DNA of 64,000 nt, from contig CAVXLD010000010.1 in NCBI GenBank assembly GCA_963762565.1, positions 160,001 through 224,000 of the forward strand. The letters are read 5' to 3'. The translations under genes and the position numbers were made by a program. This document shows positions 1-64,000 of this stretch, piece after piece (position 1 is the stretch's first letter; the number at the start of each line of letters is the position of its first letter). The notes under the pieces are model-generated. The model was not told the origin of the DNA. It saw only the letters and a list, made by a program, of their open reading frames with translations, and did not search any database. This stretch comes from an uncultured Verrucomicrobiae bacterium (lineage in GTDB: Bacteria; Verrucomicrobiota; Verrucomicrobiia; Chthoniobacterales; JAFAMB01).

Positions 1-1
1 T

Positions 2-409
2 TGCAAGGTGGGCTGCCACCCGGATTCCGTCCCATTAATCACCGATCCGGATTTCTTTAAACAGTTTGGATTTTTTCTCGAGACCGAACCGGTCGAACCT
101 GATTTCCTGATTTCCGAAGGCAAGTCTCAAGACTTTCTCGGCTCGATTTTCGACGTTCTACTGGTTCCAGGACATTGCCCGGGCAGCCTCTGTTTCTTTT
201 CGCCCGAGCAAAACCTGCTGATAGGCGGCGATGTTTTATTCGCTGGAAGCATCGGACGCACAGACCTCCCCGGGGGCAATCACTCGGAATTGATCGAGAA
301 TATATTTAACAAAGTTCTAGTCCTACCCGACGAGACCGGGGTTCTGCCTGGCCACGGCCCTGTGACGACGATCGGTGAGGAAAGACGCCACAATCCGTTC
401 TTGCGTTAG
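2..409 (+). CDS. MBL-fold metallo-hydrolase (glyoxalase II/YcbL-like), 5'-truncated by window
   Basis: Motifs PGHCPGS, GDVLFAGSIGRTDLPGG, PGHGP; the frame is open to the window edge. Confidence 0.85.
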   Translation, partial: CKVGCHPDSVPLITDPDFFKQFGFFLETEPVEPDFLISEGKSQDFLGSIFDVLLVPGHCPGSLCFFSPEQNLLIGGDVLFAGSIGRTDLPGGNHSELIENIFNKVLVLPDETGVLPGHGPVTTIGEERRHNPFLR

Positions 410-837
410 CCCTCGACTCTAGCCAGTGCTAAGACCAACTGGCCTTCTGCCACGGGTTCACCTTGGCAGGTGGCACGGACTGCGCATTGGGCTAGGCCGT
501 TCATTTCGTTCAGACACTCTGCAAAAAGATCGATCGGTTCTTCTGGCCGGACCGGCCTCAAAAACTTCATCGCCCGAATGGCGGTTAGGAGAAACATTTT
601 GCCCGGCGCGCCTATCGCTATCCCAGCCGTCTGGGCCAGCGCTTCCGCAATCAACACTCCGGGGATAATGGCGTTCCCCGGAAAGTGCCCTTCCAGGAAC
701 GGCTCTTGGACTGAGAAACACTTCGTCGCCTTGGCGCTCCGCCCCGGTTCGACCGCCGTAACCTCGTCGATAAAGATAAACGGCGGCCGATGAGGTAAAC
801 CCAATTCAATCGGATCCATAGGGGTGACAATGCTCAA
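406..837 (-). CDS. fabZ: FabZ/FabA-like 3-hydroxyacyl-ACP dehydratase (hotdog fold)
   Basis: LPHRPPFIFID and GHFPGNAIIPGVLIAEALAQ motifs; start may be the ATG at 819. Confidence 0.8.
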   Translation of the reverse strand: MSIVTPMDPIELGLPHRPPFIFIDEVTAVEPGRSAKATKCFSVQEPFLEGHFPGNAIIPGVLIAEALAQTAGIAIGAPGKMFLLTAIRAMKFLRPVRPEEPIDLFAECLNEMNGLAQCAVRATCQGEPVAEGQLVLALARVEG

Positions 838-863
838 TCAGGCAAAGAACGCACCGGGAAACT

Positions 864-944
864 AGTATCAGTAAGCAGTAAGTAGTAAGCAGTCCGAAAG
901 CCAGCGCAAAAGCCCCAGGCCCCAGACCACTGCTTACTGCTTAC
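864..944. repeat. Inverted pair of heptamer tandem repeats (AGTAAGC)n / (GCTTACT)n
   Basis: agtatcagtaagcagtaagtagtaagcagt at 864-893 and actgcttactgcttac at 929-944. Confidence 0.8.
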
Positions 945-1011
945 CCGGCACGCGATCGACCACGAACCGCATACAGTTGCACCCCACTAGGCGCGAGGCG
1001 ACAGTAACCCT

Positions 1012-2244
1012 GTGACTGTCCCTTCGCTTGCGGAAAGGTTTCGCCCTGATTTCCCGATCCTGGATCAAAGGGTAAATGGATACCCGTTGGTGTACCTGGA
1101 TAACGCCGCTTCAACGCAACGGCCGGCCACTGTGATCGACGAAATCAGCCGCTACTACCGGCACGATCACGCCAATGTTCATCGAGGACTGCATGCGCTC
1201 AGTAATCGGGCTACTACTCTTTACGAAAATGCCCGCCAGCGTGTGGCCAATTATCTCAACGCTGAGCACGCCGAATCGATTATCTTCACCAGGGGCACAA
1301 CCGAATCGATCAATTTGGTGGCCTCTTCCTGGGCCGAAAACGAGCTCAAGCCGGGCGATGGCATTCTACTCACCGAGATGGAACATCACGCCAACCTGAT
1401 TCCCTGGCAGATCGTCGCCAGACGGACCGGAGCTAAACTTCACTTCTTAGCCGTGATTGGAGACGAAGGAGAAATCGATTGGTCCCAACTCGACACGATC
1501 CTCGCGAATAATCCGATCCGAATCGTTGCACTCACGCACATCTCGAATTCACTCGGCCGGATCAACCCGGTAGCAGAAGTATGTCGTGCGGCGCACAAGC
1601 ACGACGCGGTGACGCTAGTCGATGCAGCTCAAAGCGCCGGACACATGCCTCTCGATGTCAAAGCCTTGGATTGCGACTTTCTCGCTTTTTCAGGTCACAA
1701 ATGCTGCGGTCCAACCGGGATCGGAGTTTTGTATGGGCGAAAGAGCCTGCTGGAAAAAATGGAACCCTACCAGACAGGCGGCGAAATGATCGTGAGTGTA
1801 ACTTTTGAACGAGCGGAATGGAAGCCCACCCCTCATCGATTCGAGGCCGGCACTCCGCACATCGCCGGCGCCATCGGGTTAGCCACGGCGCTCGACTATC
1901 TTGACCGGGTCGGACGGACCTCGATTCAAGATAACGATCATTATTTTGGTAACACGGCTGCGAAACGGCTACGTGAAATACCTGATCTGCGTGTGTTTGG
2001 CCCTCGTAATGAGCGAGCGGGCATCGTCAGCTTTCAATTGGGCAACATCCATGCGCACGATCTGGTAGCATTTGCTGATCAGCAAGGGGTCGCGCTACGC
2101 GGTGGACACCATTGTAACCAACCACTTGTCCGTAAGCTCGGACTAAATGCCACCGCCAGAGCCAGCTTCTACCTCTATAATACCGAACCGGAACTTGATC
2201 GCTTAGTCGTGGTCCTCCGCGCGGCCGCAAGATACTTCGGCTAG
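1012..2244 (+). CDS. sufS: SufS-type cysteine desulfurase
   Basis: YLDNAAST, ANVHRG, FSGHKCCGPTG (PLP lysine), RGGHHC catalytic Cys. Confidence 0.95.
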   Translation: MTVPSLAERFRPDFPILDQRVNGYPLVYLDNAASTQRPATVIDEISRYYRHDHANVHRGLHALSNRATTLYENARQRVANYLNAEHAESIIFTRGTTESINLVASSWAENELKPGDGILLTEMEHHANLIPWQIVARRTGAKLHFLAVIGDEGEIDWSQLDTILANNPIRIVALTHISNSLGRINPVAEVCRAAHKHDAVTLVDAAQSAGHMPLDVKALDCDFLAFSGHKCCGPTGIGVLYGRKSLLEKMEPYQTGGEMIVSVTFERAEWKPTPHRFEAGTPHIAGAIGLATALDYLDRVGRTSIQDNDHYFGNTAAKRLREIPDLRVFGPRNERAGIVSFQLGNIHAHDLVAFADQQGVALRGGHHCNQPLVRKLGLNATARASFYLYNTEPELDRLVVVLRAAARYFG

Positions 2245-2479
2245 CCTGCCAGCCTCTCAAATCTGTTACGGATTTGAGAGGCTGGCAGGCTGTGGCCTTT
2301 AGACGGACTATTAGCGTCCGCCTAAAGGCAAAGCATCTTTAAGCGGAGATCGGTTGAAAATCGTGCTAGTGACCCTCGGTAAAACAACCAGTGCAGCAAA
2401 ATTCTCCGGCGTAGCGGAGAATTTTGCTATAGCCTGCGTTCTTCATCAATGCGTAATACATTGAAGAAGAACGCAGGCT
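2243..2479. repeat. Tandem array of 5-6 hairpins with AGC...GCT ends filling the sufS-sufU spacer
   Basis: Hairpins at 2243-2291 (23/24 matched), 2294-2330, 2332-2367 (degenerate), 2395-2428 and 2431-2479 (20/21). Confidence 0.85.
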
Positions 2480-2905
2480 ATGGACTTCGACGAGCTGTAT
2501 CAAGAGATCATCCTGGATCACTCGAAGCGGCCCCGCAACAGCGGCGTGCTGCCTCCACCCGCGACCCGGGGTTCAGGCTACAATCCGGCATGCGGCGACG
2601 AAGTGACCGTATTCGTTTTGCAGTCACCGGAAGGGAAAATCGAAACCATTTCGTTCCAGGCGCAGGCATGTGCGATCTGCACCGCTTCGACCTCGCTGAT
2701 GACGCTTCAAGTGAAAGGGGCGACTCAAGAACAGGCTTTAGCGTTGCTAAGACATTTCATTGATTTCCTGACCAAGGACGGCCCCAGCGAGGGTTTGGGC
2801 CACTTACGCGCTCTCGCCGGGGTGAAGAAGTTTCCGCAGCGCTTGAAGTGCGCGACGCTCGGTTGGCACGCACTGGAAGCAGCACTAAAGGGCGGGACGG
2901 GGTAG
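2480..2905 (+). CDS. sufU: SufU/NifU-type Fe-S scaffold / sulfur acceptor
   Basis: LYQEIILDH, NPACGD, ACAIC, RLKCATL; downstream of sufS. Confidence 0.92.
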   Translation: MDFDELYQEIILDHSKRPRNSGVLPPPATRGSGYNPACGDEVTVFVLQSPEGKIETISFQAQACAICTASTSLMTLQVKGATQEQALALLRHFIDFLTKDGPSEGLGHLRALAGVKKFPQRLKCATLGWHALEAALKGGTG

Positions 2906-3019
2906 GCGTATCGGGTGTGGGCGTAACAGCGTATCGGCGTTTGATCCGCGAGATGAACCGATGCGCGCCCGGATCGAATCGGGCGATTTAAATGTGAATT
3001 GTTGGTTTTTGAAACCAGC

Positions 3020-3048
3020 TTGACTTCTAATACGGTCGTACGTATTGG
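3020..3048 (+). promoter_or_regulatory. Putative promoter with overlapping TetR operator
   Basis: TTGACT (-35-like) at 3020-3025 and dyad AATACG-N6-CGTATT at 3029-3046, directly upstream of the tetR-family gene. Confidence 0.5.
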
Positions 3049-3647
3049 ATAGCGTGCCCAGACATTCTCTCCGTAACCGTATCCTCGAAGCCGGCCTCAA
3101 GGTCATGTTTCGTAAGGGTTACGTCGGAGCCAGCGTGCGCGATATTGTTGCCGAGGCGCCCGCGCCGCAGGGCTCGTTTACCAACCATTTCCGCTCAAAA
3201 GAGGAATTCGTGCGCGAAGTGCTCGACCTCTATTTCGAAAACCTGAAGCAAGTTGTCACGGAGACACTCGGAGACACCAGCCGCACGCCCCGGCAACGGC
3301 TCAAGCGTTATCTCGACTTCATCACGGAGCGTCTGGCCAACGCAGAGTTCAGCCGGGGATGCCTGATTGGTGATTTGAGTCTTGAAGCCGCACCGCAGAG
3401 CCAGATCCTCCGCGAACGCTTGGCCGATATCTTTATCGAATGGCGTACCCCCTTCGCCGCATGCATTGCAGAAGGGCAAGCAGCAGGCGAGATCGCCACA
3501 ACCTTTACCGCTGAAGAGCTTGCTGAGTTCCTCCTGTCCTCATGGGAAGGCGCCATCCTGCGCTTAAAGGTCGTGCGCAACGCCGAACCGCTGGAGCGCT
3601 TTAAACGCATCGCTTTTGCCACCGTATTCAAGGAACCGCCGCTATGA
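3045..3647 (+). CDS. TetR/AcrR family regulator (NemR-like)
   Basis: N-terminal HTH (GASVRDIV...GSFTNHFRSKE), RGCLIG motif; the real start may be GTG 3054; ATGA overlap with the next gene. Confidence 0.9.
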   Translation: MDSVPRHSLRNRILEAGLKVMFRKGYVGASVRDIVAEAPAPQGSFTNHFRSKEEFVREVLDLYFENLKQVVTETLGDTSRTPRQRLKRYLDFITERLANAEFSRGCLIGDLSLEAAPQSQILRERLADIFIEWRTPFAACIAEGQAAGEIATTFTAEELAEFLLSSWEGAILRLKVVRNAEPLERFKRIAFATVFKEPPL

Positions 3648-4549
3648 ATCCAGACATCACCCTTCCAAAAACCTCCGTCCTCGATTCCGAAATGGCCTAC
3701 CGGGAGGCGGGCCGGACAGACGCTCCGGTCGCACTCTTCCTGCATGGCAATCCGACATCATCATACCTCTGGCGCAACGTCATTCCGCGTGTCGCAGAGG
3801 TCGCCCATTGCATAGCCCCAGATCTGATCGGTTTCGGCCAATCGGGTAAACCTGATATCGCGTATCGTTTCGAGGATCATGCGCGCTATCTCGACGCTTT
3901 CATCGATAAGGCTGGCATTCGCTCGGCCTACCTTATACTGCACGACTGGGGATCAGGGCTCGGCTTCCACCTGGCAGCACGCCGGCCTGAGTTTGTACTT
4001 GGTTTAGCGTTCATGGAGTTTATTCGGCCGATCCCGACCTGGGAAGAGTTCTTGAGAGATTCGAACGCGCGGGAGATCTTCCGCAAGTTTCGCACCCCAG
4101 GGGAAGGAGAGAAATTGATCCTGGAAAACAACGCCTTTGTCGAGCGAGTGCTGCCGGGCTCGATTGTGCGCAAGCTCAGCGAGGAGGAGATGGCCGTCTA
4201 TCGATCCCCCTTCCCGACGCCAGAATCACGGCGGCCAACCTGGCGCTTTCCGAATGAACTACCGATTGCCGGACAGCCGGCCGACGTCGTTGCGACGATC
4301 GAAAAAGCGCTCGCAAGTCTCGCAGCGTCCACCTATCCGAAGCTTCTCTTCGCGGCGGATCCCGGCGCCCTAGTCCCACCGGCCATAGCAGAAGATTTCG
4401 CCCGCAAGCTTCATGATTGCGAATTAGTGAGGCTCGGCGCAGGCATACACTATTTGCAGGAAGATCACCCGGACACGATCGGTAGATCGGTTTCTGAATT
4501 CATTGCTAAAGTTGAGGAACGCAGGGCCAAGAGCATGGCCACATCCTAG
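3644..4549 (+). CDS. dhaA: Haloalkane dehalogenase (DhaA-like)
   Basis: LHGNPTSSYLWRN, nucleophile HDWGS, catalytic acid FMEFI, RRPTWRFPNELPI, base HYLQED. Confidence 0.88.
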   Translation: MNPDITLPKTSVLDSEMAYREAGRTDAPVALFLHGNPTSSYLWRNVIPRVAEVAHCIAPDLIGFGQSGKPDIAYRFEDHARYLDAFIDKAGIRSAYLILHDWGSGLGFHLAARRPEFVLGLAFMEFIRPIPTWEEFLRDSNAREIFRKFRTPGEGEKLILENNAFVERVLPGSIVRKLSEEEMAVYRSPFPTPESRRPTWRFPNELPIAGQPADVVATIEKALASLAASTYPKLLFAADPGALVPPAIAEDFARKLHDCELVRLGAGIHYLQEDHPDTIGRSVSEFIAKVEERRAKSMATS

Positions 4550-4822
4550 TGTCCTGTCCCATAAGTAACGTGGCGTTCGCCGTCGGTCAGTTGGCTGTTT
4601 TTCAAGGCGCGAGCGAAGCGCCCATATCTGGTTCATACGGGTCGAGCGAGCAACGCGGAAAAACAGCCAACTGGCCACGGCCCGGAGGGTTGCGATGAAA
4701 ATGGGCCGGCGGCTGCGTTGCTCGTCGGTTACGTATCAATCTAGATATGCGCCCTCCTCGCGCCTTGCCGGCGGCCCATTTTGATCGCAACGAAAGCCAC
4801 GTTATTTATGGGACAGGACACT
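4548..4822. mobile_element. MITE-like element with 32-bp terminal inverted repeats
   Basis: AGTGTCCTGTCCCATAAGTAACGTGGCGTTCG at 4548-4579 matches the inverted copy at 4791-4822 (30/32); internal inverted sub-repeats; no coding capacity. Confidence 0.75.
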
Positions 4823-4938
4823 CGTACGAGCTAAGGCGACAAGTCTTTTGGTCCTCTCGTCGTCCAACTACACTCCCTCACTCCGCGCCGCTAGATTCGA
4901 GGACGAGGACGATTACGATTGGACACGCCCCCACGCCA

Positions 4939-6621
4939 TTACGCTGTATTCCCCAGCTCCTGCGTGCCAAGGTCCAGGGGGCTGGCAGGCATGGTACCGG
5001 GTTTGCTTATCAGCGACACATGACTGAGAAGCTCTCGGTTTACACAGAGAAAAACGCGTTCGGTGGGCGGATCTTGTCCAACGTGCAATGTTACCGCTTT
5101 CTCTAAGACTTCTCTCTCGGATTGAGTGTATCGCTCCTTTTGCAACAGGTGCTCTGTCCAGGACGGCATCATCATTTCGATGCGGTAAACATTGGCTCGC
5201 CCGAGGTCCTCATGAAGGCGCCAGCTAAAGGCTCCGTTGCGAAGATGAATCAGGCGAACCTGGCGGAGCAACGTAATGAACTCAGACCCTCGATGGCGAT
5301 CGACCTCGAACTCGTAAGTGATCGAGATAGGTCCATCGTGCGGTCGCGGAATATGTAATAACTTATGCGAGAAACCGGTAACCGGGGCTGGATTGAAATT
5401 GAGCTCGCTGACGAAATTGAGAGAAAGCGGGATCGAAAGGAGAAGGCTCAACAAGAGTAACCCAGAGGCGATCTCCAGCGTAAAAGTGACGCCTAGGGTA
5501 CTGGCTAGAATACCCCAGATGATACCGCCCAAGGCCATGGCGCCTTGAGAGAACATGATAATAGTAGCGTTCATTCGACCACGAGCCCAATCGGGCATAG
5601 CCCGCTGGCTGACGACCCAAAGTTCGGATGCCGCTAGCGTCCAACCAATCCCGGCTACGGCCGCGATAGCCATGAACAACACATGGTCTACGACCAAACC
5701 CATCCCGATGTACACCAGCACTAACAGAACGCTCGAAGAGAGAATGATTGAATTGGAAGAAAGGTGATCCCGGGCTTTCGGCACCACAAACACCGCTCCG
5801 AAGACGGATCCGGCGCCCATGCAGGTGAACAAAAGTCCCAAACTCGATGGCTCGAACTTCAGCTTCTGCAGACCAACAACGGGAAGCAGAGCAGGGATTA
5901 CACAGATAAAGAGTGAGAACAAAACGTTACGCGCCAGGACGACTCGGAGTCCGGGGGCAAAACGGACATAACGAATTGCGGTCGAGAACGATTCTAAGAA
6001 ATTCTCTAGGGGCAGCTGGGAGTTTCGTACCGGACGTTTCCACTGCGCGATCGCAAAAATTACGAGGAAGAAACAGAGGGCGTTGGTGGCGAAGATCCAG
6101 CTGGGAGAAACAAATCGTAAGGCTAATCCACCGATAGCTGGTCCGATAATACCGGAAATATTGAAGGATAGCCCGCTTAAGGTGGAAGCCGAGGGCAACT
6201 CTTCATTTGTAACAATTTCAGGCACTATTGCCGTCCAGGCGGGCGCATTGAAGGCAAAACCGACCCCGGTTAGAAAAATACAAATCAACACCAGCGCCGG
6301 AGTGAGCCAATGAAACGCAAAAAGCAGCGCCAGCAGAGCGGCAGTGAGCGCCAGCCATAAATTCATAAAACGCAAGAGCTTCCGCCGATCGACCATGTCC
6401 GCCAAAGCACCGGCAGGGAGCGTGAACAAAAAGAAAGGGAGAGAGGCGACCGTCGACATCAAGGAAAGCAAGAAGGCTGACGGGCTAAGCATATTCATCA
6501 CCCAGGTAGCAGTGGTGTCATGTGCACTAATGCAAATGCTCGACAAAAGGCTAGCCAACCAGATTCGACAGTAGGTCGAATTACGGAGCGCGGTAAAAGT
6601 GGAAGAGTGATGATTAGACAT
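4939..6621 (-). CDS. MFS transporter (MFS_3 / transmembrane secretion effector type) with soluble C-terminal domain
   Basis: About 12 hydrophobic segments, AGALADMVDRRK motif A, about 150-aa soluble tail (RNGAFSWRL...SWTEHL). Confidence 0.85.
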   Translation of the reverse strand: MSNHHSSTFTALRNSTYCRIWLASLLSSICISAHDTTATWVMNMLSPSAFLLSLMSTVASLPFFLFTLPAGALADMVDRRKLLRFMNLWLALTAALLALLFAFHWLTPALVLICIFLTGVGFAFNAPAWTAIVPEIVTNEELPSASTLSGLSFNISGIIGPAIGGLALRFVSPSWIFATNALCFFLVIFAIAQWKRPVRNSQLPLENFLESFSTAIRYVRFAPGLRVVLARNVLFSLFICVIPALLPVVGLQKLKFEPSSLGLLFTCMGAGSVFGAVFVVPKARDHLSSNSIILSSSVLLVLVYIGMGLVVDHVLFMAIAAVAGIGWTLAASELWVVSQRAMPDWARGRMNATIIMFSQGAMALGGIIWGILASTLGVTFTLEIASGLLLLSLLLSIPLSLNFVSELNFNPAPVTGFSHKLLHIPRPHDGPISITYEFEVDRHRGSEFITLLRQVRLIHLRNGAFSWRLHEDLGRANVYRIEMMMPSWTEHLLQKERYTQSEREVLEKAVTLHVGQDPPTERVFLCVNRELLSHVSLISKPGTMPASPLDLGTQELGNTA

Positions 6622-6811
6622 GCGTCTAAAAAGGGGGGAGTAAGAAAACGGGGTAAAATTCCCTCAGGCTGAAGACTTTGACAACTGCATTAAGGCAGTA
6701 ATTGGGAGGAGTTTAATAAGGCAGCCAGTTTCGAAAAGTGAAACTAATTCAAAAGGTCATTGATCTTAGTTCACCCTGCCTCCAGACAAAGCGATCAGCG
6801 ACTATCAAACG

Positions 6812-8476
6812 CTACACGCTGTAGCCTGCTTGGCTGACCTCGTCTTCCGGCGTTTCCAAGTTCGTGGAGTTTAGCCGGCGAGTCATCAGTTCCCGGTGCA
6901 CGGATAGATAATGCTTTACCAAAGGCCCGTCTGAAGCCGAGGTGTGCAGACTCCACGTCCTCCGCCAAACCGCCAGCTCGTTTTTGGTCATTCGCTTGTG
7001 CTGTTCGAGATGCTCTGACCACGACGAAACCATCATTTCCATTCGGAACCGGTTCGGCTTTTCCAAGTCCTCGTCCAACCTCCAACTAAACGCTCCATTT
7101 CTCAGGTAGATGAGGCGCATCTCCCGCATTAGATCGAGAAAACGACGCCGGTTTTCCTGTTCAATTTCAAACACCATCACCACTACCACGGGTCCATCTG
7201 AAGGATCAGGTAGGTGCAAGAATCGATGGTACTGGGTCGTTAACGGAGCCGGATCCAGGTCCAGTTGCTTGGTAAAATCGATCGAAAGCGGGAAGGCCAA
7301 AGACAAGCTGAAGATTAGAAATAGCGCAGCGGCGATTAGCGCGAACTCGACGTTGACGCCGGCGGCCAGCGCACCCCAGGTGAGCCCACCCAACGCCAGA
7401 CCACCCTGAGAAACCATCATGTGCGTGGCGTTCATTCGCCCACGAGCCCAGCTGGGCATGGCTCGCTGGCCGGCCACCCACAACTCCGAAGCAGTCAGCG
7501 TCCAACCAAGTCCAGCCAATGCCGCGACTACCATGAACAAATTCGTGTCCCGAACAAAGGCCATCAATAGAAAAACAAAAGCCAGCAACAGATTTGCCAG
7601 AATGGTCAAGGTATTAGCGGAGAATTTGGCTCGGGCTCGTGGAATCACCACCACCGCTCCGATCACCGAACCGACTCCCATAGATGTGAACAACAGACCC
7701 AACTTAGATGGGTCCAGACCCAGTTGCTTGAGACCGACCACGGGCAACAGCGCCGGGATGACCGCAATAAAAACCGCGAAAATCACATCACGCACCAACA
7801 CAACCTGAATCCCCGGGGCGTATCGGATATAGCGGACCGCGCTGGCTAACGAATCGAAGAAATTTTCCAGCGGCATTTTTGGGGTTGCATAAACGCGGCC
7901 CCACCCAGAGAGAGTCAGGAGGAGAAGGAAAAAACAGATCGCATTTGCCGCAAAAACAAACTGAGCGCCGAACCTCGCTAGTACCAGACCGCCGATGGCC
8001 GGGCCGATAATACCCGAGATGTTAAGTTGAAGCCCACCCAGAGTGATGGCAGAGGCTAATTGTTCCTTCGATACTACTTCGGGAACAAGGGCCGACCAAG
8101 CCGGCGCGTAGAAACTGAAGCCAATCCCGATTAGAAAGACGGATAAGAGAATCAGGTATGGGTGAAGCCAGTTTAGTCCTGTCAACAGCGCTAAGCCTCC
8201 TGCAACAGCGCCGAGCCAGACATTCATCACGCAGAGGATCTTGCGCCGGTCAGTCATATCGGCCAAAGCGCCGGCGGGTAGCGTAAAAAGGAAAAACGGG
8301 AGCGATGCGACGGTCGAGATGAGCGAAATAAGAAAACTCGAATGACTCAGTCTGCTCATCAGCCAAGTACTGGCCGTGTCATGCGCGGAAACGCAGGTAC
8401 CCGATATCAAGCTCATCACCCAAAGCCTTTTGAACAGAGGGTTTTGCAATGAAAGAAACGTGGAAGTCTTCGTCAT
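6812..8476 (-). CDS. MFS transporter, tandem paralog of 4939-6621
   Basis: Shares STVASLPFFLFTLPAGALADM, ASELWV, WARGRMNAT and LRNGAFSWRL with its neighbour. Confidence 0.85.
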   Translation of the reverse strand: MTKTSTFLSLQNPLFKRLWVMSLISGTCVSAHDTASTWLMSRLSHSSFLISLISTVASLPFFLFTLPAGALADMTDRRKILCVMNVWLGAVAGGLALLTGLNWLHPYLILLSVFLIGIGFSFYAPAWSALVPEVVSKEQLASAITLGGLQLNISGIIGPAIGGLVLARFGAQFVFAANAICFFLLLLTLSGWGRVYATPKMPLENFFDSLASAVRYIRYAPGIQVVLVRDVIFAVFIAVIPALLPVVGLKQLGLDPSKLGLLFTSMGVGSVIGAVVVIPRARAKFSANTLTILANLLLAFVFLLMAFVRDTNLFMVVAALAGLGWTLTASELWVAGQRAMPSWARGRMNATHMMVSQGGLALGGLTWGALAAGVNVEFALIAAALFLIFSLSLAFPLSIDFTKQLDLDPAPLTTQYHRFLHLPDPSDGPVVVVMVFEIEQENRRRFLDLMREMRLIYLRNGAFSWRLDEDLEKPNRFRMEMMVSSWSEHLEQHKRMTKNELAVWRRTWSLHTSASDGPLVKHYLSVHRELMTRRLNSTNLETPEDEVSQAGYSV

Positions 8477-8730
8477 CTCGTGCTCGGCGGCCGTTTTTGG
8501 TCCAATATGTCTCTCCTAATCTCTAGAGCGAGCCGGCCGCCCTCGCTAGGCTACGCGCGCCATCGCGGAGTCAGAAACTCACCCCTGCCGAGCCTAAGCC
8601 AGTTCTTAACCTGGACAAATTGCTATTTGAGTCCTGGAACCGGATGCCGGCTCTTCGATTCCAACAGCAGACCCCTCGGAACAAGAGCGCTTGTAACCAA
8701 AAAGAACCTTGACTTATATGGAGCTAACTT

Positions 8731-9456
8731 ATGCCCTTGCTGAATTCCGAGCAGTCGGCCGACTCTCCGGATGTCCCCCCCATGGTAATTAAACGTTCAC
8801 CAAAGATTATCCTGGAAGGCACCCGCCTGACGGGAAAGACCGATCTAGCGTTTGCTCTCAATGAGCACCCGCGCATTATCGGAGTTAGGAAATATCGCTA
8901 CCACTCGCCGATCATCTCAGCCGAGTGGAACGGTTTTACTCGAAGTCCGTACGGCGCCAGCTTGATTAATTTCACGCCCGCGTACGAAGAGTTGGCGATG
9001 GAAGCTTATCGCACCTGGGCCAAACTCTTTGAGCTTTACCGGTACTACTCTTGGATCGTCGACCGGTTCCACATCTCGACTCAAGTGTGGCAATCGATCT
9101 ACGCAAAGCGGCACTATGATTTCACCTGGTTAGAAAAAAGACTGGTGCCTCTTGGATTCCGTTTAGTCCTTTGCTGGCGACGTCCTGACTCGTTTGAAAA
9201 GGCCAGACAACGCCGGCTGGCCATCTCGAGCAACCCGTCACAATACGAAGATCTACAGATTTTTCTTCGGGAACAAGAGGTCATGCAAGAACTGTTCGAT
9301 CGATCGCTTCTTCCGAAAATGGTCGTGGATGTAACCGATAAAAGTCCAGACGAAATGGTTACGGATGTGGCCGACTGGTTAGAGGCTACCGGCGCGCTAA
9401 CCGTGCCCGACATGGAGCCAATGGTGGCGGAAGAGGATAACATCCTTGATCACTGA
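8731..9456 (+). CDS. Uncharacterised P-loop protein, thymidylate/NMP-kinase-like
   Basis: IILEGTRLTGKT Walker A and WIVDRFHIS (DRx motif of dTMP kinases). Confidence 0.6.
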   Translation: MPLLNSEQSADSPDVPPMVIKRSPKIILEGTRLTGKTDLAFALNEHPRIIGVRKYRYHSPIISAEWNGFTRSPYGASLINFTPAYEELAMEAYRTWAKLFELYRYYSWIVDRFHISTQVWQSIYAKRHYDFTWLEKRLVPLGFRLVLCWRRPDSFEKARQRRLAISSNPSQYEDLQIFLREQEVMQELFDRSLLPKMVVDVTDKSPDEMVTDVADWLEATGALTVPDMEPMVAEEDNILDH

Positions 9457-9532
9457 TTACTTTCTCGTTCGTGTGCCCGCCGCAATTCTTGCCAAGAGCC
9501 TTTATTAGCCTCATCTTGGAGGCACCCTTTCT

Positions 9533-10723
9533 ATGACCCGCTTGGTCCTTTGCGCCGTTCTCGTCTTCACCTGGATACGCCCAGCCGCTGCTTGGGTGAA
9601 TGGAGAGCTCTCCATTTGGATGGATTCAGATCGATTGCCCGCAATGCGAGAAGCCGGTCGAAAGTTCGAGCACGATTACGGAATCAAAGTCAATGTGGAT
9701 GCGACTGAAAACATTCCGAATAACTTCCCTTTAGCAGCGCAATCCGACAAAGGACCTGACGTTGTCATCTTTGCGCACGATAAAGTCGGCGAGTGGGCAG
9801 ACGGAGGATTGATCGCACCGATCCCGGTCGCCGCGTCCTACCGGGCGCGGTTCCATGGCGACTGCTGGGACGCCGTCCGGCACCGAGGCGAATATTGGGG
9901 CTACCCGCTCTGTTTTGAAGTCGTAGGACTGATCTACAACAAAAAACTGGTTCCAGGGTCGCCTCCCGCCCAGCTCTCGGACCTAATCGACTTGAACCAA
10001 CGAATCAAAGCCGAGCGCCCCGGTGTAACGACCATCCTTTGGGATTATGCCAGTCCCTACTATTCATGGGGCATCTTCGGCAGCGCCGGAGCCTATGTCT
10101 TTGGCAAAACTGACGCTGGCTACGACACCAAGGATGTTGGGATCGCCACTCCGGGCGCCGTTGACGCACTCAATCAACTTGTCGGCCTAGTCCATGCGGG
10201 TGTCCTGCCAAAGGCAGCATCGATGGCTGGGATACCAAAAGAGATGATGGCGGAAGGGAAGCTCGCGATGATGATTTCTGGCCCCTGGGACTGGCCAGAT
10301 TTGATGAAGAGCGGGATTGATTTCGGCGTCGCGCCGATTCCAGGCGTAGACGGCAAGCCAGGGAAGGCGTTTGTAGGGGTATCCGTTGCCTACATTAATC
10401 GGAGTTCACCTAATCTCGATATTGCCCGGCAGTTCTTGGAGAATTACGCCATCACAGACGAGACACTGAGCACCGCCAACAAGTTGAAGCCGATCGGTAT
10501 TCCCGCTCTGAATTCGCTCTACGAGAGGATGTCGAAGAATGACGAGCTACTTCGTGAGATGGAAGTGTGCGCCGACGACGGCGAAGTAATGCCAAACATT
10601 CCCCAGATGGGCCGATTCTGGGGCGCGTTCGGCTCTGCCCTCCAACTCGCAACCAACGGTCAAATGACCGCGCAAGCGGCCTTGACCGAGGCGCAACAGA
10701 ATATGCTTCCAGCGCGCAAGTGA
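9533..10723 (+). CDS. malE: Maltose/maltodextrin ABC substrate-binding protein (MalE-like)
   Basis: Signal peptide (AAA-W), GPDVVIFAHD, LIYNKKL, ISGPW, FVGV, GEVMPNIPQMGRFW. Confidence 0.85.
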   Translation: MTRLVLCAVLVFTWIRPAAAWVNGELSIWMDSDRLPAMREAGRKFEHDYGIKVNVDATENIPNNFPLAAQSDKGPDVVIFAHDKVGEWADGGLIAPIPVAASYRARFHGDCWDAVRHRGEYWGYPLCFEVVGLIYNKKLVPGSPPAQLSDLIDLNQRIKAERPGVTTILWDYASPYYSWGIFGSAGAYVFGKTDAGYDTKDVGIATPGAVDALNQLVGLVHAGVLPKAASMAGIPKEMMAEGKLAMMISGPWDWPDLMKSGIDFGVAPIPGVDGKPGKAFVGVSVAYINRSSPNLDIARQFLENYAITDETLSTANKLKPIGIPALNSLYERMSKNDELLREMEVCADDGEVMPNIPQMGRFWGAFGSALQLATNGQMTAQAALTEAQQNMLPARK

Positions 10724-10839
10724 GTTATAGGTTTTACGTTTTAGGTTCTACGTTTTAGGTCTGAGCCTGTGGGTAGCACTTCGCCAAGCGAGGAACGCAA
10801 AAAAACCTAAAACTTATAACTTAAAACCTATAACTCACT
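10719..10839. repeat. Inverted pair of heptamer repeats (GTTTTAG-like / CTAAAAC-like)
   Basis: AGTGAGTTATAGGTTTTACGTTTTAGG... pairs with ...AACTTAAAACCTATAACTCACT; spans from the malE stop to 3 nt before the next ATG. Confidence 0.8.
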
Positions 10840-10842
10840 GAA

Positions 10843-11862
10843 ATGAAGGCCCTCGTCTACGATGCACCGAGAAAATTCGAATACCGCGACGTCCCGGAAC
10901 CGGAACCGGAGGCGGACGAGATCTTGATGAAGATTCAGGCCTGTGGCCTGTGTGGTACCGATTTGCATATTCACGAAGGCGAGTTCGCACCCAGTTTCCC
11001 CTTAATCCCGGGGCACGAGTTCACGGGCACCGTAGCATCTGCCGGATCGGCCGTGACCGGTTTAGGGATCGGACAGTCAGTGGTGGCAAATAGCAATATG
11101 GCTTGCGGCCATTGCTTCTACTGCGAAAGAGGAGACCGGCTCTTGTGCGACAACTTGGAAGCGTACGGGGTCACTCGAAACGGGGGATTCGCGGAGTACA
11201 TGAAAATAAAAGCTCATCGCGTATTTCCGATTTCGCATCTCTCTCCGCGCGAGGCGGTTATGGTTGAGCCGACTTCATGTGCTCTACACGGCATGGAAGT
11301 ACTGGATTTGCAGCCTGGAAGCGACGTTCTAATCTTCGGCGCCGGACCGACCGGACAAGTGTTGGCCCAATTGATGAAGATGAATGGTGCGGCAACGCTG
11401 ATTGCGGCTGCGCCGGCAGGCCCGAAGCTCGACTTAGTCGGACGCCTGGCTGCAGATCACGTCGTTCCAATGGATCGTAAAGACCCAGAGGTACACCGGC
11501 GGCGGCTCAAAGAACTTGCTCCCAAAGGCTTCGATTATGTGATCGAAGCGACCGGAGCGCCATCGGTTTGCGAGGAAGCGTTGAATTTTGTTCGCCGGCG
11601 CGGCACGATCCTGGTCTACGGCGTTTATCCAGAGAAAGCCTCCGTGAGGTTTGACCCGTTTGATGTATTCCGTCGAGAGATCACGATCAAAGGCTCGTTT
11701 GCGCAGATCGATTCCTTCCAGCGGGCTCTGAACTACTTGGAGAACGGTCGGATTAAGGTGAAAGAGATCGTCACTCAGGAAATCCCTTTAAAGGACTGGG
11801 GAAAAGCGTTGGAGCTAGCGTGGTCGCGCCAAGGCATCAAGACGGCGCTGGTGCCGGGATAG
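10843..11862 (+). CDS. Zinc-dependent alcohol/sugar-alcohol dehydrogenase (MDR family)
   Basis: CGLCGTD, GHE, CGHCFYC..C structural zinc site, GAGPTG. Confidence 0.9.
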   Translation: MKALVYDAPRKFEYRDVPEPEPEADEILMKIQACGLCGTDLHIHEGEFAPSFPLIPGHEFTGTVASAGSAVTGLGIGQSVVANSNMACGHCFYCERGDRLLCDNLEAYGVTRNGGFAEYMKIKAHRVFPISHLSPREAVMVEPTSCALHGMEVLDLQPGSDVLIFGAGPTGQVLAQLMKMNGAATLIAAAPAGPKLDLVGRLAADHVVPMDRKDPEVHRRRLKELAPKGFDYVIEATGAPSVCEEALNFVRRRGTILVYGVYPEKASVRFDPFDVFRREITIKGSFAQIDSFQRALNYLENGRIKVKEIVTQEIPLKDWGKALELAWSRQGIKTALVPG

Positions 11863-11976
11863 GCCCGCCCTCAATCCAAGAGCGAAGCGCTTCGCTCCTC
11901 AAATCAGCGGTCGGCCTACCAAAATCGACCTTGCGGCTGCGGTAGGTCGTGTTAATCATTTCTCTCCCTTGAACCA

Positions 11977-12060
11977 GCTCGGGTGGTGAAATGGCAGACA
12001 CGTACGTTTGAGGGGCGTATGCCGTAAGGCGTGGGGGTTCAAGTCCCCCCCCGAGCACCA
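11977..12060 (+). tRNA. tRNA-Leu(GAG)
   Basis: Acceptor stem GCTCGGG/CCCGAGC plus ACCA, anticodon arm TACGT-TTGAGGG-GCGTA, long variable arm, GGTTCAAGTCC T-arm. Confidence 0.95.
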
Positions 12061-12106
12061 ATTGTCCAGTTTCCCAAATTTAGCGCGCCAGTTGCTTACC
12101 TATCGC

Positions 12107-13198
12107 ATGTCGACGTCTAATCGCCGCGTTGTTGTCCCACTGGCAGATCGATCTTACGATGTGGTGATCGGCGCCGGGACCCTCGAACAGGCGGGATCGT
12201 TATTACGCGAGGCTGGTCTCAACCATCCAATTGCGGTCGTCAGTGACGAACGCGTGGAAGAACTCTATGGGCAAAAGCTGATTGCTTCGCTAACGGCAGC
12301 CGGTTTCTCAAGCAGCCTTCACATCGTGTCCGGCGGCGAACCAGCCAAGTCGTTCGCGACAGCTGAGGAGGTCAGTGAAAGCCTTGCGCGAGCAGGCGTT
12401 GATCGGTCCGGTTTAATCCTCGCGCTCGGTGGCGGCGTAGTCGGAGATTTGGCGGGTTTTGTGGCATCGATTTTCGGGCGGGGCATCCCTTATGTGCAAG
12501 TCCCGACCACCGTTATGGCTCAGGTCGATAGTTCAGTGGGAGGTAAAACCGCCATCAATCTGACAGCCGGAAAGAACCTGGTCGGGTCGTTCCATCAGCC
12601 AGCGTTGGTAATTATCGATACGGATACCCTAGGCACTCTCGGAGCAAGGGAAAGAAACGAGGGATTGGCCGAAGTCATAAAATATGGGGTCATTGCCGAC
12701 CGAACGCTTCTTGAAGAGATGGAGTCCGTCTCTCAGCAAGGGTTGACGGGAATCATCGAGCGGTGCGTACAAATCAAGGCCGGAATTGTCGGTGAAGACG
12801 AGAGGGAAGAGTCCGGGAAGCGCGCTGTTTTGAATTTTGGACACACCCTTGGTCATGCAATCGAATCGGCTGCCGGGTACGGAAAGCTGTTGCACGGCGA
12901 AGCGATCAGTCTTGGAATGCGGGCTGCGGGCTGGTTGTCCACCAAATACGCCGGCCTGCCAATCCCAGATTACCACCGACTGATTCATCTTTTGAGAAAC
13001 CTTTCTCTGCCGGTGGTCTTGCCGAATGAAATTTCGACAGCCACCGTCTTGGAGAAAGTCTTTGCCGACAAGAAATTCCACCGGGGACAGATTCGGTTCG
13101 TATTGACTGCTGAGTTTGGTTCGGCGTTTGTTTCGGAAAAAATCACGCGTGCGGACCTTGAATCCGCGGTCGAATCCTTGCGAGAATCAATAGTGTGA
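12107..13198 (+). CDS. aroB: 3-dehydroquinate synthase
   Basis: GGGVVGDLAGF, QVDSSVGGKTAIN, LNFGHT, HGEA; start moved to ATG 12107 because the longer ORF overlaps the tRNA. Confidence 0.95.
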   Translation: MSTSNRRVVVPLADRSYDVVIGAGTLEQAGSLLREAGLNHPIAVVSDERVEELYGQKLIASLTAAGFSSSLHIVSGGEPAKSFATAEEVSESLARAGVDRSGLILALGGGVVGDLAGFVASIFGRGIPYVQVPTTVMAQVDSSVGGKTAINLTAGKNLVGSFHQPALVIIDTDTLGTLGARERNEGLAEVIKYGVIADRTLLEEMESVSQQGLTGIIERCVQIKAGIVGEDEREESGKRAVLNFGHTLGHAIESAAGYGKLLHGEAISLGMRAAGWLSTKYAGLPIPDYHRLIHLLRNLSLPVVLPNEISTATVLEKVFADKKFHRGQIRFVLTAEFGSAFVSEKITRADLESAVESLRESIV

Positions 13199-14283
13199 CC
13201 CGAAACGAAGCTTTGATTGCGCTGAATATGATGGCGCACGTAGGACCGGTACGGGTCCGAAAGCTTCTCGAGGTCTTTGAAGAACCGCAACGTATCCTGC
13301 AGGCTAAAGAAGCGGAACTTAGCCGGGTCGAAGGTTTGCCGCGGAACACAGTCGAGGCAATTTCGAACTGGGAAAACGACGTCGACTTGCAAGGTGAGAT
13401 CGAGAGGATTCGGCAATTCGGCGCGACCGTCATCACCCAAGACGATCCGATTTATTCGCCGTTGCTCCGGCAAATCTATGATCCCCCACTGGTTCTTTAT
13501 GTCTGGGGCGCACTGGAAGAACGGGATCACAACGGGCTCGGCGTTGTCGGCTCCCGACGGACCACCCACTATGGCCTGGAGAGTGCAAAGCGACTATCCT
13601 ATCAGGTTGCATATTCGGGGATCACAGTGGTGAGCGGCCTCGCCCGGGGTATCGATACTGCCGCGCATCAGGGAGCGTTAGCGGCAAAAGGACGAACGAT
13701 TGCCGTCCTCGGAACGGGCCTCAGCCACCTCTATCCGGCCGAAAATCGAGCGCTAGCAGAAAAGATTGCCGAGTCCGGGGCTGTCATCAGCGAATTTCCC
13801 ATGGATACCACTCCCGATCGGCAGACGTTCCCCATGAGGAACCGGATCATCAGCGGCTGGGGTTTCGGACTCTTGGTGGTGGAAGCTGGCGCCAACAGCG
13901 GTGCTTTGATCAGCGCCTCACAGGCGACGGACCAGGGACGGAACCTTTATGCCGTCCCGGGCCCTATCGACCGGCCAACTTCTCTCGGAACAAACCGTTT
14001 GATCCAGCAAGGCGCTAAACTGGTAATCAGCGTGGACGACATCCTCGAGGATCTGCAGAACCTCTTTCCAGATAGACCCGTCCTCGCTGCGAGCAAACCA
14101 CCGGATCTAGAGGGAGATCTCCTCAAAATTTATGAAGCGATCGAAAGCTCCGAGACGTCAATTGACCGGATCATCGATGCTTCCGGGCTAGCCGCAAACG
14201 TCGTGACATCAGGCCTTTTGCACCTTGAAATGCAAAGACTAGTCAAGCAATTGCCTGGAAAATTCTTCGTAAAATTACTTTAG
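13195..14283 (+). CDS. dprA: DNA-processing protein DprA
   Basis: VGSRR, VSGLARGIDT, FPMRNRIISG, VVEA. Confidence 0.95.
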   Translation: MTRNEALIALNMMAHVGPVRVRKLLEVFEEPQRILQAKEAELSRVEGLPRNTVEAISNWENDVDLQGEIERIRQFGATVITQDDPIYSPLLRQIYDPPLVLYVWGALEERDHNGLGVVGSRRTTHYGLESAKRLSYQVAYSGITVVSGLARGIDTAAHQGALAAKGRTIAVLGTGLSHLYPAENRALAEKIAESGAVISEFPMDTTPDRQTFPMRNRIISGWGFGLLVVEAGANSGALISASQATDQGRNLYAVPGPIDRPTSLGTNRLIQQGAKLVISVDDILEDLQNLFPDRPVLAASKPPDLEGDLLKIYEAIESSETSIDRIIDASGLAANVVTSGLLHLEMQRLVKQLPGKFFVKLL

Positions 14284-14367
14284 CAAAGCATTTGCCTGGT
14301 CCGCCGATGACTACTACTGTCGCCATCCGGATGCGGGATAGCTTGCACGTACCTATTATTTGGCCAG

Positions 14368-16845
14368 ATGGGAAAAACGCTCGTCATCGCTGAAAAACCA
14401 AGTGTCGCTCTCGACCTTACGAGGGCGCTCGGCCGGTTTGAGAAGAAAGGTGATTATTTCGAGAATGACCGATTTGTCGTGTCATCGGCAATCGGCCACC
14501 TGGTCGAGCTCTGTCTTCCGGCAGAATTAGACAAGAAGAAGGGTAAATGGAGTTTTCAGAGTTTGCCGATCATCCCCGACGAATTCCAACTCAAGCCGAT
14601 AGCAAAGACGGAGAGCCGGTACAAACTTCTGCGGCGTCTAATGGAGCGGCCGGATGTTACCGAGATCGTCAACGCGTGCGACGCCGGACGAGAAGGAGAA
14701 CTCATCTTCCGCTACCTGGTAAGGCTAGCAGGCGCTAAAAAGCCCTTCAGCCGCCTTTGGTTGCAATCAATGACAGCGGACGCTATCAGGTCAGCGTTCG
14801 CTCATCTTAGGACAGACCGCGAAATGATTCCGCTTGCGGAAGCGGCTGTTTGCCGATCCGAAAGTGATTGGCTTGTTGGCATCAATGCGACGCGCGCGAT
14901 GACCGCCTTTAACTCAAAGGTTGGCGGCTTCCAACTCACACCGGTTGGACGCGTACAAACTCCCACCCTCGCAATCCTGGTCGAGCGAGAAGAGAGAATT
15001 CGCCGGTTTGAACCCAAGAGTTACTGGGAAGTCGTAGCCGACTTCAACGTTTCGGCGGGTACTTTTCGCGGTCGCTGGTTCGATGAAGGGTTTCAGAAGG
15101 ATGCAGACGAAGGTCGGCGTCCAGAGCGAATTTGGACAGCGGAACAGGCAAACGCGATCCATGACAAGGTGCTCGGCAAATCCGGCACCATAACAGAAGA
15201 GAAGAAGCCAACTACTCAGGCGCCTCCCCTTCTCTACGACCTGACTTCTTTGCAACGGGAGGCTAACGCCCGTTTCAGTTTTTCCGCGCGACGGACTCTG
15301 CAGATCGCGCAACAGCTTTACGAGCGTTACAAGGTGATCACCTATCCAAGGACTGATTCCAGGTATCTGCCGGAAGACTATCTCGGCACCGCCAGCAACA
15401 TTCTGGGCCACCTGGCAGATCCGACTCTGGCTCCAGCAGCCAGGAAAGCATTGGCCAATAACTGGGTCCGGCCAAGTAAACGGATCTTCGACAACGCCAA
15501 GATCACCGACCATAACGCGATCATCCCAACCGGCCAAAACCCGCGAAACCTGGACGAAGCGCAGCAGAAGCTTTTCGATATGATCGCTCGACGCTTCGTG
15601 GCGGTTTTTTATCCGCCGGCCGAGTTCGAGGTGACCACGAGAATAACGCGGGTTGAAGGCGAAGCGTTCAAAACGGAAGGCAAAGTTATCAAGGAACCGG
15701 GGTGGCTGGAGGTATACGGCCGTCACGCAGCTACCGATGAACAGAGCGACGCATTGGTCGCCGTTGTAACGGGAGAATCCGCCCTTGCCGCCCAAGTTGA
15801 GGTCAAAGAGAACCAAACCAAACCTCCGGCTCGCTACACAGAAGCTACCCTGCTTTCGGCCATGGAAAGCGCTGGTAAACTGGTCGACGACGAGGATCTC
15901 CGTGAGGCGATGTCGGCTAAAGGCTTGGGAACACCAGCAACCCGCGCGGCCATCATTGAAGGATTGATTCAAGACAGCTACATCAATCGTGAGAATCGCG
16001 ACTTGATTGCTACGGCTAAAGGAATCTCGCTGATCACTCTTTTACGAGGCATCGGTATCGAGTTGTTATCCTCCCCTGAACTGACCGGCGAGTGGGAACA
16101 TAAGCTGAAGCTGATGGAACACGGCGACCTCGACCGGTCGACGTTCATGAAGCAGATCAAGCACTTGACCAGCGAGATCGTCGATAAAGCCAAACACTTC
16201 GAAAGCGACGTCGTCGAAGGAAATTACGTTACGCTAAACGTCCGGTGTCCAAACTGCGGCGCCTCTTATCTAAAGGAGGATTACCGAACTTATCACTGCG
16301 AAAACTGTGAGTACCGGCTTTTCAAGAATTTGGCCAGCCGAGAACTCAGCCCAGCAGAGGTAACCACTCTGATCAGAGAACGAAAGGTAGGACCGCTAGA
16401 AGGATTTCGAAGTAAGACGGGCCGGCCGTTTGCTGCCTTGGTGATTCTCAATGACGACAACAAGCCGGAATTCGCCTTCGAGAGCGGTCTGTCCTCCAAC
16501 AACATCCAAATAGATCCGGAACAGCACACTGCTTTGGGTCTGTGCCAAGTGTGCAAATCCGGTCAGGTCTACGATGTAGGCCCAGCTTACATCTGCGAGA
16601 ATGTTTCGAAGGGCTCTTGTACGTTCAAGATGAGCAAGACCATTCTCCAAAGAGAGGTCCCGCCTGACCAACTCAAGAAAATGCTCACCGAGGGGAAAAG
16701 CGATTTGCTTCGACGTTTCATCTCTAAGAAGGGAAGGCCGTTCGACGCATCGCTAACCCTAGTGGATGGGAAAATCGGTTGGGAGTTCGCCAAGCGCGAA
16801 GCCCGGCCCCGCCGGAAGAAGCCGGAGTCGATTCCAAATGCGTAA
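14368..16845 (+). CDS. topB: Type IA topoisomerase (topoisomerase III-like with C-terminal repeats)
   Basis: IAEKPS, CDAGREGE, GRVQTPTL, ITYPRTDS catalytic Tyr, GLGTPATR, repeated F.SK.GRPF.A. Confidence 0.9.
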   Translation: MGKTLVIAEKPSVALDLTRALGRFEKKGDYFENDRFVVSSAIGHLVELCLPAELDKKKGKWSFQSLPIIPDEFQLKPIAKTESRYKLLRRLMERPDVTEIVNACDAGREGELIFRYLVRLAGAKKPFSRLWLQSMTADAIRSAFAHLRTDREMIPLAEAAVCRSESDWLVGINATRAMTAFNSKVGGFQLTPVGRVQTPTLAILVEREERIRRFEPKSYWEVVADFNVSAGTFRGRWFDEGFQKDADEGRRPERIWTAEQANAIHDKVLGKSGTITEEKKPTTQAPPLLYDLTSLQREANARFSFSARRTLQIAQQLYERYKVITYPRTDSRYLPEDYLGTASNILGHLADPTLAPAARKALANNWVRPSKRIFDNAKITDHNAIIPTGQNPRNLDEAQQKLFDMIARRFVAVFYPPAEFEVTTRITRVEGEAFKTEGKVIKEPGWLEVYGRHAATDEQSDALVAVVTGESALAAQVEVKENQTKPPARYTEATLLSAMESAGKLVDDEDLREAMSAKGLGTPATRAAIIEGLIQDSYINRENRDLIATAKGISLITLLRGIGIELLSSPELTGEWEHKLKLMEHGDLDRSTFMKQIKHLTSEIVDKAKHFESDVVEGNYVTLNVRCPNCGASYLKEDYRTYHCENCEYRLFKNLASRELSPAEVTTLIRERKVGPLEGFRSKTGRPFAALVILNDDNKPEFAFESGLSSNNIQIDPEQHTALGLCQVCKSGQVYDVGPAYICENVSKGSCTFKMSKTILQREVPPDQLKKMLTEGKSDLLRRFISKKGRPFDASLTLVDGKIGWEFAKREARPRRKKPESIPNA

Positions 16846-16963
16846 CAGCATTTGGAATCGATTCCGGCTACGACCGCGAACATCCCGGCTATAGCCGGGA
16901 CATTCGCTGTAATAGCCAAGATTTAAGGGAAAATGCTCGATCATTTTCCCTTAAATCTTGGCT
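16820..16963. repeat. Three tandem hairpins between convergent topB and ppk1 (probable bidirectional terminator)
   Basis: 16820-16869 (21/22, topB stop in the loop), 16876-16907 (core TCCCGGCTATAGCCGGGA), 16914-16963 (22/22). Confidence 0.85.
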
Positions 16964-19152
16964 TAGGCTGGCTGGTCTACGCCCCCGGACACTTCTTTCT
17001 TGCCCGGCTGCTTCACTACGACCGGCTTAACTTCCAGCTCTGGCCGTTTCCGTTTGGTCAAACGTTCCAAAAACAAAGCCTGACAGTCAAGCGGGTGCCC
17101 ATCAGGATGCATCTTCGCATAAGTTAGCTCTGAGTTTTGTTCCCGAGCCTTAACGTTGTCAGCCCAATAAGTATTGATGATCTCATCGAGATGAGTCCGG
17201 TGATCCGGATCCTCGACCGGGAAGCAGCTTTCTACCCGCCGGAAAAAGTTCCGCGGCATCCAGTCTGCACTCGCCAAATAGAGCTCGGGATGTCCCCCGT
17301 TTTCGAATCGGTAGATTCTGCTGTGCTCAAGGAACCGCCCAACAATGCTCCTCAGAGTAATATTATCACTAACCCCGGGGACATGTGCTCTCAAGCAGCA
17401 GATACCGCGCACTAACAGTCGAATCTTAACCCCAGCTTGAGATGCCTGATAGAGCGCCTCGATTACCTCCGTATCAACCAGCGAATTTAATTTAGCGAAG
17501 ATTGCAGCCGGTTTGCCCGCCTTGGCATGCTCTGTTTCCCGCTCAATCATATCGAGCACAAACTCGTGCAGTTTTTTCGGTGCCGCCTTGATCTTGACCA
17601 GTTCCGGAAAGACAGAGACCCCAGTCAACCAATTGAAAAGCTCAGCGCAATCGTTGGTTATAACCGGGTCGCAAGTCAATAGACTTAGATCTGTGTAAAG
17701 GCGGGCAGTGGATGGATGATAATTTCCAGTTCCAAGATGCAGGTAACGCCGGATACCTTCCTCTTCTTTTCTGACCACGAGCGCCATTTTCGCATGGGTC
17801 TTTAGGCCGACGATGCCGTAAACCACATGAACGCCGGCCTCTTGCAGCGTGTGCGCCCACTTGATGTTAGCCGCTTCATCGAACCTCGCTTTCAATTCGA
17901 TCACGACGGTTACCTGTTTCCCACTCTCCCCTGCTTGGGCCAAAGAAGCGATGATGGGCGAATCTCCGCTGGTCCGATACAGCGTCTGCTTTATGGCTAA
18001 AACACTCGGGTCTTCGGCGGCCTGTTCAATAAAATCCAAGACCGTCTGAAAACTGTCATAAGGATGGTGTAGAAGCATCGGCTTACGCCGGACTTGGGTA
18101 AAGATATCGTCTCCATCCGTGCCCGTGACCACTAACGGAACAAAGGGCTTATATTTGAGATCTGGCCGATCGACTCCAGCGACAACCGGCATTAAACGAG
18201 AGAAGTTGATCGGGCCGTCTACGGCGTAAAGGTCATCTCCGTCCAAACCAAACGTTTGCAGAAGCTGATCGGACACATGACCGGGACATTCCTTCTGCAC
18301 TTCCAATCGGACCGCCGCACCTCGATTCCGCTTGCGCAGCTCGATCTCGATCGTCTTCAGCATGTTCTCCGCTTCTTCCTCGTCCAGATAGAGATCGCTG
18401 TTTCTGGTAACCCGGAATTGGTAGGCGCCTTTTACTTTCATGCCATGGAATAGAGATCCCACGTGCGCCTGAATCAGATTGCCAATAAAGATGTATCGAT
18501 AAATTCCTCGTTCTCCCGCTTTGTAGGGTAAGAGTCGCGGTAAAATGCGCGGCACCTGCACCACCGCCAAGCTGGTGCCCAGCTCACCGCCTTCGAGCTC
18601 AACGGCGACATTTAGGCTTTTGTTTAGTAACTGCGGAAACGGATGCACGGGATCCACAGCCAGCGGAGTTAGAACGGGATAAACAGACTTCTCAAAATAA
18701 TCTGTGTAGTACTTCTTTTCGTCATCGCTTAGGTCATCCCAGCTAAGGAAAAAGATGTGTTGCTCCTCCAGTCCCGGCACCAAGACCTCGTTCCAAACCC
18801 GATATTGATCGTCGACCATCCTTCTCACCCTCTTCGAGACGGCGACCAGTTGTTCATTGGGGCCCATGCCATCCGGACCAGCCGCGCTCACTTTGCTGTC
18901 CCTTTGCTGTTTTAGTCCGGCCACCCGAATCTCAAAGAACTCGTCTAGATTCGAACTGACAATACAAAGGAATTTTACGCGCTCGAGTAACGGGTTCGCC
19001 GGGTCTTGCGCCTCTTCCAGCACACGCTGATTGAATTCTAGCCAGCTCAGTTCCCGATTAGTATAGAGGGCGGGATCGTTAAACGTTGGAGCTTTGGACG
19101 CTTCCATAATCTTCTTTTGCGGGAGAGGGCGAGCTTTTCGTTTCTTCTGCAT
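16963..19152 (-). CDS. ppk1: Polyphosphate kinase 1
   Basis: NRELSWLEFN, SSNLDEFF, LKTHAK, TGNY, GRFLEHSR. Confidence 0.97.
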   Translation of the reverse strand: MQKKRKARPLPQKKIMEASKAPTFNDPALYTNRELSWLEFNQRVLEEAQDPANPLLERVKFLCIVSSNLDEFFEIRVAGLKQQRDSKVSAAGPDGMGPNEQLVAVSKRVRRMVDDQYRVWNEVLVPGLEEQHIFFLSWDDLSDDEKKYYTDYFEKSVYPVLTPLAVDPVHPFPQLLNKSLNVAVELEGGELGTSLAVVQVPRILPRLLPYKAGERGIYRYIFIGNLIQAHVGSLFHGMKVKGAYQFRVTRNSDLYLDEEEAENMLKTIEIELRKRNRGAAVRLEVQKECPGHVSDQLLQTFGLDGDDLYAVDGPINFSRLMPVVAGVDRPDLKYKPFVPLVVTGTDGDDIFTQVRRKPMLLHHPYDSFQTVLDFIEQAAEDPSVLAIKQTLYRTSGDSPIIASLAQAGESGKQVTVVIELKARFDEAANIKWAHTLQEAGVHVVYGIVGLKTHAKMALVVRKEEEGIRRYLHLGTGNYHPSTARLYTDLSLLTCDPVITNDCAELFNWLTGVSVFPELVKIKAAPKKLHEFVLDMIERETEHAKAGKPAAIFAKLNSLVDTEVIEALYQASQAGVKIRLLVRGICCLRAHVPGVSDNITLRSIVGRFLEHSRIYRFENGGHPELYLASADWMPRNFFRRVESCFPVEDPDHRTHLDEIINTYWADNVKAREQNSELTYAKMHPDGHPLDCQALFLERLTKRKRPELEVKPVVVKQPGKKEVSGGVDQPA

Positions 19153-19297
19153 CCTTTAGTGAGTGGAAAAAGCCGGCGCGACTGTAGTTCTGTGACGAAT
19201 TCGTCATAAATGGGCGGGGGCCGGCGCAATCCCCCTATTTCGGCTCTCGGCTGAGCTGCTTCAAGTCTGGAGTTGGGGGAAAAGGTTGGCGCCACCT

Positions 19298-19478
19298 GTG
19301 GAGCGTGCCTCGCTTGCGAGGCCGTGGTAAGCAAGGGCGGATGGCATGGAAGGCCCACCGCCTCACTGCGCTCTATCGCCAAAAGAGACAGCGTTGCCGA
19401 TAGAGCGCTGACTTAAAAGGAGCGTGCACCACCCTATTCCCTTGTTCACCACAGCCTCGCAAGCGAGGCGCGCTCCAC
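19298..19478. repeat. GTGG-type REP-like long inverted repeat
   Basis: GTGGAGCGTGCCTCGCTTGCGAGGCCGTGGT ... ACCACAGCCTCGCAAGCGAGGCGCGCTCCAC, with inner hairpin GCGCTCTATCG...CGATAGAGCGC. Confidence 0.75.
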
Positions 19479-19511
19479 GAGTGGCGACCCCTGGTCGCCC
19501 CACCTACACAC

Positions 19512-20189
19512 TCAATTCCGGCGGCTCAGCAAAAAGTAGTACAGCAGATAACTTAACGACGTAATGAAAGCAGCCACGTAGGTAAACGCGGCTGCATCGA
19601 GAACACCGTTAACCGCTTGGGTCTCTTGCGGCGATCGCATCAAACCCATCTCGGCCAGGACTCGTTTTGCCCTAGCGGAGGCGTCAAATTCAACCGGCAA
19701 TGTGATTAGGTTGAAAAGCATTATGATCGCCCAAGCGAAACAAAGAAGCATAAACATCGGCGCCAAAAGGTGGGTAAACCACCCCACCATTGGCAAGATC
19801 CACACAGCCTGACTGGCGAATCCTACCAGGTTGACCGAGGCCATTCTCCAGTTCAAAGGAGCGTACGCTTGCTGATGTTGCAGCGCGTGACCGCACTCGT
19901 GGGCAGCAACTCCCATCGCGGCGGCGGACCTGCCTTCAAAGTTCCCCGGAGATAAGACCAGACGGTGATTTAAGGGGTCATAATGGTCCGTCAGCAAATT
20001 GGCTGATTCAACAATCTCGACATCTCCGATACCGGCCCGTTGGAGAATGCGCGCGGCTACTTCGGCTCCACTCAGTCCCGAAGAATTCGGCACTTGGCTG
20101 TATTTGCTATAGGCGGATTTAACGCGCCAGACAGCCCACAGAGACAGGGCCATTGTCCCAAAAAACGCCCAAAGACCAAAAGGATTCAT
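19512..20189 (-). CDS. Putative neutral zinc metallopeptidase (YugP-like membrane protein)
   Basis: LTDHYDP, VAAHECGHALQ (HExxH), TLPVEFDAS, AAAFTYVA; start set at MNPFG because the upstream extension is repeat DNA. Confidence 0.88.
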   Translation of the reverse strand: MNPFGLWAFFGTMALSLWAVWRVKSAYSKYSQVPNSSGLSGAEVAARILQRAGIGDVEIVESANLLTDHYDPLNHRLVLSPGNFEGRSAAAMGVAAHECGHALQHQQAYAPLNWRMASVNLVGFASQAVWILPMVGWFTHLLAPMFMLLCFAWAIIMLFNLITLPVEFDASARAKRVLAEMGLMRSPQETQAVNGVLDAAAFTYVAAFITSLSYLLYYFLLSRRN

Positions 20190-20270
20190 TTTATAGATAA
20201 AAGACGAACCCAAAGATACGCTCTGGAACAAAAACGGCAACCGGGCCGCCCCTCGCCTGAGGCTCGGCGC

Positions 20271-20555
20271 GCCTGGAGGGGAGCCGCTTCGGTACGTGCC
20301 GGGTGATCCTCGCACATTCGCCTCACAACGTGCCAGTCTGAGCCACAAGACAGCAGGCGGCTCCCGGGAATTGCCCTGCGCGTTGCAGATCGATTCGGTG
20401 TGTAGGAAATTGACCTCGCAAGACACCTTGGGCACGGCATCGCCGTGGGTGACTCCCGGGAGCCGCCCGTTGCGACATTTTTTGTTCGGATTGAGAGCTG
20501 GAACAAAGGTCGCGAGGTCGCCGGGCACACATACCAAAGCGGCTCCCCTCCAGGC
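20271..20555. repeat. Nested palindromic element, GGAG family copy 1
   Basis: Outer GCCTGGAGGGGAGCCGCTT / AAGCGGCTCCCCTCCAGGC; inner GGCGGCTCCCGGGA / TCCCGGGAGCCGCC. Confidence 0.85.
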
Positions 20556-20641
20556 AATCATCCCTAAGGCGAGCTCCGACACGGCATGGGAGCTGCTTTA
20601 TCGGAGCTTGATCTTTGTCGCCTCCCTGGAAATCATATCGC

Positions 20642-22081
20642 ATGGGCAAACTGTTTGACGGTTACGACCCAAATCCGTTCTTCGACGAGATGTTCATGTC
20701 GCCGGCGCAGGTCCGCCCCCATTACCAGCGCCTCTTCGAGCGATACAGTGATCTGACCGTGGGTGAGTTCGACCGCAAAAGGTTAGTGGCCGACAATTCG
20801 TTTCTGACCCAAGGCATCACTTTCACCGTCTATAATGACACCGAGGGGACCGAGCGAATCTTTCCTTTTGATTTGGTGCCGCGGATAATTCCGCTGAACG
20901 AGTGGCTCCATATCGAGGCCGGACTCACGCAACGGATCGCGGCGTTGAACTTGTTCCTTCGGGACATCTATCACGAACAGAGGATCCTGAAGGATGGAGT
21001 GATTCCTGCCGAAATCGTCCATAGCGCCGTCCACTTCCGCCCGGAATTCATGGGATTTAAGGTTCCAAAAGATATCTACATCCATATCTGTGGGACTGAC
21101 CTCGTTCGCGACCGGGACGGCAATTATTTAGTGCTGGAGGACAATGGCCGCTGTCCGTCTGGCGTTTCTTATCTTCTGGAGAACCGGCAAACCATGAAAC
21201 GGGTATTTCCGAATCTCTTTTCGCGTTATTCAGTACAGCCAGTTGATCGGTACTGTGAGGAACTGCTGAACCTGTTGCGGTTCGTGGCTCCCGGCGGAAA
21301 TCCCGAACCGACCGTGGTACTCCTCACTCCCGGGATCCACAACTCTGCTTACTTCGAGCATTCGTTTCTAGCTAGGTCGATGGGCATCGAGATCGTAGTC
21401 GGAGCTGACCTCGTGGTGCAGGCCGGCTATTTGATGATGAAGACCACGAAAGGTCTGAAAAGGGTGGACGTAGTCTATCGGCGAATCGACGACGACTTTC
21501 TGGACCCGCAGGTTTTTCGAAAAGACTCACTACTAGGGGTTCCCGGCCTGGTTGAAGTCTATCAGCACGGCAACGTGAGTTTAGCGAATTCCATCGGCAC
21601 CGGTGTGGCGGATGATAAGGTGACTTACCATTTCGTTCCTAAAATGATCCGGTATTATCTCGACCAGGACCCGATCTTATCGAATGTCCCTACCTACCTC
21701 TCGATGTTCGATGATGACCGCAAGTATATACTCGAACACCTCCCGGAACTGGTGGTAAAATCGGCTAACGAAAGCGGCGGCTACGGAATGTTGATCGGCC
21801 CTCACGCTACCCGCGAGGAAATCGAGAAATTTCGAGACCTGATCACCAATAACCCCCGTAACTATATTGCGCAGCCGGTGGTTCAGCTGTCCCGGTCTCC
21901 TTCTTTTGTCAGTGGTCGCTTCGAAGGACGGCACATCGATTTACGGCCGTACATTCTGTTCGGAGAAAAGACGACAATCATTCCGGGAGGCCTGACGAGA
22001 GTCGCTCTGCGAAAGGATTCATTGGTCGTTAATTCGTCGCAAGGCGGTGGCAGTAAGGATACCTGGGTTCTTAGTGAGTAA
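20642..22081 (+). CDS. Circularly permuted type 2 ATP-grasp protein
   Basis: [63 protein letters not shown]. Confidence 0.92.
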
Positions 22082-22129
22082 ACGTTGAAAAAAAACAATC
22101 ACACGTTTTAGATTGGGTTCGCGCCAAAG

Positions 22130-23101
22130 ATGCTTTCCCGAGTTGCCGACACCCTCTATTGGCTGAGCCGTTATATCGAACGGGCGGAGAACAATGCCCG
22201 AATGCTGGACGTAAACCTCCAGTTAACGCTGGATGCTACCATTCTAAACCATCGTTACACCCAGCAGCATTGGGAGTCGATTATCTACTCACTAGAAGAT
22301 ACGAAACTGTTTCAGGAGCTCTATCCGGGCATCAGCGGTGAGACAGTGGTCGATTTCGTCTCATTTGAGCGCAAGAACCCCAATTCCATTTATTCCTGTT
22401 TGTGCTCGGCAAGAGAGAATGCCAGAAGCGTGCGCGAGCTGATCTCGTCCGAGATGTTCGAGCAGTTGAATCGGATGTACTTGGATTTCCGGTCTGGGGA
22501 AGCGGAACGACTCTTTCGTTCCAGCAGTTATCAATTCTTCAAATGGGCGCTTCAAGGCTGCCATCTCTTCCAGGGGATCGCCGACGCCACCATGGCGCAT
22601 GATGAAGGTTGGAAATTTCTTCAGCTCGGAAAGTTTCTGGAACGAGCGGACCGGACCTCCAGAATCCTCGACATTAAATATCATATCCTGCTTCCTAAAG
22701 AAGAGCAGGTCGGTGGCACGATTGATAGTGTACAGTGGTTCGCCGTTCTTAATTCGTGCAGTGGCGCCGAGGCGTATCGGCGACAATTCCAGGGGCAGGT
22801 CGCACCCTGGAAAGTCGCGGAATTCTTGATTAAAGATGCTTCTTTTCCGCGTTCGATCCGCTTCTGTGTCGATTCTCTCGACCATTCCTTGCATCAGATC
22901 ACCGGGGTCGATCGAGGCGATTTCCTTTACAAAGTCGAAGCGGAACGGCTCTCGGGTAAACTCCTGGCCGATCTATCCTTCGTGACCATGGACGATGTAT
23001 TCAGGATCGGGCTCCATGAATACTTAGACGGAATCCAGCTGAGATTGGGTGAGATCAGCAAGACAATCTACAAAGAATTTTGCGAATGGCTGGATAGCTA
23101 A
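22130..23101 (+). CDS. Alpha-E domain protein (DUF403)
   Basis: MLSRVA..LYW..RYIERAE, ARENAR, LERAD, FPRSI; downstream of the ATP-grasp gene. Confidence 0.92.
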   Translation: MLSRVADTLYWLSRYIERAENNARMLDVNLQLTLDATILNHRYTQQHWESIIYSLEDTKLFQELYPGISGETVVDFVSFERKNPNSIYSCLCSARENARSVRELISSEMFEQLNRMYLDFRSGEAERLFRSSSYQFFKWALQGCHLFQGIADATMAHDEGWKFLQLGKFLERADRTSRILDIKYHILLPKEEQVGGTIDSVQWFAVLNSCSGAEAYRRQFQGQVAPWKVAEFLIKDASFPRSIRFCVDSLDHSLHQITGVDRGDFLYKVEAERLSGKLLADLSFVTMDDVFRIGLHEYLDGIQLRLGEISKTIYKEFCEWLDS

Positions 23102-23190
23102 GGCAGGCGCCTTAGCTATCCAGCCATTCGTAAAATTCTAGTAGCCAAAGTGGGTGCGAGAGGCGTACGCCTCTCGCACCCATTTTGGCT
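23074..23190. repeat. Two tandem hairpins between convergent alpha-E and cysNC
   Basis: 31-bp arms at 23074-23104 / 23109-23139 (30/31) include the last alpha-E codons; a 48-nt palindrome at 23143-23190 abuts the cysNC stop. Confidence 0.85.
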
Positions 23191-25139
23191 TAGTCGACGC
23201 GCAAGCGAGGGAGAAGAAATTCCAGGAGCCGATCGAGACAAGCCTCGGCGCTCTCCTCTCCTGTCTCCAGCACGAGCTCCGGATTCTCCGGGGCCTCATA
23301 CGGAGCATCGAGCCCGGTAAAGCCTTTGATTTCGCCGGCCCGCGCTTTTCGATAGAGGTGTTTTGGGTCTCGTTTTTCGCAGACTTCCAGCGGAGCTGAG
23401 ACGTGAACTTCCACAAACTCGACTCCACTACTCGAAACGATCTCACGAGCTCGCACCCGGTCGAGGCGATAGGGCGAGATAAAGGACGTTACTGTAATGA
23501 CGCCCGCGTCCGCCATTAGCTTGGACACCTCTGCTACTCTGCGAATGTTCTCCACGCGATCTTCAGGGGAGAATGAAAGATTCGCATTAAGCCCATGCCT
23601 CATGTTATCGCCGTCCAGAACGTAGGCTTGCATCTGGCGTTCGAACAGCTCCTTCTCCAGAGCACGCGCTAATGTCGATTTACCTGATCCGGATAACCCG
23701 GTCATCCAAACGACGATTCCCGGATGTCCATTTCTCTCGACGCGATCCTGATATCTGACTTGGCTCTCCGACCAAGTAATGTTTGAGCTCTTGACGTGCT
23801 TATGGACGAGATAGACTCCGCCGAAAAGAACTCCACCCCCAGCGACGTCGTTGCCGTCCACCAGCACGAATCTGCCGCTGGTTTGAAGCCGGTCATAGTT
23901 GTCCATCACTAATGGACCCCGGCTTTGGATCGTCACTTCGGCGACCTCGTTCTTCTCAACCGTCCGTCGGATGGCCGCAGACGCCTCCAATGTGCTAGCG
24001 TCGATTACCCGATCAATCGACGCTAGTTGACACTCTACCTCCTGAGTAAGCAGCTTAATCTTATACTTCTTCGCAAGGTTAAGCGGGCGGTCGCCCATCC
24101 AGAAAACGCGCGCCCGAAACCGATTGGTCTCGATCGGCATTTGGTCGATATGGATGCCGACAGAGCCGCGTTCAACGAAGATTTGTTCCTCAAGAGTGAT
24201 CCCAATCGATTCCCCGGCCGAGGCGGTGCTCCGCTCAGGCGCGTTCCAAACTTCGATCGAAGCCACAATGGACTCCTTGTTTGTCGGTGCGAACACAAGT
24301 GTGTCGCCGACCCTCAGTGTCCCTGATTCAATGCGCCCCGCTAAGATCCTTCTGTGGTCAAACCGGTAGACATCTTGAACTGCAAACCGGAGAGGCAGAT
24401 CCGCGGGAGGCGCCGGCTGCTCCAAATCATCGAGCGTTTGAATTAGAGTAGGCCCATCGAACCAGCTCGTCTTGGAATCGCGGCTCACCATATTGACCCC
24501 GTCCCGGGCAGCAATTGGCAGAAACAGTAACGGCTGGACGTTTAACTGGCGGAGGAAGTCTCGGTAGTCAGCCTCAATCTGCGTAAATACCGCCTGGTCG
24601 AAGTTCACCAAGTCCATCTTGTTGACCACCACGACCACTTGACGGATCCCTAGCAAGCTCAAGAGGTATGCATGCCGCCGGCTTTGCTCTTGAATGCCCT
24701 CATGGGCGTCAATCAACAGAATAGCAGCGTCCGCTGACGCTGCGCCGCTCACCATGTTCTTCAGAAATTCTTTATGCCCGGGCGCATCAATAATGACGTA
24801 GTTGCGTCTCCGCGTTTTGAACCAGATCTGGGACACATCGATGGTGATGTTTTGATCCCGTTCCGCTTGGAGCGCATCCATGAGAAATGCCCACTCGAAC
24901 TGCATCCCTCGTCGGCGGCAGACGGTCTGTATCTGCTCGAATTTGCCCTCGGGCAGGGAGCCAGTCTCATACAACAGACGCCCAACCAACGTCGATTTTC
25001 CGTGATCGACATGGCCAACGATAACCACTCTTAAAGGTCGTTGGTCAGATGATAAGAAAGCCTCGTCAAGCGAGTCAGCTATAGGAAGTCTCTCGGTAGC
25101 GGCCTCTACCTCTGCGTTCGCCGTCACATTTGTTCGCAA
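23190..25139 (-). CDS. cysNC: Bifunctional sulfate adenylyltransferase subunit 1 / APS kinase
   Basis: [14 protein letters not shown] and NKMD GTPase motifs; C-terminal [17 protein letters not shown]; start uncertain. Confidence 0.93.
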
Positions 25140-25202
25140 GCGTTTTTTCTCCCTGTTTCTTTCTGTTCTGATACACCCTAATTGCCACCCGTTTCCCTAG
25201 TA

Positions 25203-26027
25203 TCACATGTAACCACTCGCGCGCAGGCGTTCGAAGGCGTCCTCCGACTCCTGGTCCTGAGCGCGTGTGCTTCTTTCTGATACCTTCGTTTCCCTTAGTT
25301 CCTCAATGATTTCCGCCACCGTAGTTGCTTGCGAGGGGACTGGCTTGGTGCATGGGGCACAGCCAAGGCTACGATAACGAAATCCATCTTTGGCAAAGTA
25401 TAAGTCAACGATCGGGATCTTTTCACGTTCGATATACTCCCAAACATTTAGCTCGGTCCAGTGCAGAAGTGGATGTATCCGAATATGAGTGCCCGGGTCA
25501 AAATCCGTCTTAAATTGGTCCCACAGCTCCGGCGGCTGGTCCTTGAAATTCCACTCGAAGTTTTTGTCGCGAGGCGAAAAATATCGCTCTTTAGCCCGAG
25601 TCCCTTCCTCATCTCGCCGGATTCCGACTATGACCGCCTGATAATCCTTCTCTTCGATGACTTGTTGCAGGGCATCCTTCTTTAACGCCCCACAACATTC
25701 GACACGCGTAAGCGCCCCGTTGGGGAAAGTCTTGCCCGAGGCTAGCACGGCTTTGTTTTGGCCGACGACCAGGTCAATATTCCACTCGCGGACTTTCTGA
25801 TCCCTAAACTGGATCATTTCGGGGATCTTGTAGCTAGTATCAACGTGAACGCACGGCATGGGCACGTGGCCAAAGAACGCTTTGCGAGCGAGCCACAGCA
25901 GGACCGAAGAGTCCTTTCCGATGCTCCAGAGCATCGCCAGCCGCTTAAACTTCCGATGTCCCTCCCGTAAAATGTATACGCTCTGGTTTTCCAGGGCGTC
26001 TAAATGTCGGAACTTTTCCCTTGTCAT
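25203..26027 (-). CDS. cysD: Sulfate adenylyltransferase subunit 2
   Basis: SIGKDS, RRDEE..RAKER.FS, RSLGC; ATGA overlap with cysH. Confidence 0.95.
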
Positions 26028-26758
26028 ATGTTCTCTCCCAGGAATGTGTGGATGCCGCATTCCGTCTTGTCAAACCCTGTCCAACGCCCCGCTCGCTCAT
26101 CATTACCACTAATCACCGCGCGGGTGCAAGGATAGCAGCCGATGCTACGGAACCCTCTATCTTTGAGCGGGTTATATGGAATACCGTTACGCCGGATATA
26201 ATCCCAGACCTGCTCCGAGCTCCACGTCGCCAGAGGATTGACCTTTACAATCTGTTTGCCTCGTAATCGATCAAATTCGTAAATTTCGAGCGTCTGGGTC
26301 TTTGCTCGAGTGCTGGATTGCTCCCTTCTAACGCCAGTGATCCAGGCATCTAAGGTCGCAAGTTTCTTTTGCAAAGGGAACACTTTTCTTAGCGTACAAC
26401 AAAGATCTGGGTTCTTATCCCATAAATTGGAACCGTATTCCGCTCCCTGCTCGCTTATGCTCATTTCTGGAGTCAGAGTCTCGATCTCAATTCCGAAAAA
26501 TTGTTCCAGCCGAAGTTTGAGGGCGTGAGTTTCTTGAAAAAGAAGTCCGGTGTCAATAGTGAACACGGGAATCGACAAACCGAGGGAGACGGCGTGATGA
26601 ATCGCGACCAAGCCCGCCCCTTGAAAACTGGTTCCAAACGCGATTCGGGAGCCAAACGCTTGGGCTGCCCACTGGAGCACCTGACCCGGAGACGCCGTTT
26701 CAAAGTCTCGGGAGAGGGCTTTAATCTCTTCTACTGATAAAACGACGGCTTCGGTCAT
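26024..26758 (-). CDS. cysH: (P)APS reductase, Fe-S (CC...CxxC) type
   Basis: [28 protein letters not shown]. Confidence 0.93.
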
Positions 26759-26867
26759 CTGATAATGTCTATATGTCTATAGACATTTAGCAACTTCTAC
26801 CTTGGCCCGAACTCTGGCTGGCTCCCGAATCGATTTCGCCACCCCACGCTCTCGCCGGATGGTCCGG

Positions 26868-27267
26868 TATCGTCCTCGTCGTCGTCCTCGTTCTCGAAAA
26901 GCGTGGTGCCGCCGATGCGTTGGTCCAAACGCCCAGCGCCCCGGAGGGGAGCCGCTTTGGCGCGTGTTTTTACGCCCTCGCGCAATTTGTTCCAACGCTT
27001 GATCCGACCAGGAAATGTCGTAACAGGCGGCTCCCGGGAATAACCCAGGGCGACGATTTGCCCTTCGCTCCGATCCGCGACACCGGGCCGTGGGAAACCG
27101 CTGGATTGTTCCCGGGAGCCGCCTGTTCTTACACCGTTTAGGCCTTGTCAGTGCTAGGACGAAATTCGAAGGGTCGCCTGCTATATGCCAAAGCGGCTCC
27201 CCTCCAGGCGCTGGGAACAAAAATGCCTTCTAGACAGGCCACGGCCTGTCGAGAACGACGAGAACGA
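26868..27267. repeat. Nested palindromic element, GGAG family copy 2, with (TCGTCC/TCGTTC)n outer layer
   Basis: Core 26932-27215 carries the same outer and inner repeats as copy 1; flanks are CGTCCTCGTCGTCGTCCTCGTTCTCG and CGAGAACGACGAGAACGA. Confidence 0.85.
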
Positions 27268-27275
27268 AAGCGGCC

Positions 27276-29285
27276 TTAGCCGATGGCGACCCCTACCCCC
27301 AACAGGCTCTTCACCACCTGTACGACATGGTCCGTCGTGATCCCGAGCTCCTTCATCACGGTGCCGCCAGGAGCGCTTAATCCGAATCGGTCGATGCCGA
27401 TCGGCTTGCCATCGAGTCCGATGTATTTGTACCAGAATTCGGTAACACCGGCTTCGATCGAGACTCGCTTCCGACAAGCCGAAGGTAAAACTTCTTCCCG
27501 GTAAGTGCCGTCTTGGCGGTCAAACCGCTCCAGGCAAGGAGCCGAAACGACTCTTATTCCACCGCCAAGCTGTTTGGCCGCAGCCACGGCGTGTTGCACC
27601 TCAGAGCCGGTCGCAATAATAATCGCCTCCAAAGGACCGGTTTCCCGATGGAGAATATAGGCGCCTTTGAGCGCCCCATTTCGCCTCACTTCCACCGGCG
27701 CCTCTGAAAAGTTAGGCAGAGTTTGCCGGGTAAGCGCGAGAAGCGTCGGCCCATCGGTTCTTTCCAATGCAGCTACGAACGCTCCGGCGGTTTCCTCCGG
27801 ATCAGCGGGACGAATCACATCGAGGTTCGGCAGCAGCCGAAGTGCGCTCACCGTCTCGATCGGCTCATGGGTAGGCCCATCTTCACCGACCCCGACGGAA
27901 TCGTGGGTAAAAATGTACAATACCGGCAATTTCGCCAATGCCGCCAAACGAATGGACGCCCGGCAATAATCGGCAAACACCAAAAATGTAGCGCCCGACG
28001 GCCGGAACAACCCATAGTAGGCGATCCCGTTGAGGATCGCGCACATCCCGTGTTCCCGTATACCGAAGCGAATGTTTCTACCGGAACGGTTGTCGGCGTT
28101 AAAATCTTTATCCGATTGGATGTAGTTCAGGGTAGACCCGTACAAGTCAGCGCTTCCCCCGATCAGCAACGGCAGCGCCTTGGCCAGCGGTTGCAACACT
28201 TCACTGCCAGCTTTTCGCGTGGCAATCTTTGCCTCCTTATCGAAAACCGGAATCTGGTTCAGAAGATCACTGGGTATTCGGTGTTTCAACCCGTCATCCA
28301 AGAGTTTAGCCAATTCGGGATTAGCTTTTTTCCAGGAAGCGAAAGTATCTTGCCAGGCGTCGTAAACCTTCTTCAGCTCTGCCCTATGGTCGGCGAAATA
28401 GGCTTGGACTTCCTTGGAAACATAGAATTTCTCGTCCGGTAGCCCCAAGGCTTTGCGGTCGGCGTCGATGAACTTCACGCCCGCTTCGCCATGGGCCTTG
28501 TTCGTTCCTGCCACCTCCGGGATGCCTTTGCCGATTAACGTATGGGCTACGATAAATTGCGGCCGGCCGGTCTTAGCCGATTTGGCCTTCTCGAAGGCGG
28601 CTAAAAACTCTTCCATGTTATTGCCGTCGACCTCGTAAACGTCGTATCCGTAGGCCTGAAAACGCAGCGCCGTGTTCTCGCTCTGGCTCATCACAGCCAT
28701 GGCGTCGAGCGTCACCAAATTGGAATCATAGATCAGGATCAGATTATCTAGCTTGTAGTGACCCGCGAAGGCAGCGGCTTCAGCAGCGACCCCTTCCTGC
28801 AAACAGCCGTCTCCGGCCAGACAGACGATCTTATGATCAAAAATGGTATGATCGGCCGTATTGAAACGCGCTTCTGCCATTTTGGCGGACACTGCCATTC
28901 CGACGGAATTCCCTACTCCTTGGCCGAGCGGGCCTGTGGTAGCCTCAACACCAGGGGTTTCCCCAAACTCGGGATGGCCCGGCGTTTTGCTGTGCAGTTG
29001 CCTGAAATTGCGAATATCATCCAGCGAAACCGCGTAGCCGGCCAGATGTAACCATCCATACAAAAACATGCTGCCGTGGCCGGCCGAGAGAACAAATCGG
29101 TCGCGATTGATCCAGTGGGGATCTGCAGGGTAATACCGTAACTCATGCCCAAACAGCACTGCTCCAATTTCCGCGTCGCCCAATGGCAGGCCGAGGTGGC
29201 CGGAGTTGGCTGCCTGAACAGCATCCATTGCTAATCCGCGTGCCTCGAGCGCGGCTCGAGCGAGTATTTCTGTATTCAGTGCCAT
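27276..29285 (-). CDS. tkt: Transketolase
   Basis: [38 protein letters not shown]. Confidence 0.97.
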
Positions 29286-29530
29286 AGACTCTTTCTTCTC
29301 TTTCGCTCTCTCTAAACACGGTTCCGCTCAGCCGCAAACGGTAGTTGAAAAAACATTCGAAAATTAGCGTGCGCAGCCGACCAATCCGGCAGGCCCATCG
29401 CCGGGAGGGATCGTGTCCTCGTCCCGCGCCCGCGGAATCGCGACCGAACGCCGGGTGGAGGTCCGGCCCGCTAAGCCTACACGCCATATTGCATTCGCAA
29501 AAGATGCAGGCTACGTAGTCCCTCTTTTTT

Positions 29531-30409
29531 ATGTGTGCTCAGCGGCTTCGTATCGGCTTACCCTCAGGCAGTCTGCAAGAGGCTACCCTCGAGCTTTTCG
29601 CCAAAGCCGGGTTTTGGATCTCATCGGCTAAGCGCTCGTATAAACCCAATGTCGATGACCCTGAGCTGGACATTCGGTTGCTGCGCGCTCAGGAGATCAG
29701 CCGTTACGTGGAGCGAGGCTTCCTCGATTGCGGTATTACCGGTAAAGACTGGATAGCCGAGAACGGATCCGAAGTGGTCGTAATGGCGGATCTACCTTAC
29801 AGCAAAGCGAGCTCTACTCCGGCACGCTGGGTTCTGGTCGTTCCGGAACAGTCATCTTTTCGGTCGGTTGCGGACCTGGAAGGAAAGAGGATTGCAACTG
29901 AAGCCGTTGGACTGACGAAGCGATTTTTGGCCGCAAGAGGGGTTTCGGCTACGGTCGAGTTCAGTTGGGGTGCTACAGAAGTAAAAGTTCCCGAATTAGT
30001 TGATGCGATTGTGGACATCACCGAAACGGGGGCGTCATTGCAGGCTAACAACCTTAGAATTATCGAGACAGTGGTTGAATCGTTTCCCCAACTCATTGGA
30101 AACATCACCGCGATGAAAGACAGTTGGAAGCGCTCAAAGGTAGGACGTCTTCGAGTTCTGCTCGAGGGAGCTTTGAACGCGCGAAACAAAGTCGGGTTAA
30201 AGATGAACTTAGAAGCCGCAAAGCTGCCCGACCTTCTATCGCGACTTCCCTCTCTCCGGAACCCGACCGTTTCTTCCCTAAGTCAACCGGGATGGGTAGC
30301 CATCGAGACGGTGATCGACGAAAAAGTGGTCCGCGAAATAATCCCAGAGCTAAAGCAACTCGGTGCTGAGGGAATCATTGAGTATCCGTTGAACAAAGTA
30401 GTTTATTAG
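29531..30409 (+). CDS. hisG: ATP phosphoribosyltransferase (long form)
   Basis: [22 protein letters not shown]-terminal regulatory domain (PTVS, GAEGI). Confidence 0.93.
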
Positions 30410-30481
30410 GCTTAATTGCGGGCTCAACTTGTGCGGCAACCGGTTCCGCCTATAACCTAACCGGCTCAGTTTCTATCTGAT

Positions 30482-30586
30482 ATGGGTTCATTAAAGAAAA
30501 GACGAAAAGCAAAAATCGCGAAACATAAGCGACGGAAGCGAATGAAGGAAAATCGCCATAAGAAGCGTTTGCGATACAAGTCCTAA
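30482..30586 (+). CDS. 34-aa basic protein, bS22 / AURKAIP1-COX24-like ribosomal protein
   Basis: MGSLKKRRKAKIAKHKRRKRMKENRHKKRLRYKS*, translated by hand; resembles actinobacterial bS22 (MGS..KKRRK...H.K). Confidence 0.8.
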   Translation: MGSLKKRRKAKIAKHKRRKRMKENRHKKRLRYKS

Positions 30587-30603
30587 GCTTTAGGTTAGTC
30601 TTC

Positions 30604-32430
30604 ATGAATCCACCGGGGTCAGGGTGGGCGCACAAGCTTTTGCGGGTTGCGACTGGTTGGATCGCTCCTACCCTGCTGAGCTTCGCATTAGTCCAGGGTG
30701 CTTCGTCTGCACCTGACGCAGCGTTGCCGAAGCCTGCATTCAAGTTGCGAGACCCCGACGAGAACGTTTTCTCTGACCTGCGTCCAGGCGCGCCGGATTT
30801 GGGACTAGCGAAGACAACCGAGAGCAAAGCGGACGCTGAAGCCGCTTTTATTCAGGCCCTATTGCTGGAGGATGAAGGAGATACGGATGGCGCCTTGGCC
30901 GCCTACACCAAGGCGCTACAGCTAGATCCTGGAGCCGATCCAGATTTGGCTATCCGCGTAGCCAGCGAGTACGCGAACCGGGACGAAATCCCGAACGGGA
31001 TCGATCTGTTGAAGGACTTGGTCAAAGTCCGGCCAAACGAGGTCGAAGGGCTTCTGGCGCTGTCGGACCTTTATCTACACCGGCTAAAAAAACCGTACCT
31101 GGCGGTCAGCTATGCCGAGCAGGCCTTAAAAATCGCACCAAATCAGCTCAACACGTATCAGACGCTTTTCGAGGTTTATCTGGCTCTGAAGCGTAAGAAA
31201 GATGCAGAAGCCGTCTTGTTACGCGCAGAGAAACTGAACACCGAGGGCCCCAGTTTTTGGCTGACGCTTGCCGGCCTTGGGGTTCGCCTCTATACAAACG
31301 ATAAGGGGGTCTTTCAGTCTCCACATGTTTCATTAGTGCAGCCGTGTCTGGAAAAAGCCGCGGAGTTAGCCGGAAAAAATGCGGACACCTACTCCAAGAT
31401 CGGCGACGTCTATACCCAGATCGGTCAAGTCGCGACTGCGATTAACTTCTATGTTAAGGCACTCGAACTGAGCCAAGGTGACCAGGAAGTTGAGTACAAG
31501 CTCGCCGAGAGCTTCGCCAAGGCCGGCCAACGTGATGAAGCAATCAAAGCGCTCGAGGACTTAATCCAGAGCAATCCTCTCCGGCCTGAGATTTATGAAT
31601 TCGTAGCTCGGCTTTACCAAACCTCGAAAAACTACGAACGCGCTTTAGAAAACTACCAGCAAGCACTGCTGTTAGCGCCTGATCGGCCTGAGAACTATCT
31701 ACACGCCGCCGGGATGCAGTTGGAACTAAAGAAATACGACGCTGCTATCGCTACCTTGAATGAAGCGAGGCATCGATTTCGGATTCCCCAGATTACTTAT
31801 AGCTTGGCCATCGCCTTGAGCACAGCAAACCGCTTCGCCGATGCTATGCCGGTGTATGAGGCCGCTCTTCAGGAGGCTCGAGATTCGCAAGAGGAAGTCC
31901 TGGATGGTGCCTTCTATTTCAATTACGGTGTTTGCGCTGAACAAGGCGGCTTCATAGAGAAAGCCGCAGCACTCCTGCAAAAATCGATTGAGCTCGATCC
32001 TTCCAAAGCGGCGCAGGCTTACAACTATATCGGCTACATGTGGGTAGACCGAAACATGAACCTGGAAGATGGCGGCACCATGATCAGGAAAGCGTTGGAG
32101 TTAGAGCCAAACAACGCCGCTTATATAGATAGCCTTGGATGGTACTATTACCATGTGGGCGACTACAACAAGGCCCTGACCGAGCTGATGCGAGCAGCAG
32201 ATAACCTAAAACCTGAAGACCCCGTCGTTTTTGAACACGTTGGAGACACTTTTCAAGCTTTGGGAAAAACGGGCGAAGCCCAAGTGTATTGGCAGAAAGC
32301 GCTTAAGTTGGATCCGAACAACCAAAAACTGGCTAACAAGCTCGAAGAATCCAAAGCCAAGCTAACTGCAAACCCGTCGCCCGTTAGTTCTCCTTTGCCT
32401 CAGGCCAAGGCAAGTCCGTCGGCGCAATAA
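30604..32430 (+). CDS. Exported tetratricopeptide-repeat protein
   Basis: Signal-like N-terminus, many TPR units, AYNYIGY / YIDSLGW / EHVGD motifs. Confidence 0.88.
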   Translation: MNPPGSGWAHKLLRVATGWIAPTLLSFALVQGASSAPDAALPKPAFKLRDPDENVFSDLRPGAPDLGLAKTTESKADAEAAFIQALLLEDEGDTDGALAAYTKALQLDPGADPDLAIRVASEYANRDEIPNGIDLLKDLVKVRPNEVEGLLALSDLYLHRLKKPYLAVSYAEQALKIAPNQLNTYQTLFEVYLALKRKKDAEAVLLRAEKLNTEGPSFWLTLAGLGVRLYTNDKGVFQSPHVSLVQPCLEKAAELAGKNADTYSKIGDVYTQIGQVATAINFYVKALELSQGDQEVEYKLAESFAKAGQRDEAIKALEDLIQSNPLRPEIYEFVARLYQTSKNYERALENYQQALLLAPDRPENYLHAAGMQLELKKYDAAIATLNEARHRFRIPQITYSLAIALSTANRFADAMPVYEAALQEARDSQEEVLDGAFYFNYGVCAEQGGFIEKAAALLQKSIELDPSKAAQAYNYIGYMWVDRNMNLEDGGTMIRKALELEPNNAAYIDSLGWYYYHVGDYNKALTELMRAADNLKPEDPVVFEHVGDTFQALGKTGEAQVYWQKALKLDPNNQKLANKLEESKAKLTANPSPVSSPLPQAKASPSAQ

Positions 32431-32845
32431 AGGGCTGTAAGCCCAATCGTTCTCGTTCTCGTCGTCGTCCTCGAACGATTCGGGGATGGCGCGTGTAGAC
32501 CCCCAGGACCTGGAGGGGAGCCGCTTTGGGACGTGCGAGGCGACCTCACGATATTCATCTCAGGGCAGGATCTGGTCGACAAACGTTGCTAGCAGGCGGC
32601 TCCCGAGAATAGCCCAGCGTGATATTTTTCCCCATCGTATCTGTCGGTTGCAGTGAGAATGCGACAGCCGATAGAACTACATCACGTGGAGACGTTCTCG
32701 GGAGCCGCCTGCTGCCAACCGATAGAGCTTCAATATTATAAAGCGGCTCCCCTCCAGACGCTGGGTGCGTCAATACCTTCATACCACCCTCCCTTCGATT
32801 CGAGGACGACGACCGAGGACGAGGACGATTGGGCTTACAGCCCTT
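32430..32845. repeat. Nested palindromic element, GGAG family copy 3 (four layers)
   Basis: Perfect 21-bp outer IR AAGGGCTGTAAGCCCAATCGT, then a (TCGTTC/TCGTCC)n layer, then the GGAG core at 32509-32757 with its inner pair. Confidence 0.88.
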
Positions 32846-34130
32846 ATACCGCTTGAGGTTGCTGATTCACCAAGAAAGGTTGAACCCGGGCGAAGACCTT
32901 GGGCGACACGAGCGCTACTACTGAGGCGACCCGCTCACCATACTCTAGCCGTAAGACTCTTCCGGTGCGATGTAACAGAGACAAGAGCTCGGTTCTATCT
33001 AAAGGTAGGGCGAGCTCTACTTTGGTCGATCGGTCGCTCAGTTTTTCGGCAAACCGTTCCAAGAGGTCGTCCAACCCCGCTCCTGTGTGCACGGAGACGA
33101 AAGCTGCGTCCGGAAAATGCAAACGTAAAGCGTGAATTGTGGCGGGGTCCTCTAGGCGGTCGATCTTGTTCAGGACAGTAATTGCCCTCAAAGTGTCCGC
33201 CCCTAATTCATCCAAGACTCGCTTGGTCGTGTCGTAAAAGTCGTACACCCGCGGATGGCTTGCATCCAGGACATGAACCAGGAAGTCGGCCCGAGCGGCT
33301 TCTTCCAAAGTTGCTTTGAACGCCTCGATCAACCGGTGCGGCAAATTGCGGACAAAACCCACCGTATCAGTTAATAGGAGCGGCTGACCGTTCCCAAGGT
33401 CGACCCGGCGAGTCGTCGGGTCCAGCGTCGAGAACAACTTGTCCGCCACCAACACCTCTGCGCCAGTCAGCCGCCGAAGCAGAGAAGATTTGCCCGCATT
33501 GGTATATCCAACGATTGCGGCATGCGGCAGCGGAAGACGTTCGCGTTGTTTCCTCTGCGTCGCCCGCCGGGAACGAACCAACTCCAGATCCGCTTTGACC
33601 GCGTCGATATGCCGCCTGACAATTCGGCGGTCGGTCTCAAGCTGGGTTTCACCTTCACCTCTTCCGCCGACGCCGCCAGCCTGGCGGCTCAGGTGGCCCC
33701 ACGCCCGTGTCAACCGGGGCAGCGAGTATTCCAATCTTGCCAACTCTACCTGTAGCCTCGCTTCTTTGGTCTGAGCGCGCTGGGCAAAAATATCCAGGAT
33801 GACTTCTTGGCGGTCGATCACTGGCAAATTGGAAAGTGCCTCCCAATTTCGCTGTTGCGCGGGTGTAAGATCGTTGTCGAAAACAATCAAATCGGCGCCG
33901 AGTTGTTGCACCTCCGCTACGATCCCTTCGGCGCGTCCTGAGCCCAGGAAATATCTCGAGGTAGCCTCTTGAATCTTGACGAGCTCTTTGTGAACAACCG
34001 CAATTCCCAAGGTCTGGACGAGTAGCTTCAGCTCGTCTAGCAGGCTGCTCGCTTCGTCTTTAGCGTGTTGATCTCGATAAACTCCGACCAAATATGCAGT
34101 CCTGCTACTTCTAACGTTGGTGTCTGTCAT
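32844..34130 (-). CDS. hflX: GTPase HflX
   Basis: ILDIFAQRA, GEGETQLE.DRR, GYTNAGKS, DTVGF, NKID. Confidence 0.96.
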   Translation of the reverse strand: MTDTNVRSSRTAYLVGVYRDQHAKDEASSLLDELKLLVQTLGIAVVHKELVKIQEATSRYFLGSGRAEGIVAEVQQLGADLIVFDNDLTPAQQRNWEALSNLPVIDRQEVILDIFAQRAQTKEARLQVELARLEYSLPRLTRAWGHLSRQAGGVGGRGEGETQLETDRRIVRRHIDAVKADLELVRSRRATQRKQRERLPLPHAAIVGYTNAGKSSLLRRLTGAEVLVADKLFSTLDPTTRRVDLGNGQPLLLTDTVGFVRNLPHRLIEAFKATLEEAARADFLVHVLDASHPRVYDFYDTTKRVLDELGADTLRAITVLNKIDRLEDPATIHALRLHFPDAAFVSVHTGAGLDDLLERFAEKLSDRSTKVELALPLDRTELLSLLHRTGRVLRLEYGERVASVVALVSPKVFARVQPFLVNQQPQAV

Positions 34131-34134
34131 TCGG

Positions 34135-35313
34135 TTAGCTTGCAAAAAACTCCCTAATCCTGAGGATCACGAGTGCCTGTTCCTCATCGGTCAGTTCCGG
34201 AAAAATAGGCAAAGCTAGACACTCCTTAGCCGTTTGTTCGACGACCGGGAAATCGCCCGTTCGATAGCCAAGGTTTTGGAAGCATCGCTGCTCGTGCAAC
34301 GGGAGTGGATAGTAGATCTCCGTTCCAATACCTTGCTCATTCAATGCCGCCCGTAGCTGGTCGCGCAGCGCTGTCCGTATCACAAACTGATGATAAATAT
34401 GACCGCGCCAGCCGCACGATTCGTGATACGGCTCCATCGGAAGCCCAATCCCTAAACCCTTCAACCCGCTGTGGTATCGCTGAGCGATGGACCATCTTCT
34501 CTTCGACCAATTTTCGAGGTGACTAAGCTTACGCAATAAAACGGCGGCTTGCAACGCATCCATGCGAAAATTTCCGCCAACTACCTCATGATAGTACTTG
34601 GGCTCCATCCCATGATTTCTCAGGATCTGCAATTTTTTGGCCAGATCCGGATCGCTCGTTACCACAAGGCCCGCGTCTCCAAACGCACCGAGATTCTTAG
34701 TCGGGTAAAAACTGAAAAAACCTGCGGCGCCCACGCTTCCTGCGTGTACGTGGTGGTCTCCATCCGGGAATAACGCCCCCAAGGCCTGAGCCGCGTCCTC
34801 GATCAGAGTCAGCTTCCACTCGTCGCAAACCCGGCGAAGTCCGGCCAGATCACTGCATAGCCCGAACAGATGAACCGGTATTACGGCGCGTACGTTGAGC
34901 CCCTCACGGGTTTTAACTCCGGATTCGGTGGTTACGCATTCTCTTTTCAGGAATTCTTCAAGCTTCGGCACGGAAAGATTCAGCGTTGCCGGGTCGATAT
35001 CGACAAAAAGAGGTTTAGCACCGACTCGAACCACGGTACCGGCCGTCGCAAAAAAGGTAAACGGCGTGGTGATGACAGCGTCTCCCGGTCCAATCCCCAG
35101 TGCCATCAGAATCAACAACTGCGCATCCGTCCCTGAAGACGTGCCTATTCCAAATCTCGCACCGGAGAAACCGGCAATCCGCTCTTCAAGCTCCGCTACT
35201 TTCGGTCCGAGGATAAAAGCCTGCGACTCACAAACCTGCGCCAAGTCAGCTAGAATCTCCGCCCGGAGCGTCTGAAACTGGCGATGCAGGTCAAAAAAAG
35301 GTATCTTTGTCAC
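34135..35313 (-). CDS. DegT/DnrJ/EryC1/StrS aminotransferase
   Basis: SSGTDA, PVHLFG, IEDAAQA, SFYPTKNLGAFGDAG. Confidence 0.92.
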   Translation of the reverse strand: MTKIPFFDLHRQFQTLRAEILADLAQVCESQAFILGPKVAELEERIAGFSGARFGIGTSSGTDAQLLILMALGIGPGDAVITTPFTFFATAGTVVRVGAKPLFVDIDPATLNLSVPKLEEFLKRECVTTESGVKTREGLNVRAVIPVHLFGLCSDLAGLRRVCDEWKLTLIEDAAQALGALFPDGDHHVHAGSVGAAGFFSFYPTKNLGAFGDAGLVVTSDPDLAKKLQILRNHGMEPKYYHEVVGGNFRMDALQAAVLLRKLSHLENWSKRRWSIAQRYHSGLKGLGIGLPMEPYHESCGWRGHIYHQFVIRTALRDQLRAALNEQGIGTEIYYPLPLHEQRCFQNLGYRTGDFPVVEQTAKECLALPIFPELTDEEQALVILRIREFFAS

Positions 35314-36749
35314 TCTTCCGATACGGTTCCTCGCAGGTCGTATACCTGAGTTCCAGTAATCTTCACCGTAGCAAACTGCCCGACAGGCAATGGCTTCTCC
35401 AGCAGCACCCGTGGATCAACTTCCGGGGCGTCACCTTCGGTCCTGCCTATAAGCGGTTGTTCCACTAAGACTTGCCTGGTGAGTCCTACCTGCGATTGCG
35501 CCCACTCGGCAGCGATTCGTTGCTGTAGCGCCATGGCCGTTCGATACCGTTTTTGTTTCACGGTCTTAGCAATCTGATCCGGCAGTTTCCCCGCGCGTGA
35601 CCCTTGTTCCTGGGAGTATTGGAAAACACCCAGGCGTTCAAACCGCGTCCGTTCGATGAAGTCGAGCAAAACCGCAAACTGTTCGTCTGTCTCACCAGGG
35701 AACCCAACGATAAAGGTAGTCCGAAGGAAAACGCCCGGGATTCGCTGTCTCATTTCCGCTAGCAGGTCCTCAATATGTTGGCGGGAAGTTTCACGCCTCA
35801 TGATTTGCAAAACCTGCTCGTCGATGTGTTGCAGCGGGATATCGATATACTTCGCTACCTTCGGGTTAGCGGCGACGGCGTCCATCAACTCGCGGCTCCA
35901 GTGTGCCGGATGCGTGTATAGAAGCCGGATCCAAAATTGGCCATCAATCATTGCCAAACGATCAAGCAACTTAGTCAACGTAGGTCCACGTCCCGAGTCT
36001 ACCGGCTGACGCGGGCCCGCCTTGGCCGCCCACAAATCCATCCCATAATAGGTCGTGTCCTGGCTGATCAGGTTGATCTCTTTAACGCCGGCGCCAACCA
36101 ACCTTTTCACCTCTTCTTCAATTGACTCAATACTCCGGCTCCGGTGCCGGCCCCGCATCTGGGGAATCACACAGAAGCTGCACGGATGATTGCACCCTTC
36201 AGCAATTTTTACATAAGCGAAATGCGAAGGAGTCAGTTGGAACCGAGGCGTATCAAAATCAGGGATGAACCTGGATCGGCCGCCCACCAAATTGACGGGC
36301 GCCGAACTCGATTCGCTCTGCAATAATCGTTCGATGATTTCTCCGGCGTCAGCAACTTGATCCAGGCCGATAAACGCATCGACTTCGGGAATTTCAGCTG
36401 CCAACTCATTGGCAAAACGCTGAGATAAACATCCGCTCACGATGAGCCTCTGGCGTCCTCCTTTCCGGGAGAGACGTTGCTCATGGGCGTTCAAAATCGC
36501 CTCGATCGATTCCTCCTTAGCCGCATCGATAAAGCCACAGGTATTGACGATCATGACATCGGCTTCCTCGGCGGAGCGGGTGATTTCCATCCCCTTGGCC
36601 CGGACACCTCCCAACATGATCTCTGCATCCACCAGATTCTTGGCACAACCAAGACTGATCATCCCAACCCGGATCGGCTGCGGTTTAGCGGAGGAGCCTG
36701 TACTCGACTCTGTTCGTACCTGAGTCTCAGCGGTCATAGCATTACTCAC
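35310..36749 (-). CDS. rimO: Ribosomal protein S12 methylthiotransferase
   Basis: SLGCAKNLVD, NTCGFI, radical SAM motif CNHPCSFC, C-terminal TRAM domain. Confidence 0.95.
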   Translation of the reverse strand: MSNAMTAETQVRTESSTGSSAKPQPIRVGMISLGCAKNLVDAEIMLGGVRAKGMEITRSAEEADVMIVNTCGFIDAAKEESIEAILNAHEQRLSRKGGRQRLIVSGCLSQRFANELAAEIPEVDAFIGLDQVADAGEIIERLLQSESSSAPVNLVGGRSRFIPDFDTPRFQLTPSHFAYVKIAEGCNHPCSFCVIPQMRGRHRSRSIESIEEEVKRLVGAGVKEINLISQDTTYYGMDLWAAKAGPRQPVDSGRGPTLTKLLDRLAMIDGQFWIRLLYTHPAHWSRELMDAVAANPKVAKYIDIPLQHIDEQVLQIMRRETSRQHIEDLLAEMRQRIPGVFLRTTFIVGFPGETDEQFAVLLDFIERTRFERLGVFQYSQEQGSRAGKLPDQIAKTVKQKRYRTAMALQQRIAAEWAQSQVGLTRQVLVEQPLIGRTEGDAPEVDPRVLLEKPLPVGQFATVKITGTQVYDLRGTVSEE

Positions 36750-37675
36750 TCGATTACAATATCACTGTCTTGACCGCTTACCGCCTGGCCGTTCTTGCGC
36801 AGCTCTAGCGCGCTCTTGTCGAGGGCTTTAAGCCAGAACCGTTTCCCTTGGATCACAATGGCTGGACTATTTGGCCCAATGAAATCATTAAAGACCGGTT
36901 CCGAATTCTCCTGGTCTTTGGTGACTCGAAGCCAGGTTCGTTCTTTAACCTTTATCTCAAGCTTCTGAGACGGCGCGGCGCTTGGACTTGAGGCCGGCGA
37001 CGCATCAGCGGTGTCTTTATCCGCTGAGGTTACCGGCAGTGCTCGCCTGACCTCGACCGACGGCTCCGGAGTCGCGGATGCCGTTGTTTGCGGGTTTGTG
37101 GAGACCTGAGAGGGGCCGGTTGCCGAGGCTGCTGGCTGTCTGGAAGGTTGCGGTACCGCAATCGCTAACGGTGACGAGGCCGTTAAAGGTGTTGCCGATT
37201 GTCGTAGACCCGATGCCGGCGTTGTCCCGGTCGTCTTATTTTGTCCATCCTCAGTGGGGTTCAATCGGGAAAGGTTGACCGCGAAAAAAGCGACCAATGG
37301 CACCCCGATCAAAATTAGAACTGCAATAACCGCAAGTACTAGAGGCGGCGCCAAGCTCTTCTTTGGCTGGTTAAACCGCGGCTCCGGACGGAATTTAGGT
37401 GGAGGTCCGGCCGTCAGGTATTTGAACTCACCGAACCCAACTGCCCGGTTTACCTGAAAATTTTCTAAATCGTCCTGAATATCCAGGCCAAGAAAGCGGG
37501 CATATTTAACCAGAAAGCTACGGGCGTACACCAAGCTAGGAAAATGAGTGAGGTCATCAGCCTCCAGATCGACGATTCGCTCCGGCCTTATCTTGGTGGC
37601 CGCTGCGACCTCGTCGATCGTCAACTTCTTTTCCTGTCTCGCCTTCTGAAGCCTTCTGCCAACTGTCTCAACCAT
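36746..37675 (-). CDS. rodZ: RodZ-like HTH membrane protein (HTH_25 + DUF4115)
   Basis: N-terminal HTH (G..L..AR...YAR.F...YA..LGLD), single TM, Ser/Pro/Thr linker; lies between ftsK and rimO. Confidence 0.8.
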   Translation of the reverse strand: MVETVGRRLQKARQEKKLTIDEVAAATKIRPERIVDLEADDLTHFPSLVYARSFLVKYARFLGLDIQDDLENFQVNRAVGFGEFKYLTAGPPPKFRPEPRFNQPKKSLAPPLVLAVIAVLILIGVPLVAFFAVNLSRLNPTEDGQNKTTGTTPASGLRQSATPLTASSPLAIAVPQPSRQPAASATGPSQVSTNPQTTASATPEPSVEVRRALPVTSADKDTADASPASSPSAAPSQKLEIKVKERTWLRVTKDQENSEPVFNDFIGPNSPAIVIQGKRFWLKALDKSALELRKNGQAVSGQDSDIVIE

Positions 37676-37709
37676 CCGCAAAAAAAAATTTGACAACTAG
37701 AACGAAGTG

Positions 37710-40092
37710 TTAACCCCCGAAGAGATGGCCGCGATCCACGCCGGATTCACCAACCAGAGCGTCGAGAGGAACCAGGATTTGTCTTGGTTTAGCCCCTTCG
37801 CCAGGGCCCAAAATGCCTCTGCGTTCAAGAATGTCAACTACCCTGGCTGCTCGGGTATAGCCGAGACGCAAACGCCGTTGTAACATCGAAGTAGAAGCCC
37901 TTTTTTCTTGGTGGATAATTTCCAAGCAGCGTTTGACTAGTTCTTCGTCCTCCTCAGTAACATCATCATCAGGCGACGAACTCGATTCTAGCTGCGTCTG
38001 GACCTCTGCGTCGAACGATGGCTGAGCCTGCGCCGCAACAAAGCTAACTAGCCGATGAATCTCGTCATCGGTTACCAGCACTCCTTGGGATCGAACCAAC
38101 CTCGAGGTCCCCGGAGGCCGATAAAACATGTCGCCCTGTCCGAGCAATCGTTCTGCCCCGTTTTCGTCCAGAATCACCCGGCTATCGAGACCAGAAGCAA
38201 CTTGAAACGCGATCCGAGTGGGAATGTTCGCCTTAATAACTCCAGTGATGATATCCGCTCGCGGCGTTTGAGTTGCTACGATCATGTGGATTCCGGCTGC
38301 TCGCGCCATTTGGGTGATTCTGGCAATAGCGCTCTCCACATCCGCAGGAGCCGTCTGCATTAGATCGGCAAGTTCATCAATGATAACCACAATGTAGGGC
38401 AGCTTTGCAGGAATGATCAAATCTTCATCCCGAGCATTGCGCGCGCCGTCGGGAACCTGAGGCTGTCTTTGATCTCGGCCGGAATCAGCTTCCAGATCTA
38501 ACTCTCGTTGGGACTTCGATTTAGGCCGAGCGTTAAAACCGGCAACATTCCGTACCCCGGTTTGCGCAAAAATCCGGTATCGTTTCTCCATCTCGGAAAT
38601 AACCCAGCGCAGTGCCAGCAGAACCTTTTTCGGGTCAGTGACGACCGGGATTTTTAAGTGGGGCAGCGAGTTATACATCTGCATCTCCACTACCTTGGGG
38701 TCGATCATCACGAATTGAAGATCGGCCGGGGAAAAGCGGATCAGGATGCTGGCGATAACTGCATTGATGCAAACGCTCTTCCCGCTGCCGGTTGTACCGG
38801 CTACCAGACAGTGCGGCATCTGCGCTAGATCACCCAAAATGATCTTCCCATACACATCCTTGCCCAGGACGATGGGAATCTTCATCTTGGTTTGCGCCCA
38901 GTCCGGCGATTCCAAGATCTCTCGCAGCGCCACCTTAACTTTCTTTGTGTTGGCGATCTCGATTCCCACTGTGTCTTTGCCCGGGATAGGGGCGAGAATA
39001 TGGATCCGCTCCGCTCGGGTCGCCCTGGCCAAATCGCGCTCCAAGCTGGTAATTCTATCGACTCGCACTCCGCGGGCCGGATAGACCTCGTATCGGGTGA
39101 TCGTAGGGCCCCGGGTAATGTCTCCCGGGGCAACCTCGATATTGAATTGTTTCAGCGTATCGACCAGGACCGCTTGCGTCTCTTTTAATTCAGCCGGATC
39201 ACTCGCTTTTCGGCTTTCAAGCTCAAGGGGATCGAACAGGTCTATGCCCGGTAGCTGGTAGTCTTCACTCACCGGCTCAGGCAAACGGGCCGGACGGCTT
39301 GGTTTTTTCGAAGGAACCGGCGGCGCCAAAGTATCGACCACTCTTGGCTCAGGGCGCGCGACCGACGCTTCCTCTGGCAAAGAAACCCCTTTTTTCTTGA
39401 GTTCTCGCTCTTGCCTTTTGATCTCTTTCTCGATTTTTCTTTGATCCAAATCGAGGCGCTCGCGTTCGTCCGCGGCAGCCAGGCGCTTCTGCTCGCGATC
39501 CGTCGCTGCCTTGCGAGCAAGCGCACGCATTCCCAAGAAAATCTGTTTCACGATCGTCACCGGCCGGATTCCGGTCAGCCAAACTAAACTCACCAGATAG
39601 ATGCAGATTAAGGCTACAATCGAGCCGATCTTACCGAGAGCGTTCTCCAGCAACCCCGCTCCCACCCAATAACCGAGCATTCCCGCCGGGGCCGAGCAAT
39701 TTGAACTGCTGTTCCCAACTTCGCAGAAACCAAGGTTGAAGCTGGGTCAGCGCTGAACCGCTTACGACAAATAATAACGCCCAAGGTAATCTCTTGAAAA
39801 TGCGAAACCCAGGCAGGAAAAGCTTAGCAACTCCGAATCCGAGAAGCAAAGAAGCGACCAGGTACGCCGCCGCGCCCAGCGTAAGATACAAAAATCCAGC
39901 CAAGATGGCTCCGGTCGGACCGATAAAGTTCTGGGTTGGATTATTTGGCGGACTCTTATAACTGAACCAAACCCAAGACGGAACATCCCCCGGGTTGTAA
40001 GAGATCAGTGCCAGAAAAACCACGGTTCCGATCCCAAGAGCGGCTAGCCCGACTACTTCGTTCCATGGGTTTTGCCGGCGGGATCTGGGCAT
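37710..40092 (-). CDS. ftsK: DNA translocase FtsK, split by a 1-nt frameshift near 39682
   Basis: N-terminal TM domain (ALISYNPGD..N.IG..GA) in one frame; motor (AGTTGSGKS, DELAD, ATQ) and gamma domain (STSMLQRRLRLGYTRAAR) in another. Confidence 0.9.
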
Positions 40093-40159
40093 TGCCGGGC
40101 ATTTTAGTTCCTTCAGCGGCGCTTTCAAAGCGGAAAGGATGATGGGGCGAGGCAGGATT

Positions 40160-40275
40160 TTTTCGTTCTCGTCCTCGTCGTCGAAGAGCCAGGCGGTCGA
40201 GAAAGTGATCAGTAGTGTTTGTTCCCAACGATCTCGTGACACCTACACCGTACGTTCGGAGGACGAGGACGAACA
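40160..40275. repeat. Inverted pair of (TCGTCC/TCGTTC)n hexamer-type repeats
   Basis: TTCGTTCTCGTCCTCGTCGTCGAA ... TTCGGAGGACGAGGACGAA; same motif as the outer layer of the GGAG elements. Confidence 0.65.
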
Positions 40276-40396
40276 ACAATCTCCCGGCATCGCCCCTCGC
40301 CCGACTACGGCCCTAGAAAACACGCGCCAGCGCTCTCGCCTCGACCCTACCAATTTTGTCGCGACTCCATCGGCATCTTGGATAAAATCAGCTCCG

Positions 40397-41344
40397 ATGG
40401 AGCATTACATGACGTTTGAGCCGATTTATCAGGAACGGGTCTGGGGTGGTCAATCGCTCTGCTCTGCTTTTGGACGCAAGTTGCCGGATGGCTGCCTAAT
40501 CGGTGAGTCCTGGGAATTGGTTGACCGAGAGGAAGCACAGAGTGTGGTTCAAGATGGACCTTTTAGAGGTTGGACGCTGCACCGGCTATGGACTGAGCAG
40601 CGAGAACAACTGTTTGGACCGGGCTTCGACGATCCCCGGTTTCCGATCTTGATCAAAATCCTCGATGCCACGGATAGGCTTTCGATTCAGGTGCACCCAC
40701 CGGCACCGTTAGCGGACCAGTTGCAGGGACAACCAAAGACCGAAGTCTGGTATTTTGTTCAGACGCAGCCCGGAGCCCAGGTTTATGCAGGTCTTAAAAA
40801 GGGTGTTACCCGGGACCACCTTCAACAGGCATTAGTAGAAGGGGTGGTAGAAGACCTTGTCCATGCTTTGCCAACGCAAACCGATGCCTTCATTTTCATC
40901 CCCAGCGGTCGAATTCATGCCATCGACCGCGGCAATCTGATTTTCGAGATTCAACAGAACAGCGATACCACGTACCGCTTATTTGATTGGAATCGGGTGG
41001 ACTCGAACGGAAAACCGCGCAAACTCCACGTTTCTGAATCGCTTGCTTGTACAGACTATGAAGATATCGAACCCGCCTTGGGAGTTGCCGAGGGTGAGGT
41101 TCTCGCGTCCTGCCCGCATTTTCATGTCGAACGTTGGGAATTGCATGAAGCCCGAAAGGCGAATAGCCTTCCGCGGTTCGCGGTTTTCCAAACCGTTGCC
41201 GGAACGGTTCGGTACGATGATGCGACCTTTAAACCAGGAGATCTCTTTTTGATTCCAGCCTCTGCTCACGATCAACTCATCGAACCCGCACAAGAAGGAA
41301 CTGTAATATTGCGAACGACATTGCCCGCAGAAGACGTTTCATAA
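40397..41344 (+). CDS. manA: Type I mannose-6-phosphate isomerase (cupin)
   Basis: VWGG, GESWE, FPILIKILDA, LSIQVHP, KTEVWY, HAI, EIQQNSDTTYRLFDW. Confidence 0.9.
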   Translation: MEHYMTFEPIYQERVWGGQSLCSAFGRKLPDGCLIGESWELVDREEAQSVVQDGPFRGWTLHRLWTEQREQLFGPGFDDPRFPILIKILDATDRLSIQVHPPAPLADQLQGQPKTEVWYFVQTQPGAQVYAGLKKGVTRDHLQQALVEGVVEDLVHALPTQTDAFIFIPSGRIHAIDRGNLIFEIQQNSDTTYRLFDWNRVDSNGKPRKLHVSESLACTDYEDIEPALGVAEGEVLASCPHFHVERWELHEARKANSLPRFAVFQTVAGTVRYDDATFKPGDLFLIPASAHDQLIEPAQEGTVILRTTLPAEDVS

Positions 41345-41357
41345 GCGGTCGCCGGCG

Positions 41358-42431
41358 GTGAGCAACATTGACGAGAACACTAACCCGAACCATGGTCAGC
41401 TTGTGAAATTTTTCACAAAGGCCGCCCACCGTGCGTTGGCGGCCTCCAAAATCCAGCCCGCACTCGAGTTGATCAATCCCTACCTCTATGCCGTAGAGGA
41501 GCGGATTAAGGAGCAAGCTCGCGCCTTTGATCCCGCGATCGAAGGGTACGTGGCTTATGCTTGTGGAAGCAGCGGTAAACGATTGCGCCCGGCCCTTGTG
41601 CTGTTGGCCGGCGGCGCGGCCGGTGATATCACGCCCGGTCATGTCGATCTCGCGGTCGCGATCGAGCTAGTCCATCTGGCTTCGCTTGTTCACGATGATA
41701 TTATGGACGGCGCAGAACTGCGACGGGACCAACCTACAGCCTGCGCCAAGTGGGGAAATTCCTTGGCCGTGCTACTTGGCGACGCGCTCTTTGCTCATGC
41801 GCTAAAATTAACGACCAGTTTCTCCAACCAAGAAATCTGTCGTCGGGTGGCCAGTGCAGCCCGTGACGTTTGTACGGGCGAAATCATCCAGACGCAGCGA
41901 CGCAACGACGTCAACCTGTCGATCTCAGAGTATCTGAGAATCATCGAGCTGAAAACGGCGGCTCTCTTTGCCGCTGCCGGAGAGTTGGGCGCCCTGCTCA
42001 GCGGAGCGGCGCCCGAAATCATTACAGCGCTTAAATTCTACGGCAGCCGGTTAGGAACTGCTTATCAAGTGTACGACGATTGCCTTGACTTAGCGGGGTC
42101 TACGGAAACTGCGGGTAAGGATCTTGGAACTGACCTCAGAAAGGGCAAACTAACTTTGCCGCTGCTTTACCTGGTGCAGGACACGGACCCGAGCCAGCAC
42201 GGGCAGCTCAACGAAGTCCTTTTGCGCGGCGATGAGAAGGAATTGATTCAGATTGAGCAGGAGGTTGTAGCCAAAGGATGTTTGAAGCGGGCCGTGGAAA
42301 CCACCAAGCAGATGGTCCTGGAAGCGCAAACCGAGCTGCAAAAACTGCCGGTCAACAAATACACTTTAGCGTTACACGCAGTGGGCGATTTCGTGGCTAA
42401 TACCGTCGATCAGTTTGCCGTGGCCGCGTGA
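41358..42431 (+). CDS. Polyprenyl diphosphate synthase
   Basis: GKRLRP, HDDIMD, KTA, YQVYDDCLD, DL..GK.TLP. Confidence 0.92.
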   Translation: MSNIDENTNPNHGQLVKFFTKAAHRALAASKIQPALELINPYLYAVEERIKEQARAFDPAIEGYVAYACGSSGKRLRPALVLLAGGAAGDITPGHVDLAVAIELVHLASLVHDDIMDGAELRRDQPTACAKWGNSLAVLLGDALFAHALKLTTSFSNQEICRRVASAARDVCTGEIIQTQRRNDVNLSISEYLRIIELKTAALFAAAGELGALLSGAAPEIITALKFYGSRLGTAYQVYDDCLDLAGSTETAGKDLGTDLRKGKLTLPLLYLVQDTDPSQHGQLNEVLLRGDEKELIQIEQEVVAKGCLKRAVETTKQMVLEAQTELQKLPVNKYTLALHAVGDFVANTVDQFAVAA

Positions 42432-42489
42432 TTTAGCGTTTGGCGTTTGGCGTTCCGTTCTGTTCTCCTCCTTGAATCAAGCTCATGCG

Positions 42490-42672
42490 CTGGGAGGGAT
42501 CGCGTCCTCGCGATCCATTTTTACCGAAGCCGAGGGCGCGTTGTAATCTAAGACGAAAATACCCCTGGGATGGTGGCACGTCCTCTCAGCGCGCGGGGAT
42601 CCGACTTCGCCGAACAAATCAGAAAACACGCGAAAGACAACAGGCTACGTCGGACAGGCTGCGCGCCCTCCC
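42490..42672. repeat. Dispersed ~185-nt element, GGGAGGG family copy 1
   Basis: CTGGGAGGGATCGCGTCCTCGCGATCC ... GTCGGACAGGCTGCGCGCCCTCCC; collinear with 53321-53506. Confidence 0.85.
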
Positions 42673-42752
42673 CGATTTGCACCCTGCGACTTTCGGGGGG
42701 TAGGCCGCAACGCTCATTGCAACTCCTTAAACAATTGTTGTATTATTAACTG

Positions 42753-43463
42753 GTGGACAACGATGCTCCTGGGCCAACCATCCGTGAATTACCTTCCGAG
42801 CAACGGCCGCGGGAGAAGCTTTTGCAGCGTGGTCCGGCCTTTCTCACTGATGCCGAATTGATCGCCATTCTGCTTCGCACGGGCACGAAAGGGGTGAACG
42901 CGATCGCACTAGCCGATCGAGTCCTTCAGAAATTCGGCTCCTTCGCCGGCGTGGCGCGTGCATCCGTTCAAGAATTAGCGAAGGTTCACGGAGTCGGCTT
43001 GACTAAAGCGATTCAACTGGCCGCATCTTTTGCACTCGGTGTCCGTTTGGCGCAGGAACGTTTCGCTGCATCAACCGTGGATTCACCGGCGGTCATAGAA
43101 GAATTGCTGGGACCGGAACTCCGTCTTTTGGACCGCGAATCGCTCCGCGTGGTCCTTCTCGACGCCAAGCAACGCCTGCTGGCAGTTCACGAGATATCGA
43201 AAGGAAGTCTGAATGAAAGCCTGGCTCATCCGCGAGAGATCTTTAAACCGGCTATCGCCCATTCTGCCTATTCCTTCATTTTGGTGCATAACCATCCATC
43301 CGGTGATCCCAGCCCGAGCGAGGCCGATCTTCGTTTGACCAGACGCCTAATAGAAGCAGCGCGGATCTTGCAGCTCAACTTGCTCGACCACGTAATTATT
43401 GGTCTTCCCCTTCCGGGTCGCTGCGGGTATTTCAGCTTTAAGGAAGCGGGGGTGATTGGGTAG
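42753..43463 (+). CDS. radC: RadC/JAB-domain protein
   Basis: RPREKL, ELIAILLRTG, HPRE, HNHPSGDPSPSEAD, LLDHVII. Confidence 0.93.
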   Translation: MDNDAPGPTIRELPSEQRPREKLLQRGPAFLTDAELIAILLRTGTKGVNAIALADRVLQKFGSFAGVARASVQELAKVHGVGLTKAIQLAASFALGVRLAQERFAASTVDSPAVIEELLGPELRLLDRESLRVVLLDAKQRLLAVHEISKGSLNESLAHPREIFKPAIAHSAYSFILVHNHPSGDPSPSEADLRLTRRLIEAARILQLNLLDHVIIGLPLPGRCGYFSFKEAGVIG

Positions 43464-43665
43464 GGCGAGGCTCCGGAATAGCCAGGAGGGCGTCGCAAAG
43501 GGAAAATGGCGTAGCGTCAGTCTATGGCATGCACCGCCTAAACGCTGCCGAGCCGTGGGTTGCGCGCCCCCGGCTCGGCAGTTCTCCAGCGTTGCACCCG
43601 ATATACCAACGAAATACCATTTCGCGTCGCGACCCATTCCGGCTGGTCCGGAGCCTCGCCCTACC
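43459..43665. repeat. GTAG-type REP doublet (REPIN-like), copy 1
   Basis: GGTAGGGCGAGGCTCCGG ... CCGGAGCCTCGCCCTACC with central GCCGAGCCG...CGGCTCGGC hairpin; supplies the TAG stops of radC and the lysR gene. Confidence 0.85.
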
Positions 43666-44551
43666 GTGGCTTGAACTGCTGCTTCACGTACTCAACAAAA
43701 CGCGCTACAACTTCTTCCGCACCTTTTCTCCAGGCCATGCCATAGCGCATCTTCTCCACCGGCGGAGACAAAGGAACGAAGCGTACTCCGGGAGCAGGCA
43801 GCCGGCTGATATGTTCTGCGAAGATGGAGATACCAAAGCCCGCGGCGACGTATTGGACGCCGGTTCGGGCCCGGTCGACCTCCTGCACTACTCTTGGAAC
43901 GAAGCCGGCCTTTTCACACATTCGCGCGATCTGCGATCGGTAATTGGGCGAATTTTTTTCGGAAGTAAAAATGAACGGCTCGTCTTTGAGCTGAACCAAA
44001 GAAACCTTGGGCAGACGGGCAAAGCGATGATCGCTGGGCATTCCTACGAATGGCGATTCTTCAGAGAAACATTCTACACAAAGCCCGGGCGGCGGTTTCC
44101 CGGCGATCGGTCCGACCAACCCCACATCCAATTTCCGAGCCAGAAGCGCCTCAAGCTGCTGCGACGGGTGTATTTCAGTCAGGGTTACCTCGACCTCCGG
44201 ATACTTGGCCCGAAACCGCTTCAGCACTCGTGGCATCCATTCGTGGCTCTGCGATCCAATGAAACCGATTGCCAGCGTGCCGTATTCTCCTTGGCCAATC
44301 CGCCTGGCTTGGCGAGACGCTTCTTCGACCGAGCGTATGATCCGTTCCGCGGATTCAAGAAACGCTTCGCCTGCCGCCGTTAACCTTACCCGGCGCCGGC
44401 TCCGCTCAAGCAGGACAACTCCGAGCTCGTTTTCAAGGTCTTGAATCTGGGAGCTGACGGCCGATTGCGCCACGTGCAACCGGGTAGCTGCTCGAGTAAA
44501 ACTCAGCTCTCCCGCAACTGCTTTAAAGTAGCGCAAGTGTCGCAATTCCAT
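43661..44551 (-). CDS. LysR family transcriptional regulator
   Basis: MELRHLRYF, SFTRAA.RLHVAQSAVS.QI..LE.ELG, LTAAG. Confidence 0.95.
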   Translation of the reverse strand: MELRHLRYFKAVAGELSFTRAATRLHVAQSAVSSQIQDLENELGVVLLERSRRRVRLTAAGEAFLESAERIIRSVEEASRQARRIGQGEYGTLAIGFIGSQSHEWMPRVLKRFRAKYPEVEVTLTEIHPSQQLEALLARKLDVGLVGPIAGKPPPGLCVECFSEESPFVGMPSDHRFARLPKVSLVQLKDEPFIFTSEKNSPNYRSQIARMCEKAGFVPRVVQEVDRARTGVQYVAAGFGISIFAEHISRLPAPGVRFVPLSPPVEKMRYGMAWRKGAEEVVARFVEYVKQQFKPR

Positions 44552-44570
44552 TCTACCTCTTAACCTATTA

Positions 44571-44585
44571 ATCTGAAAAAGAGAT
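44571..44585. promoter_or_regulatory. Putative LysR binding box
   Basis: ATCT-GAAAAAG-AGAT dyad fitting T-N11-A in the divergent lysR/MFS spacer. Confidence 0.55.
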
Positions 44586-44644
44586 AACTGCTAACGTTAT
44601 AAGCTATTTCATTTATCACCAAGAGCCGTCTACTTTGAGTCATC

Positions 44645-46189
44645 ATGAGTAGCACTTCATCGGTCCAATGGCTTCAAAAGGCGGACCGAGGCTCCACTCG
44701 CAGATTGCCGCGCGGGCCTGTCCTTAACCGGGAAGGTTCAACGGCAAAACGTTCCCCGGGGGTGAATCGTTGGCTGGCACTCGCCGTGATGCTGGTGGGG
44801 CCGTTGCTTGGTGTTATCGACTTTTTTATCGCAAACATCGGCATCAACAGCATCCGGACCTCTCTGCACGCCGGTTTCGGAGAAATTGAGCTGGTGGTTG
44901 CTGGATATGGATTGACCTACGCGGTGTGTCTGATCACCGGAGGCCGCCTGGGCGACATCTACGGACGCAAGAAGATCTTCATTCTTGGATTGATCGGATT
45001 CACCAGTACGTCGGCCCTATGCGGTCTAGCGGCGAACGCAACTTCGTTAGTGATCTGGCGCTTGCTTCAAGGTTGCACAGCGGCCGTCATGTTCCCACAG
45101 GCGCTCTCATTCATTCATGTCAATTTTTCGGCTTCGGCGAAGCGACTCGCCTTCAGCATCTATGGAGCAGCGATCGGCTTCGGCTCCATTCTCGGCCAGA
45201 TTCTCGGAGGATTTCTGATCCAGGCTAATCTCTTCGGTCTAGGATGGCGGCCAATCTTTTTGATAAATGTCCCTATCGGTCTGGCAACGGTAGCGGCAGC
45301 ATGGCTGGTGCTGCGAGAATCACATTCCGAAAAGCCTCCCCGATTGGATCCAATCGGTACGGTACTTTTGTCGGTCGCACTTTTTCTATTTTCATTCCCT
45401 TTCATGGAAGGGCGAGACGCTGGCTGGCCTGCCTGGGCATGGATCGCCCTGGCGGCCAGCGTCCCTCTTTTTGCGGTCTTTTTGCGCTGGGAAAATCACC
45501 TCGCGCGCATTGGCACAACTCCTTTGGTCGAACCCCGACTTCTACGGGACCGGGGTTTCCTCGTCGGCATCGGCGTGACGTGCATCTATTTCGCCGGACA
45601 CACTTCGATGCTGCTGGTCCTGTGCCTCTTTCTGCAGCTCAGCCTGAACCTCAACCCCTTCCAGGCGGGACTTTCGCTGGCGCCATTCTCCTTTGGGTTT
45701 CTGCTGGGCTCAGCCTTCTCGGGCAAACTCAATGGTTATCTCGGTCGGAAGTCCTTGCACGTCGGAGCTGCGGTGTTGGGGGTAATGCTAGCCGCCTTGG
45801 CTTTAGAAGCTTCTAGCATCCACGGCCAACAAAACTTTCTTTTTCTCTTCTCCTGCTTTCTTTACGGGATCGGACGAGGTCTGGTGACTACCCCTCTCTT
45901 CAACACGGTGCTCAGTGGTGTGCCGGCCCAAGATGCAGGTGCGGCGGCGGGAATCGTCTCGACGGCTCAACAGGTTGCAAATTCGGTTGGTATCGCGGTG
46001 CTTGGCGCGATTGCGTTCTCCGTTATCCCGCATCGCGCTACGGCGGCGGATTATGCTCACGGTTTCGTATTATCAAGCGTCGTAAACCTATTCATGGTTG
46101 GCGCCGCATCGGTCTTGCTGTTTCTCATTCCCAAAAAACGTGGTCATGAAGCCACGCCAGCGGGCGAACCTTCGCTAGAAGCGGCTTAA
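44645..46189 (+). CDS. DHA2-type (about 14 TM) MFS efflux transporter
   Basis: D.FIAN, GGRLGDIYGRKK, WRPIFLINVPIG; divergent from the lysR gene. Confidence 0.9.
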   Translation: MSSTSSVQWLQKADRGSTRRLPRGPVLNREGSTAKRSPGVNRWLALAVMLVGPLLGVIDFFIANIGINSIRTSLHAGFGEIELVVAGYGLTYAVCLITGGRLGDIYGRKKIFILGLIGFTSTSALCGLAANATSLVIWRLLQGCTAAVMFPQALSFIHVNFSASAKRLAFSIYGAAIGFGSILGQILGGFLIQANLFGLGWRPIFLINVPIGLATVAAAWLVLRESHSEKPPRLDPIGTVLLSVALFLFSFPFMEGRDAGWPAWAWIALAASVPLFAVFLRWENHLARIGTTPLVEPRLLRDRGFLVGIGVTCIYFAGHTSMLLVLCLFLQLSLNLNPFQAGLSLAPFSFGFLLGSAFSGKLNGYLGRKSLHVGAAVLGVMLAALALEASSIHGQQNFLFLFSCFLYGIGRGLVTTPLFNTVLSGVPAQDAGAAAGIVSTAQQVANSVGIAVLGAIAFSVIPHRATAADYAHGFVLSSVVNLFMVGAASVLLFLIPKKRGHEATPAGEPSLEAA

Positions 46190-46214
46190 GGCGCCGCACG
46201 CCGCTGGCCTGTCG

Positions 46215-46562
46215 TAATCGTCCTCGTCGTCGTTCTCGTCCTCGATTCGACGGGTTCCCAAAAAAACGTGGTAGAACCCAACGTCTGGAGGGGAGCCGCT
46301 TTGTCAGTCGCTAGTTCTGTAGGTCGGCAGGAAGCGGCTACCGAGAATGACCGAGCGTGACGCAAATTCTATCGGTCGGCGCTCAAATCGATTGGCTCTG
46401 GAACAACGGCGTTGGGCAGCAGCGCAGCGTTGGGCTATTCGCGGGAGCCGCCTGCTGCCGACTGATAGAGCTGCCAACCGACAAAGCGGCTCCCCTCCAG
46501 GCGCTGGGTTCTGCCACGCTTTCTAGGAGAAACCCGCTCGAGTACGAGTACGAGGACGATTA
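46215..46562. repeat. Nested palindromic element, GGAG family copy 4
   Basis: TAATCGTCCTCGTCGTCG ... CGAGTACGAGGACGATTA outer layer; GGAG core at 46285-46500. Confidence 0.85.
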
Positions 46563-46578
46563 GGAAGAGCGTTTAGCT

Positions 46579-47085
46579 CTATATTTCAGTTTCGAGATCC
46601 CGGACCATGCGCCGGACATAAGTAATCCGGGAACGCGGCTTGAGAATCTTCAGACTCTGCTGATACGAACCCACCTCCAAGAGTTCAATAGTGACTCGGC
46701 GAGCGCCCCAGCTAACCATTTCCCGACGAGACGGCATATAGAGATCGATAGTGTTTGTGCCCACTAACGCCGAACCGTAGTCATCGACCACATAAAGCCG
46801 ATTCGAACCCACGACGCGAAACTTTGTTCCAACTGGAAACCGCGACCAATCCGCTGCTGCACTATTCAATTCAGCGGCAGCCAAGCGGCCATCAACAGCG
46901 TTACTCTTCCCGTATCGCCTATGTGCCCTTTCTGTATGGCAATACGCAGTCGTTTTTACCTGGACCAGTTTGTGAAGAGACGCTTTGCCTTGGAGTGCCG
47001 TACCATTTTTGAGCTGGCTTACGTCCTGGGAGCAACCAACCACAAAAATTGACACTCCCAACGACACGGCGTGGAAGGTTCTCAT
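46579..47085 (-). CDS. 3D-domain lipoprotein (lytic-transglycosylase-like)
   Basis: Lipobox VVGC; TTAY, AAAD...P.GT, VDDYGSA, IDLY. Confidence 0.8.
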   Translation of the reverse strand: MRTFHAVSLGVSIFVVGCSQDVSQLKNGTALQGKASLHKLVQVKTTAYCHTERAHRRYGKSNAVDGRLAAAELNSAAADWSRFPVGTKFRVVGSNRLYVVDDYGSALVGTNTIDLYMPSRREMVSWGARRVTIELLEVGSYQQSLKILKPRSRITYVRRMVRDLETEI

Positions 47086-47141
47086 CTAGACAACGCTCTG
47101 CCAAGTGTCCTGATAAGTTCCATAATGTCAATGCAAAAGGC

Positions 47142-47370
47142 GGTAGGGCGAAAAACTCGGCGCGCCGATCGTATCGCTAACCGCTAGAACTTCTCCGCGC
47201 CGGTTTTGAGCCGGCCGTACGTGATACAGCCCCCAAAACATTCGCAGACTTCGGCGTCGCAAATATCGAACACACAGGTTCATGGTTGTCGCACGGAACG
47301 GCTCAAAACCAGCGCGGATGGCCTGTGCGAGCAAAGACTGTGCTCGGCGCGCTGAGTTTTTCGCCCTACC
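47142..47370. repeat. GTAG-type REP doublet, variant family
   Basis: GGTAGGGCGAAAAACTCGGCGCGCCGA ... TCGGCGCGCTGAGTTTTTCGCCCTACC with inner pair GGTTTTGAGCCG / CGGCTCAAAACC. Confidence 0.85.
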
Positions 47371-47382
47371 AAATCGTCCTCG

Positions 47383-48195
47383 CTACTCGCCTTCGGACGT
47401 ACTCTCCCCCTTCACACCGCTCCAGCGAACAAAGGCGCAAATTCCTCGTTTTGACTCTTTCACAAACTCCCAAAACGGCTGGATTTCCGGGCTCCACTTT
47501 TCCTCAGCGGCCCTGGCAACAGCTTGTGAAGGATTCAGTCCTTCGTGATACAGAATGTGAAAAGCCCGCTTTACTTCCAACCGCAGACTTGGCCCAAAGC
47601 CCGCCCGGCGAAGAGCCACCACATTGATACCAACGATACTGTTTCTTCCGGCTGCGGTACCAAACGGAGGCACATCTTTGCCGACCGCCGAACCACCCTG
47701 CATGATTGACATGCTGCCCAGGCGGGTGTGTTGATGCACCAACGAGCCGCCTCCCAGGAAAGCTTTGTCGTGGATCTGAACGTATCCGCCAAGAAGCACA
47801 TTATTCGCCAAAATCACCTGGTTGCCTAGGTGCGAATTGTGACCAAGATGCGCGCCCACCATTAAGAGACACTGATTCCCGATGATGGTTACAGTGTTGG
47901 GTTTAGTCCCGCGATGAATGGTGCAGTATTCTCGGAGAACATTATCGTTGCCGATCTCAACCCCGCTGGGGCTGTCCGGCTGATAGGACAGATCTTGTGG
48001 GTATCCGCCGACCACACTTCCATAGCCAATCGTGTTGCCAGATCCGATCTTTACTTGGCCCACAATGATGGCGCCTGCTTGAACTTTGGTTTTAGCCCCG
48101 ATAAACACCGGCCCTTCAATCACAACATTTGGTCCAATTTCCACATCGGGCTCAAGATGGGCGCGTGGGTCGATGACAGCGGAGGAATGAATCAT
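47383..48195 (-). CDS. lpxA: UDP-N-acetylglucosamine O-acyltransferase
   Basis: Hexapeptide repeats, PQDL, RE..TIHRGT, HLGHN, VHQ, GINVVALRR.GF. Confidence 0.93.
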   Translation of the reverse strand: MIHSSAVIDPRAHLEPDVEIGPNVVIEGPVFIGAKTKVQAGAIIVGQVKIGSGNTIGYGSVVGGYPQDLSYQPDSPSGVEIGNDNVLREYCTIHRGTKPNTVTIIGNQCLLMVGAHLGHNSHLGNQVILANNVLLGGYVQIHDKAFLGGGSLVHQHTRLGSMSIMQGGSAVGKDVPPFGTAAGRNSIVGINVVALRRAGFGPSLRLEVKRAFHILYHEGLNPSQAVARAAEEKWSPEIQPFWEFVKESKRGICAFVRWSGVKGESTSEGE

Positions 48196-48209
48196 GGTAC
48201 GAGGACTAA

Positions 48210-48321
48210 AAATGACAGATGACAGATGACAGATTGCGATGGCTCATTCCATCAAGGGAATCGATCAAGCTCTTTATTTGTCATTTGTCATTTGTCATCT
48301 GTCATTTGTCATCTGTCATTT
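48210..48321. repeat. Inverted pair of heptamer tandem repeats (ATGACAG)n / (YTGTCAT)n
   Basis: aatgacagatgacagatgacagat at 48211-48234; six T(T/C)TGTCA units at 48277-48318. Confidence 0.85.
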
Positions 48322-48399
48322 CTAATGCTCGCACCTTCGAAAGCACATTCCGCGAACGTCTTGCGAGACAGTGGAAGTAATTCACGCTAGGATCGGGCC

Positions 48400-49371
48400 G
48401 TGAGAATTCTTGTTACAGGAGGCGCCGGGTATATCGGCAGCGTTTGCGTTGAGGATCTACTAAATCGGGGACACAACGTGACCGTGTTCGATAACCTCAC
48501 GGAGGGGCACAGAAAGGCGGTCGACGGCCGCGCGAAATTTGTGGAAGGCGATCTGGCAGATCAACCCGCTGTATCAGACCTGATTCGCATGGAAGGGCCC
48601 GAAGCGGTGATGCACTTTGCCGCAAACGCGCTGGTAGGCGAATCGATGCAGAACCCTTACAAATACTTTTATAATAATGTCTCCTGCGGGCTGAACCTAT
48701 TGCACGCAATGGTGGAAAACGGTGTAAAACGGTTCGTCTTCTCATCCACCTGCGCAACTTACGGGATACCGGAGACCGTGCCGATCGATGAGCTAGCTCC
48801 CCAAAAGCCAGTCAATCCGTACGGTGAGTCAAAATTGATTTTCGAGAAGATCCTCCGCTGGTTCGACCAAATTCATGGCGTCACTTTTGCCTCGCTGCGT
48901 TACTTTAACGCTGCCGGCGCCACGGAGGCCTTCGGTGAAGATCACCGGGTCGAGACCCACCTTATTCCCTGCGTGCTACAAGTGCCTCTAGGGAAACGGA
49001 AACATGCCGAGGTATTCGGAACGGATTATCCCACCCCCGACGGTAGTTGTATCCGGGATTACATTCATGTGACTGACCTGGCCCAAGCCCACGCGCTGGC
49101 TCTGGAGGTGAAAGAAAGCGATTTTTTCAACCTCGGCATTGGTGGCGGTGTCTCTGTCTTGGAGGTGATCGATGCCTGTAAAAAAGTGACGGAAAAGGAC
49201 ATACCGACCTTGATGCAACCACGGCGGCCTGGAGATCCTCCCCGGCTGATTGCTTCCGCTGGCAAGGCACGGGAGGTTTTAGGTTGGCGCCCGCAGTTCG
49301 ATCGAATCGAAGACATCGTCAGCAGCGCCTGGAGCTGGCATCTTCGCCATCCCAACGGATACGGTGACTGA
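48400..49371 (+). CDS. galE: UDP-glucose 4-epimerase
   Basis: TGGAGYIGS, FSST, YGESK, RYFNAAGA, RDYIHV. Confidence 0.95.
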   Translation: MRILVTGGAGYIGSVCVEDLLNRGHNVTVFDNLTEGHRKAVDGRAKFVEGDLADQPAVSDLIRMEGPEAVMHFAANALVGESMQNPYKYFYNNVSCGLNLLHAMVENGVKRFVFSSTCATYGIPETVPIDELAPQKPVNPYGESKLIFEKILRWFDQIHGVTFASLRYFNAAGATEAFGEDHRVETHLIPCVLQVPLGKRKHAEVFGTDYPTPDGSCIRDYIHVTDLAQAHALALEVKESDFFNLGIGGGVSVLEVIDACKKVTEKDIPTLMQPRRPGDPPRLIASAGKAREVLGWRPQFDRIEDIVSSAWSWHLRHPNGYGD

Positions 49372-49547
49372 TTATTGGTCACCATTCGGGGTCACGAGAC
49401 GTCTGTAAACAAAATGCGCAGGATCGATCCCCCTTCCACTCTTCGGAACCTTCGAACTGCTGCAGATCGCCGAAACCCGGATTCTCCTTGCAAATTAACG
49501 ACTCAAGCGATTCGGTGTACGACGGTCTCACGCTCCCAAAACGGAAG

Positions 49548-51836
49548 ATGATCTGCCGGCTCTTCGTCTCTTTACTGCTAGTGTTTCTGCCGGTCTCTCT
49601 TTACGCCCAGGCGAATCCGTCGAGTTCGCCGAAGCCGTCGAGTTCGTCGAATCCGTTGGAGGACTTAAGCGAGCCGGGAGGCAAGTTCGGGCAAGCCCCA
49701 GTCGAAATTACTTCCGAAGGCCAGACCCGCTATGAGGGCGGACTCGCCATTGCTGAAAACCACGTGGTTATTCACTACGGCGACGTCGCCATCTATTGCG
49801 AGTACGCGGAATATAACACCGAGACACACGACGTCTTTGTCAAGGAACGCGTCCGGCTTTATCGCGGAGATTACGCCTTTGTTTGCGACCGGGCGGTCTA
49901 CAATCTAGAGACGAAACGGTTGTATATGGCGGATTTCGCCGGAGCGAAGCTCCCTTTCGAGATCACAGGGACCAATCTGACTTCGTTTTCGTCAGACGAA
50001 TACCAGATCTATGACGGAAGCTTTACTACGAGCGATTCGTCGCAGCCCGATTACCGGATCCAAGCCAAGGGGATTCGGATCTATCCCAATGACCGGATCA
50101 TTTTCACAAACGCCTGGGTGTACGTGAAAGATGTTCCGATTTTCTGGTTCCCATATCTGTATCAATCGTTGAACAACCAGCACGTCCTGTTGATCAGTCC
50201 GGGCTATAACAGCACCTACGGGGAGTATGTGGTCACCGATATCGGCTTTCCTATTTTTGACCATTTTGATGCGATCCTGCACCTGAACGCGTACTCGCTT
50301 CGAGGGCCGGCCCTCGGGATTGATATCAATTACGATCTTGGTCTTCCTGAGCAAGATCAGCAAGACACCCTCAAAATGAAAACCTTTTTCATTGAGGACA
50401 AAGGGGCGAACATCAACCAGACGTCGCTTGGTCGGGAACAGATTGACGCTGGGCGCTACCGGATTAGCTATCAGTCGCGTACCTTTCTGGCGAGCGACAC
50501 ATCGCTGGTCATGGATGTGAACAAATTCAGCGACTTCTATTTAATGGAGGATTTTTTTCCTTATGAGTTCCAGATCGACCCGCAGCCGCAGACCTACTTC
50601 GAGCTAATCAAAGCGGGCGATGCTTATGCGCTCAGCCTGTTCGCCCGGTATCAAGTCAATGATTTCTTTCAGACGACCGAGAAACTGCCGGAGGGGTCGT
50701 GGGAGGTGGTGCGCACGCCTCTCTTTAACTCCCCGATCTACTACGAAGCCACCACGACCGCGGGCTGGTACCAGCTTGCTCAGCCGGTTGGCAGTTTTTT
50801 CAACCCCACTTTGAATCCGGACTATTCCTCGTTCCGGTTCGATACCTTTCATCAGCTGACTTATCCAAATATGTATTTTGGATTCCTTTCCTTCGTGCCA
50901 CGCGCCGGTTTCCGGACCACCTATTATAGCCGGACCGGGGACGTGACCGCAGGGGATCCAAGCCTAGGCATCCCCTTTGGCTCCGTGGTTTATGAGCCGG
51001 GAGGAACTCGATTTGTTTTCAATGCCGGCTTCGACGCCTCATTCAAGCTCTCTCATATCTACGAAGGGGTCCAGGCGCACTGGCTTGGTCTCGACGGCCT
51101 CTTGCACGTTATCCAGCCGTATGCCGATTACTCCTGGGTCTCCACCCCAAATATTGGCCCCGGTCAGGTTCTTCCTTACGATCGATATCTGACCAGCACC
51201 TATTTACCACCCATCGATTTCCCTGAGTTTACCGCCACCGACTCGATCGGACACCTGTCGGTTTTGCGGCTCGGCGTACTGAACAAATTCGAGACTCGGC
51301 GGGATAACGCCACCCTTCAATGGCTGACGGCGGACACCTTTTTCGACATCAATTTCAAGAATCCTTACGAGCAGACTTATTATTCCGATATTCAAGAGCA
51401 AATCCGCTTCAATCCGGTCCCTTGGCTCAGTCTCACAGAGGAGGCCCAGATCCCTTGGATCGATAAGAAACAGTTCTGGGAGTTTAACACGGTTGTGACC
51501 TGGACCATTACTCCGAACATCGACCTCACGTTGTTGCATTCTTACCTGAATCACAATCCGCTCGAGCCGAAGACCAACAGCACTTATCTGCAGACCTACT
51601 TCAGGATCAATTCCAACTGGGGTTTCAGTATCCTGGAGGAATATGATCAAACGACCGGACGATTGGGCGTGCAAAAGTACACGTTCCACCGGGACCTCAG
51701 CAGCTGGGTCGCGTCGCTGGGACTTTACGAAGACAATAACGGCGGAGGCAAAACCACCTACGGCGTGGAGTTAATTCTAACTCTTAAAGATCTGCCAAAA
51801 TACGGCTTCCCGGTGAACCTCAGCCCTGGATTATAG
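49548..51836 (+). CDS. lptD: LptD-like LPS assembly outer-membrane protein
   Basis: Signal peptide, OstA-like N-terminal domain, VPIFWFPY, aromatic beta-rich C-terminal region. Confidence 0.72.
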   Translation: MICRLFVSLLLVFLPVSLYAQANPSSSPKPSSSSNPLEDLSEPGGKFGQAPVEITSEGQTRYEGGLAIAENHVVIHYGDVAIYCEYAEYNTETHDVFVKERVRLYRGDYAFVCDRAVYNLETKRLYMADFAGAKLPFEITGTNLTSFSSDEYQIYDGSFTTSDSSQPDYRIQAKGIRIYPNDRIIFTNAWVYVKDVPIFWFPYLYQSLNNQHVLLISPGYNSTYGEYVVTDIGFPIFDHFDAILHLNAYSLRGPALGIDINYDLGLPEQDQQDTLKMKTFFIEDKGANINQTSLGREQIDAGRYRISYQSRTFLASDTSLVMDVNKFSDFYLMEDFFPYEFQIDPQPQTYFELIKAGDAYALSLFARYQVNDFFQTTEKLPEGSWEVVRTPLFNSPIYYEATTTAGWYQLAQPVGSFFNPTLNPDYSSFRFDTFHQLTYPNMYFGFLSFVPRAGFRTTYYSRTGDVTAGDPSLGIPFGSVVYEPGGTRFVFNAGFDASFKLSHIYEGVQAHWLGLDGLLHVIQPYADYSWVSTPNIGPGQVLPYDRYLTSTYLPPIDFPEFTATDSIGHLSVLRLGVLNKFETRRDNATLQWLTADTFFDINFKNPYEQTYYSDIQEQIRFNPVPWLSLTEEAQIPWIDKKQFWEFNTVVTWTITPNIDLTLLHSYLNHNPLEPKTNSTYLQTYFRINSNWGFSILEEYDQTTGRLGVQKYTFHRDLSSWVASLGLYEDNNGGGKTTYGVELILTLKDLPKYGFPVNLSPGL

Positions 51837-51955
51837 TCTGCCGCGCCGTTGTCCCGCGGCGGCGGGAGAAGGCGGGTCGTCGCCCTGATCGAGAGCTTTC
51901 ACTGGACAAGAGGCGAAAGCTTCCGTATCTGGGGACCTTTGTAACATTAGGATGT

Positions 51956-53263
51956 ATGGAAATTGCCATTATTGGATCGGGATACGTGGGACTGGTGACT
52001 GGAACGTGTTTTGCGGAAGTAGGACATGAGGTCATCTGTGTCGATAATGACGAGAGGAAAGTAAAATCGCTGCAGAACGGTACGATTCCTATTTATGAGC
52101 CAGGCCTCGACGACTTGGTTCATCGAAATGTGGCTGCGCGCCGGCTGCGTTTCACTACCAGCATCGAGGAGGGCGTTGATAACTCGCAGGTCGTTTTTAT
52201 TGCTGTGCCCACCCCACCGCAACCTGACGGAAGCGTAGATCTTACCTATATTGAACGGGTCGCTCGCGAGATCGCTTCCGTGATCAAAAGCTATCGCGTG
52301 ATCGTCGACAAGAGCACCGTACCGGTTAAGACAGGCGAGAAAGTTGCCGATACCATCCGGCGATACAATAAGGCCGGCGTAGAATTCGATGTGGTCAGCA
52401 ATCCCGAGTTCCTGCGAGAAGGATGCGCCGTCGACGATCTGATGCACCCGGATCGGATCGTCGTTGGAACAAACAGCGACCGCGCTTTAGCGCTGATGCG
52501 CAAAATTTACGAGCCGTTTATGGCCCCTGTCATGGTGACAGACATAAACAGCGCCGAACTGATCAAGCACGCGGCCAATTCTTTCCTGGCGCTTAAGATC
52601 TCCTACATCAATGCCATTTCGGGCATTTGCGAAGCCAGCGGCGCCGACGTTGAAAAAGTCGCTGCCGGTATCGGAGCTGATAAACGCATCGGTCGTAGTT
52701 TCCTCAACGCCGGGCTCGGTTACGGAGGATCATGTTTCCCGAAGGATATCGCGGCTTTTATCGCCATTAGCGAGCAGCTGGGTACGCCCTTTAGCCTTTT
52801 GAAGGAAGTCCAGCGAATCAATCAGAATCAACGAGAACGTTTTGTAAAAAAGCTGCGGGAAACTCTTTGGGTCTTGAAAGAGAAACGGCTAGCCGTGTGG
52901 GGTCTCACCTTCAAGCCGGATACGGACGATGTCCGTAACTCGGTCGCAATCGAGTTGGTAGACGACCTTTGCCGGGAAGGCGCAAATGTAGTCGCCTACG
53001 ATCCGAAGGGAATGTCAAAAGTGCGGGAGTTCAAACTCTGCCCGGACGCGGTACTGGCCTCATCTCCGCTGGAAGCCGTTCGAGACGCGGAGGCGCTCAT
53101 CATCGCCACCGAATGGAGCGAGTTCGAGAACGTCGACTTTTCCGAAGTGAGACGCCTGATGCACACCCCACTGATCTTTGATGGCCGTAATCTACTCGAT
53201 CCTAAGACCATGCGAGATTTCGGTTTTCAGTATCATGGGATCGGCCGAGGCCCTGTTGGTTAG
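51956..53263 (+). CDS. ugd: UDP-glucose 6-dehydrogenase
   Basis: GSGYVG, KSTVP, SNPEFLREG, GGSCFPKD, FKPDTDD, FDGRN. Confidence 0.95.
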   Translation: MEIAIIGSGYVGLVTGTCFAEVGHEVICVDNDERKVKSLQNGTIPIYEPGLDDLVHRNVAARRLRFTTSIEEGVDNSQVVFIAVPTPPQPDGSVDLTYIERVAREIASVIKSYRVIVDKSTVPVKTGEKVADTIRRYNKAGVEFDVVSNPEFLREGCAVDDLMHPDRIVVGTNSDRALALMRKIYEPFMAPVMVTDINSAELIKHAANSFLALKISYINAISGICEASGADVEKVAAGIGADKRIGRSFLNAGLGYGGSCFPKDIAAFIAISEQLGTPFSLLKEVQRINQNQRERFVKKLRETLWVLKEKRLAVWGLTFKPDTDDVRNSVAIELVDDLCREGANVVAYDPKGMSKVREFKLCPDAVLASSPLEAVRDAEALIIATEWSEFENVDFSEVRRLMHTPLIFDGRNLLDPKTMRDFGFQYHGIGRGPVG

Positions 53264-53320
53264 CCGCGAAGCGGCTTAAGAGAGGCGCTTCGTGCTTGAA
53301 TTGAGTGGACGCCCATCAGC

Positions 53321-53506
53321 CTGGGAGGGATCGCGTCCTCGCGATCCGTGGTTACCGAAGCCGAGGACGTGTTGTCATCGCGGTTGAAAATAGACCTTTA
53401 GGTTGTGGCACGTCCTCGCGGCGCGCGGGGATCCGACGTCGCCCCGTGTTGGCAGAAAAATCGATCGGATGCCTTAGGCTATGTCGGACAGGCAGCGCGC
53501 CCTCCC
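53321..53506. repeat. Dispersed ~185-nt element, GGGAGGG family copy 2
   Basis: Block-by-block similarity to 42490-42672. Confidence 0.85.
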
Positions 53507-53638
53507 TGCGAACGCGGCGCGACACAACCCCATCGCGAAACTGCTGGCTGCTCGACCTCTGACGTGGAAGATTTTACACGTTCTCTCTGAGAATGCTGTG
53601 CAACCGTGACAGCTGGAGTGAACAAACGGTTAACGGTT

Positions 53639-54877
53639 ATGGTAGGTGACAATCCACGGCACAGTTGCCTCAGAGCCTTGCAGCAATGGGAGTCGTCCAG
53701 GACATTCGCAGACGATGTCCTCCACCGGACACTGGAAGGATGCCGCTTAACCCAGGTCAACCGGGCTTTTGTAACCGAGGCCTTCTACGGTGTCATCCGT
53801 AATCGTTCCTTGTTAGACTTCATTATTGAACGGTTTCGTCCGTCAAAACTGGATAGCAAAACTCGCTTAGTGCTGCAGCTCGGGCTTTACCAGTTGTACA
53901 AAATGCGGGTCGCACCCCACGCCGCAGTTTATGAAACGGTGAACTTGGCCGGACCTGCCAGGTCGTTGGTGAATGCCATACTCAGAAAAGCGATTAACGA
54001 AAGAGAGGCCGTTTTCTCTGACGTCGAGAGCGCGCCGGCTTATATTCGCTGGTCGCACCCGGAGTTTCTCTATTCGCGCTGGAGCGAAGAGCTCGGCTCA
54101 GGCGGTGCAGAAGGCCTCTGCCGATGGAACAACGAACCGGCCAAGATCTATGTTCGGGCCAATCATCTGCTCTCCACCAAAGAAACCCTTCTGGAGAACG
54201 CCGGTGGAGCGCGGCAGTCGGTTTTACATACCGACTGCTTGGAGGTCGATCATTTGCCTGCAAGCTGGATTGCATCGGGCGTGGTGTACGTTCAGGATCC
54301 AAGCACTCTGCTGGCCTGCGAAGTTCTGAACCCGCACCCGGGCGAGAAAGTCTTGGATGCGTGCGCAGCGCCCGGCGGAAAAACCGGCTATCTGGCGCAG
54401 CTAATGGCAAATTCAGGGTCAGTGCTGGCTTGCGATTATGAACCGTCACGGTTAACTCGATTGCGAGAGAACCTAGCCAGGCTAGGCGTTTCCAATACCA
54501 CCGTTATGAGGGTTGATTGGTTACAAGGGCCGCCTTCTCTACCGGACACAAGTTTTGATGCCATTCTGCTCGATGTGCCTTGCACTAACACCGGGGTAAT
54601 TCGTCGCCGGACCGATGTACGCTGGCGGCTTACTCCCGATGATTTCCGGCGGATGCCGAAGTTGCAGACCCGGATCGTTGAGAACGTGGTTCCCTTCCTT
54701 CGCAACGGCGGACGTTTGGTTTACAGCACTTGTAGCGTCGAACCGGAAGAGAACGAGGATGTGGTAAGCCATATCCGAGAGACCATCCCCTGTCTACGGC
54801 TCGTCAGCACCAAAAGCATCCTGCCAACCCGCGATGGGATGGACGGCGCCTTCGTGGCGTTATTCAGCAGAGACTAG
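53639..54877 (+). CDS. rsmB: 16S rRNA m5C methyltransferase RsmB/Sun
   Basis: NusB-like N-terminus, VQD, DACAAPGGKT, LLDVPC, YSTCS. Confidence 0.92.
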   Translation: MVGDNPRHSCLRALQQWESSRTFADDVLHRTLEGCRLTQVNRAFVTEAFYGVIRNRSLLDFIIERFRPSKLDSKTRLVLQLGLYQLYKMRVAPHAAVYETVNLAGPARSLVNAILRKAINEREAVFSDVESAPAYIRWSHPEFLYSRWSEELGSGGAEGLCRWNNEPAKIYVRANHLLSTKETLLENAGGARQSVLHTDCLEVDHLPASWIASGVVYVQDPSTLLACEVLNPHPGEKVLDACAAPGGKTGYLAQLMANSGSVLACDYEPSRLTRLRENLARLGVSNTTVMRVDWLQGPPSLPDTSFDAILLDVPCTNTGVIRRRTDVRWRLTPDDFRRMPKLQTRIVENVVPFLRNGGRLVYSTCSVEPEENEDVVSHIRETIPCLRLVSTKSILPTRDGMDGAFVALFSRD

Positions 54878-54959
54878 CCACGCTATTTATGAGACAGGAC
54901 ACTAACGCTGGCCGCGCCGAGTTTTTCGCCCTACCGACCGCCCGGAGCCTCGCCCTACC
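54876..54959. repeat. Composite remnant: solo MITE end plus two REP half-sites
   Basis: AGCCACGCTATTTATGAGACAGGACACT matches the right TIR of the 4548-4822 element; followed by GCGCCGAGTTTTTCGCCCTACC and CCGGAGCCTCGCCCTACC. Confidence 0.8.
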
Positions 54960-54960
54960 A

Positions 54961-55623
54961 TCAACCCATCTTTTGATAGAAACGCAGCGCTTCGATTTTC
55001 TCGGTCAATTCATCCAGCGGATAGATTCCCTGTTCACCGCCCGATCCAGGATCTTGAATCAGATAATGAAACCCGCGTTTGCCAACAATTACTACGAAGT
55101 GAGTGACGCGGCCAGGCAGCCATAACCGAATAATTACCGGGTTACCTTGAAGGAGATTGCTATCGATCAAAAAAAAGGAAGGAAGGTCTTCATAAACCTT
55201 TTTCGCTTTCCCGGGAGTAAAATCCGCTGCTTTCTCCCAGCGTATCCAACCTTCGGGTGTATATCCGTCATGACCGATCAAGAATTGGTTCAGCTGGCCA
55301 GGGTCTAGCTCTAGACCGTAAAACGCCAGAACCATCGCCGCGGAACTCACGGCACAACCTTCCGCAGCCATTGTTCCTTGAGTCCCCGCTAAAGAATCAC
55401 TTGCCCATCTCGGGTCGCCTTGCGCAAATCGGGGTACGGTCAGTCGCACCGGGTAGGGAAAGTACAGGCCCCCATATGCTGCGATTTGGCGAGGCCAGAA
55501 GTAATACCAACTTAGAGCCGATAAGAGAATCACGGCGCCAAAACTGGTAAGCCAAAACCAACCACGTTTTCTAACTCTCCGGTTTACGGCCGGTTTTGAA
55601 TTATCTTTTGTGATGACTGGCAT
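54961..55623 (-). CDS. Membrane-anchored C39-like cysteine peptidase
   Basis: N-terminal TM, Q.DPRW, GCAVSSAAMV (Cys), HFVVIVG (His), IQDP (Asp). Confidence 0.75.
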   Translation of the reverse strand: MPVITKDNSKPAVNRRVRKRGWFWLTSFGAVILLSALSWYYFWPRQIAAYGGLYFPYPVRLTVPRFAQGDPRWASDSLAGTQGTMAAEGCAVSSAAMVLAFYGLELDPGQLNQFLIGHDGYTPEGWIRWEKAADFTPGKAKKVYEDLPSFFLIDSNLLQGNPVIIRLWLPGRVTHFVVIVGKRGFHYLIQDPGSGGEQGIYPLDELTEKIEALRFYQKMG

Positions 55624-55715
55624 CAGCTGAACTGTTTCGAGTTTAGCACGTTTCTATCACCGCCCGGCGAATTTATTAAATTTGCCCCCAGGCCGGCCTC
55701 ACCTATCGTATTGCT

Positions 55716-56621
55716 GTGAGCGGCACTGCCACGGCGGTCGGGAAACCAATGAAAGGGGGTTCCCTCAAGTACAATCGCCGCGTTCTTATCTTCGTAGTGA
55801 TCGCGATTCCGGTTCTCATAGCGGGGCTTTTTTTCTTCGTTTCAAGACAGCTCCGCCGCGACGAAGGTCTTGGGCTGGAGATTGTGGGGCGGATGCATGT
55901 TGCACGCGAGCAATTGTTCGTGATCCAAGATCTGCTTGATCAAGCAGACAACGCTCAGCGCGGTTACCTTCTAACCGGACAATTAAGTAACCTATTACCC
56001 TTTTGGCTGGCAAAAGCTGAACTGCCCCCGCAATTGTTGAATCTTCGCCAAGTTTTGGCGGCAGACCCGCGGCAACTTGCCGAAGTCGCGCGTTTAACCA
56101 GCGCCATCCAAAGAAAATTCGATGAGTTTAGCCAAAGTATTGCTCTAAAAGAGAACGGAAATACAACCGAAGCAATCGCTATGCTGCTTTCACCAGGGGG
56201 TGGATCACTACTCAGCGAGATTCACTCAGCGATCTTTGCACTGCAGGCCTACGAAAATACCGTTCTGGCTGAACGTAACGCAAACAACGATGCTCAATTG
56301 GATTTGCGGGATGATATTTCCACGATCCTGTTGGCGACCAGCACGTTGGTAGTCGTCGGAGCTGGCATCCTGTTTTTACGGATACTACAACTTCAGAACA
56401 TTATAACAGTCTGCGCTTGGACCCAACGGGTAAACTACCGAGGCAAGTGGATGCGCATGGAGGAGTTTCTCTGGCAAAGGTTCCGCGTTAAGGTTTCCCA
56501 CGGTATTTCGGAAGAGGCTTTTGATGGGGTAATGGGCCTCGTGGGAAAGAATCTAACAATTCCCGATAATCGCGGCGACCGGACGCCCCTCGGCGGTACT
56601 GATGGACCAAAAACCAAGTAG
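55716..56621 (+). CDS. CHASE3-domain membrane sensor without a kinase domain
   Basis: TM - ADNAQRGYLLTG (CHASE3) - TM - short tail CAWT...W...E.FL...VSHGISEE. Confidence 0.75.
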   Translation: MSGTATAVGKPMKGGSLKYNRRVLIFVVIAIPVLIAGLFFFVSRQLRRDEGLGLEIVGRMHVAREQLFVIQDLLDQADNAQRGYLLTGQLSNLLPFWLAKAELPPQLLNLRQVLAADPRQLAEVARLTSAIQRKFDEFSQSIALKENGNTTEAIAMLLSPGGGSLLSEIHSAIFALQAYENTVLAERNANNDAQLDLRDDISTILLATSTLVVVGAGILFLRILQLQNIITVCAWTQRVNYRGKWMRMEEFLWQRFRVKVSHGISEEAFDGVMGLVGKNLTIPDNRGDRTPLGGTDGPKTK

Positions 56622-57507
56622 CAAGTTCTTTCGATCCGTTGGACTCGTCTCGCTAGCGCTGAGCTCGGCACTGCTGTTCAACGCGTGTTCCACCTGGCCG
56701 GGGTCTGGCAGCAAGAGTACGCTTTGGCAGATCACGGGCGCACACAATTCCGTGTACCTGATGGGATCGATCCATGTCCTCCCTGCGTCCGCTTACCCTT
56801 TGCGCCCGGCTCTGCAAGTCGCGTTCAATAAATCGCAGCGCGTCGTATTCGAAGTCGATTTAAACACGGTTTCTCAACAGGCAGTGTTGCGCGAGTTCGA
56901 AGAAGTCGGCGTCTACCCGCCTGGCGATAGCCTGGAGCATCATGTTTCCCGGCAAACCATTAAGCTAGTCAAGCAAGTGCTGGCAAATCTCGGTATCTCC
57001 TACCAGAAAGCGAAGCGCTTCAAACCGGCGCTGCTGGGAGAGCTGATCACGAGCCGATACACAGAGTTAGCCGGGTTTAGAGAGGATCTCGGGGTTGATC
57101 GATACTTTTACTACCAGGCGAAGAATACTCGTAAACCGGTATTGGGTTTGGAAACGATCCGGGACCAAGCCCGAGTCCTTTCAGACGACTCCTCAGGCGA
57201 AGCCCGCTTGGTAGAGGCAATTGCCTCGTTACCGGCGGCAAAAGAAGTCCTCGACCAACTGGTGGACGCCTGGAAGGACGGCCGGATCAATACCCTGGAT
57301 CGCTTGTTGAATCAGGATGAATGGAGCGATCCCAAGAGTTTCGAATCGATGTTTTTAACCCGAAACCAGAAGTGGTTGCCGCAGATAGAACGCTTCCTCA
57401 CGGGCGACAGCAATTACCTGGTGATCGTTGGCTCAGGACATCTGGTTGGTGATCACGGTCTGGTCAGAGCTTTGCAGGAACGGGGTTATCAGGTCAAACA
57501 GCTGTAA
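56602..57507 (+). CDS. TraB/GumN family lipoprotein
   Basis: Lipobox FNAC, YLMGSIH, VFE, GVD, GLET..Q, RN..W, VGSGHL. Confidence 0.85.
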   Translation: MDQKPSSKFFRSVGLVSLALSSALLFNACSTWPGSGSKSTLWQITGAHNSVYLMGSIHVLPASAYPLRPALQVAFNKSQRVVFEVDLNTVSQQAVLREFEEVGVYPPGDSLEHHVSRQTIKLVKQVLANLGISYQKAKRFKPALLGELITSRYTELAGFREDLGVDRYFYYQAKNTRKPVLGLETIRDQARVLSDDSSGEARLVEAIASLPAAKEVLDQLVDAWKDGRINTLDRLLNQDEWSDPKSFESMFLTRNQKWLPQIERFLTGDSNYLVIVGSGHLVGDHGLVRALQERGYQVKQL

Positions 57508-57522
57508 CCTGCAACGGCAGGA

Positions 57523-57739
57523 TTTGGTGGGGCGAGGCTCCCGCGAAAGACTGCGGCTTCGCGACGCCCTCGGTTTTGCCTTAGGAACGGGCCGATTAGG
57601 ACTAAAAGCGCGCCGAGCCGTGGTCTATCGCTGGGTCACGGCTCGGCGCGCGCCACAGTCGAGCGGAGCTTTTCGGAGAGTCAGGATCATCCCCTTCCGC
57701 GAAATTTTAAAGGTCCGGCGGGAGCCTCGCCCCACCAAA
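57523..57739. repeat. REPIN-like doublet, GTGG variant, copy 2
   Basis: TTTGGTGGGGCGAGGCTCCCGC ... GCGGGAGCCTCGCCCCACCAAA with central GCGCGCCGAGCCGTG...CACGGCTCGGCGCGC. Confidence 0.85.
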
Positions 57740-57761
57740 GTTCCCGTCCATTCCGCTATCG

Positions 57762-59228
57762 TCACTCTCCGAACGTCTTCGCCTCGCCCTTGAGCCCGTC
57801 TTCTACTACCTCAATCTTTATCAGGTTGGTCTTGCCAGAAACGTTGTAGGGAGTGCCGGCAACGATCGTAAGGACGTCGCTGGGCTGCGCCTGCAGTACT
57901 TTCACCGCAGCTTCGGCGCTCATTTTCACCAGGTTTGCCGTTCCGCTAATCGCAGGGACCAAAACTGATTCGACACCCCAAATCAGACTCATCCGGCGGC
58001 AGGTCTCGGGAGACGAACAGAGCGCGATGACCGGCATCTTCGGCCGATGGCAAGCAACTCGGCGAACCGTCGTACCGGAGGTGGTAGCGGCTACGATCGC
58101 CCGAGCCGACACCGAGCTGGCGATCATCGCCGTCGCTTGTCCGACTGCGCCATCGAGATCAGCTACTCGACGTAATTCCCCGGAGCTTGGCAACTCGCCG
58201 CGCATCCAGGCCAATTCCGCTCGGCCAGCGATGGTCGCCATCGTGGCCACAACCTCTACCGGAAATTTACCGACCGCAGATTCTCCGGATAGCATCACTG
58301 CGTCCGTGCCATCCAAAATAGCGTTCGCCACGTCGGCAGCCTCGGCTCGGGTCGGCTTATGAAAGGTCGTCATCGACTCCAGCATTTGAGTCGCAGTAAT
58401 CACCGGAACCCCTGCTTGCCGGCAAACCGCGATAATTCGCTTCTGGGCAATAGGGACATCTTCGAAACTCATCTCCAAAGCCAAGTCGCCTCTAGCTACC
58501 ATCACCCCGAAGCATTCCTTGACGATATTTTCGATGTCTTCGAGTGCATTCTGTCTCTCGATCTTAGCTATTACGGGTATGCTGGATCCTCGTTCCGCCA
58601 GGGTTTGTTTCAGAAACCGGACATCGGCCGCAGACTGCACGAATGACAGGGCCAGAAAATCGAGTTCCTGCGACACGGCAAAATCCAGGTCCTGATAGTC
58701 TTTCGTCGTCAGAGAAGGTAAGGAGATAAGCCGATTTTTTAGGTTTACGCCTTTATTGCTCTTCAAGTCACCGCCGCGGGTCACCTCGCAAAGGACTTCC
58801 CCGCCAGCGAGGCGATCTAAGACCTGGAGCTCGATGTTGCCGTCATCTAATAAAACGATCGTCCCGTGGGCGACATCGTTTGCCAGGCCTCGGAAACTGA
58901 CTCCGATCTTTTCAGGCGTTCCGATGACCGGGCTCGGTGTGAGCACGATTTTTCCACCCTGTTCCAGATTAATAACGCCATCCTGCATTTCGCCCACTCG
59001 GATGCGAGGGCCGCGCAAATCCCCAAGAATCCCGACGAAGACCCCGAGCTCGTCGGCCACCTTCCGGATCCGCGCTACGAGCGGTTTGGCTTGCTCAGCC
59101 GAACGGTGGGAAAAGTTGAGCCGAACCACATCCATCCCGGCGTCGATCAGACGCCGGAGCATCTCTTCGCTATCGCTTGCTGGACCAATCGTTGCAACAA
59201 TCTTTGTTCGTTTAGCAGGTCGAGCCAT
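57762..59228 (-). CDS. pyk: Pyruvate kinase
   Basis: TKIVATIGPAS, RLNFSH, AKIE, MVARGDL, ATQMLESM, DAVMLSGE. Confidence 0.97.
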   Translation of the reverse strand: MARPAKRTKIVATIGPASDSEEMLRRLIDAGMDVVRLNFSHRSAEQAKPLVARIRKVADELGVFVGILGDLRGPRIRVGEMQDGVINLEQGGKIVLTPSPVIGTPEKIGVSFRGLANDVAHGTIVLLDDGNIELQVLDRLAGGEVLCEVTRGGDLKSNKGVNLKNRLISLPSLTTKDYQDLDFAVSQELDFLALSFVQSAADVRFLKQTLAERGSSIPVIAKIERQNALEDIENIVKECFGVMVARGDLALEMSFEDVPIAQKRIIAVCRQAGVPVITATQMLESMTTFHKPTRAEAADVANAILDGTDAVMLSGESAVGKFPVEVVATMATIAGRAELAWMRGELPSSGELRRVADLDGAVGQATAMIASSVSARAIVAATTSGTTVRRVACHRPKMPVIALCSSPETCRRMSLIWGVESVLVPAISGTANLVKMSAEAAVKVLQAQPSDVLTIVAGTPYNVSGKTNLIKIEVVEDGLKGEAKTFGE

Positions 59229-59468
59229 GGCACGCACAGTGTCCCATGGTTCTCTTGTGCGTCAAACGAACGGGCTGGCGGTTGGGGGCAGTCAGCCGAG
59301 TCGTCATCCAATACGCTTCGACAAAACACGGATGGGACCTATGGGACTTATGGGACCTCTATGACTACAGACTTATCGGGCGCGTAAGGTCGACTCGCGC
59401 GATTCTCTCTGCGTACCAGTCAACTCTTAGTGGCGCAAAGCCGCTCCCTCTGCAATGTTGTGGGTCCC

Positions 59469-59858
59469 ATGGAGGCACCAAGACTTCAATTATCGCTCCT
59501 GCCCGACGTGCTTGCCGTGTGCAGGTTAGAACCTTCTGACCCAATTCCGGAGTGGGCAACCCGTACCGGCTTCTTCTCCGTCTCGCGAAGCATGGATCAA
59601 CTTTCGATCGTTTGCGCGAATTCGGAGGTCGGCGATGATGTTCGGGCCAGTAAAGGTTGGCGCGCGATCAAGATTGAGGGACCTCTGGACCTCGATTTGG
59701 TAGGTATTCTTGTCTCAGTTGCTGTCCCGCTGGCTCATGCCGGCATCGGTATCCTACCAATTGGTACATTTGACACCGACTACATATTGGTACGTGACCG
59801 GCAGCTGACTCAAGCGATCAAGGCACTTCGCGCTACCGGCTTCCACATTGTGGATTGA
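59469..59858 (+). CDS. ACT-domain protein (CASTOR/ACT_7-like)
   Basis: FFSVSR...LSIVC, WRAIKIEGPLD...VGIL, TFDTDYILV. Confidence 0.85.
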   Translation: MEAPRLQLSLLPDVLAVCRLEPSDPIPEWATRTGFFSVSRSMDQLSIVCANSEVGDDVRASKGWRAIKIEGPLDLDLVGILVSVAVPLAHAGIGILPIGTFDTDYILVRDRQLTQAIKALRATGFHIVD

Positions 59859-60065
59859 GTTCGGCGTTCGGCGTTCACCGTTTGGCGTTCGGCGTTCGCG
59901 GCAGCACGGTGGCCTATTAGTCCCATGTGTCTCATTGAGCCCGTGGCGCCGTAGGCTTTGCGAAGGCGCATCCCATCCGTTCGACCGCCCAACGATCACC
60001 ATTTCTCCCAGCCCGTGCTAACGGTGAACGCCAAACGCCAGAACGCCGAACGCCGAACGCGAACC
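59858..60065. repeat. Inverted pair of heptamer repeats (GGCGTTC)n / (GAACGCC)n
   Basis: gttcggcgttcggcgttcaccgtttggcgttcggcgttc and aacggtgaacgccaaacgccagaacgccgaacgccgaacgc; a solo tract lies at about 42432-42457. Confidence 0.85.
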
Positions 60066-60108
60066 GTTTGCAAAACCGCCGAATAAATGCATGCTTGCCG
60101 TTCTTCAA

Positions 60109-61362
60109 ATGGAACTGCAGCGTCTGCCTGGCTTTCGCGACTTTTATCCCGAGGATAACGCCTGGCTAAATTACATTACTGACTCCTGGCGCACGACGGC
60201 CGCGAATTTCGGTTTCGCGGAGTACGATGGCCCTACTTTGGAGTCGACGGACCTTTACCGAAAAAAGAGCGGCGAGGAGCTAAAGTCGCAGTTATTCCGA
60301 TTCGTCGACCAAGGCGGCCGTGACGTTTGTCTCCGGCCTGAAATGACCCCTACGCTAGCGCGTCTGGTTGCAGCCAGGGAACGCGATTTTAAGAAGCCGA
60401 TAAAATGGTTCAGCATTTCTCCTTTTTTCCGGTTCGAGAAACCGCAGAAAGGGCGACTACGCGAATTCTATCAGATCAATTGCGATCTCATTGGTGACGA
60501 TTCACCGGCCGCCGACGCCGAATTGATCTCACTCGCTATTCATTTGCTGCGTGGATTCGGCTTAACCGAAAATGATTTCTCTGTCCGTCTAAGTAATCGC
60601 AATTTGTGGTCCGATTTTCTCAAGCGCCACAACCTACCCCTTGATCGAACGGCGGAATTTCTTGGCATCATCGACAAGCTCGGTCGCGAAGAGGAAAGCC
60701 GATTGTCCGAGAAGCTTACTGCCTTCAACCTGGACCTTGAGCAGATTCATACTTTCTTGGCCACACCCACTGAGCAGTTGCCTGGGTTCGAAGAACTGTT
60801 CCGCGAGCTTCGGTGGCGTGGGATCGAGGCGTTCTGTGAGCTGGATCTAACCATCGTACGGGGGCTGGATTATTACTCGGGCCTGGTATTTGAACTGTTT
60901 GATCGCCGGCAGGAAAATCGCGCCATCGCCGGCGGAGGGCGTTATGACAAACTGATCGAGGTTATCAGCGATGCATCCGTCGATCTGCCTGCGGCTGGTT
61001 TCGCCATCGGCGACGTTGTTTTACGAAATTTCTTGGAAGAATTGCCGCACACCCGAGCATTAGCAACGGAACGGATGGCTAGACGTTCTTTGCGAGGATA
61101 CATTGTCATCGCAAGTGAGTCTCAAAGAGCGGAAGCGATCAGACTCGCGACCCGACTAAGAGAAGCCGGGATATCGGTCGATTTCCCGCTTCAAGCGGCA
61201 AAAGTAGCTAAACAATTTCAAACCGCTGAATCACTGGGCGCCCAATACGCGGTGGTGGTCGGACAAGAGTGGCCACAGATTCGACTGAAGAACTTGCGTA
61301 CGCGAGCGGAATCCGTGGTGCTAGAAACGGAGCTTGAAACTAACCTAAAATTGGAAAACTGA
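60109..61362 (+). CDS. hisS: Histidine--tRNA ligase
   Basis: [40 protein letters not shown]. Confidence 0.96.
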
Positions 61363-61364
61363 CC

Positions 61365-63128
61365 ATGTATCGGACGCACCATTGCAACCAATTGCGAGCT
61401 GCCGATGAAGGGCAAACGGTCACATTGTCTGGCTGGGTTGCTTCTCAGCGGGACCACGGAGGCGTGATCTTTATCGATCTACGAGACCGGGAGGGTATCA
61501 CCCAGATCGTCTTTCGGCCTGAGGATTATCCCGCGATCGCCAAGGAAGCACAGACTTTGCACGACGAGGACGTTATCCAGATAAAAGGCAAAGTAGCGCC
61601 TCGTCTGGAAGGGACGATCAACCCAAAACTGCCGACCGGAGAAATTGAGGTAGTGGTTTCAGAGTTAAATATTTTGAACCATTGCGCGCCGCTGCCGTTC
61701 CAGCTGGATGCCAACCTCAGCAATGAAGATCTTCGGTTGACCTACCGCTACCTTGACTTGCGGCGACCAGCTATGGTCCGCCAGCTATGGGCTAGACACA
61801 TTCTCAACCGAACAACAAGAACCTATCTGGATCGCGAGGGCTTCTTGGAAATTGAGACCCCAATTCTCTCGAAAAGCACACCGGAAGGAGCCAGAGAATT
61901 CTTGGTACCGAGCCGGGTTATGCCGGGCTCGTTCTATGCGTTGGCCCAATCACCTCAGCAATACAAGCAGTTGTTGATGGTGGCAGGCGCAGAAAAGTAT
62001 TTCCAGATTGCTAAATGCTTTCGGGATGAAGATCCACGCGCCGACCGAATCACGGAGCTTACCCAAGTTGACATCGAGGCTTCGTTCATCACCCCAGAGG
62101 ATATCTTCCGCTTGGTCGAAGGTCTGCTAAAAGAGATTTTCGTTGCTACCAGAGAGGTAAACATCCCGACGCCATTCTTAAGGTTGAGTTACCAGGAAGC
62201 GATGGATCGTTTTGGCAGCGACAAACCTGACATGCGATTTGGGACAGAGCTGATTGATCTCAGTGATTCATTCAAGAACACTCAATTCAAAGTATTCAGA
62301 ACCGCTCTGGATCAGAAAGGCGTGGTAAAGGCAATCAATGCAAAAGGATTTGCTAACATCACGACCGGCCAGATAGAGGAAGTAACCAACGTAGCTAAGC
62401 AAGCGGGTGCTAAAGGATTAGCCTTTATCAAAGTCGAAAACGGAGAATGGAAGTCGCCTATCGTCAAGTTTTTCTCCGAGTCGGAACGAGAGGCCCTTAC
62501 CACGAAAATGGGGATCGAAGAGGGCGATCTTATCCTTTTCGCGGCAGATAGCCGGGATGTGGTTAGTACCGTGCTCGGGCGACTTCGGTTAAAGGTAGCC
62601 GAATTCACCAAGTTAGTTACGGATCCGGACGAATTAAAATTTCTCTGGGTGACTGACTTCCCCTTGATGTCATTTGACCCCGCCGAGAATAAATGGAATG
62701 CCATGCATCATCCATTTACTCGTCCCAAAACGGAGGATATCCCGTTCCTGGAGCAGGGTGAATTTGGGAAAGTCCGAGCGGTCGCTTACGATGTGGTGTT
62801 AAACGGTGTCGAAATCGGCGGAGGCAGCCTGCGTATTCATGAGCCGGCGCTTCAGCAGAAGGTTTTTTCCGCTCTGGGCATCAGCCCGCAACAGCAGCAG
62901 AAACTGTTTCCACATTTGTTGAGCGCGTTTTCTTTCGGTGCCCCGCCCCACGGCGGGATCGCTCTGGGAATCGATCGGCTTTTGATGCTAATCACGGGCA
63001 CCACGAACATTCGGGACGTAATCGCCTTCCCGAAAAACAGTCGCGGTCAGGACTTGATGATGGACGCGCCGACCGAGGTCCCCGACAAACAGCTGCGCGA
63101 ACTCAATTTAACGATCCGTAAAGTGTGA
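61365..63128 (+). CDS. aspS: Aspartate--tRNA ligase
   Basis: [45 protein letters not shown]. Confidence 0.97.
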
Positions 63129-63147
63129 TTTTGGGGCGTCGCCAAGG

Positions 63148-63447
63148 AAGGAATAGCCGCAAAAGAACGCAGAGAACGCAAAGAAAACAAACTTGGTGGG
63201 GCGAGGCTCCGGAACGTTCGAGAAACTTTCGCAGCGCGAAATACTTTGCATTGGTATATGGGATGCAACCCCTGAAAACTGCCGAGCCGCGGGTTGCGTG
63301 ACCCACGGCTCGGCAGCTATTAGACGATGCACCCTAGATACCGGCGAAACGTCATCTCTCCCTGCGAGCTCTTTCCGGTCTTTCCTGAGCCTCGCCCCAC
63401 CAAAAGCTTTTCTGCGTTCCTTGCGCTCTTTTGTGGCTATTTCCTCT
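63148..63447. repeat. REPIN-like doublet copy 3 (63193-63403) nested inside an AGAACGCA-type inverted layer
   Basis: Inverted homolog of 43459-43665; outer ATAGCCGCAAAAGAACGCAGAGAACGCA / TGCGTTCCTTGCGCTCTTTTGTGGCTAT. Confidence 0.85.
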
Positions 63448-63453
63448 TAGATG

Positions 63454-63999
63454 CTACTGCGACTTCGGGGTCGCTTGAGCTGGAGCCTGTTTGTCGTCCT
63501 TTTTGATCCCTAGTAGTTCGACTTCGAAAACCAGGGTTGAACCCGGCGCAATATCGTCCCCTTCGCCCTCGTCGCCATAGGCCAACTCAGGTGGGAGATA
63601 AAGTTGCCACTTCGAGCCAACCGGCATCAGCTTCAGGGCCTCGGACCAACCCTTGATCACTTCATTCACTGGAAACGAAACCGGACCGCCGTTCTTCGAG
63701 GAACTGTCAAACTCTTTGCCGTCGATCAAAGTGCCCCGATAATTCACCTCTACGACGTCTGTATCCTTCGGTTTCTCGCCGTTGCCGTTCTTGACTACCT
63801 TATACTGAAGTCCATCGGCTAAGGTGGTCACGCCGGGCTGTTTACCGTTTGAATCCAAGAACTTCTTGCCGTCGACCTTGTTCTTTTCGGCCGTGACTTT
63901 CATGTCCTGTTGTTTTTGTACCATGGCCTCCTCGCGCTGTTGGGCGAGCTTTTGCTGGAACCCCTGCATCACCTGTTGGAGCTCAGCATCGGAAAGGGC
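63454..63999 (-). CDS. FKBP-type peptidyl-prolyl isomerase (FkpA/Mip-like), 5' end outside window
   Basis: GLQYKV, VNYRGTLIDG.EFDSS, VIKGW.EAL, LAYG, LVFEVEL. Confidence 0.93.
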   Translation of the reverse strand, partial: ALSDAELQQVMQGFQQKLAQQREEAMVQKQQDMKVTAEKNKVDGKKFLDSNGKQPGVTTLADGLQYKVVKNGNGEKPKDTDVVEVNYRGTLIDGKEFDSSSKNGGPVSFPVNEVIKGWSEALKLMPVGSKWQLYLPPELAYGDEGEGDDIAPGSTLVFEVELLGIKKDDKQAPAQATPKSQ

Positions 64000-64000
64000 C

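Follow-up and report, generated by a model that had tools for sequence, protein, structure and literature searches.

The described repeats closest to those reported here are REPs, BIMEs and REPINs. In the source papers, REPs are given a size of 20–40 bp (Di Nocera et al., 2013; PMC3733652), REPINs are described as repeats whose ends are conserved around a spacer that varies and in which compensatory changes are frequent (Bertels & Rainey, 2011; PMC3116915), and RAYTs are described as requiring GTAG 5′ of the hairpin and cleaving at CT (Corneloup et al., 2021; PMC8266576). Nucleoid-, gyrase- or partition-like binding has been proposed as a role for REP and BIME sequences. Template switching is reported to perfect inverted repeats in PMC5941160 and PMC7202029, both of which cite Ripley (1982) on quasi-palindrome correction.

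The window analysed here is a stretch of 64,000 nucleotides from a 6.1 Mb Chthoniobacterales genome. An earlier note on it had described five palindromes of 48–50 nt, and all five are present, each starting with AGCC and finishing with GGCT. Judged by their sequences, these hairpins (P1) are copies of one repeat family with common descent and a common consensus, not independent palindromes. The family is previously uncatalogued, was found only in one family of soil Verrucomicrobia and resembles REP repeats. We consider it probable that the P1 hairpins represent a lineage-restricted, non-coding, interspersed repeat of the REP/BIME kind that spreads within genomes and whose arms are homogenized after insertion.

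The window hairpins and their family

The first P1 (2243–2291, plus strand; 49 nt) has 22 Watson–Crick pairs, one G·T pair and no mismatch (22/1/0; the same order is used below) and scores 62.1 bits with the covariance model R1. Its first two bases are overlapped by the stop codon TAG (2242–2244) of a sufS-like gene, and its orthologues in the relatives G005 and G003 carry compensated stem changes. A GTG linker connects it to a second hairpin, P2 (2295–2329, plus strand), which was identified by folding and is conserved in G005. The mirrored right unit on the minus strand consists of P2′ (2395–2428; apex CCGGCGTAGCGG; a 14 bp inverted repeat with 100% complementarity) and a 49-nt P1′ (2431–2479; 20/1/2; 62.1 bits) with orthologues in G003, G004 and G005, directly after which the ATG start of a NifU/SufU-like gene is located at 2480. 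A solo left arm, AGCCTGCTTGGCTGA (6823–6837, plus strand), is what decay has left of a P1 still complete in the congener G003.

The last codons of a topoisomerase ORF (ending at 16845) form the left arm of the 50-nt P1 at 16820–16869 (plus strand; 21/1/1; 60.1 bits), for which both orthologues and deletion forms exist. A single P2 (16873–16910; apex CCCGGCTATAGCCGGG), found in G005 and absent from G002, is common to this P1 and to the diverged 50-nt P1′ at 16914–16963 (minus strand; 22/0/1; 45.9 bits). The orthologues of the latter in G005 and G002 both show compensated changes, and its last base is overlapped by the stop codon of a minus-strand polyphosphate kinase gene. The most diverged P1 (23143–23190, minus strand; 48 nt; 21/1/0; 41.8 bits) has orthologues in G002, G003, G004 and G005, and its last base is likewise overlapped by a minus-strand stop codon, that of a CysNC-like gene. 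The P2 position next to it is occupied by a 66-nt hairpin (23074–23139; inverted repeat with 31 nt arms, 97%), the left arm of which comprises the last codons and stop of an Alpha-E domain gene and the right arm their reverse complement. In each of the five congeners its sequence changes together with the coding arm, and it really is made from local DNA.

Genome-wide, the family occupies about 70 loci, and its consensus reads (Y)T followed by AGCCTGCATCGCTCACAAATGC, a loop and GCATTTGTGAGCGATGCAGGCT. There are 69 AGC...GCT hairpins, with length peaks at 48 (29 hairpins), 49 (19) and 50 nt (8). When all 64 terminal trinucleotides were scanned, AGC termini accounted for 92 hairpins, 61 of them 47–50 nt long, and AGC...GCT was the only enriched terminus, the other trinucleotides with high counts being nested forms of the same element. 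Contig C10 contains nine such hairpins versus none in five shuffles of it; by genome scan and shuffles, the length of about 49 nt and the AGC...GCT termini are far above chance. The logo of 64 copies displays conserved AGCCTGC (positions 1–7) and AAATGC (17–22), with free variation only at positions 8–16, and approximately 95% of the stem positions in these copies are Watson–Crick pairs, without bulges. Model R1 was trained on 37 rows, including the window hairpins starting at 2243, 2431 and 16820, and matches all five, the two outside training (16914 and 23143) scoring 45.9 and 41.8 bits. The stems, which had been called unrelated, thus share conserved blocks; the CGTA centre that had been emphasized occurs, as CGTA or TACG within the central 12–13 nt, in just 12 of the 64 copies; and identity-based repeat finders, which were expected to miss the family, recover it when the conserved foot is queried. 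No described RNA family in Rfam matches the 64-kb window at gathering score.

Family matches occur in 11 of the 15 genomes of the same taxonomic family and in none of 135 genomes from 15 other families of the order. Copy number among relatives ranges from about one locus to more than 100, and the same P1 consensus is found in several genera. In the relative G045 all 150 scored candidates match the family and the copies are near-identical; more than 100 such copies in one genome indicate recent spread. Among 120 pattern hits, one sequence is repeated nine times. Comparison of orthologous loci, as the earlier note had proposed, revealed that the sufS–sufU composite is present in the own genome, G003 and G005, part-deleted in G004, and absent from G001, where the site is empty, and from more distant relatives. 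The many near-identical copies in one relative and this presence or absence between congeners show that units multiplied within genomes. Between congeners, copies have in many cases disappeared, been halved or collapsed; copies that have diverged persist throughout the genus, and in genomes with few copies those near the consensus stay in place between housekeeping genes.

Unit polarity, gene ends and candidate enzymes

In most copies P1 is accompanied on a single side by a P2 of about 38 nt, the apex of which is CCGGC-GTA-GCCGG: a strong hairpin stands on exactly one side of 39 of the 65 P1 copies and on both sides of none. Half of the P2-type hairpins with a CCGG apex (9/18) adjoin a listed P1, and five of the other nine abut P1-like sequence, as judged from flanks read by eye, three being R1 matches. 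The basic unit is polar and comprises YT, a perfect 22-bp hairpin AGCCTGC-N9-AAATGC-loop ending in CT and, often, a 3-nt linker and P2. Thirteen mirrored P1(-P2)...(P2′-)P1′ pairs, spaced 44–227 nt, form inverted doublets; in further mirrored pairs the second P1 has decayed.

Units orient P1 toward the nearest gene, and mirrored pairs often fill the entire spacer. Of 39 oriented units, 30 have their P1 side no more than 10 nt from the boundary of a called gene (17 stops and 13 starts), so the association with stop and start codons noticed at the window copies is real and general. In 32 units P1 points to the nearer gene, versus seven in which it does not (p = 7e-5). Called spacers hold 61 of the 65 copies, and the observed distribution over tandem, convergent and divergent spacers (31/10/10) compares with 31.9/9.6/9.5 expected, with no preference for 3′ ends. 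T4 occurs within 10 nt of 3 of 64 copies, and a terminator scan of window positions 1500–17500 called none among the hairpins, in keeping with the absence of U-tracts remarked on earlier; together with the spacer distribution, this led us to reject an intrinsic terminator.

Among 116 distinct young copies, T is present at position −1 on exactly one side in 90, on both in 10 and on neither in 16. With T before AGCC on one strand, the junction reads YTAG, the TAG of which is often the stop codon of the adjacent gene. The base before TAG in the 90 oriented young copies is C in 41, T in 27, A in 14 and G in 8, and the CT preceding AG in those 41 is a putative cleavage site; CT also ends the hairpin foot, as ...GGCT, in all copies by ascertainment. 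Of 39 older copies in the own genome, only 13 have T as the outer −1 base, and 15 have A there. In G045, an overlap of exactly 2 nt with a stop codon was read by eye for ten of 27 copies. At two orthologous sites that are genuinely empty (G001 and G054) the corresponding codon already is TAG, as it is at a third site, at which the own genome has a different repeat replacing P1. On the basis of these two empty-site comparisons and the one site holding another repeat, units would land in a single orientation directly on the 3′ side of a TAG or YT that was there beforehand, which would explain both the frequent exact stop-codon position and the facing of the gene by P1. A simple model of insertion after the T of any stop codon was rejected, as right flanks do not start with AA, AG or GA.

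The best guess for the means of spread would be a RAYT-like single-strand mechanism acting in trans, because the anatomy, in which xTAG precedes the hairpin on its 5′ side as a guide and CT stands at the foot, matches RAYT use. No partner gene was found adjoining any copy. With R1, P1 brackets none of 41 Y1_Tnp loci (eight in the own genome, 29 in relatives and four in the high-copy genome, one repeating a relative's locus), and the only locus with any hit has it at a distance of 1.2 kb. At 12 PDDEXK_3 loci there was no P1 hit. On either side of the short Y1 genes of the own genome are different, shorter REPs with a related foot, (G/A)TAG-CCWGG, and where P1s bracket a gene, it is an ordinary housekeeping one. 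Searches for Y1 transposase, PDDEXK_3 and integron integrase found none inside the window, consistent with the earlier statement that no cognate enzyme is encoded there, and the search for a co-occurring recombinase or HUH nuclease yielded neither a bracketed Y1_Tnp locus nor an integron integrase above the cut-off (best TIGR02249 score 78 bits versus 265). The own genome contains no inverted solo-arm pair enclosing a gene and no parent IS with matching inverted ends. A MITE of a DDE transposon was rejected on this last result and on the lack of a target-site duplication.

Stem evolution and alternative explanations

Orthologous copies differ by 98 paired double changes versus 42 single-arm changes, so the conservation of length, ends and pairing over a changing stem holds between orthologues too, with the apparent pairing inflated by the ascertainment of copies as hairpins. 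Across 34 orthologous pairs, both arms changed with pairing kept in 59 of 306 pairs at positions 8–16 (19%), versus 20 single-arm changes, and the loops differ at 18 of 89 positions. Both arms changed in 11 of 238 pairs at positions 1–7, and in 11 of 136 at positions 4–7 alone, which are free of the search constraint. The rate of change at the foot and at the sub-apical AAAT is about one-quarter of that in the middle stem and loops, and is partly built in for the foot since the orthologue search required AG at positions 1–2, C/G at 3 and CT at the 3′ end, so that no change can appear at positions 1–3. The neutral yardstick, a third-codon divergence of about 36%, is weak, being derived from four ungapped alignments only. 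Double changes comprise 55 transversions and 36 transitions, and stem mismatches comprise 14 G·T and 14 A·C.

This transversion excess and the equality of G·T and A·C mismatches point to arm homogenization at the DNA level by template switching and not to RNA selection. A mutation in one arm would either be undone or be transferred to the second arm, most likely when replication switches templates inside the quasi-palindrome, so that pairing and length stay perfect while the middle stem drifts; this drift would account for the apparently unrelated stems. The earlier idea of a palindrome-making process is thus retained in part: a palindrome-perfecting process best accounts for the stem pattern, whereas the five P1s share one sequence family. 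The slower change of the foot and AAAT suggests that something still reads them, and a host function could be an alternative source of it.

A bolder proposal, which we think has a minor chance of being correct, is that P1 is a stop-codon-homing element, a minimal 48-nt unit cut at CT^AG...GGCT^ by an HUH or other enzyme in trans, inserting after TAG and kept perfect indefinitely by template switching. If so, it would colonize gene ends harmlessly, often joining the coding end or start of its neighbours, and the family would record template switching naturally and in a form that can be dated.

It is improbable that transcribed P1 and P2 are selected as terminators, 3′ mRNA stabilizers or RNase III sites. 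A 22-bp stem suffices for double-strand-specific RNases, and in E. coli an effect on the fate of mRNA has been reported for REPs near stop codons. Many copies directly follow stop codons, but units face starts and stops symmetrically (17 stops and 13 starts), which means that both orientations occur relative to transcription, and spacer types match genome-wide proportions. Although P2 is often followed by TTT in G045, T4 lies near only 3/64 copies, no terminator was called among the hairpins at window positions 1500–17500 and Rfam has no match in the window. G·T mismatches are no commoner than A·C, and most compensated changes are transversions, a pattern that differs from evolution through G:U intermediates.

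Slightly less probable still are domesticated binding sites, in which a host DNA-binding protein (nucleoid-, gyrase- or partition-like) reads AGCCTGC and AAATGC. Such reading would explain the persistence of diverged copies across the genus and of near-consensus copies between housekeeping genes in low-copy genomes, as well as the fourfold slower foot and AAAT, a rate that is, however, partly due to ascertainment. The frequent loss, halving or collapse of copies between congeners, and a copy number of about one locus to more than 100 among relatives, are unlike a fixed host function, and we know of no protein that binds P1.

Origin of each palindrome from local DNA, with no common descent, is very improbable. 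Template switching can reportedly extend inverted repeats (PMC13100816), and the neighbouring hairpin at 23074–23139 carries the reverse complement of a gene 3′ end. For the five P1s themselves, however, such independent origin is contradicted by the R1 matches, two of them outside training, and by a consensus shared among several genera and by more than 100 near-identical copies in G045, which show a single sequence family. Least credible are structure-recognized sites like integron attC, which the earlier note had suggested from the conserved ends and pairing and the variable centre, since the best integrase falls far below its cut-off, the copies are scattered singly or as mirrored pairs without cassette arrays, and the stems are perfect and end in AGCC/GGCT, whereas attC sites have an imperfect stem, extrahelical bases and a different R″/R′ core-site consensus.

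Comparison with known systems

Quasi-palindrome correction by template switching (PMC5941160, PMC7202029) accounts for the strand symmetry, for arms that match perfectly, for double substitutions at paired positions and for a spectrum rich in transversions. This mutational process is not an element, and it leaves the conserved foot, fixed length and copy number unexplained. Like the single-strand elements of the IS200/IS605 family and their gene-less derivatives (see PMC8266576), P1 units would insert in a specific orientation by a short fixed sequence, and they have no target duplication and hairpins at the element end. They differ in that their left and right ends are not distinct, TnpA is found neither within nor next to the copies, and mirrored pairs are common. 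MITEs such as Correia elements are small gene-less spacer repeats, some of which give their neighbours stop or start codons; the P1 family is similarly small, gene-less, located in spacers and in some cases a supplier of such codons, but is without target-site duplication, T...A flanking both sides in just 10 of 116 copies.

With REPs, BIMEs and REPINs the family shares high-copy extragenic palindromes with xTAG 5′ of the hairpin and CT at the foot, conserved ends with a variable interior and frequent compensatory changes, head-out mirrored doublets, mosaics with other hairpins and a patchy, lineage-specific distribution. REP/RAYT kin exist in the own genome, where classic RAYT genes are flanked by GTAG-CCWGG REPs separate from P1. 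In contrast to REPs, with the 20–40 bp cited above, P1 measures 48–49 nt and has a perfect 22-bp stem; its tag is C/T-TAG instead of GTAG (G comes first in 8/90) and overlaps the stem; it brackets no RAYT gene at 41 loci and thus forms no REPtron; its fixed P2 makes it a two-hairpin polar unit; and the TAG at its junction is in many cases also the stop codon of the host gene.

Conservation and range of the hairpin family

The five palindromes reported in an earlier note, here termed P1 (hairpins of 48–50 nt running from AGCC to GGCT), were confirmed at the positions assigned to them in the window (G000:C10:160001–224000). A scan of the genome under study (G000; 6.12 Mb, 54% GC, 15 contigs), allowing at most four non-Watson–Crick pairs, detected 69 AGC...GCT hairpins, with lengths of 48 (29), 49 (19), 50 (8), 47 (5), 46 (2), 42 (4), 51 (1) and 53 nt (1). 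When the scan was repeated with all 64 terminal trinucleotides, AGC ends gave 92 hairpins, 61 of them 47–50 nt long; the other high-count ends, GCC and TAG, come from the same element with its boundary shifted by one base. Comparison with shuffled DNA excluded chance: contig C10 holds nine such AGC hairpins, and five shuffles of it held none. The further claim that the stems are unrelated failed, as positions 1–7 (AGCCTGC) and 17–22 (AAATGC) are conserved across 64 copies. At positions 8–16 these copies use all four Watson–Crick pair types and are approximately 95% paired.

A covariance model of P1 alone (R1; 37 copies, 22 pairs), run with filters off, gave scores of 62.1, 62.1, 60.1, 45.9 and 41.8 bits for the five window copies, the first three being among its training rows and the last two lying outside them; the same search yielded no further convincing copy in the window. 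In G000, R1 gave at least 128 matches counting both strands, or about 70 loci, with 150 of 1563 candidates scored. Rfam returned no match within the window, and no description of the family was found in literature searches on Verrucomicrobia extragenic palindromes or on compensatory change in REPINs and RAYTs.

Among 80 listed pattern matches in genome contigs (at least 120 in total), 77 fall in Verrucomicrobiota or Chthoniobacterales MAGs, and the other three (Pedobacter, a Clostridia MAG and a Methanosarcinales MAG) are as many as chance would produce. R1 matched 11 of the 15 sampled genomes of G000's own family and none of 135 genomes across 15 other families of the order. All five congeners (G001–G005) carry the repeat; counting both strands and scoring 150 candidates in every genome, they gave 18–112 matches apiece. 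In two other relatives, G012 and G016, there is roughly one locus per genome. In the high-copy relative G045 (genus g4; 3.3 Mb, 74% complete) all 150 scored candidates match, so that it holds at least 150 matches, and its P1 copies are near-identical. The 120 pattern matches listed comprise 93 distinct sequences, one of which occurs nine times.

The two-hairpin unit and its placement at gene boundaries

In 39 of 65 P1 copies, exactly one of the two 48-nt flanks (21 left, 18 right) folds strongly (at or below −11 kcal/mol; background 1% quantile −12.2), and in no copy do both. This second hairpin, P2, has the consensus GCAGCAGAAT..TCCGGC-TAC-GCCGGA..ATTCTGCTGC and is joined to P1 by 3 nt. Half of the 18 strict CCGG-apex P2 hairpins adjoin listed P1 copies; by our reading of the flanks, five of the remaining nine adjoin P1-like sequence, three of these being R1 matches. 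Thirteen P1 pairs, 44–227 nt apart, are ordered P1–P2...P2′–P1′ (primes denote mirrored copies) with P1 outward, and no similarity was detected across the 13 cores compared. The window contains one such mirrored composite (2243–2479), a P1–P2–P1′ arrangement (16820–16963) and a long hairpin followed by P1 (23074–23190). The foot is shared by a sister family, AGCCTGCATTTCTCACAG...CTGTGAGAAATGCAGGCT, whose interior of 35–70 nt is non-palindromic (G000:C1:830625, C7:195878, C5:446678, C10:433654 and C1:697832). In G045 a short module, CTAGCCCGCAATGAGCTC (reverse complement ..TTGCGGGCTAG), repeatedly stands beside P1 copies (L291–L299); in G043 this module makes up the last codons of the gene used in the G045–G054 empty-site comparison.

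Ordinary genes flank the window hairpins, namely SufS-like, NifU-like, topoisomerase, polyphosphate kinase, Alpha-E and CysNC-like ones, and those enclosed by P1 pairs in G000 are ordinary too. In 30 of 39 oriented units there is a gene boundary no more than 10 nt from the P1 side (17 stop and 13 start codons, in a greedy longest-ORF gene set whose start codons are uncertain), and the nearer gene is faced by P1 in 32 units and by P2 in seven (p = 7e-5). Spacers containing P1 are tandem, convergent and divergent in 31, 10 and 10 cases against 31.9, 9.6 and 9.5 expected (p = 0.97), and P1 therefore shows no preference for 3′ ends. The topoisomerase ORF ends within P1 (window 16820–16845), the repeat encoding its last codons; in G004 collapse has reduced this repeat to AACCTGCATCGGCT, directly followed by the TAG at which the gene ends. 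One P1, kept in G003 and G005, directly adjoins a XerC/D-like tyrosine recombinase gene (G000:C10:518077–518882), which is probably a coincidence, because P1 abuts many genes. DNA contigs of four runs over window 2000–2700 break at the hairpins, with a few single variants besides; such breaks would explain why assemblies of these genomes end at spacers.

The junction was analysed in 116 distinct near-consensus P1 copies from other MAGs. Of these, 90 have a T before AGCC on a single strand, 10 have it on both strands and 16 lack it altogether, and the base before the junction T is C in 41 and T in 27 of the 90. Where P2 is present, our reading places this T on the side away from P2 in five of six low-copy cases. 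In G045 regions, also as read by us, 10 of 27 P1 copies share exactly 2 nt with a stop codon (T|AG), one overlaps a stop by 1 nt, two abut one and one sits 2 nt away. Two genuinely empty sites, in G001 (sufS) and G054 (a gene of G045), have a TAG stop at the same position; TAG is again the stop at a third (L194), where G000 has a different repeat in place of P1. Duplication of a TA target was rejected on the junction flanks, and insertion after the T of any stop codon was rejected as right flanks lack the remainder of the stop codon. We infer that P1 may insert in an oriented manner beside a TAG or YT already in place, the junction AG belonging either to the element or to its target. Such insertion offers a testable idea for why repeats of this kind sit exactly on stop codons.

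Change in the arms, gain and decay

The stems of 34 orthologous P1 pairs, G000 against G003 or G005, were compared, each position being scored as unchanged, changed in both arms with pairing kept, changed in one arm, or other. At positions 8–16 (306 pairs) both arms changed in 59 (19%) and one arm in 20 (6.5%). The corresponding counts for positions 1–7 (238 pairs) are 11 (4.6%) and 4; because the copy-finding search fixes positions 1–3, the fair comparison for the foot is positions 4–7 (136 pairs), with 11 (8.1%) and 4. Positions 18–19, which were free in the search, changed in one of 68 cells. Loops, to which the one-arm class does not apply, differ at 18 of 89 sites (20%), and third-codon divergence of flanking genes, taken from four alignments only, is about 36%.

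Independent substitutions at the observed rates would be expected to produce very few matched double changes. Were RNA pairing under selection, changes would tend to be transitions passing through G:U intermediates, whereas the double changes comprise 36 transitions and 55 transversions; G·T mismatches would also be tolerated, yet these are as frequent as A·C mismatches in the stems (14 each). The double-change pattern fits a DNA-level process in which one arm is copied from the other. Template switching at quasi-palindromes, described in PMC7202029 and PMC5941160 as making imperfect inverted repeats perfect, is a candidate mechanism from the literature for this copying. In a near-perfect hairpin of 66 nt at window 23074–23139, the same copying has worked on local DNA. 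The conserved 3′ end of the Alpha-E domain gene (last codons and stop) forms its left arm, and its right arm, the reverse complement, changes with the coding sequence in all five congeners, G001 having in addition an insertion in the loop. The P1 orthologues provide an unusually clean comparative case of short bacterial palindromes evolving by DNA-level arm-to-arm copying, which matters wherever covariation is taken to prove RNA structure.

Gain and loss are seen in the sufS–sufU spacer. It is 0–32 nt long among distant relatives and 15 nt long in G001, and that of G000, G003 and G005 contains the 237-nt composite; from G004 the left P1 has been lost, together with half of P2. The G002 spacer (L013) carries a different repeat, of 7–8 nt CCTATAGG-like words arranged as hairpins; spacers of this class, which is other than P1, also occur at G000:C2:13551 and C8:1376. 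Of 58 P1 copies in fetched G003 and G005 regions, 35 have a syntenic P1 in G000 (one pairing being spurious) and 23 do not; some of the latter are detection misses, and others correspond to a different repeat or a remnant in G000. Some decayed copies are halved, others have collapsed into 27-nt mini-hairpins, and others show deletions between GGCT repeats. Window 6650–6880 (G000:C10:166650–166880) holds the decayed remains of two hairpins intact in G003 (L213); some 110 nt of other sequence has been inserted there, and a P1 left arm stands alone at 6823. At another site G005 and G003 carry a single P1 that fits exactly between the TAG stop of one gene and the ATG start of another, and in its stead G000 (C9:176314–176531) has a different palindrome, roughly 216 nt long and with GGTAGGGCGAGGCTCCCG at its ends.

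Candidate enzymes and relation to known repeats

The search for a partner enzyme covered several classes. As to the co-occurring recombinase raised in the earlier note, no integron integrase scored above the cut-off. None of the 12 Y1_Tnp matches in G000 has family hairpins alongside, P1 brackets no Y1 gene at 37 loci (eight own, 29 from relatives; a single R1 match lies 1.2 kb from a gene), and R1 had no match at four Y1 loci of G045. No recurrent P1 neighbour emerged in low-copy genomes, where 26 flanking proteins are unrelated housekeeping products, and no parent insertion sequence with P1-arm ends was found in G000. A PDDEXK_3 (GxxExxY-type) partner was rejected, P1 being present at 0 of 12 loci, where word repeats flank the genes instead. 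These genes lie between mirrored arrays of 7–9 nt words, e.g. GCAGATTAC and CACAGAGGA, unrelated to P1 (G000:C1:116913, C11:163341, C11:64902, C1:643983 and others; L249–L262).

The short Y1 genes of G000 are flanked by classic short REPs, e.g. GTAG-CCTGGCAT-GAA-ATGCCTGG (64 pattern matches, both strands counted), whose foot is similar to that of P1 (TAG-CCTGCAT). On sequence grounds, their proteins are a lead as candidate P1 enzymes. Five loci with inverted REP flanks (L001–L005; G000:C7:408772, C3:712536, C3:55497, C9:102253 and C1:119032) carry GTAG, ATAG or TCAG with CCWGG hairpins, plus GTCCC-GTA-GGGAC mini-hairpins, and look like REPtrons, that is, genes for a RAYT (the Y1/HUH transposase of REPs) flanked by their own REPs. 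One of the five genes has an in-frame TAG.

PMC3116915 describes REPINs as having two conserved ends and a spacer characterised chiefly by its length and pairing, with compensatory changes common. RAYTs bind single-stranded REPs, depend on a GTAG that precedes the hairpin on its 5′ side and cleave at CT, and in one system strong selection acts on the last two tag bases (AG) only, according to PMC8266576. The repeats catalogued to date include GTAG- and CGTC-tagged ones 20–40 bp long, and the verrucomicrobium Opitutus terrae is reported to be rich in GTAG repeats (PMC3733652). The present family is a well-defined addition to Verrucomicrobiota, where such repeats have barely been described: it has a consensus, polarity and a taxonomic range, and a covariance model describes its P1. 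By analogy, P1 would work like the REP/REPIN–RAYT systems, yet it differs from them in the exact tag, in size and in that no RAYT gene bracketed by it was found, and we therefore class it as a distinct form of the REP kind.
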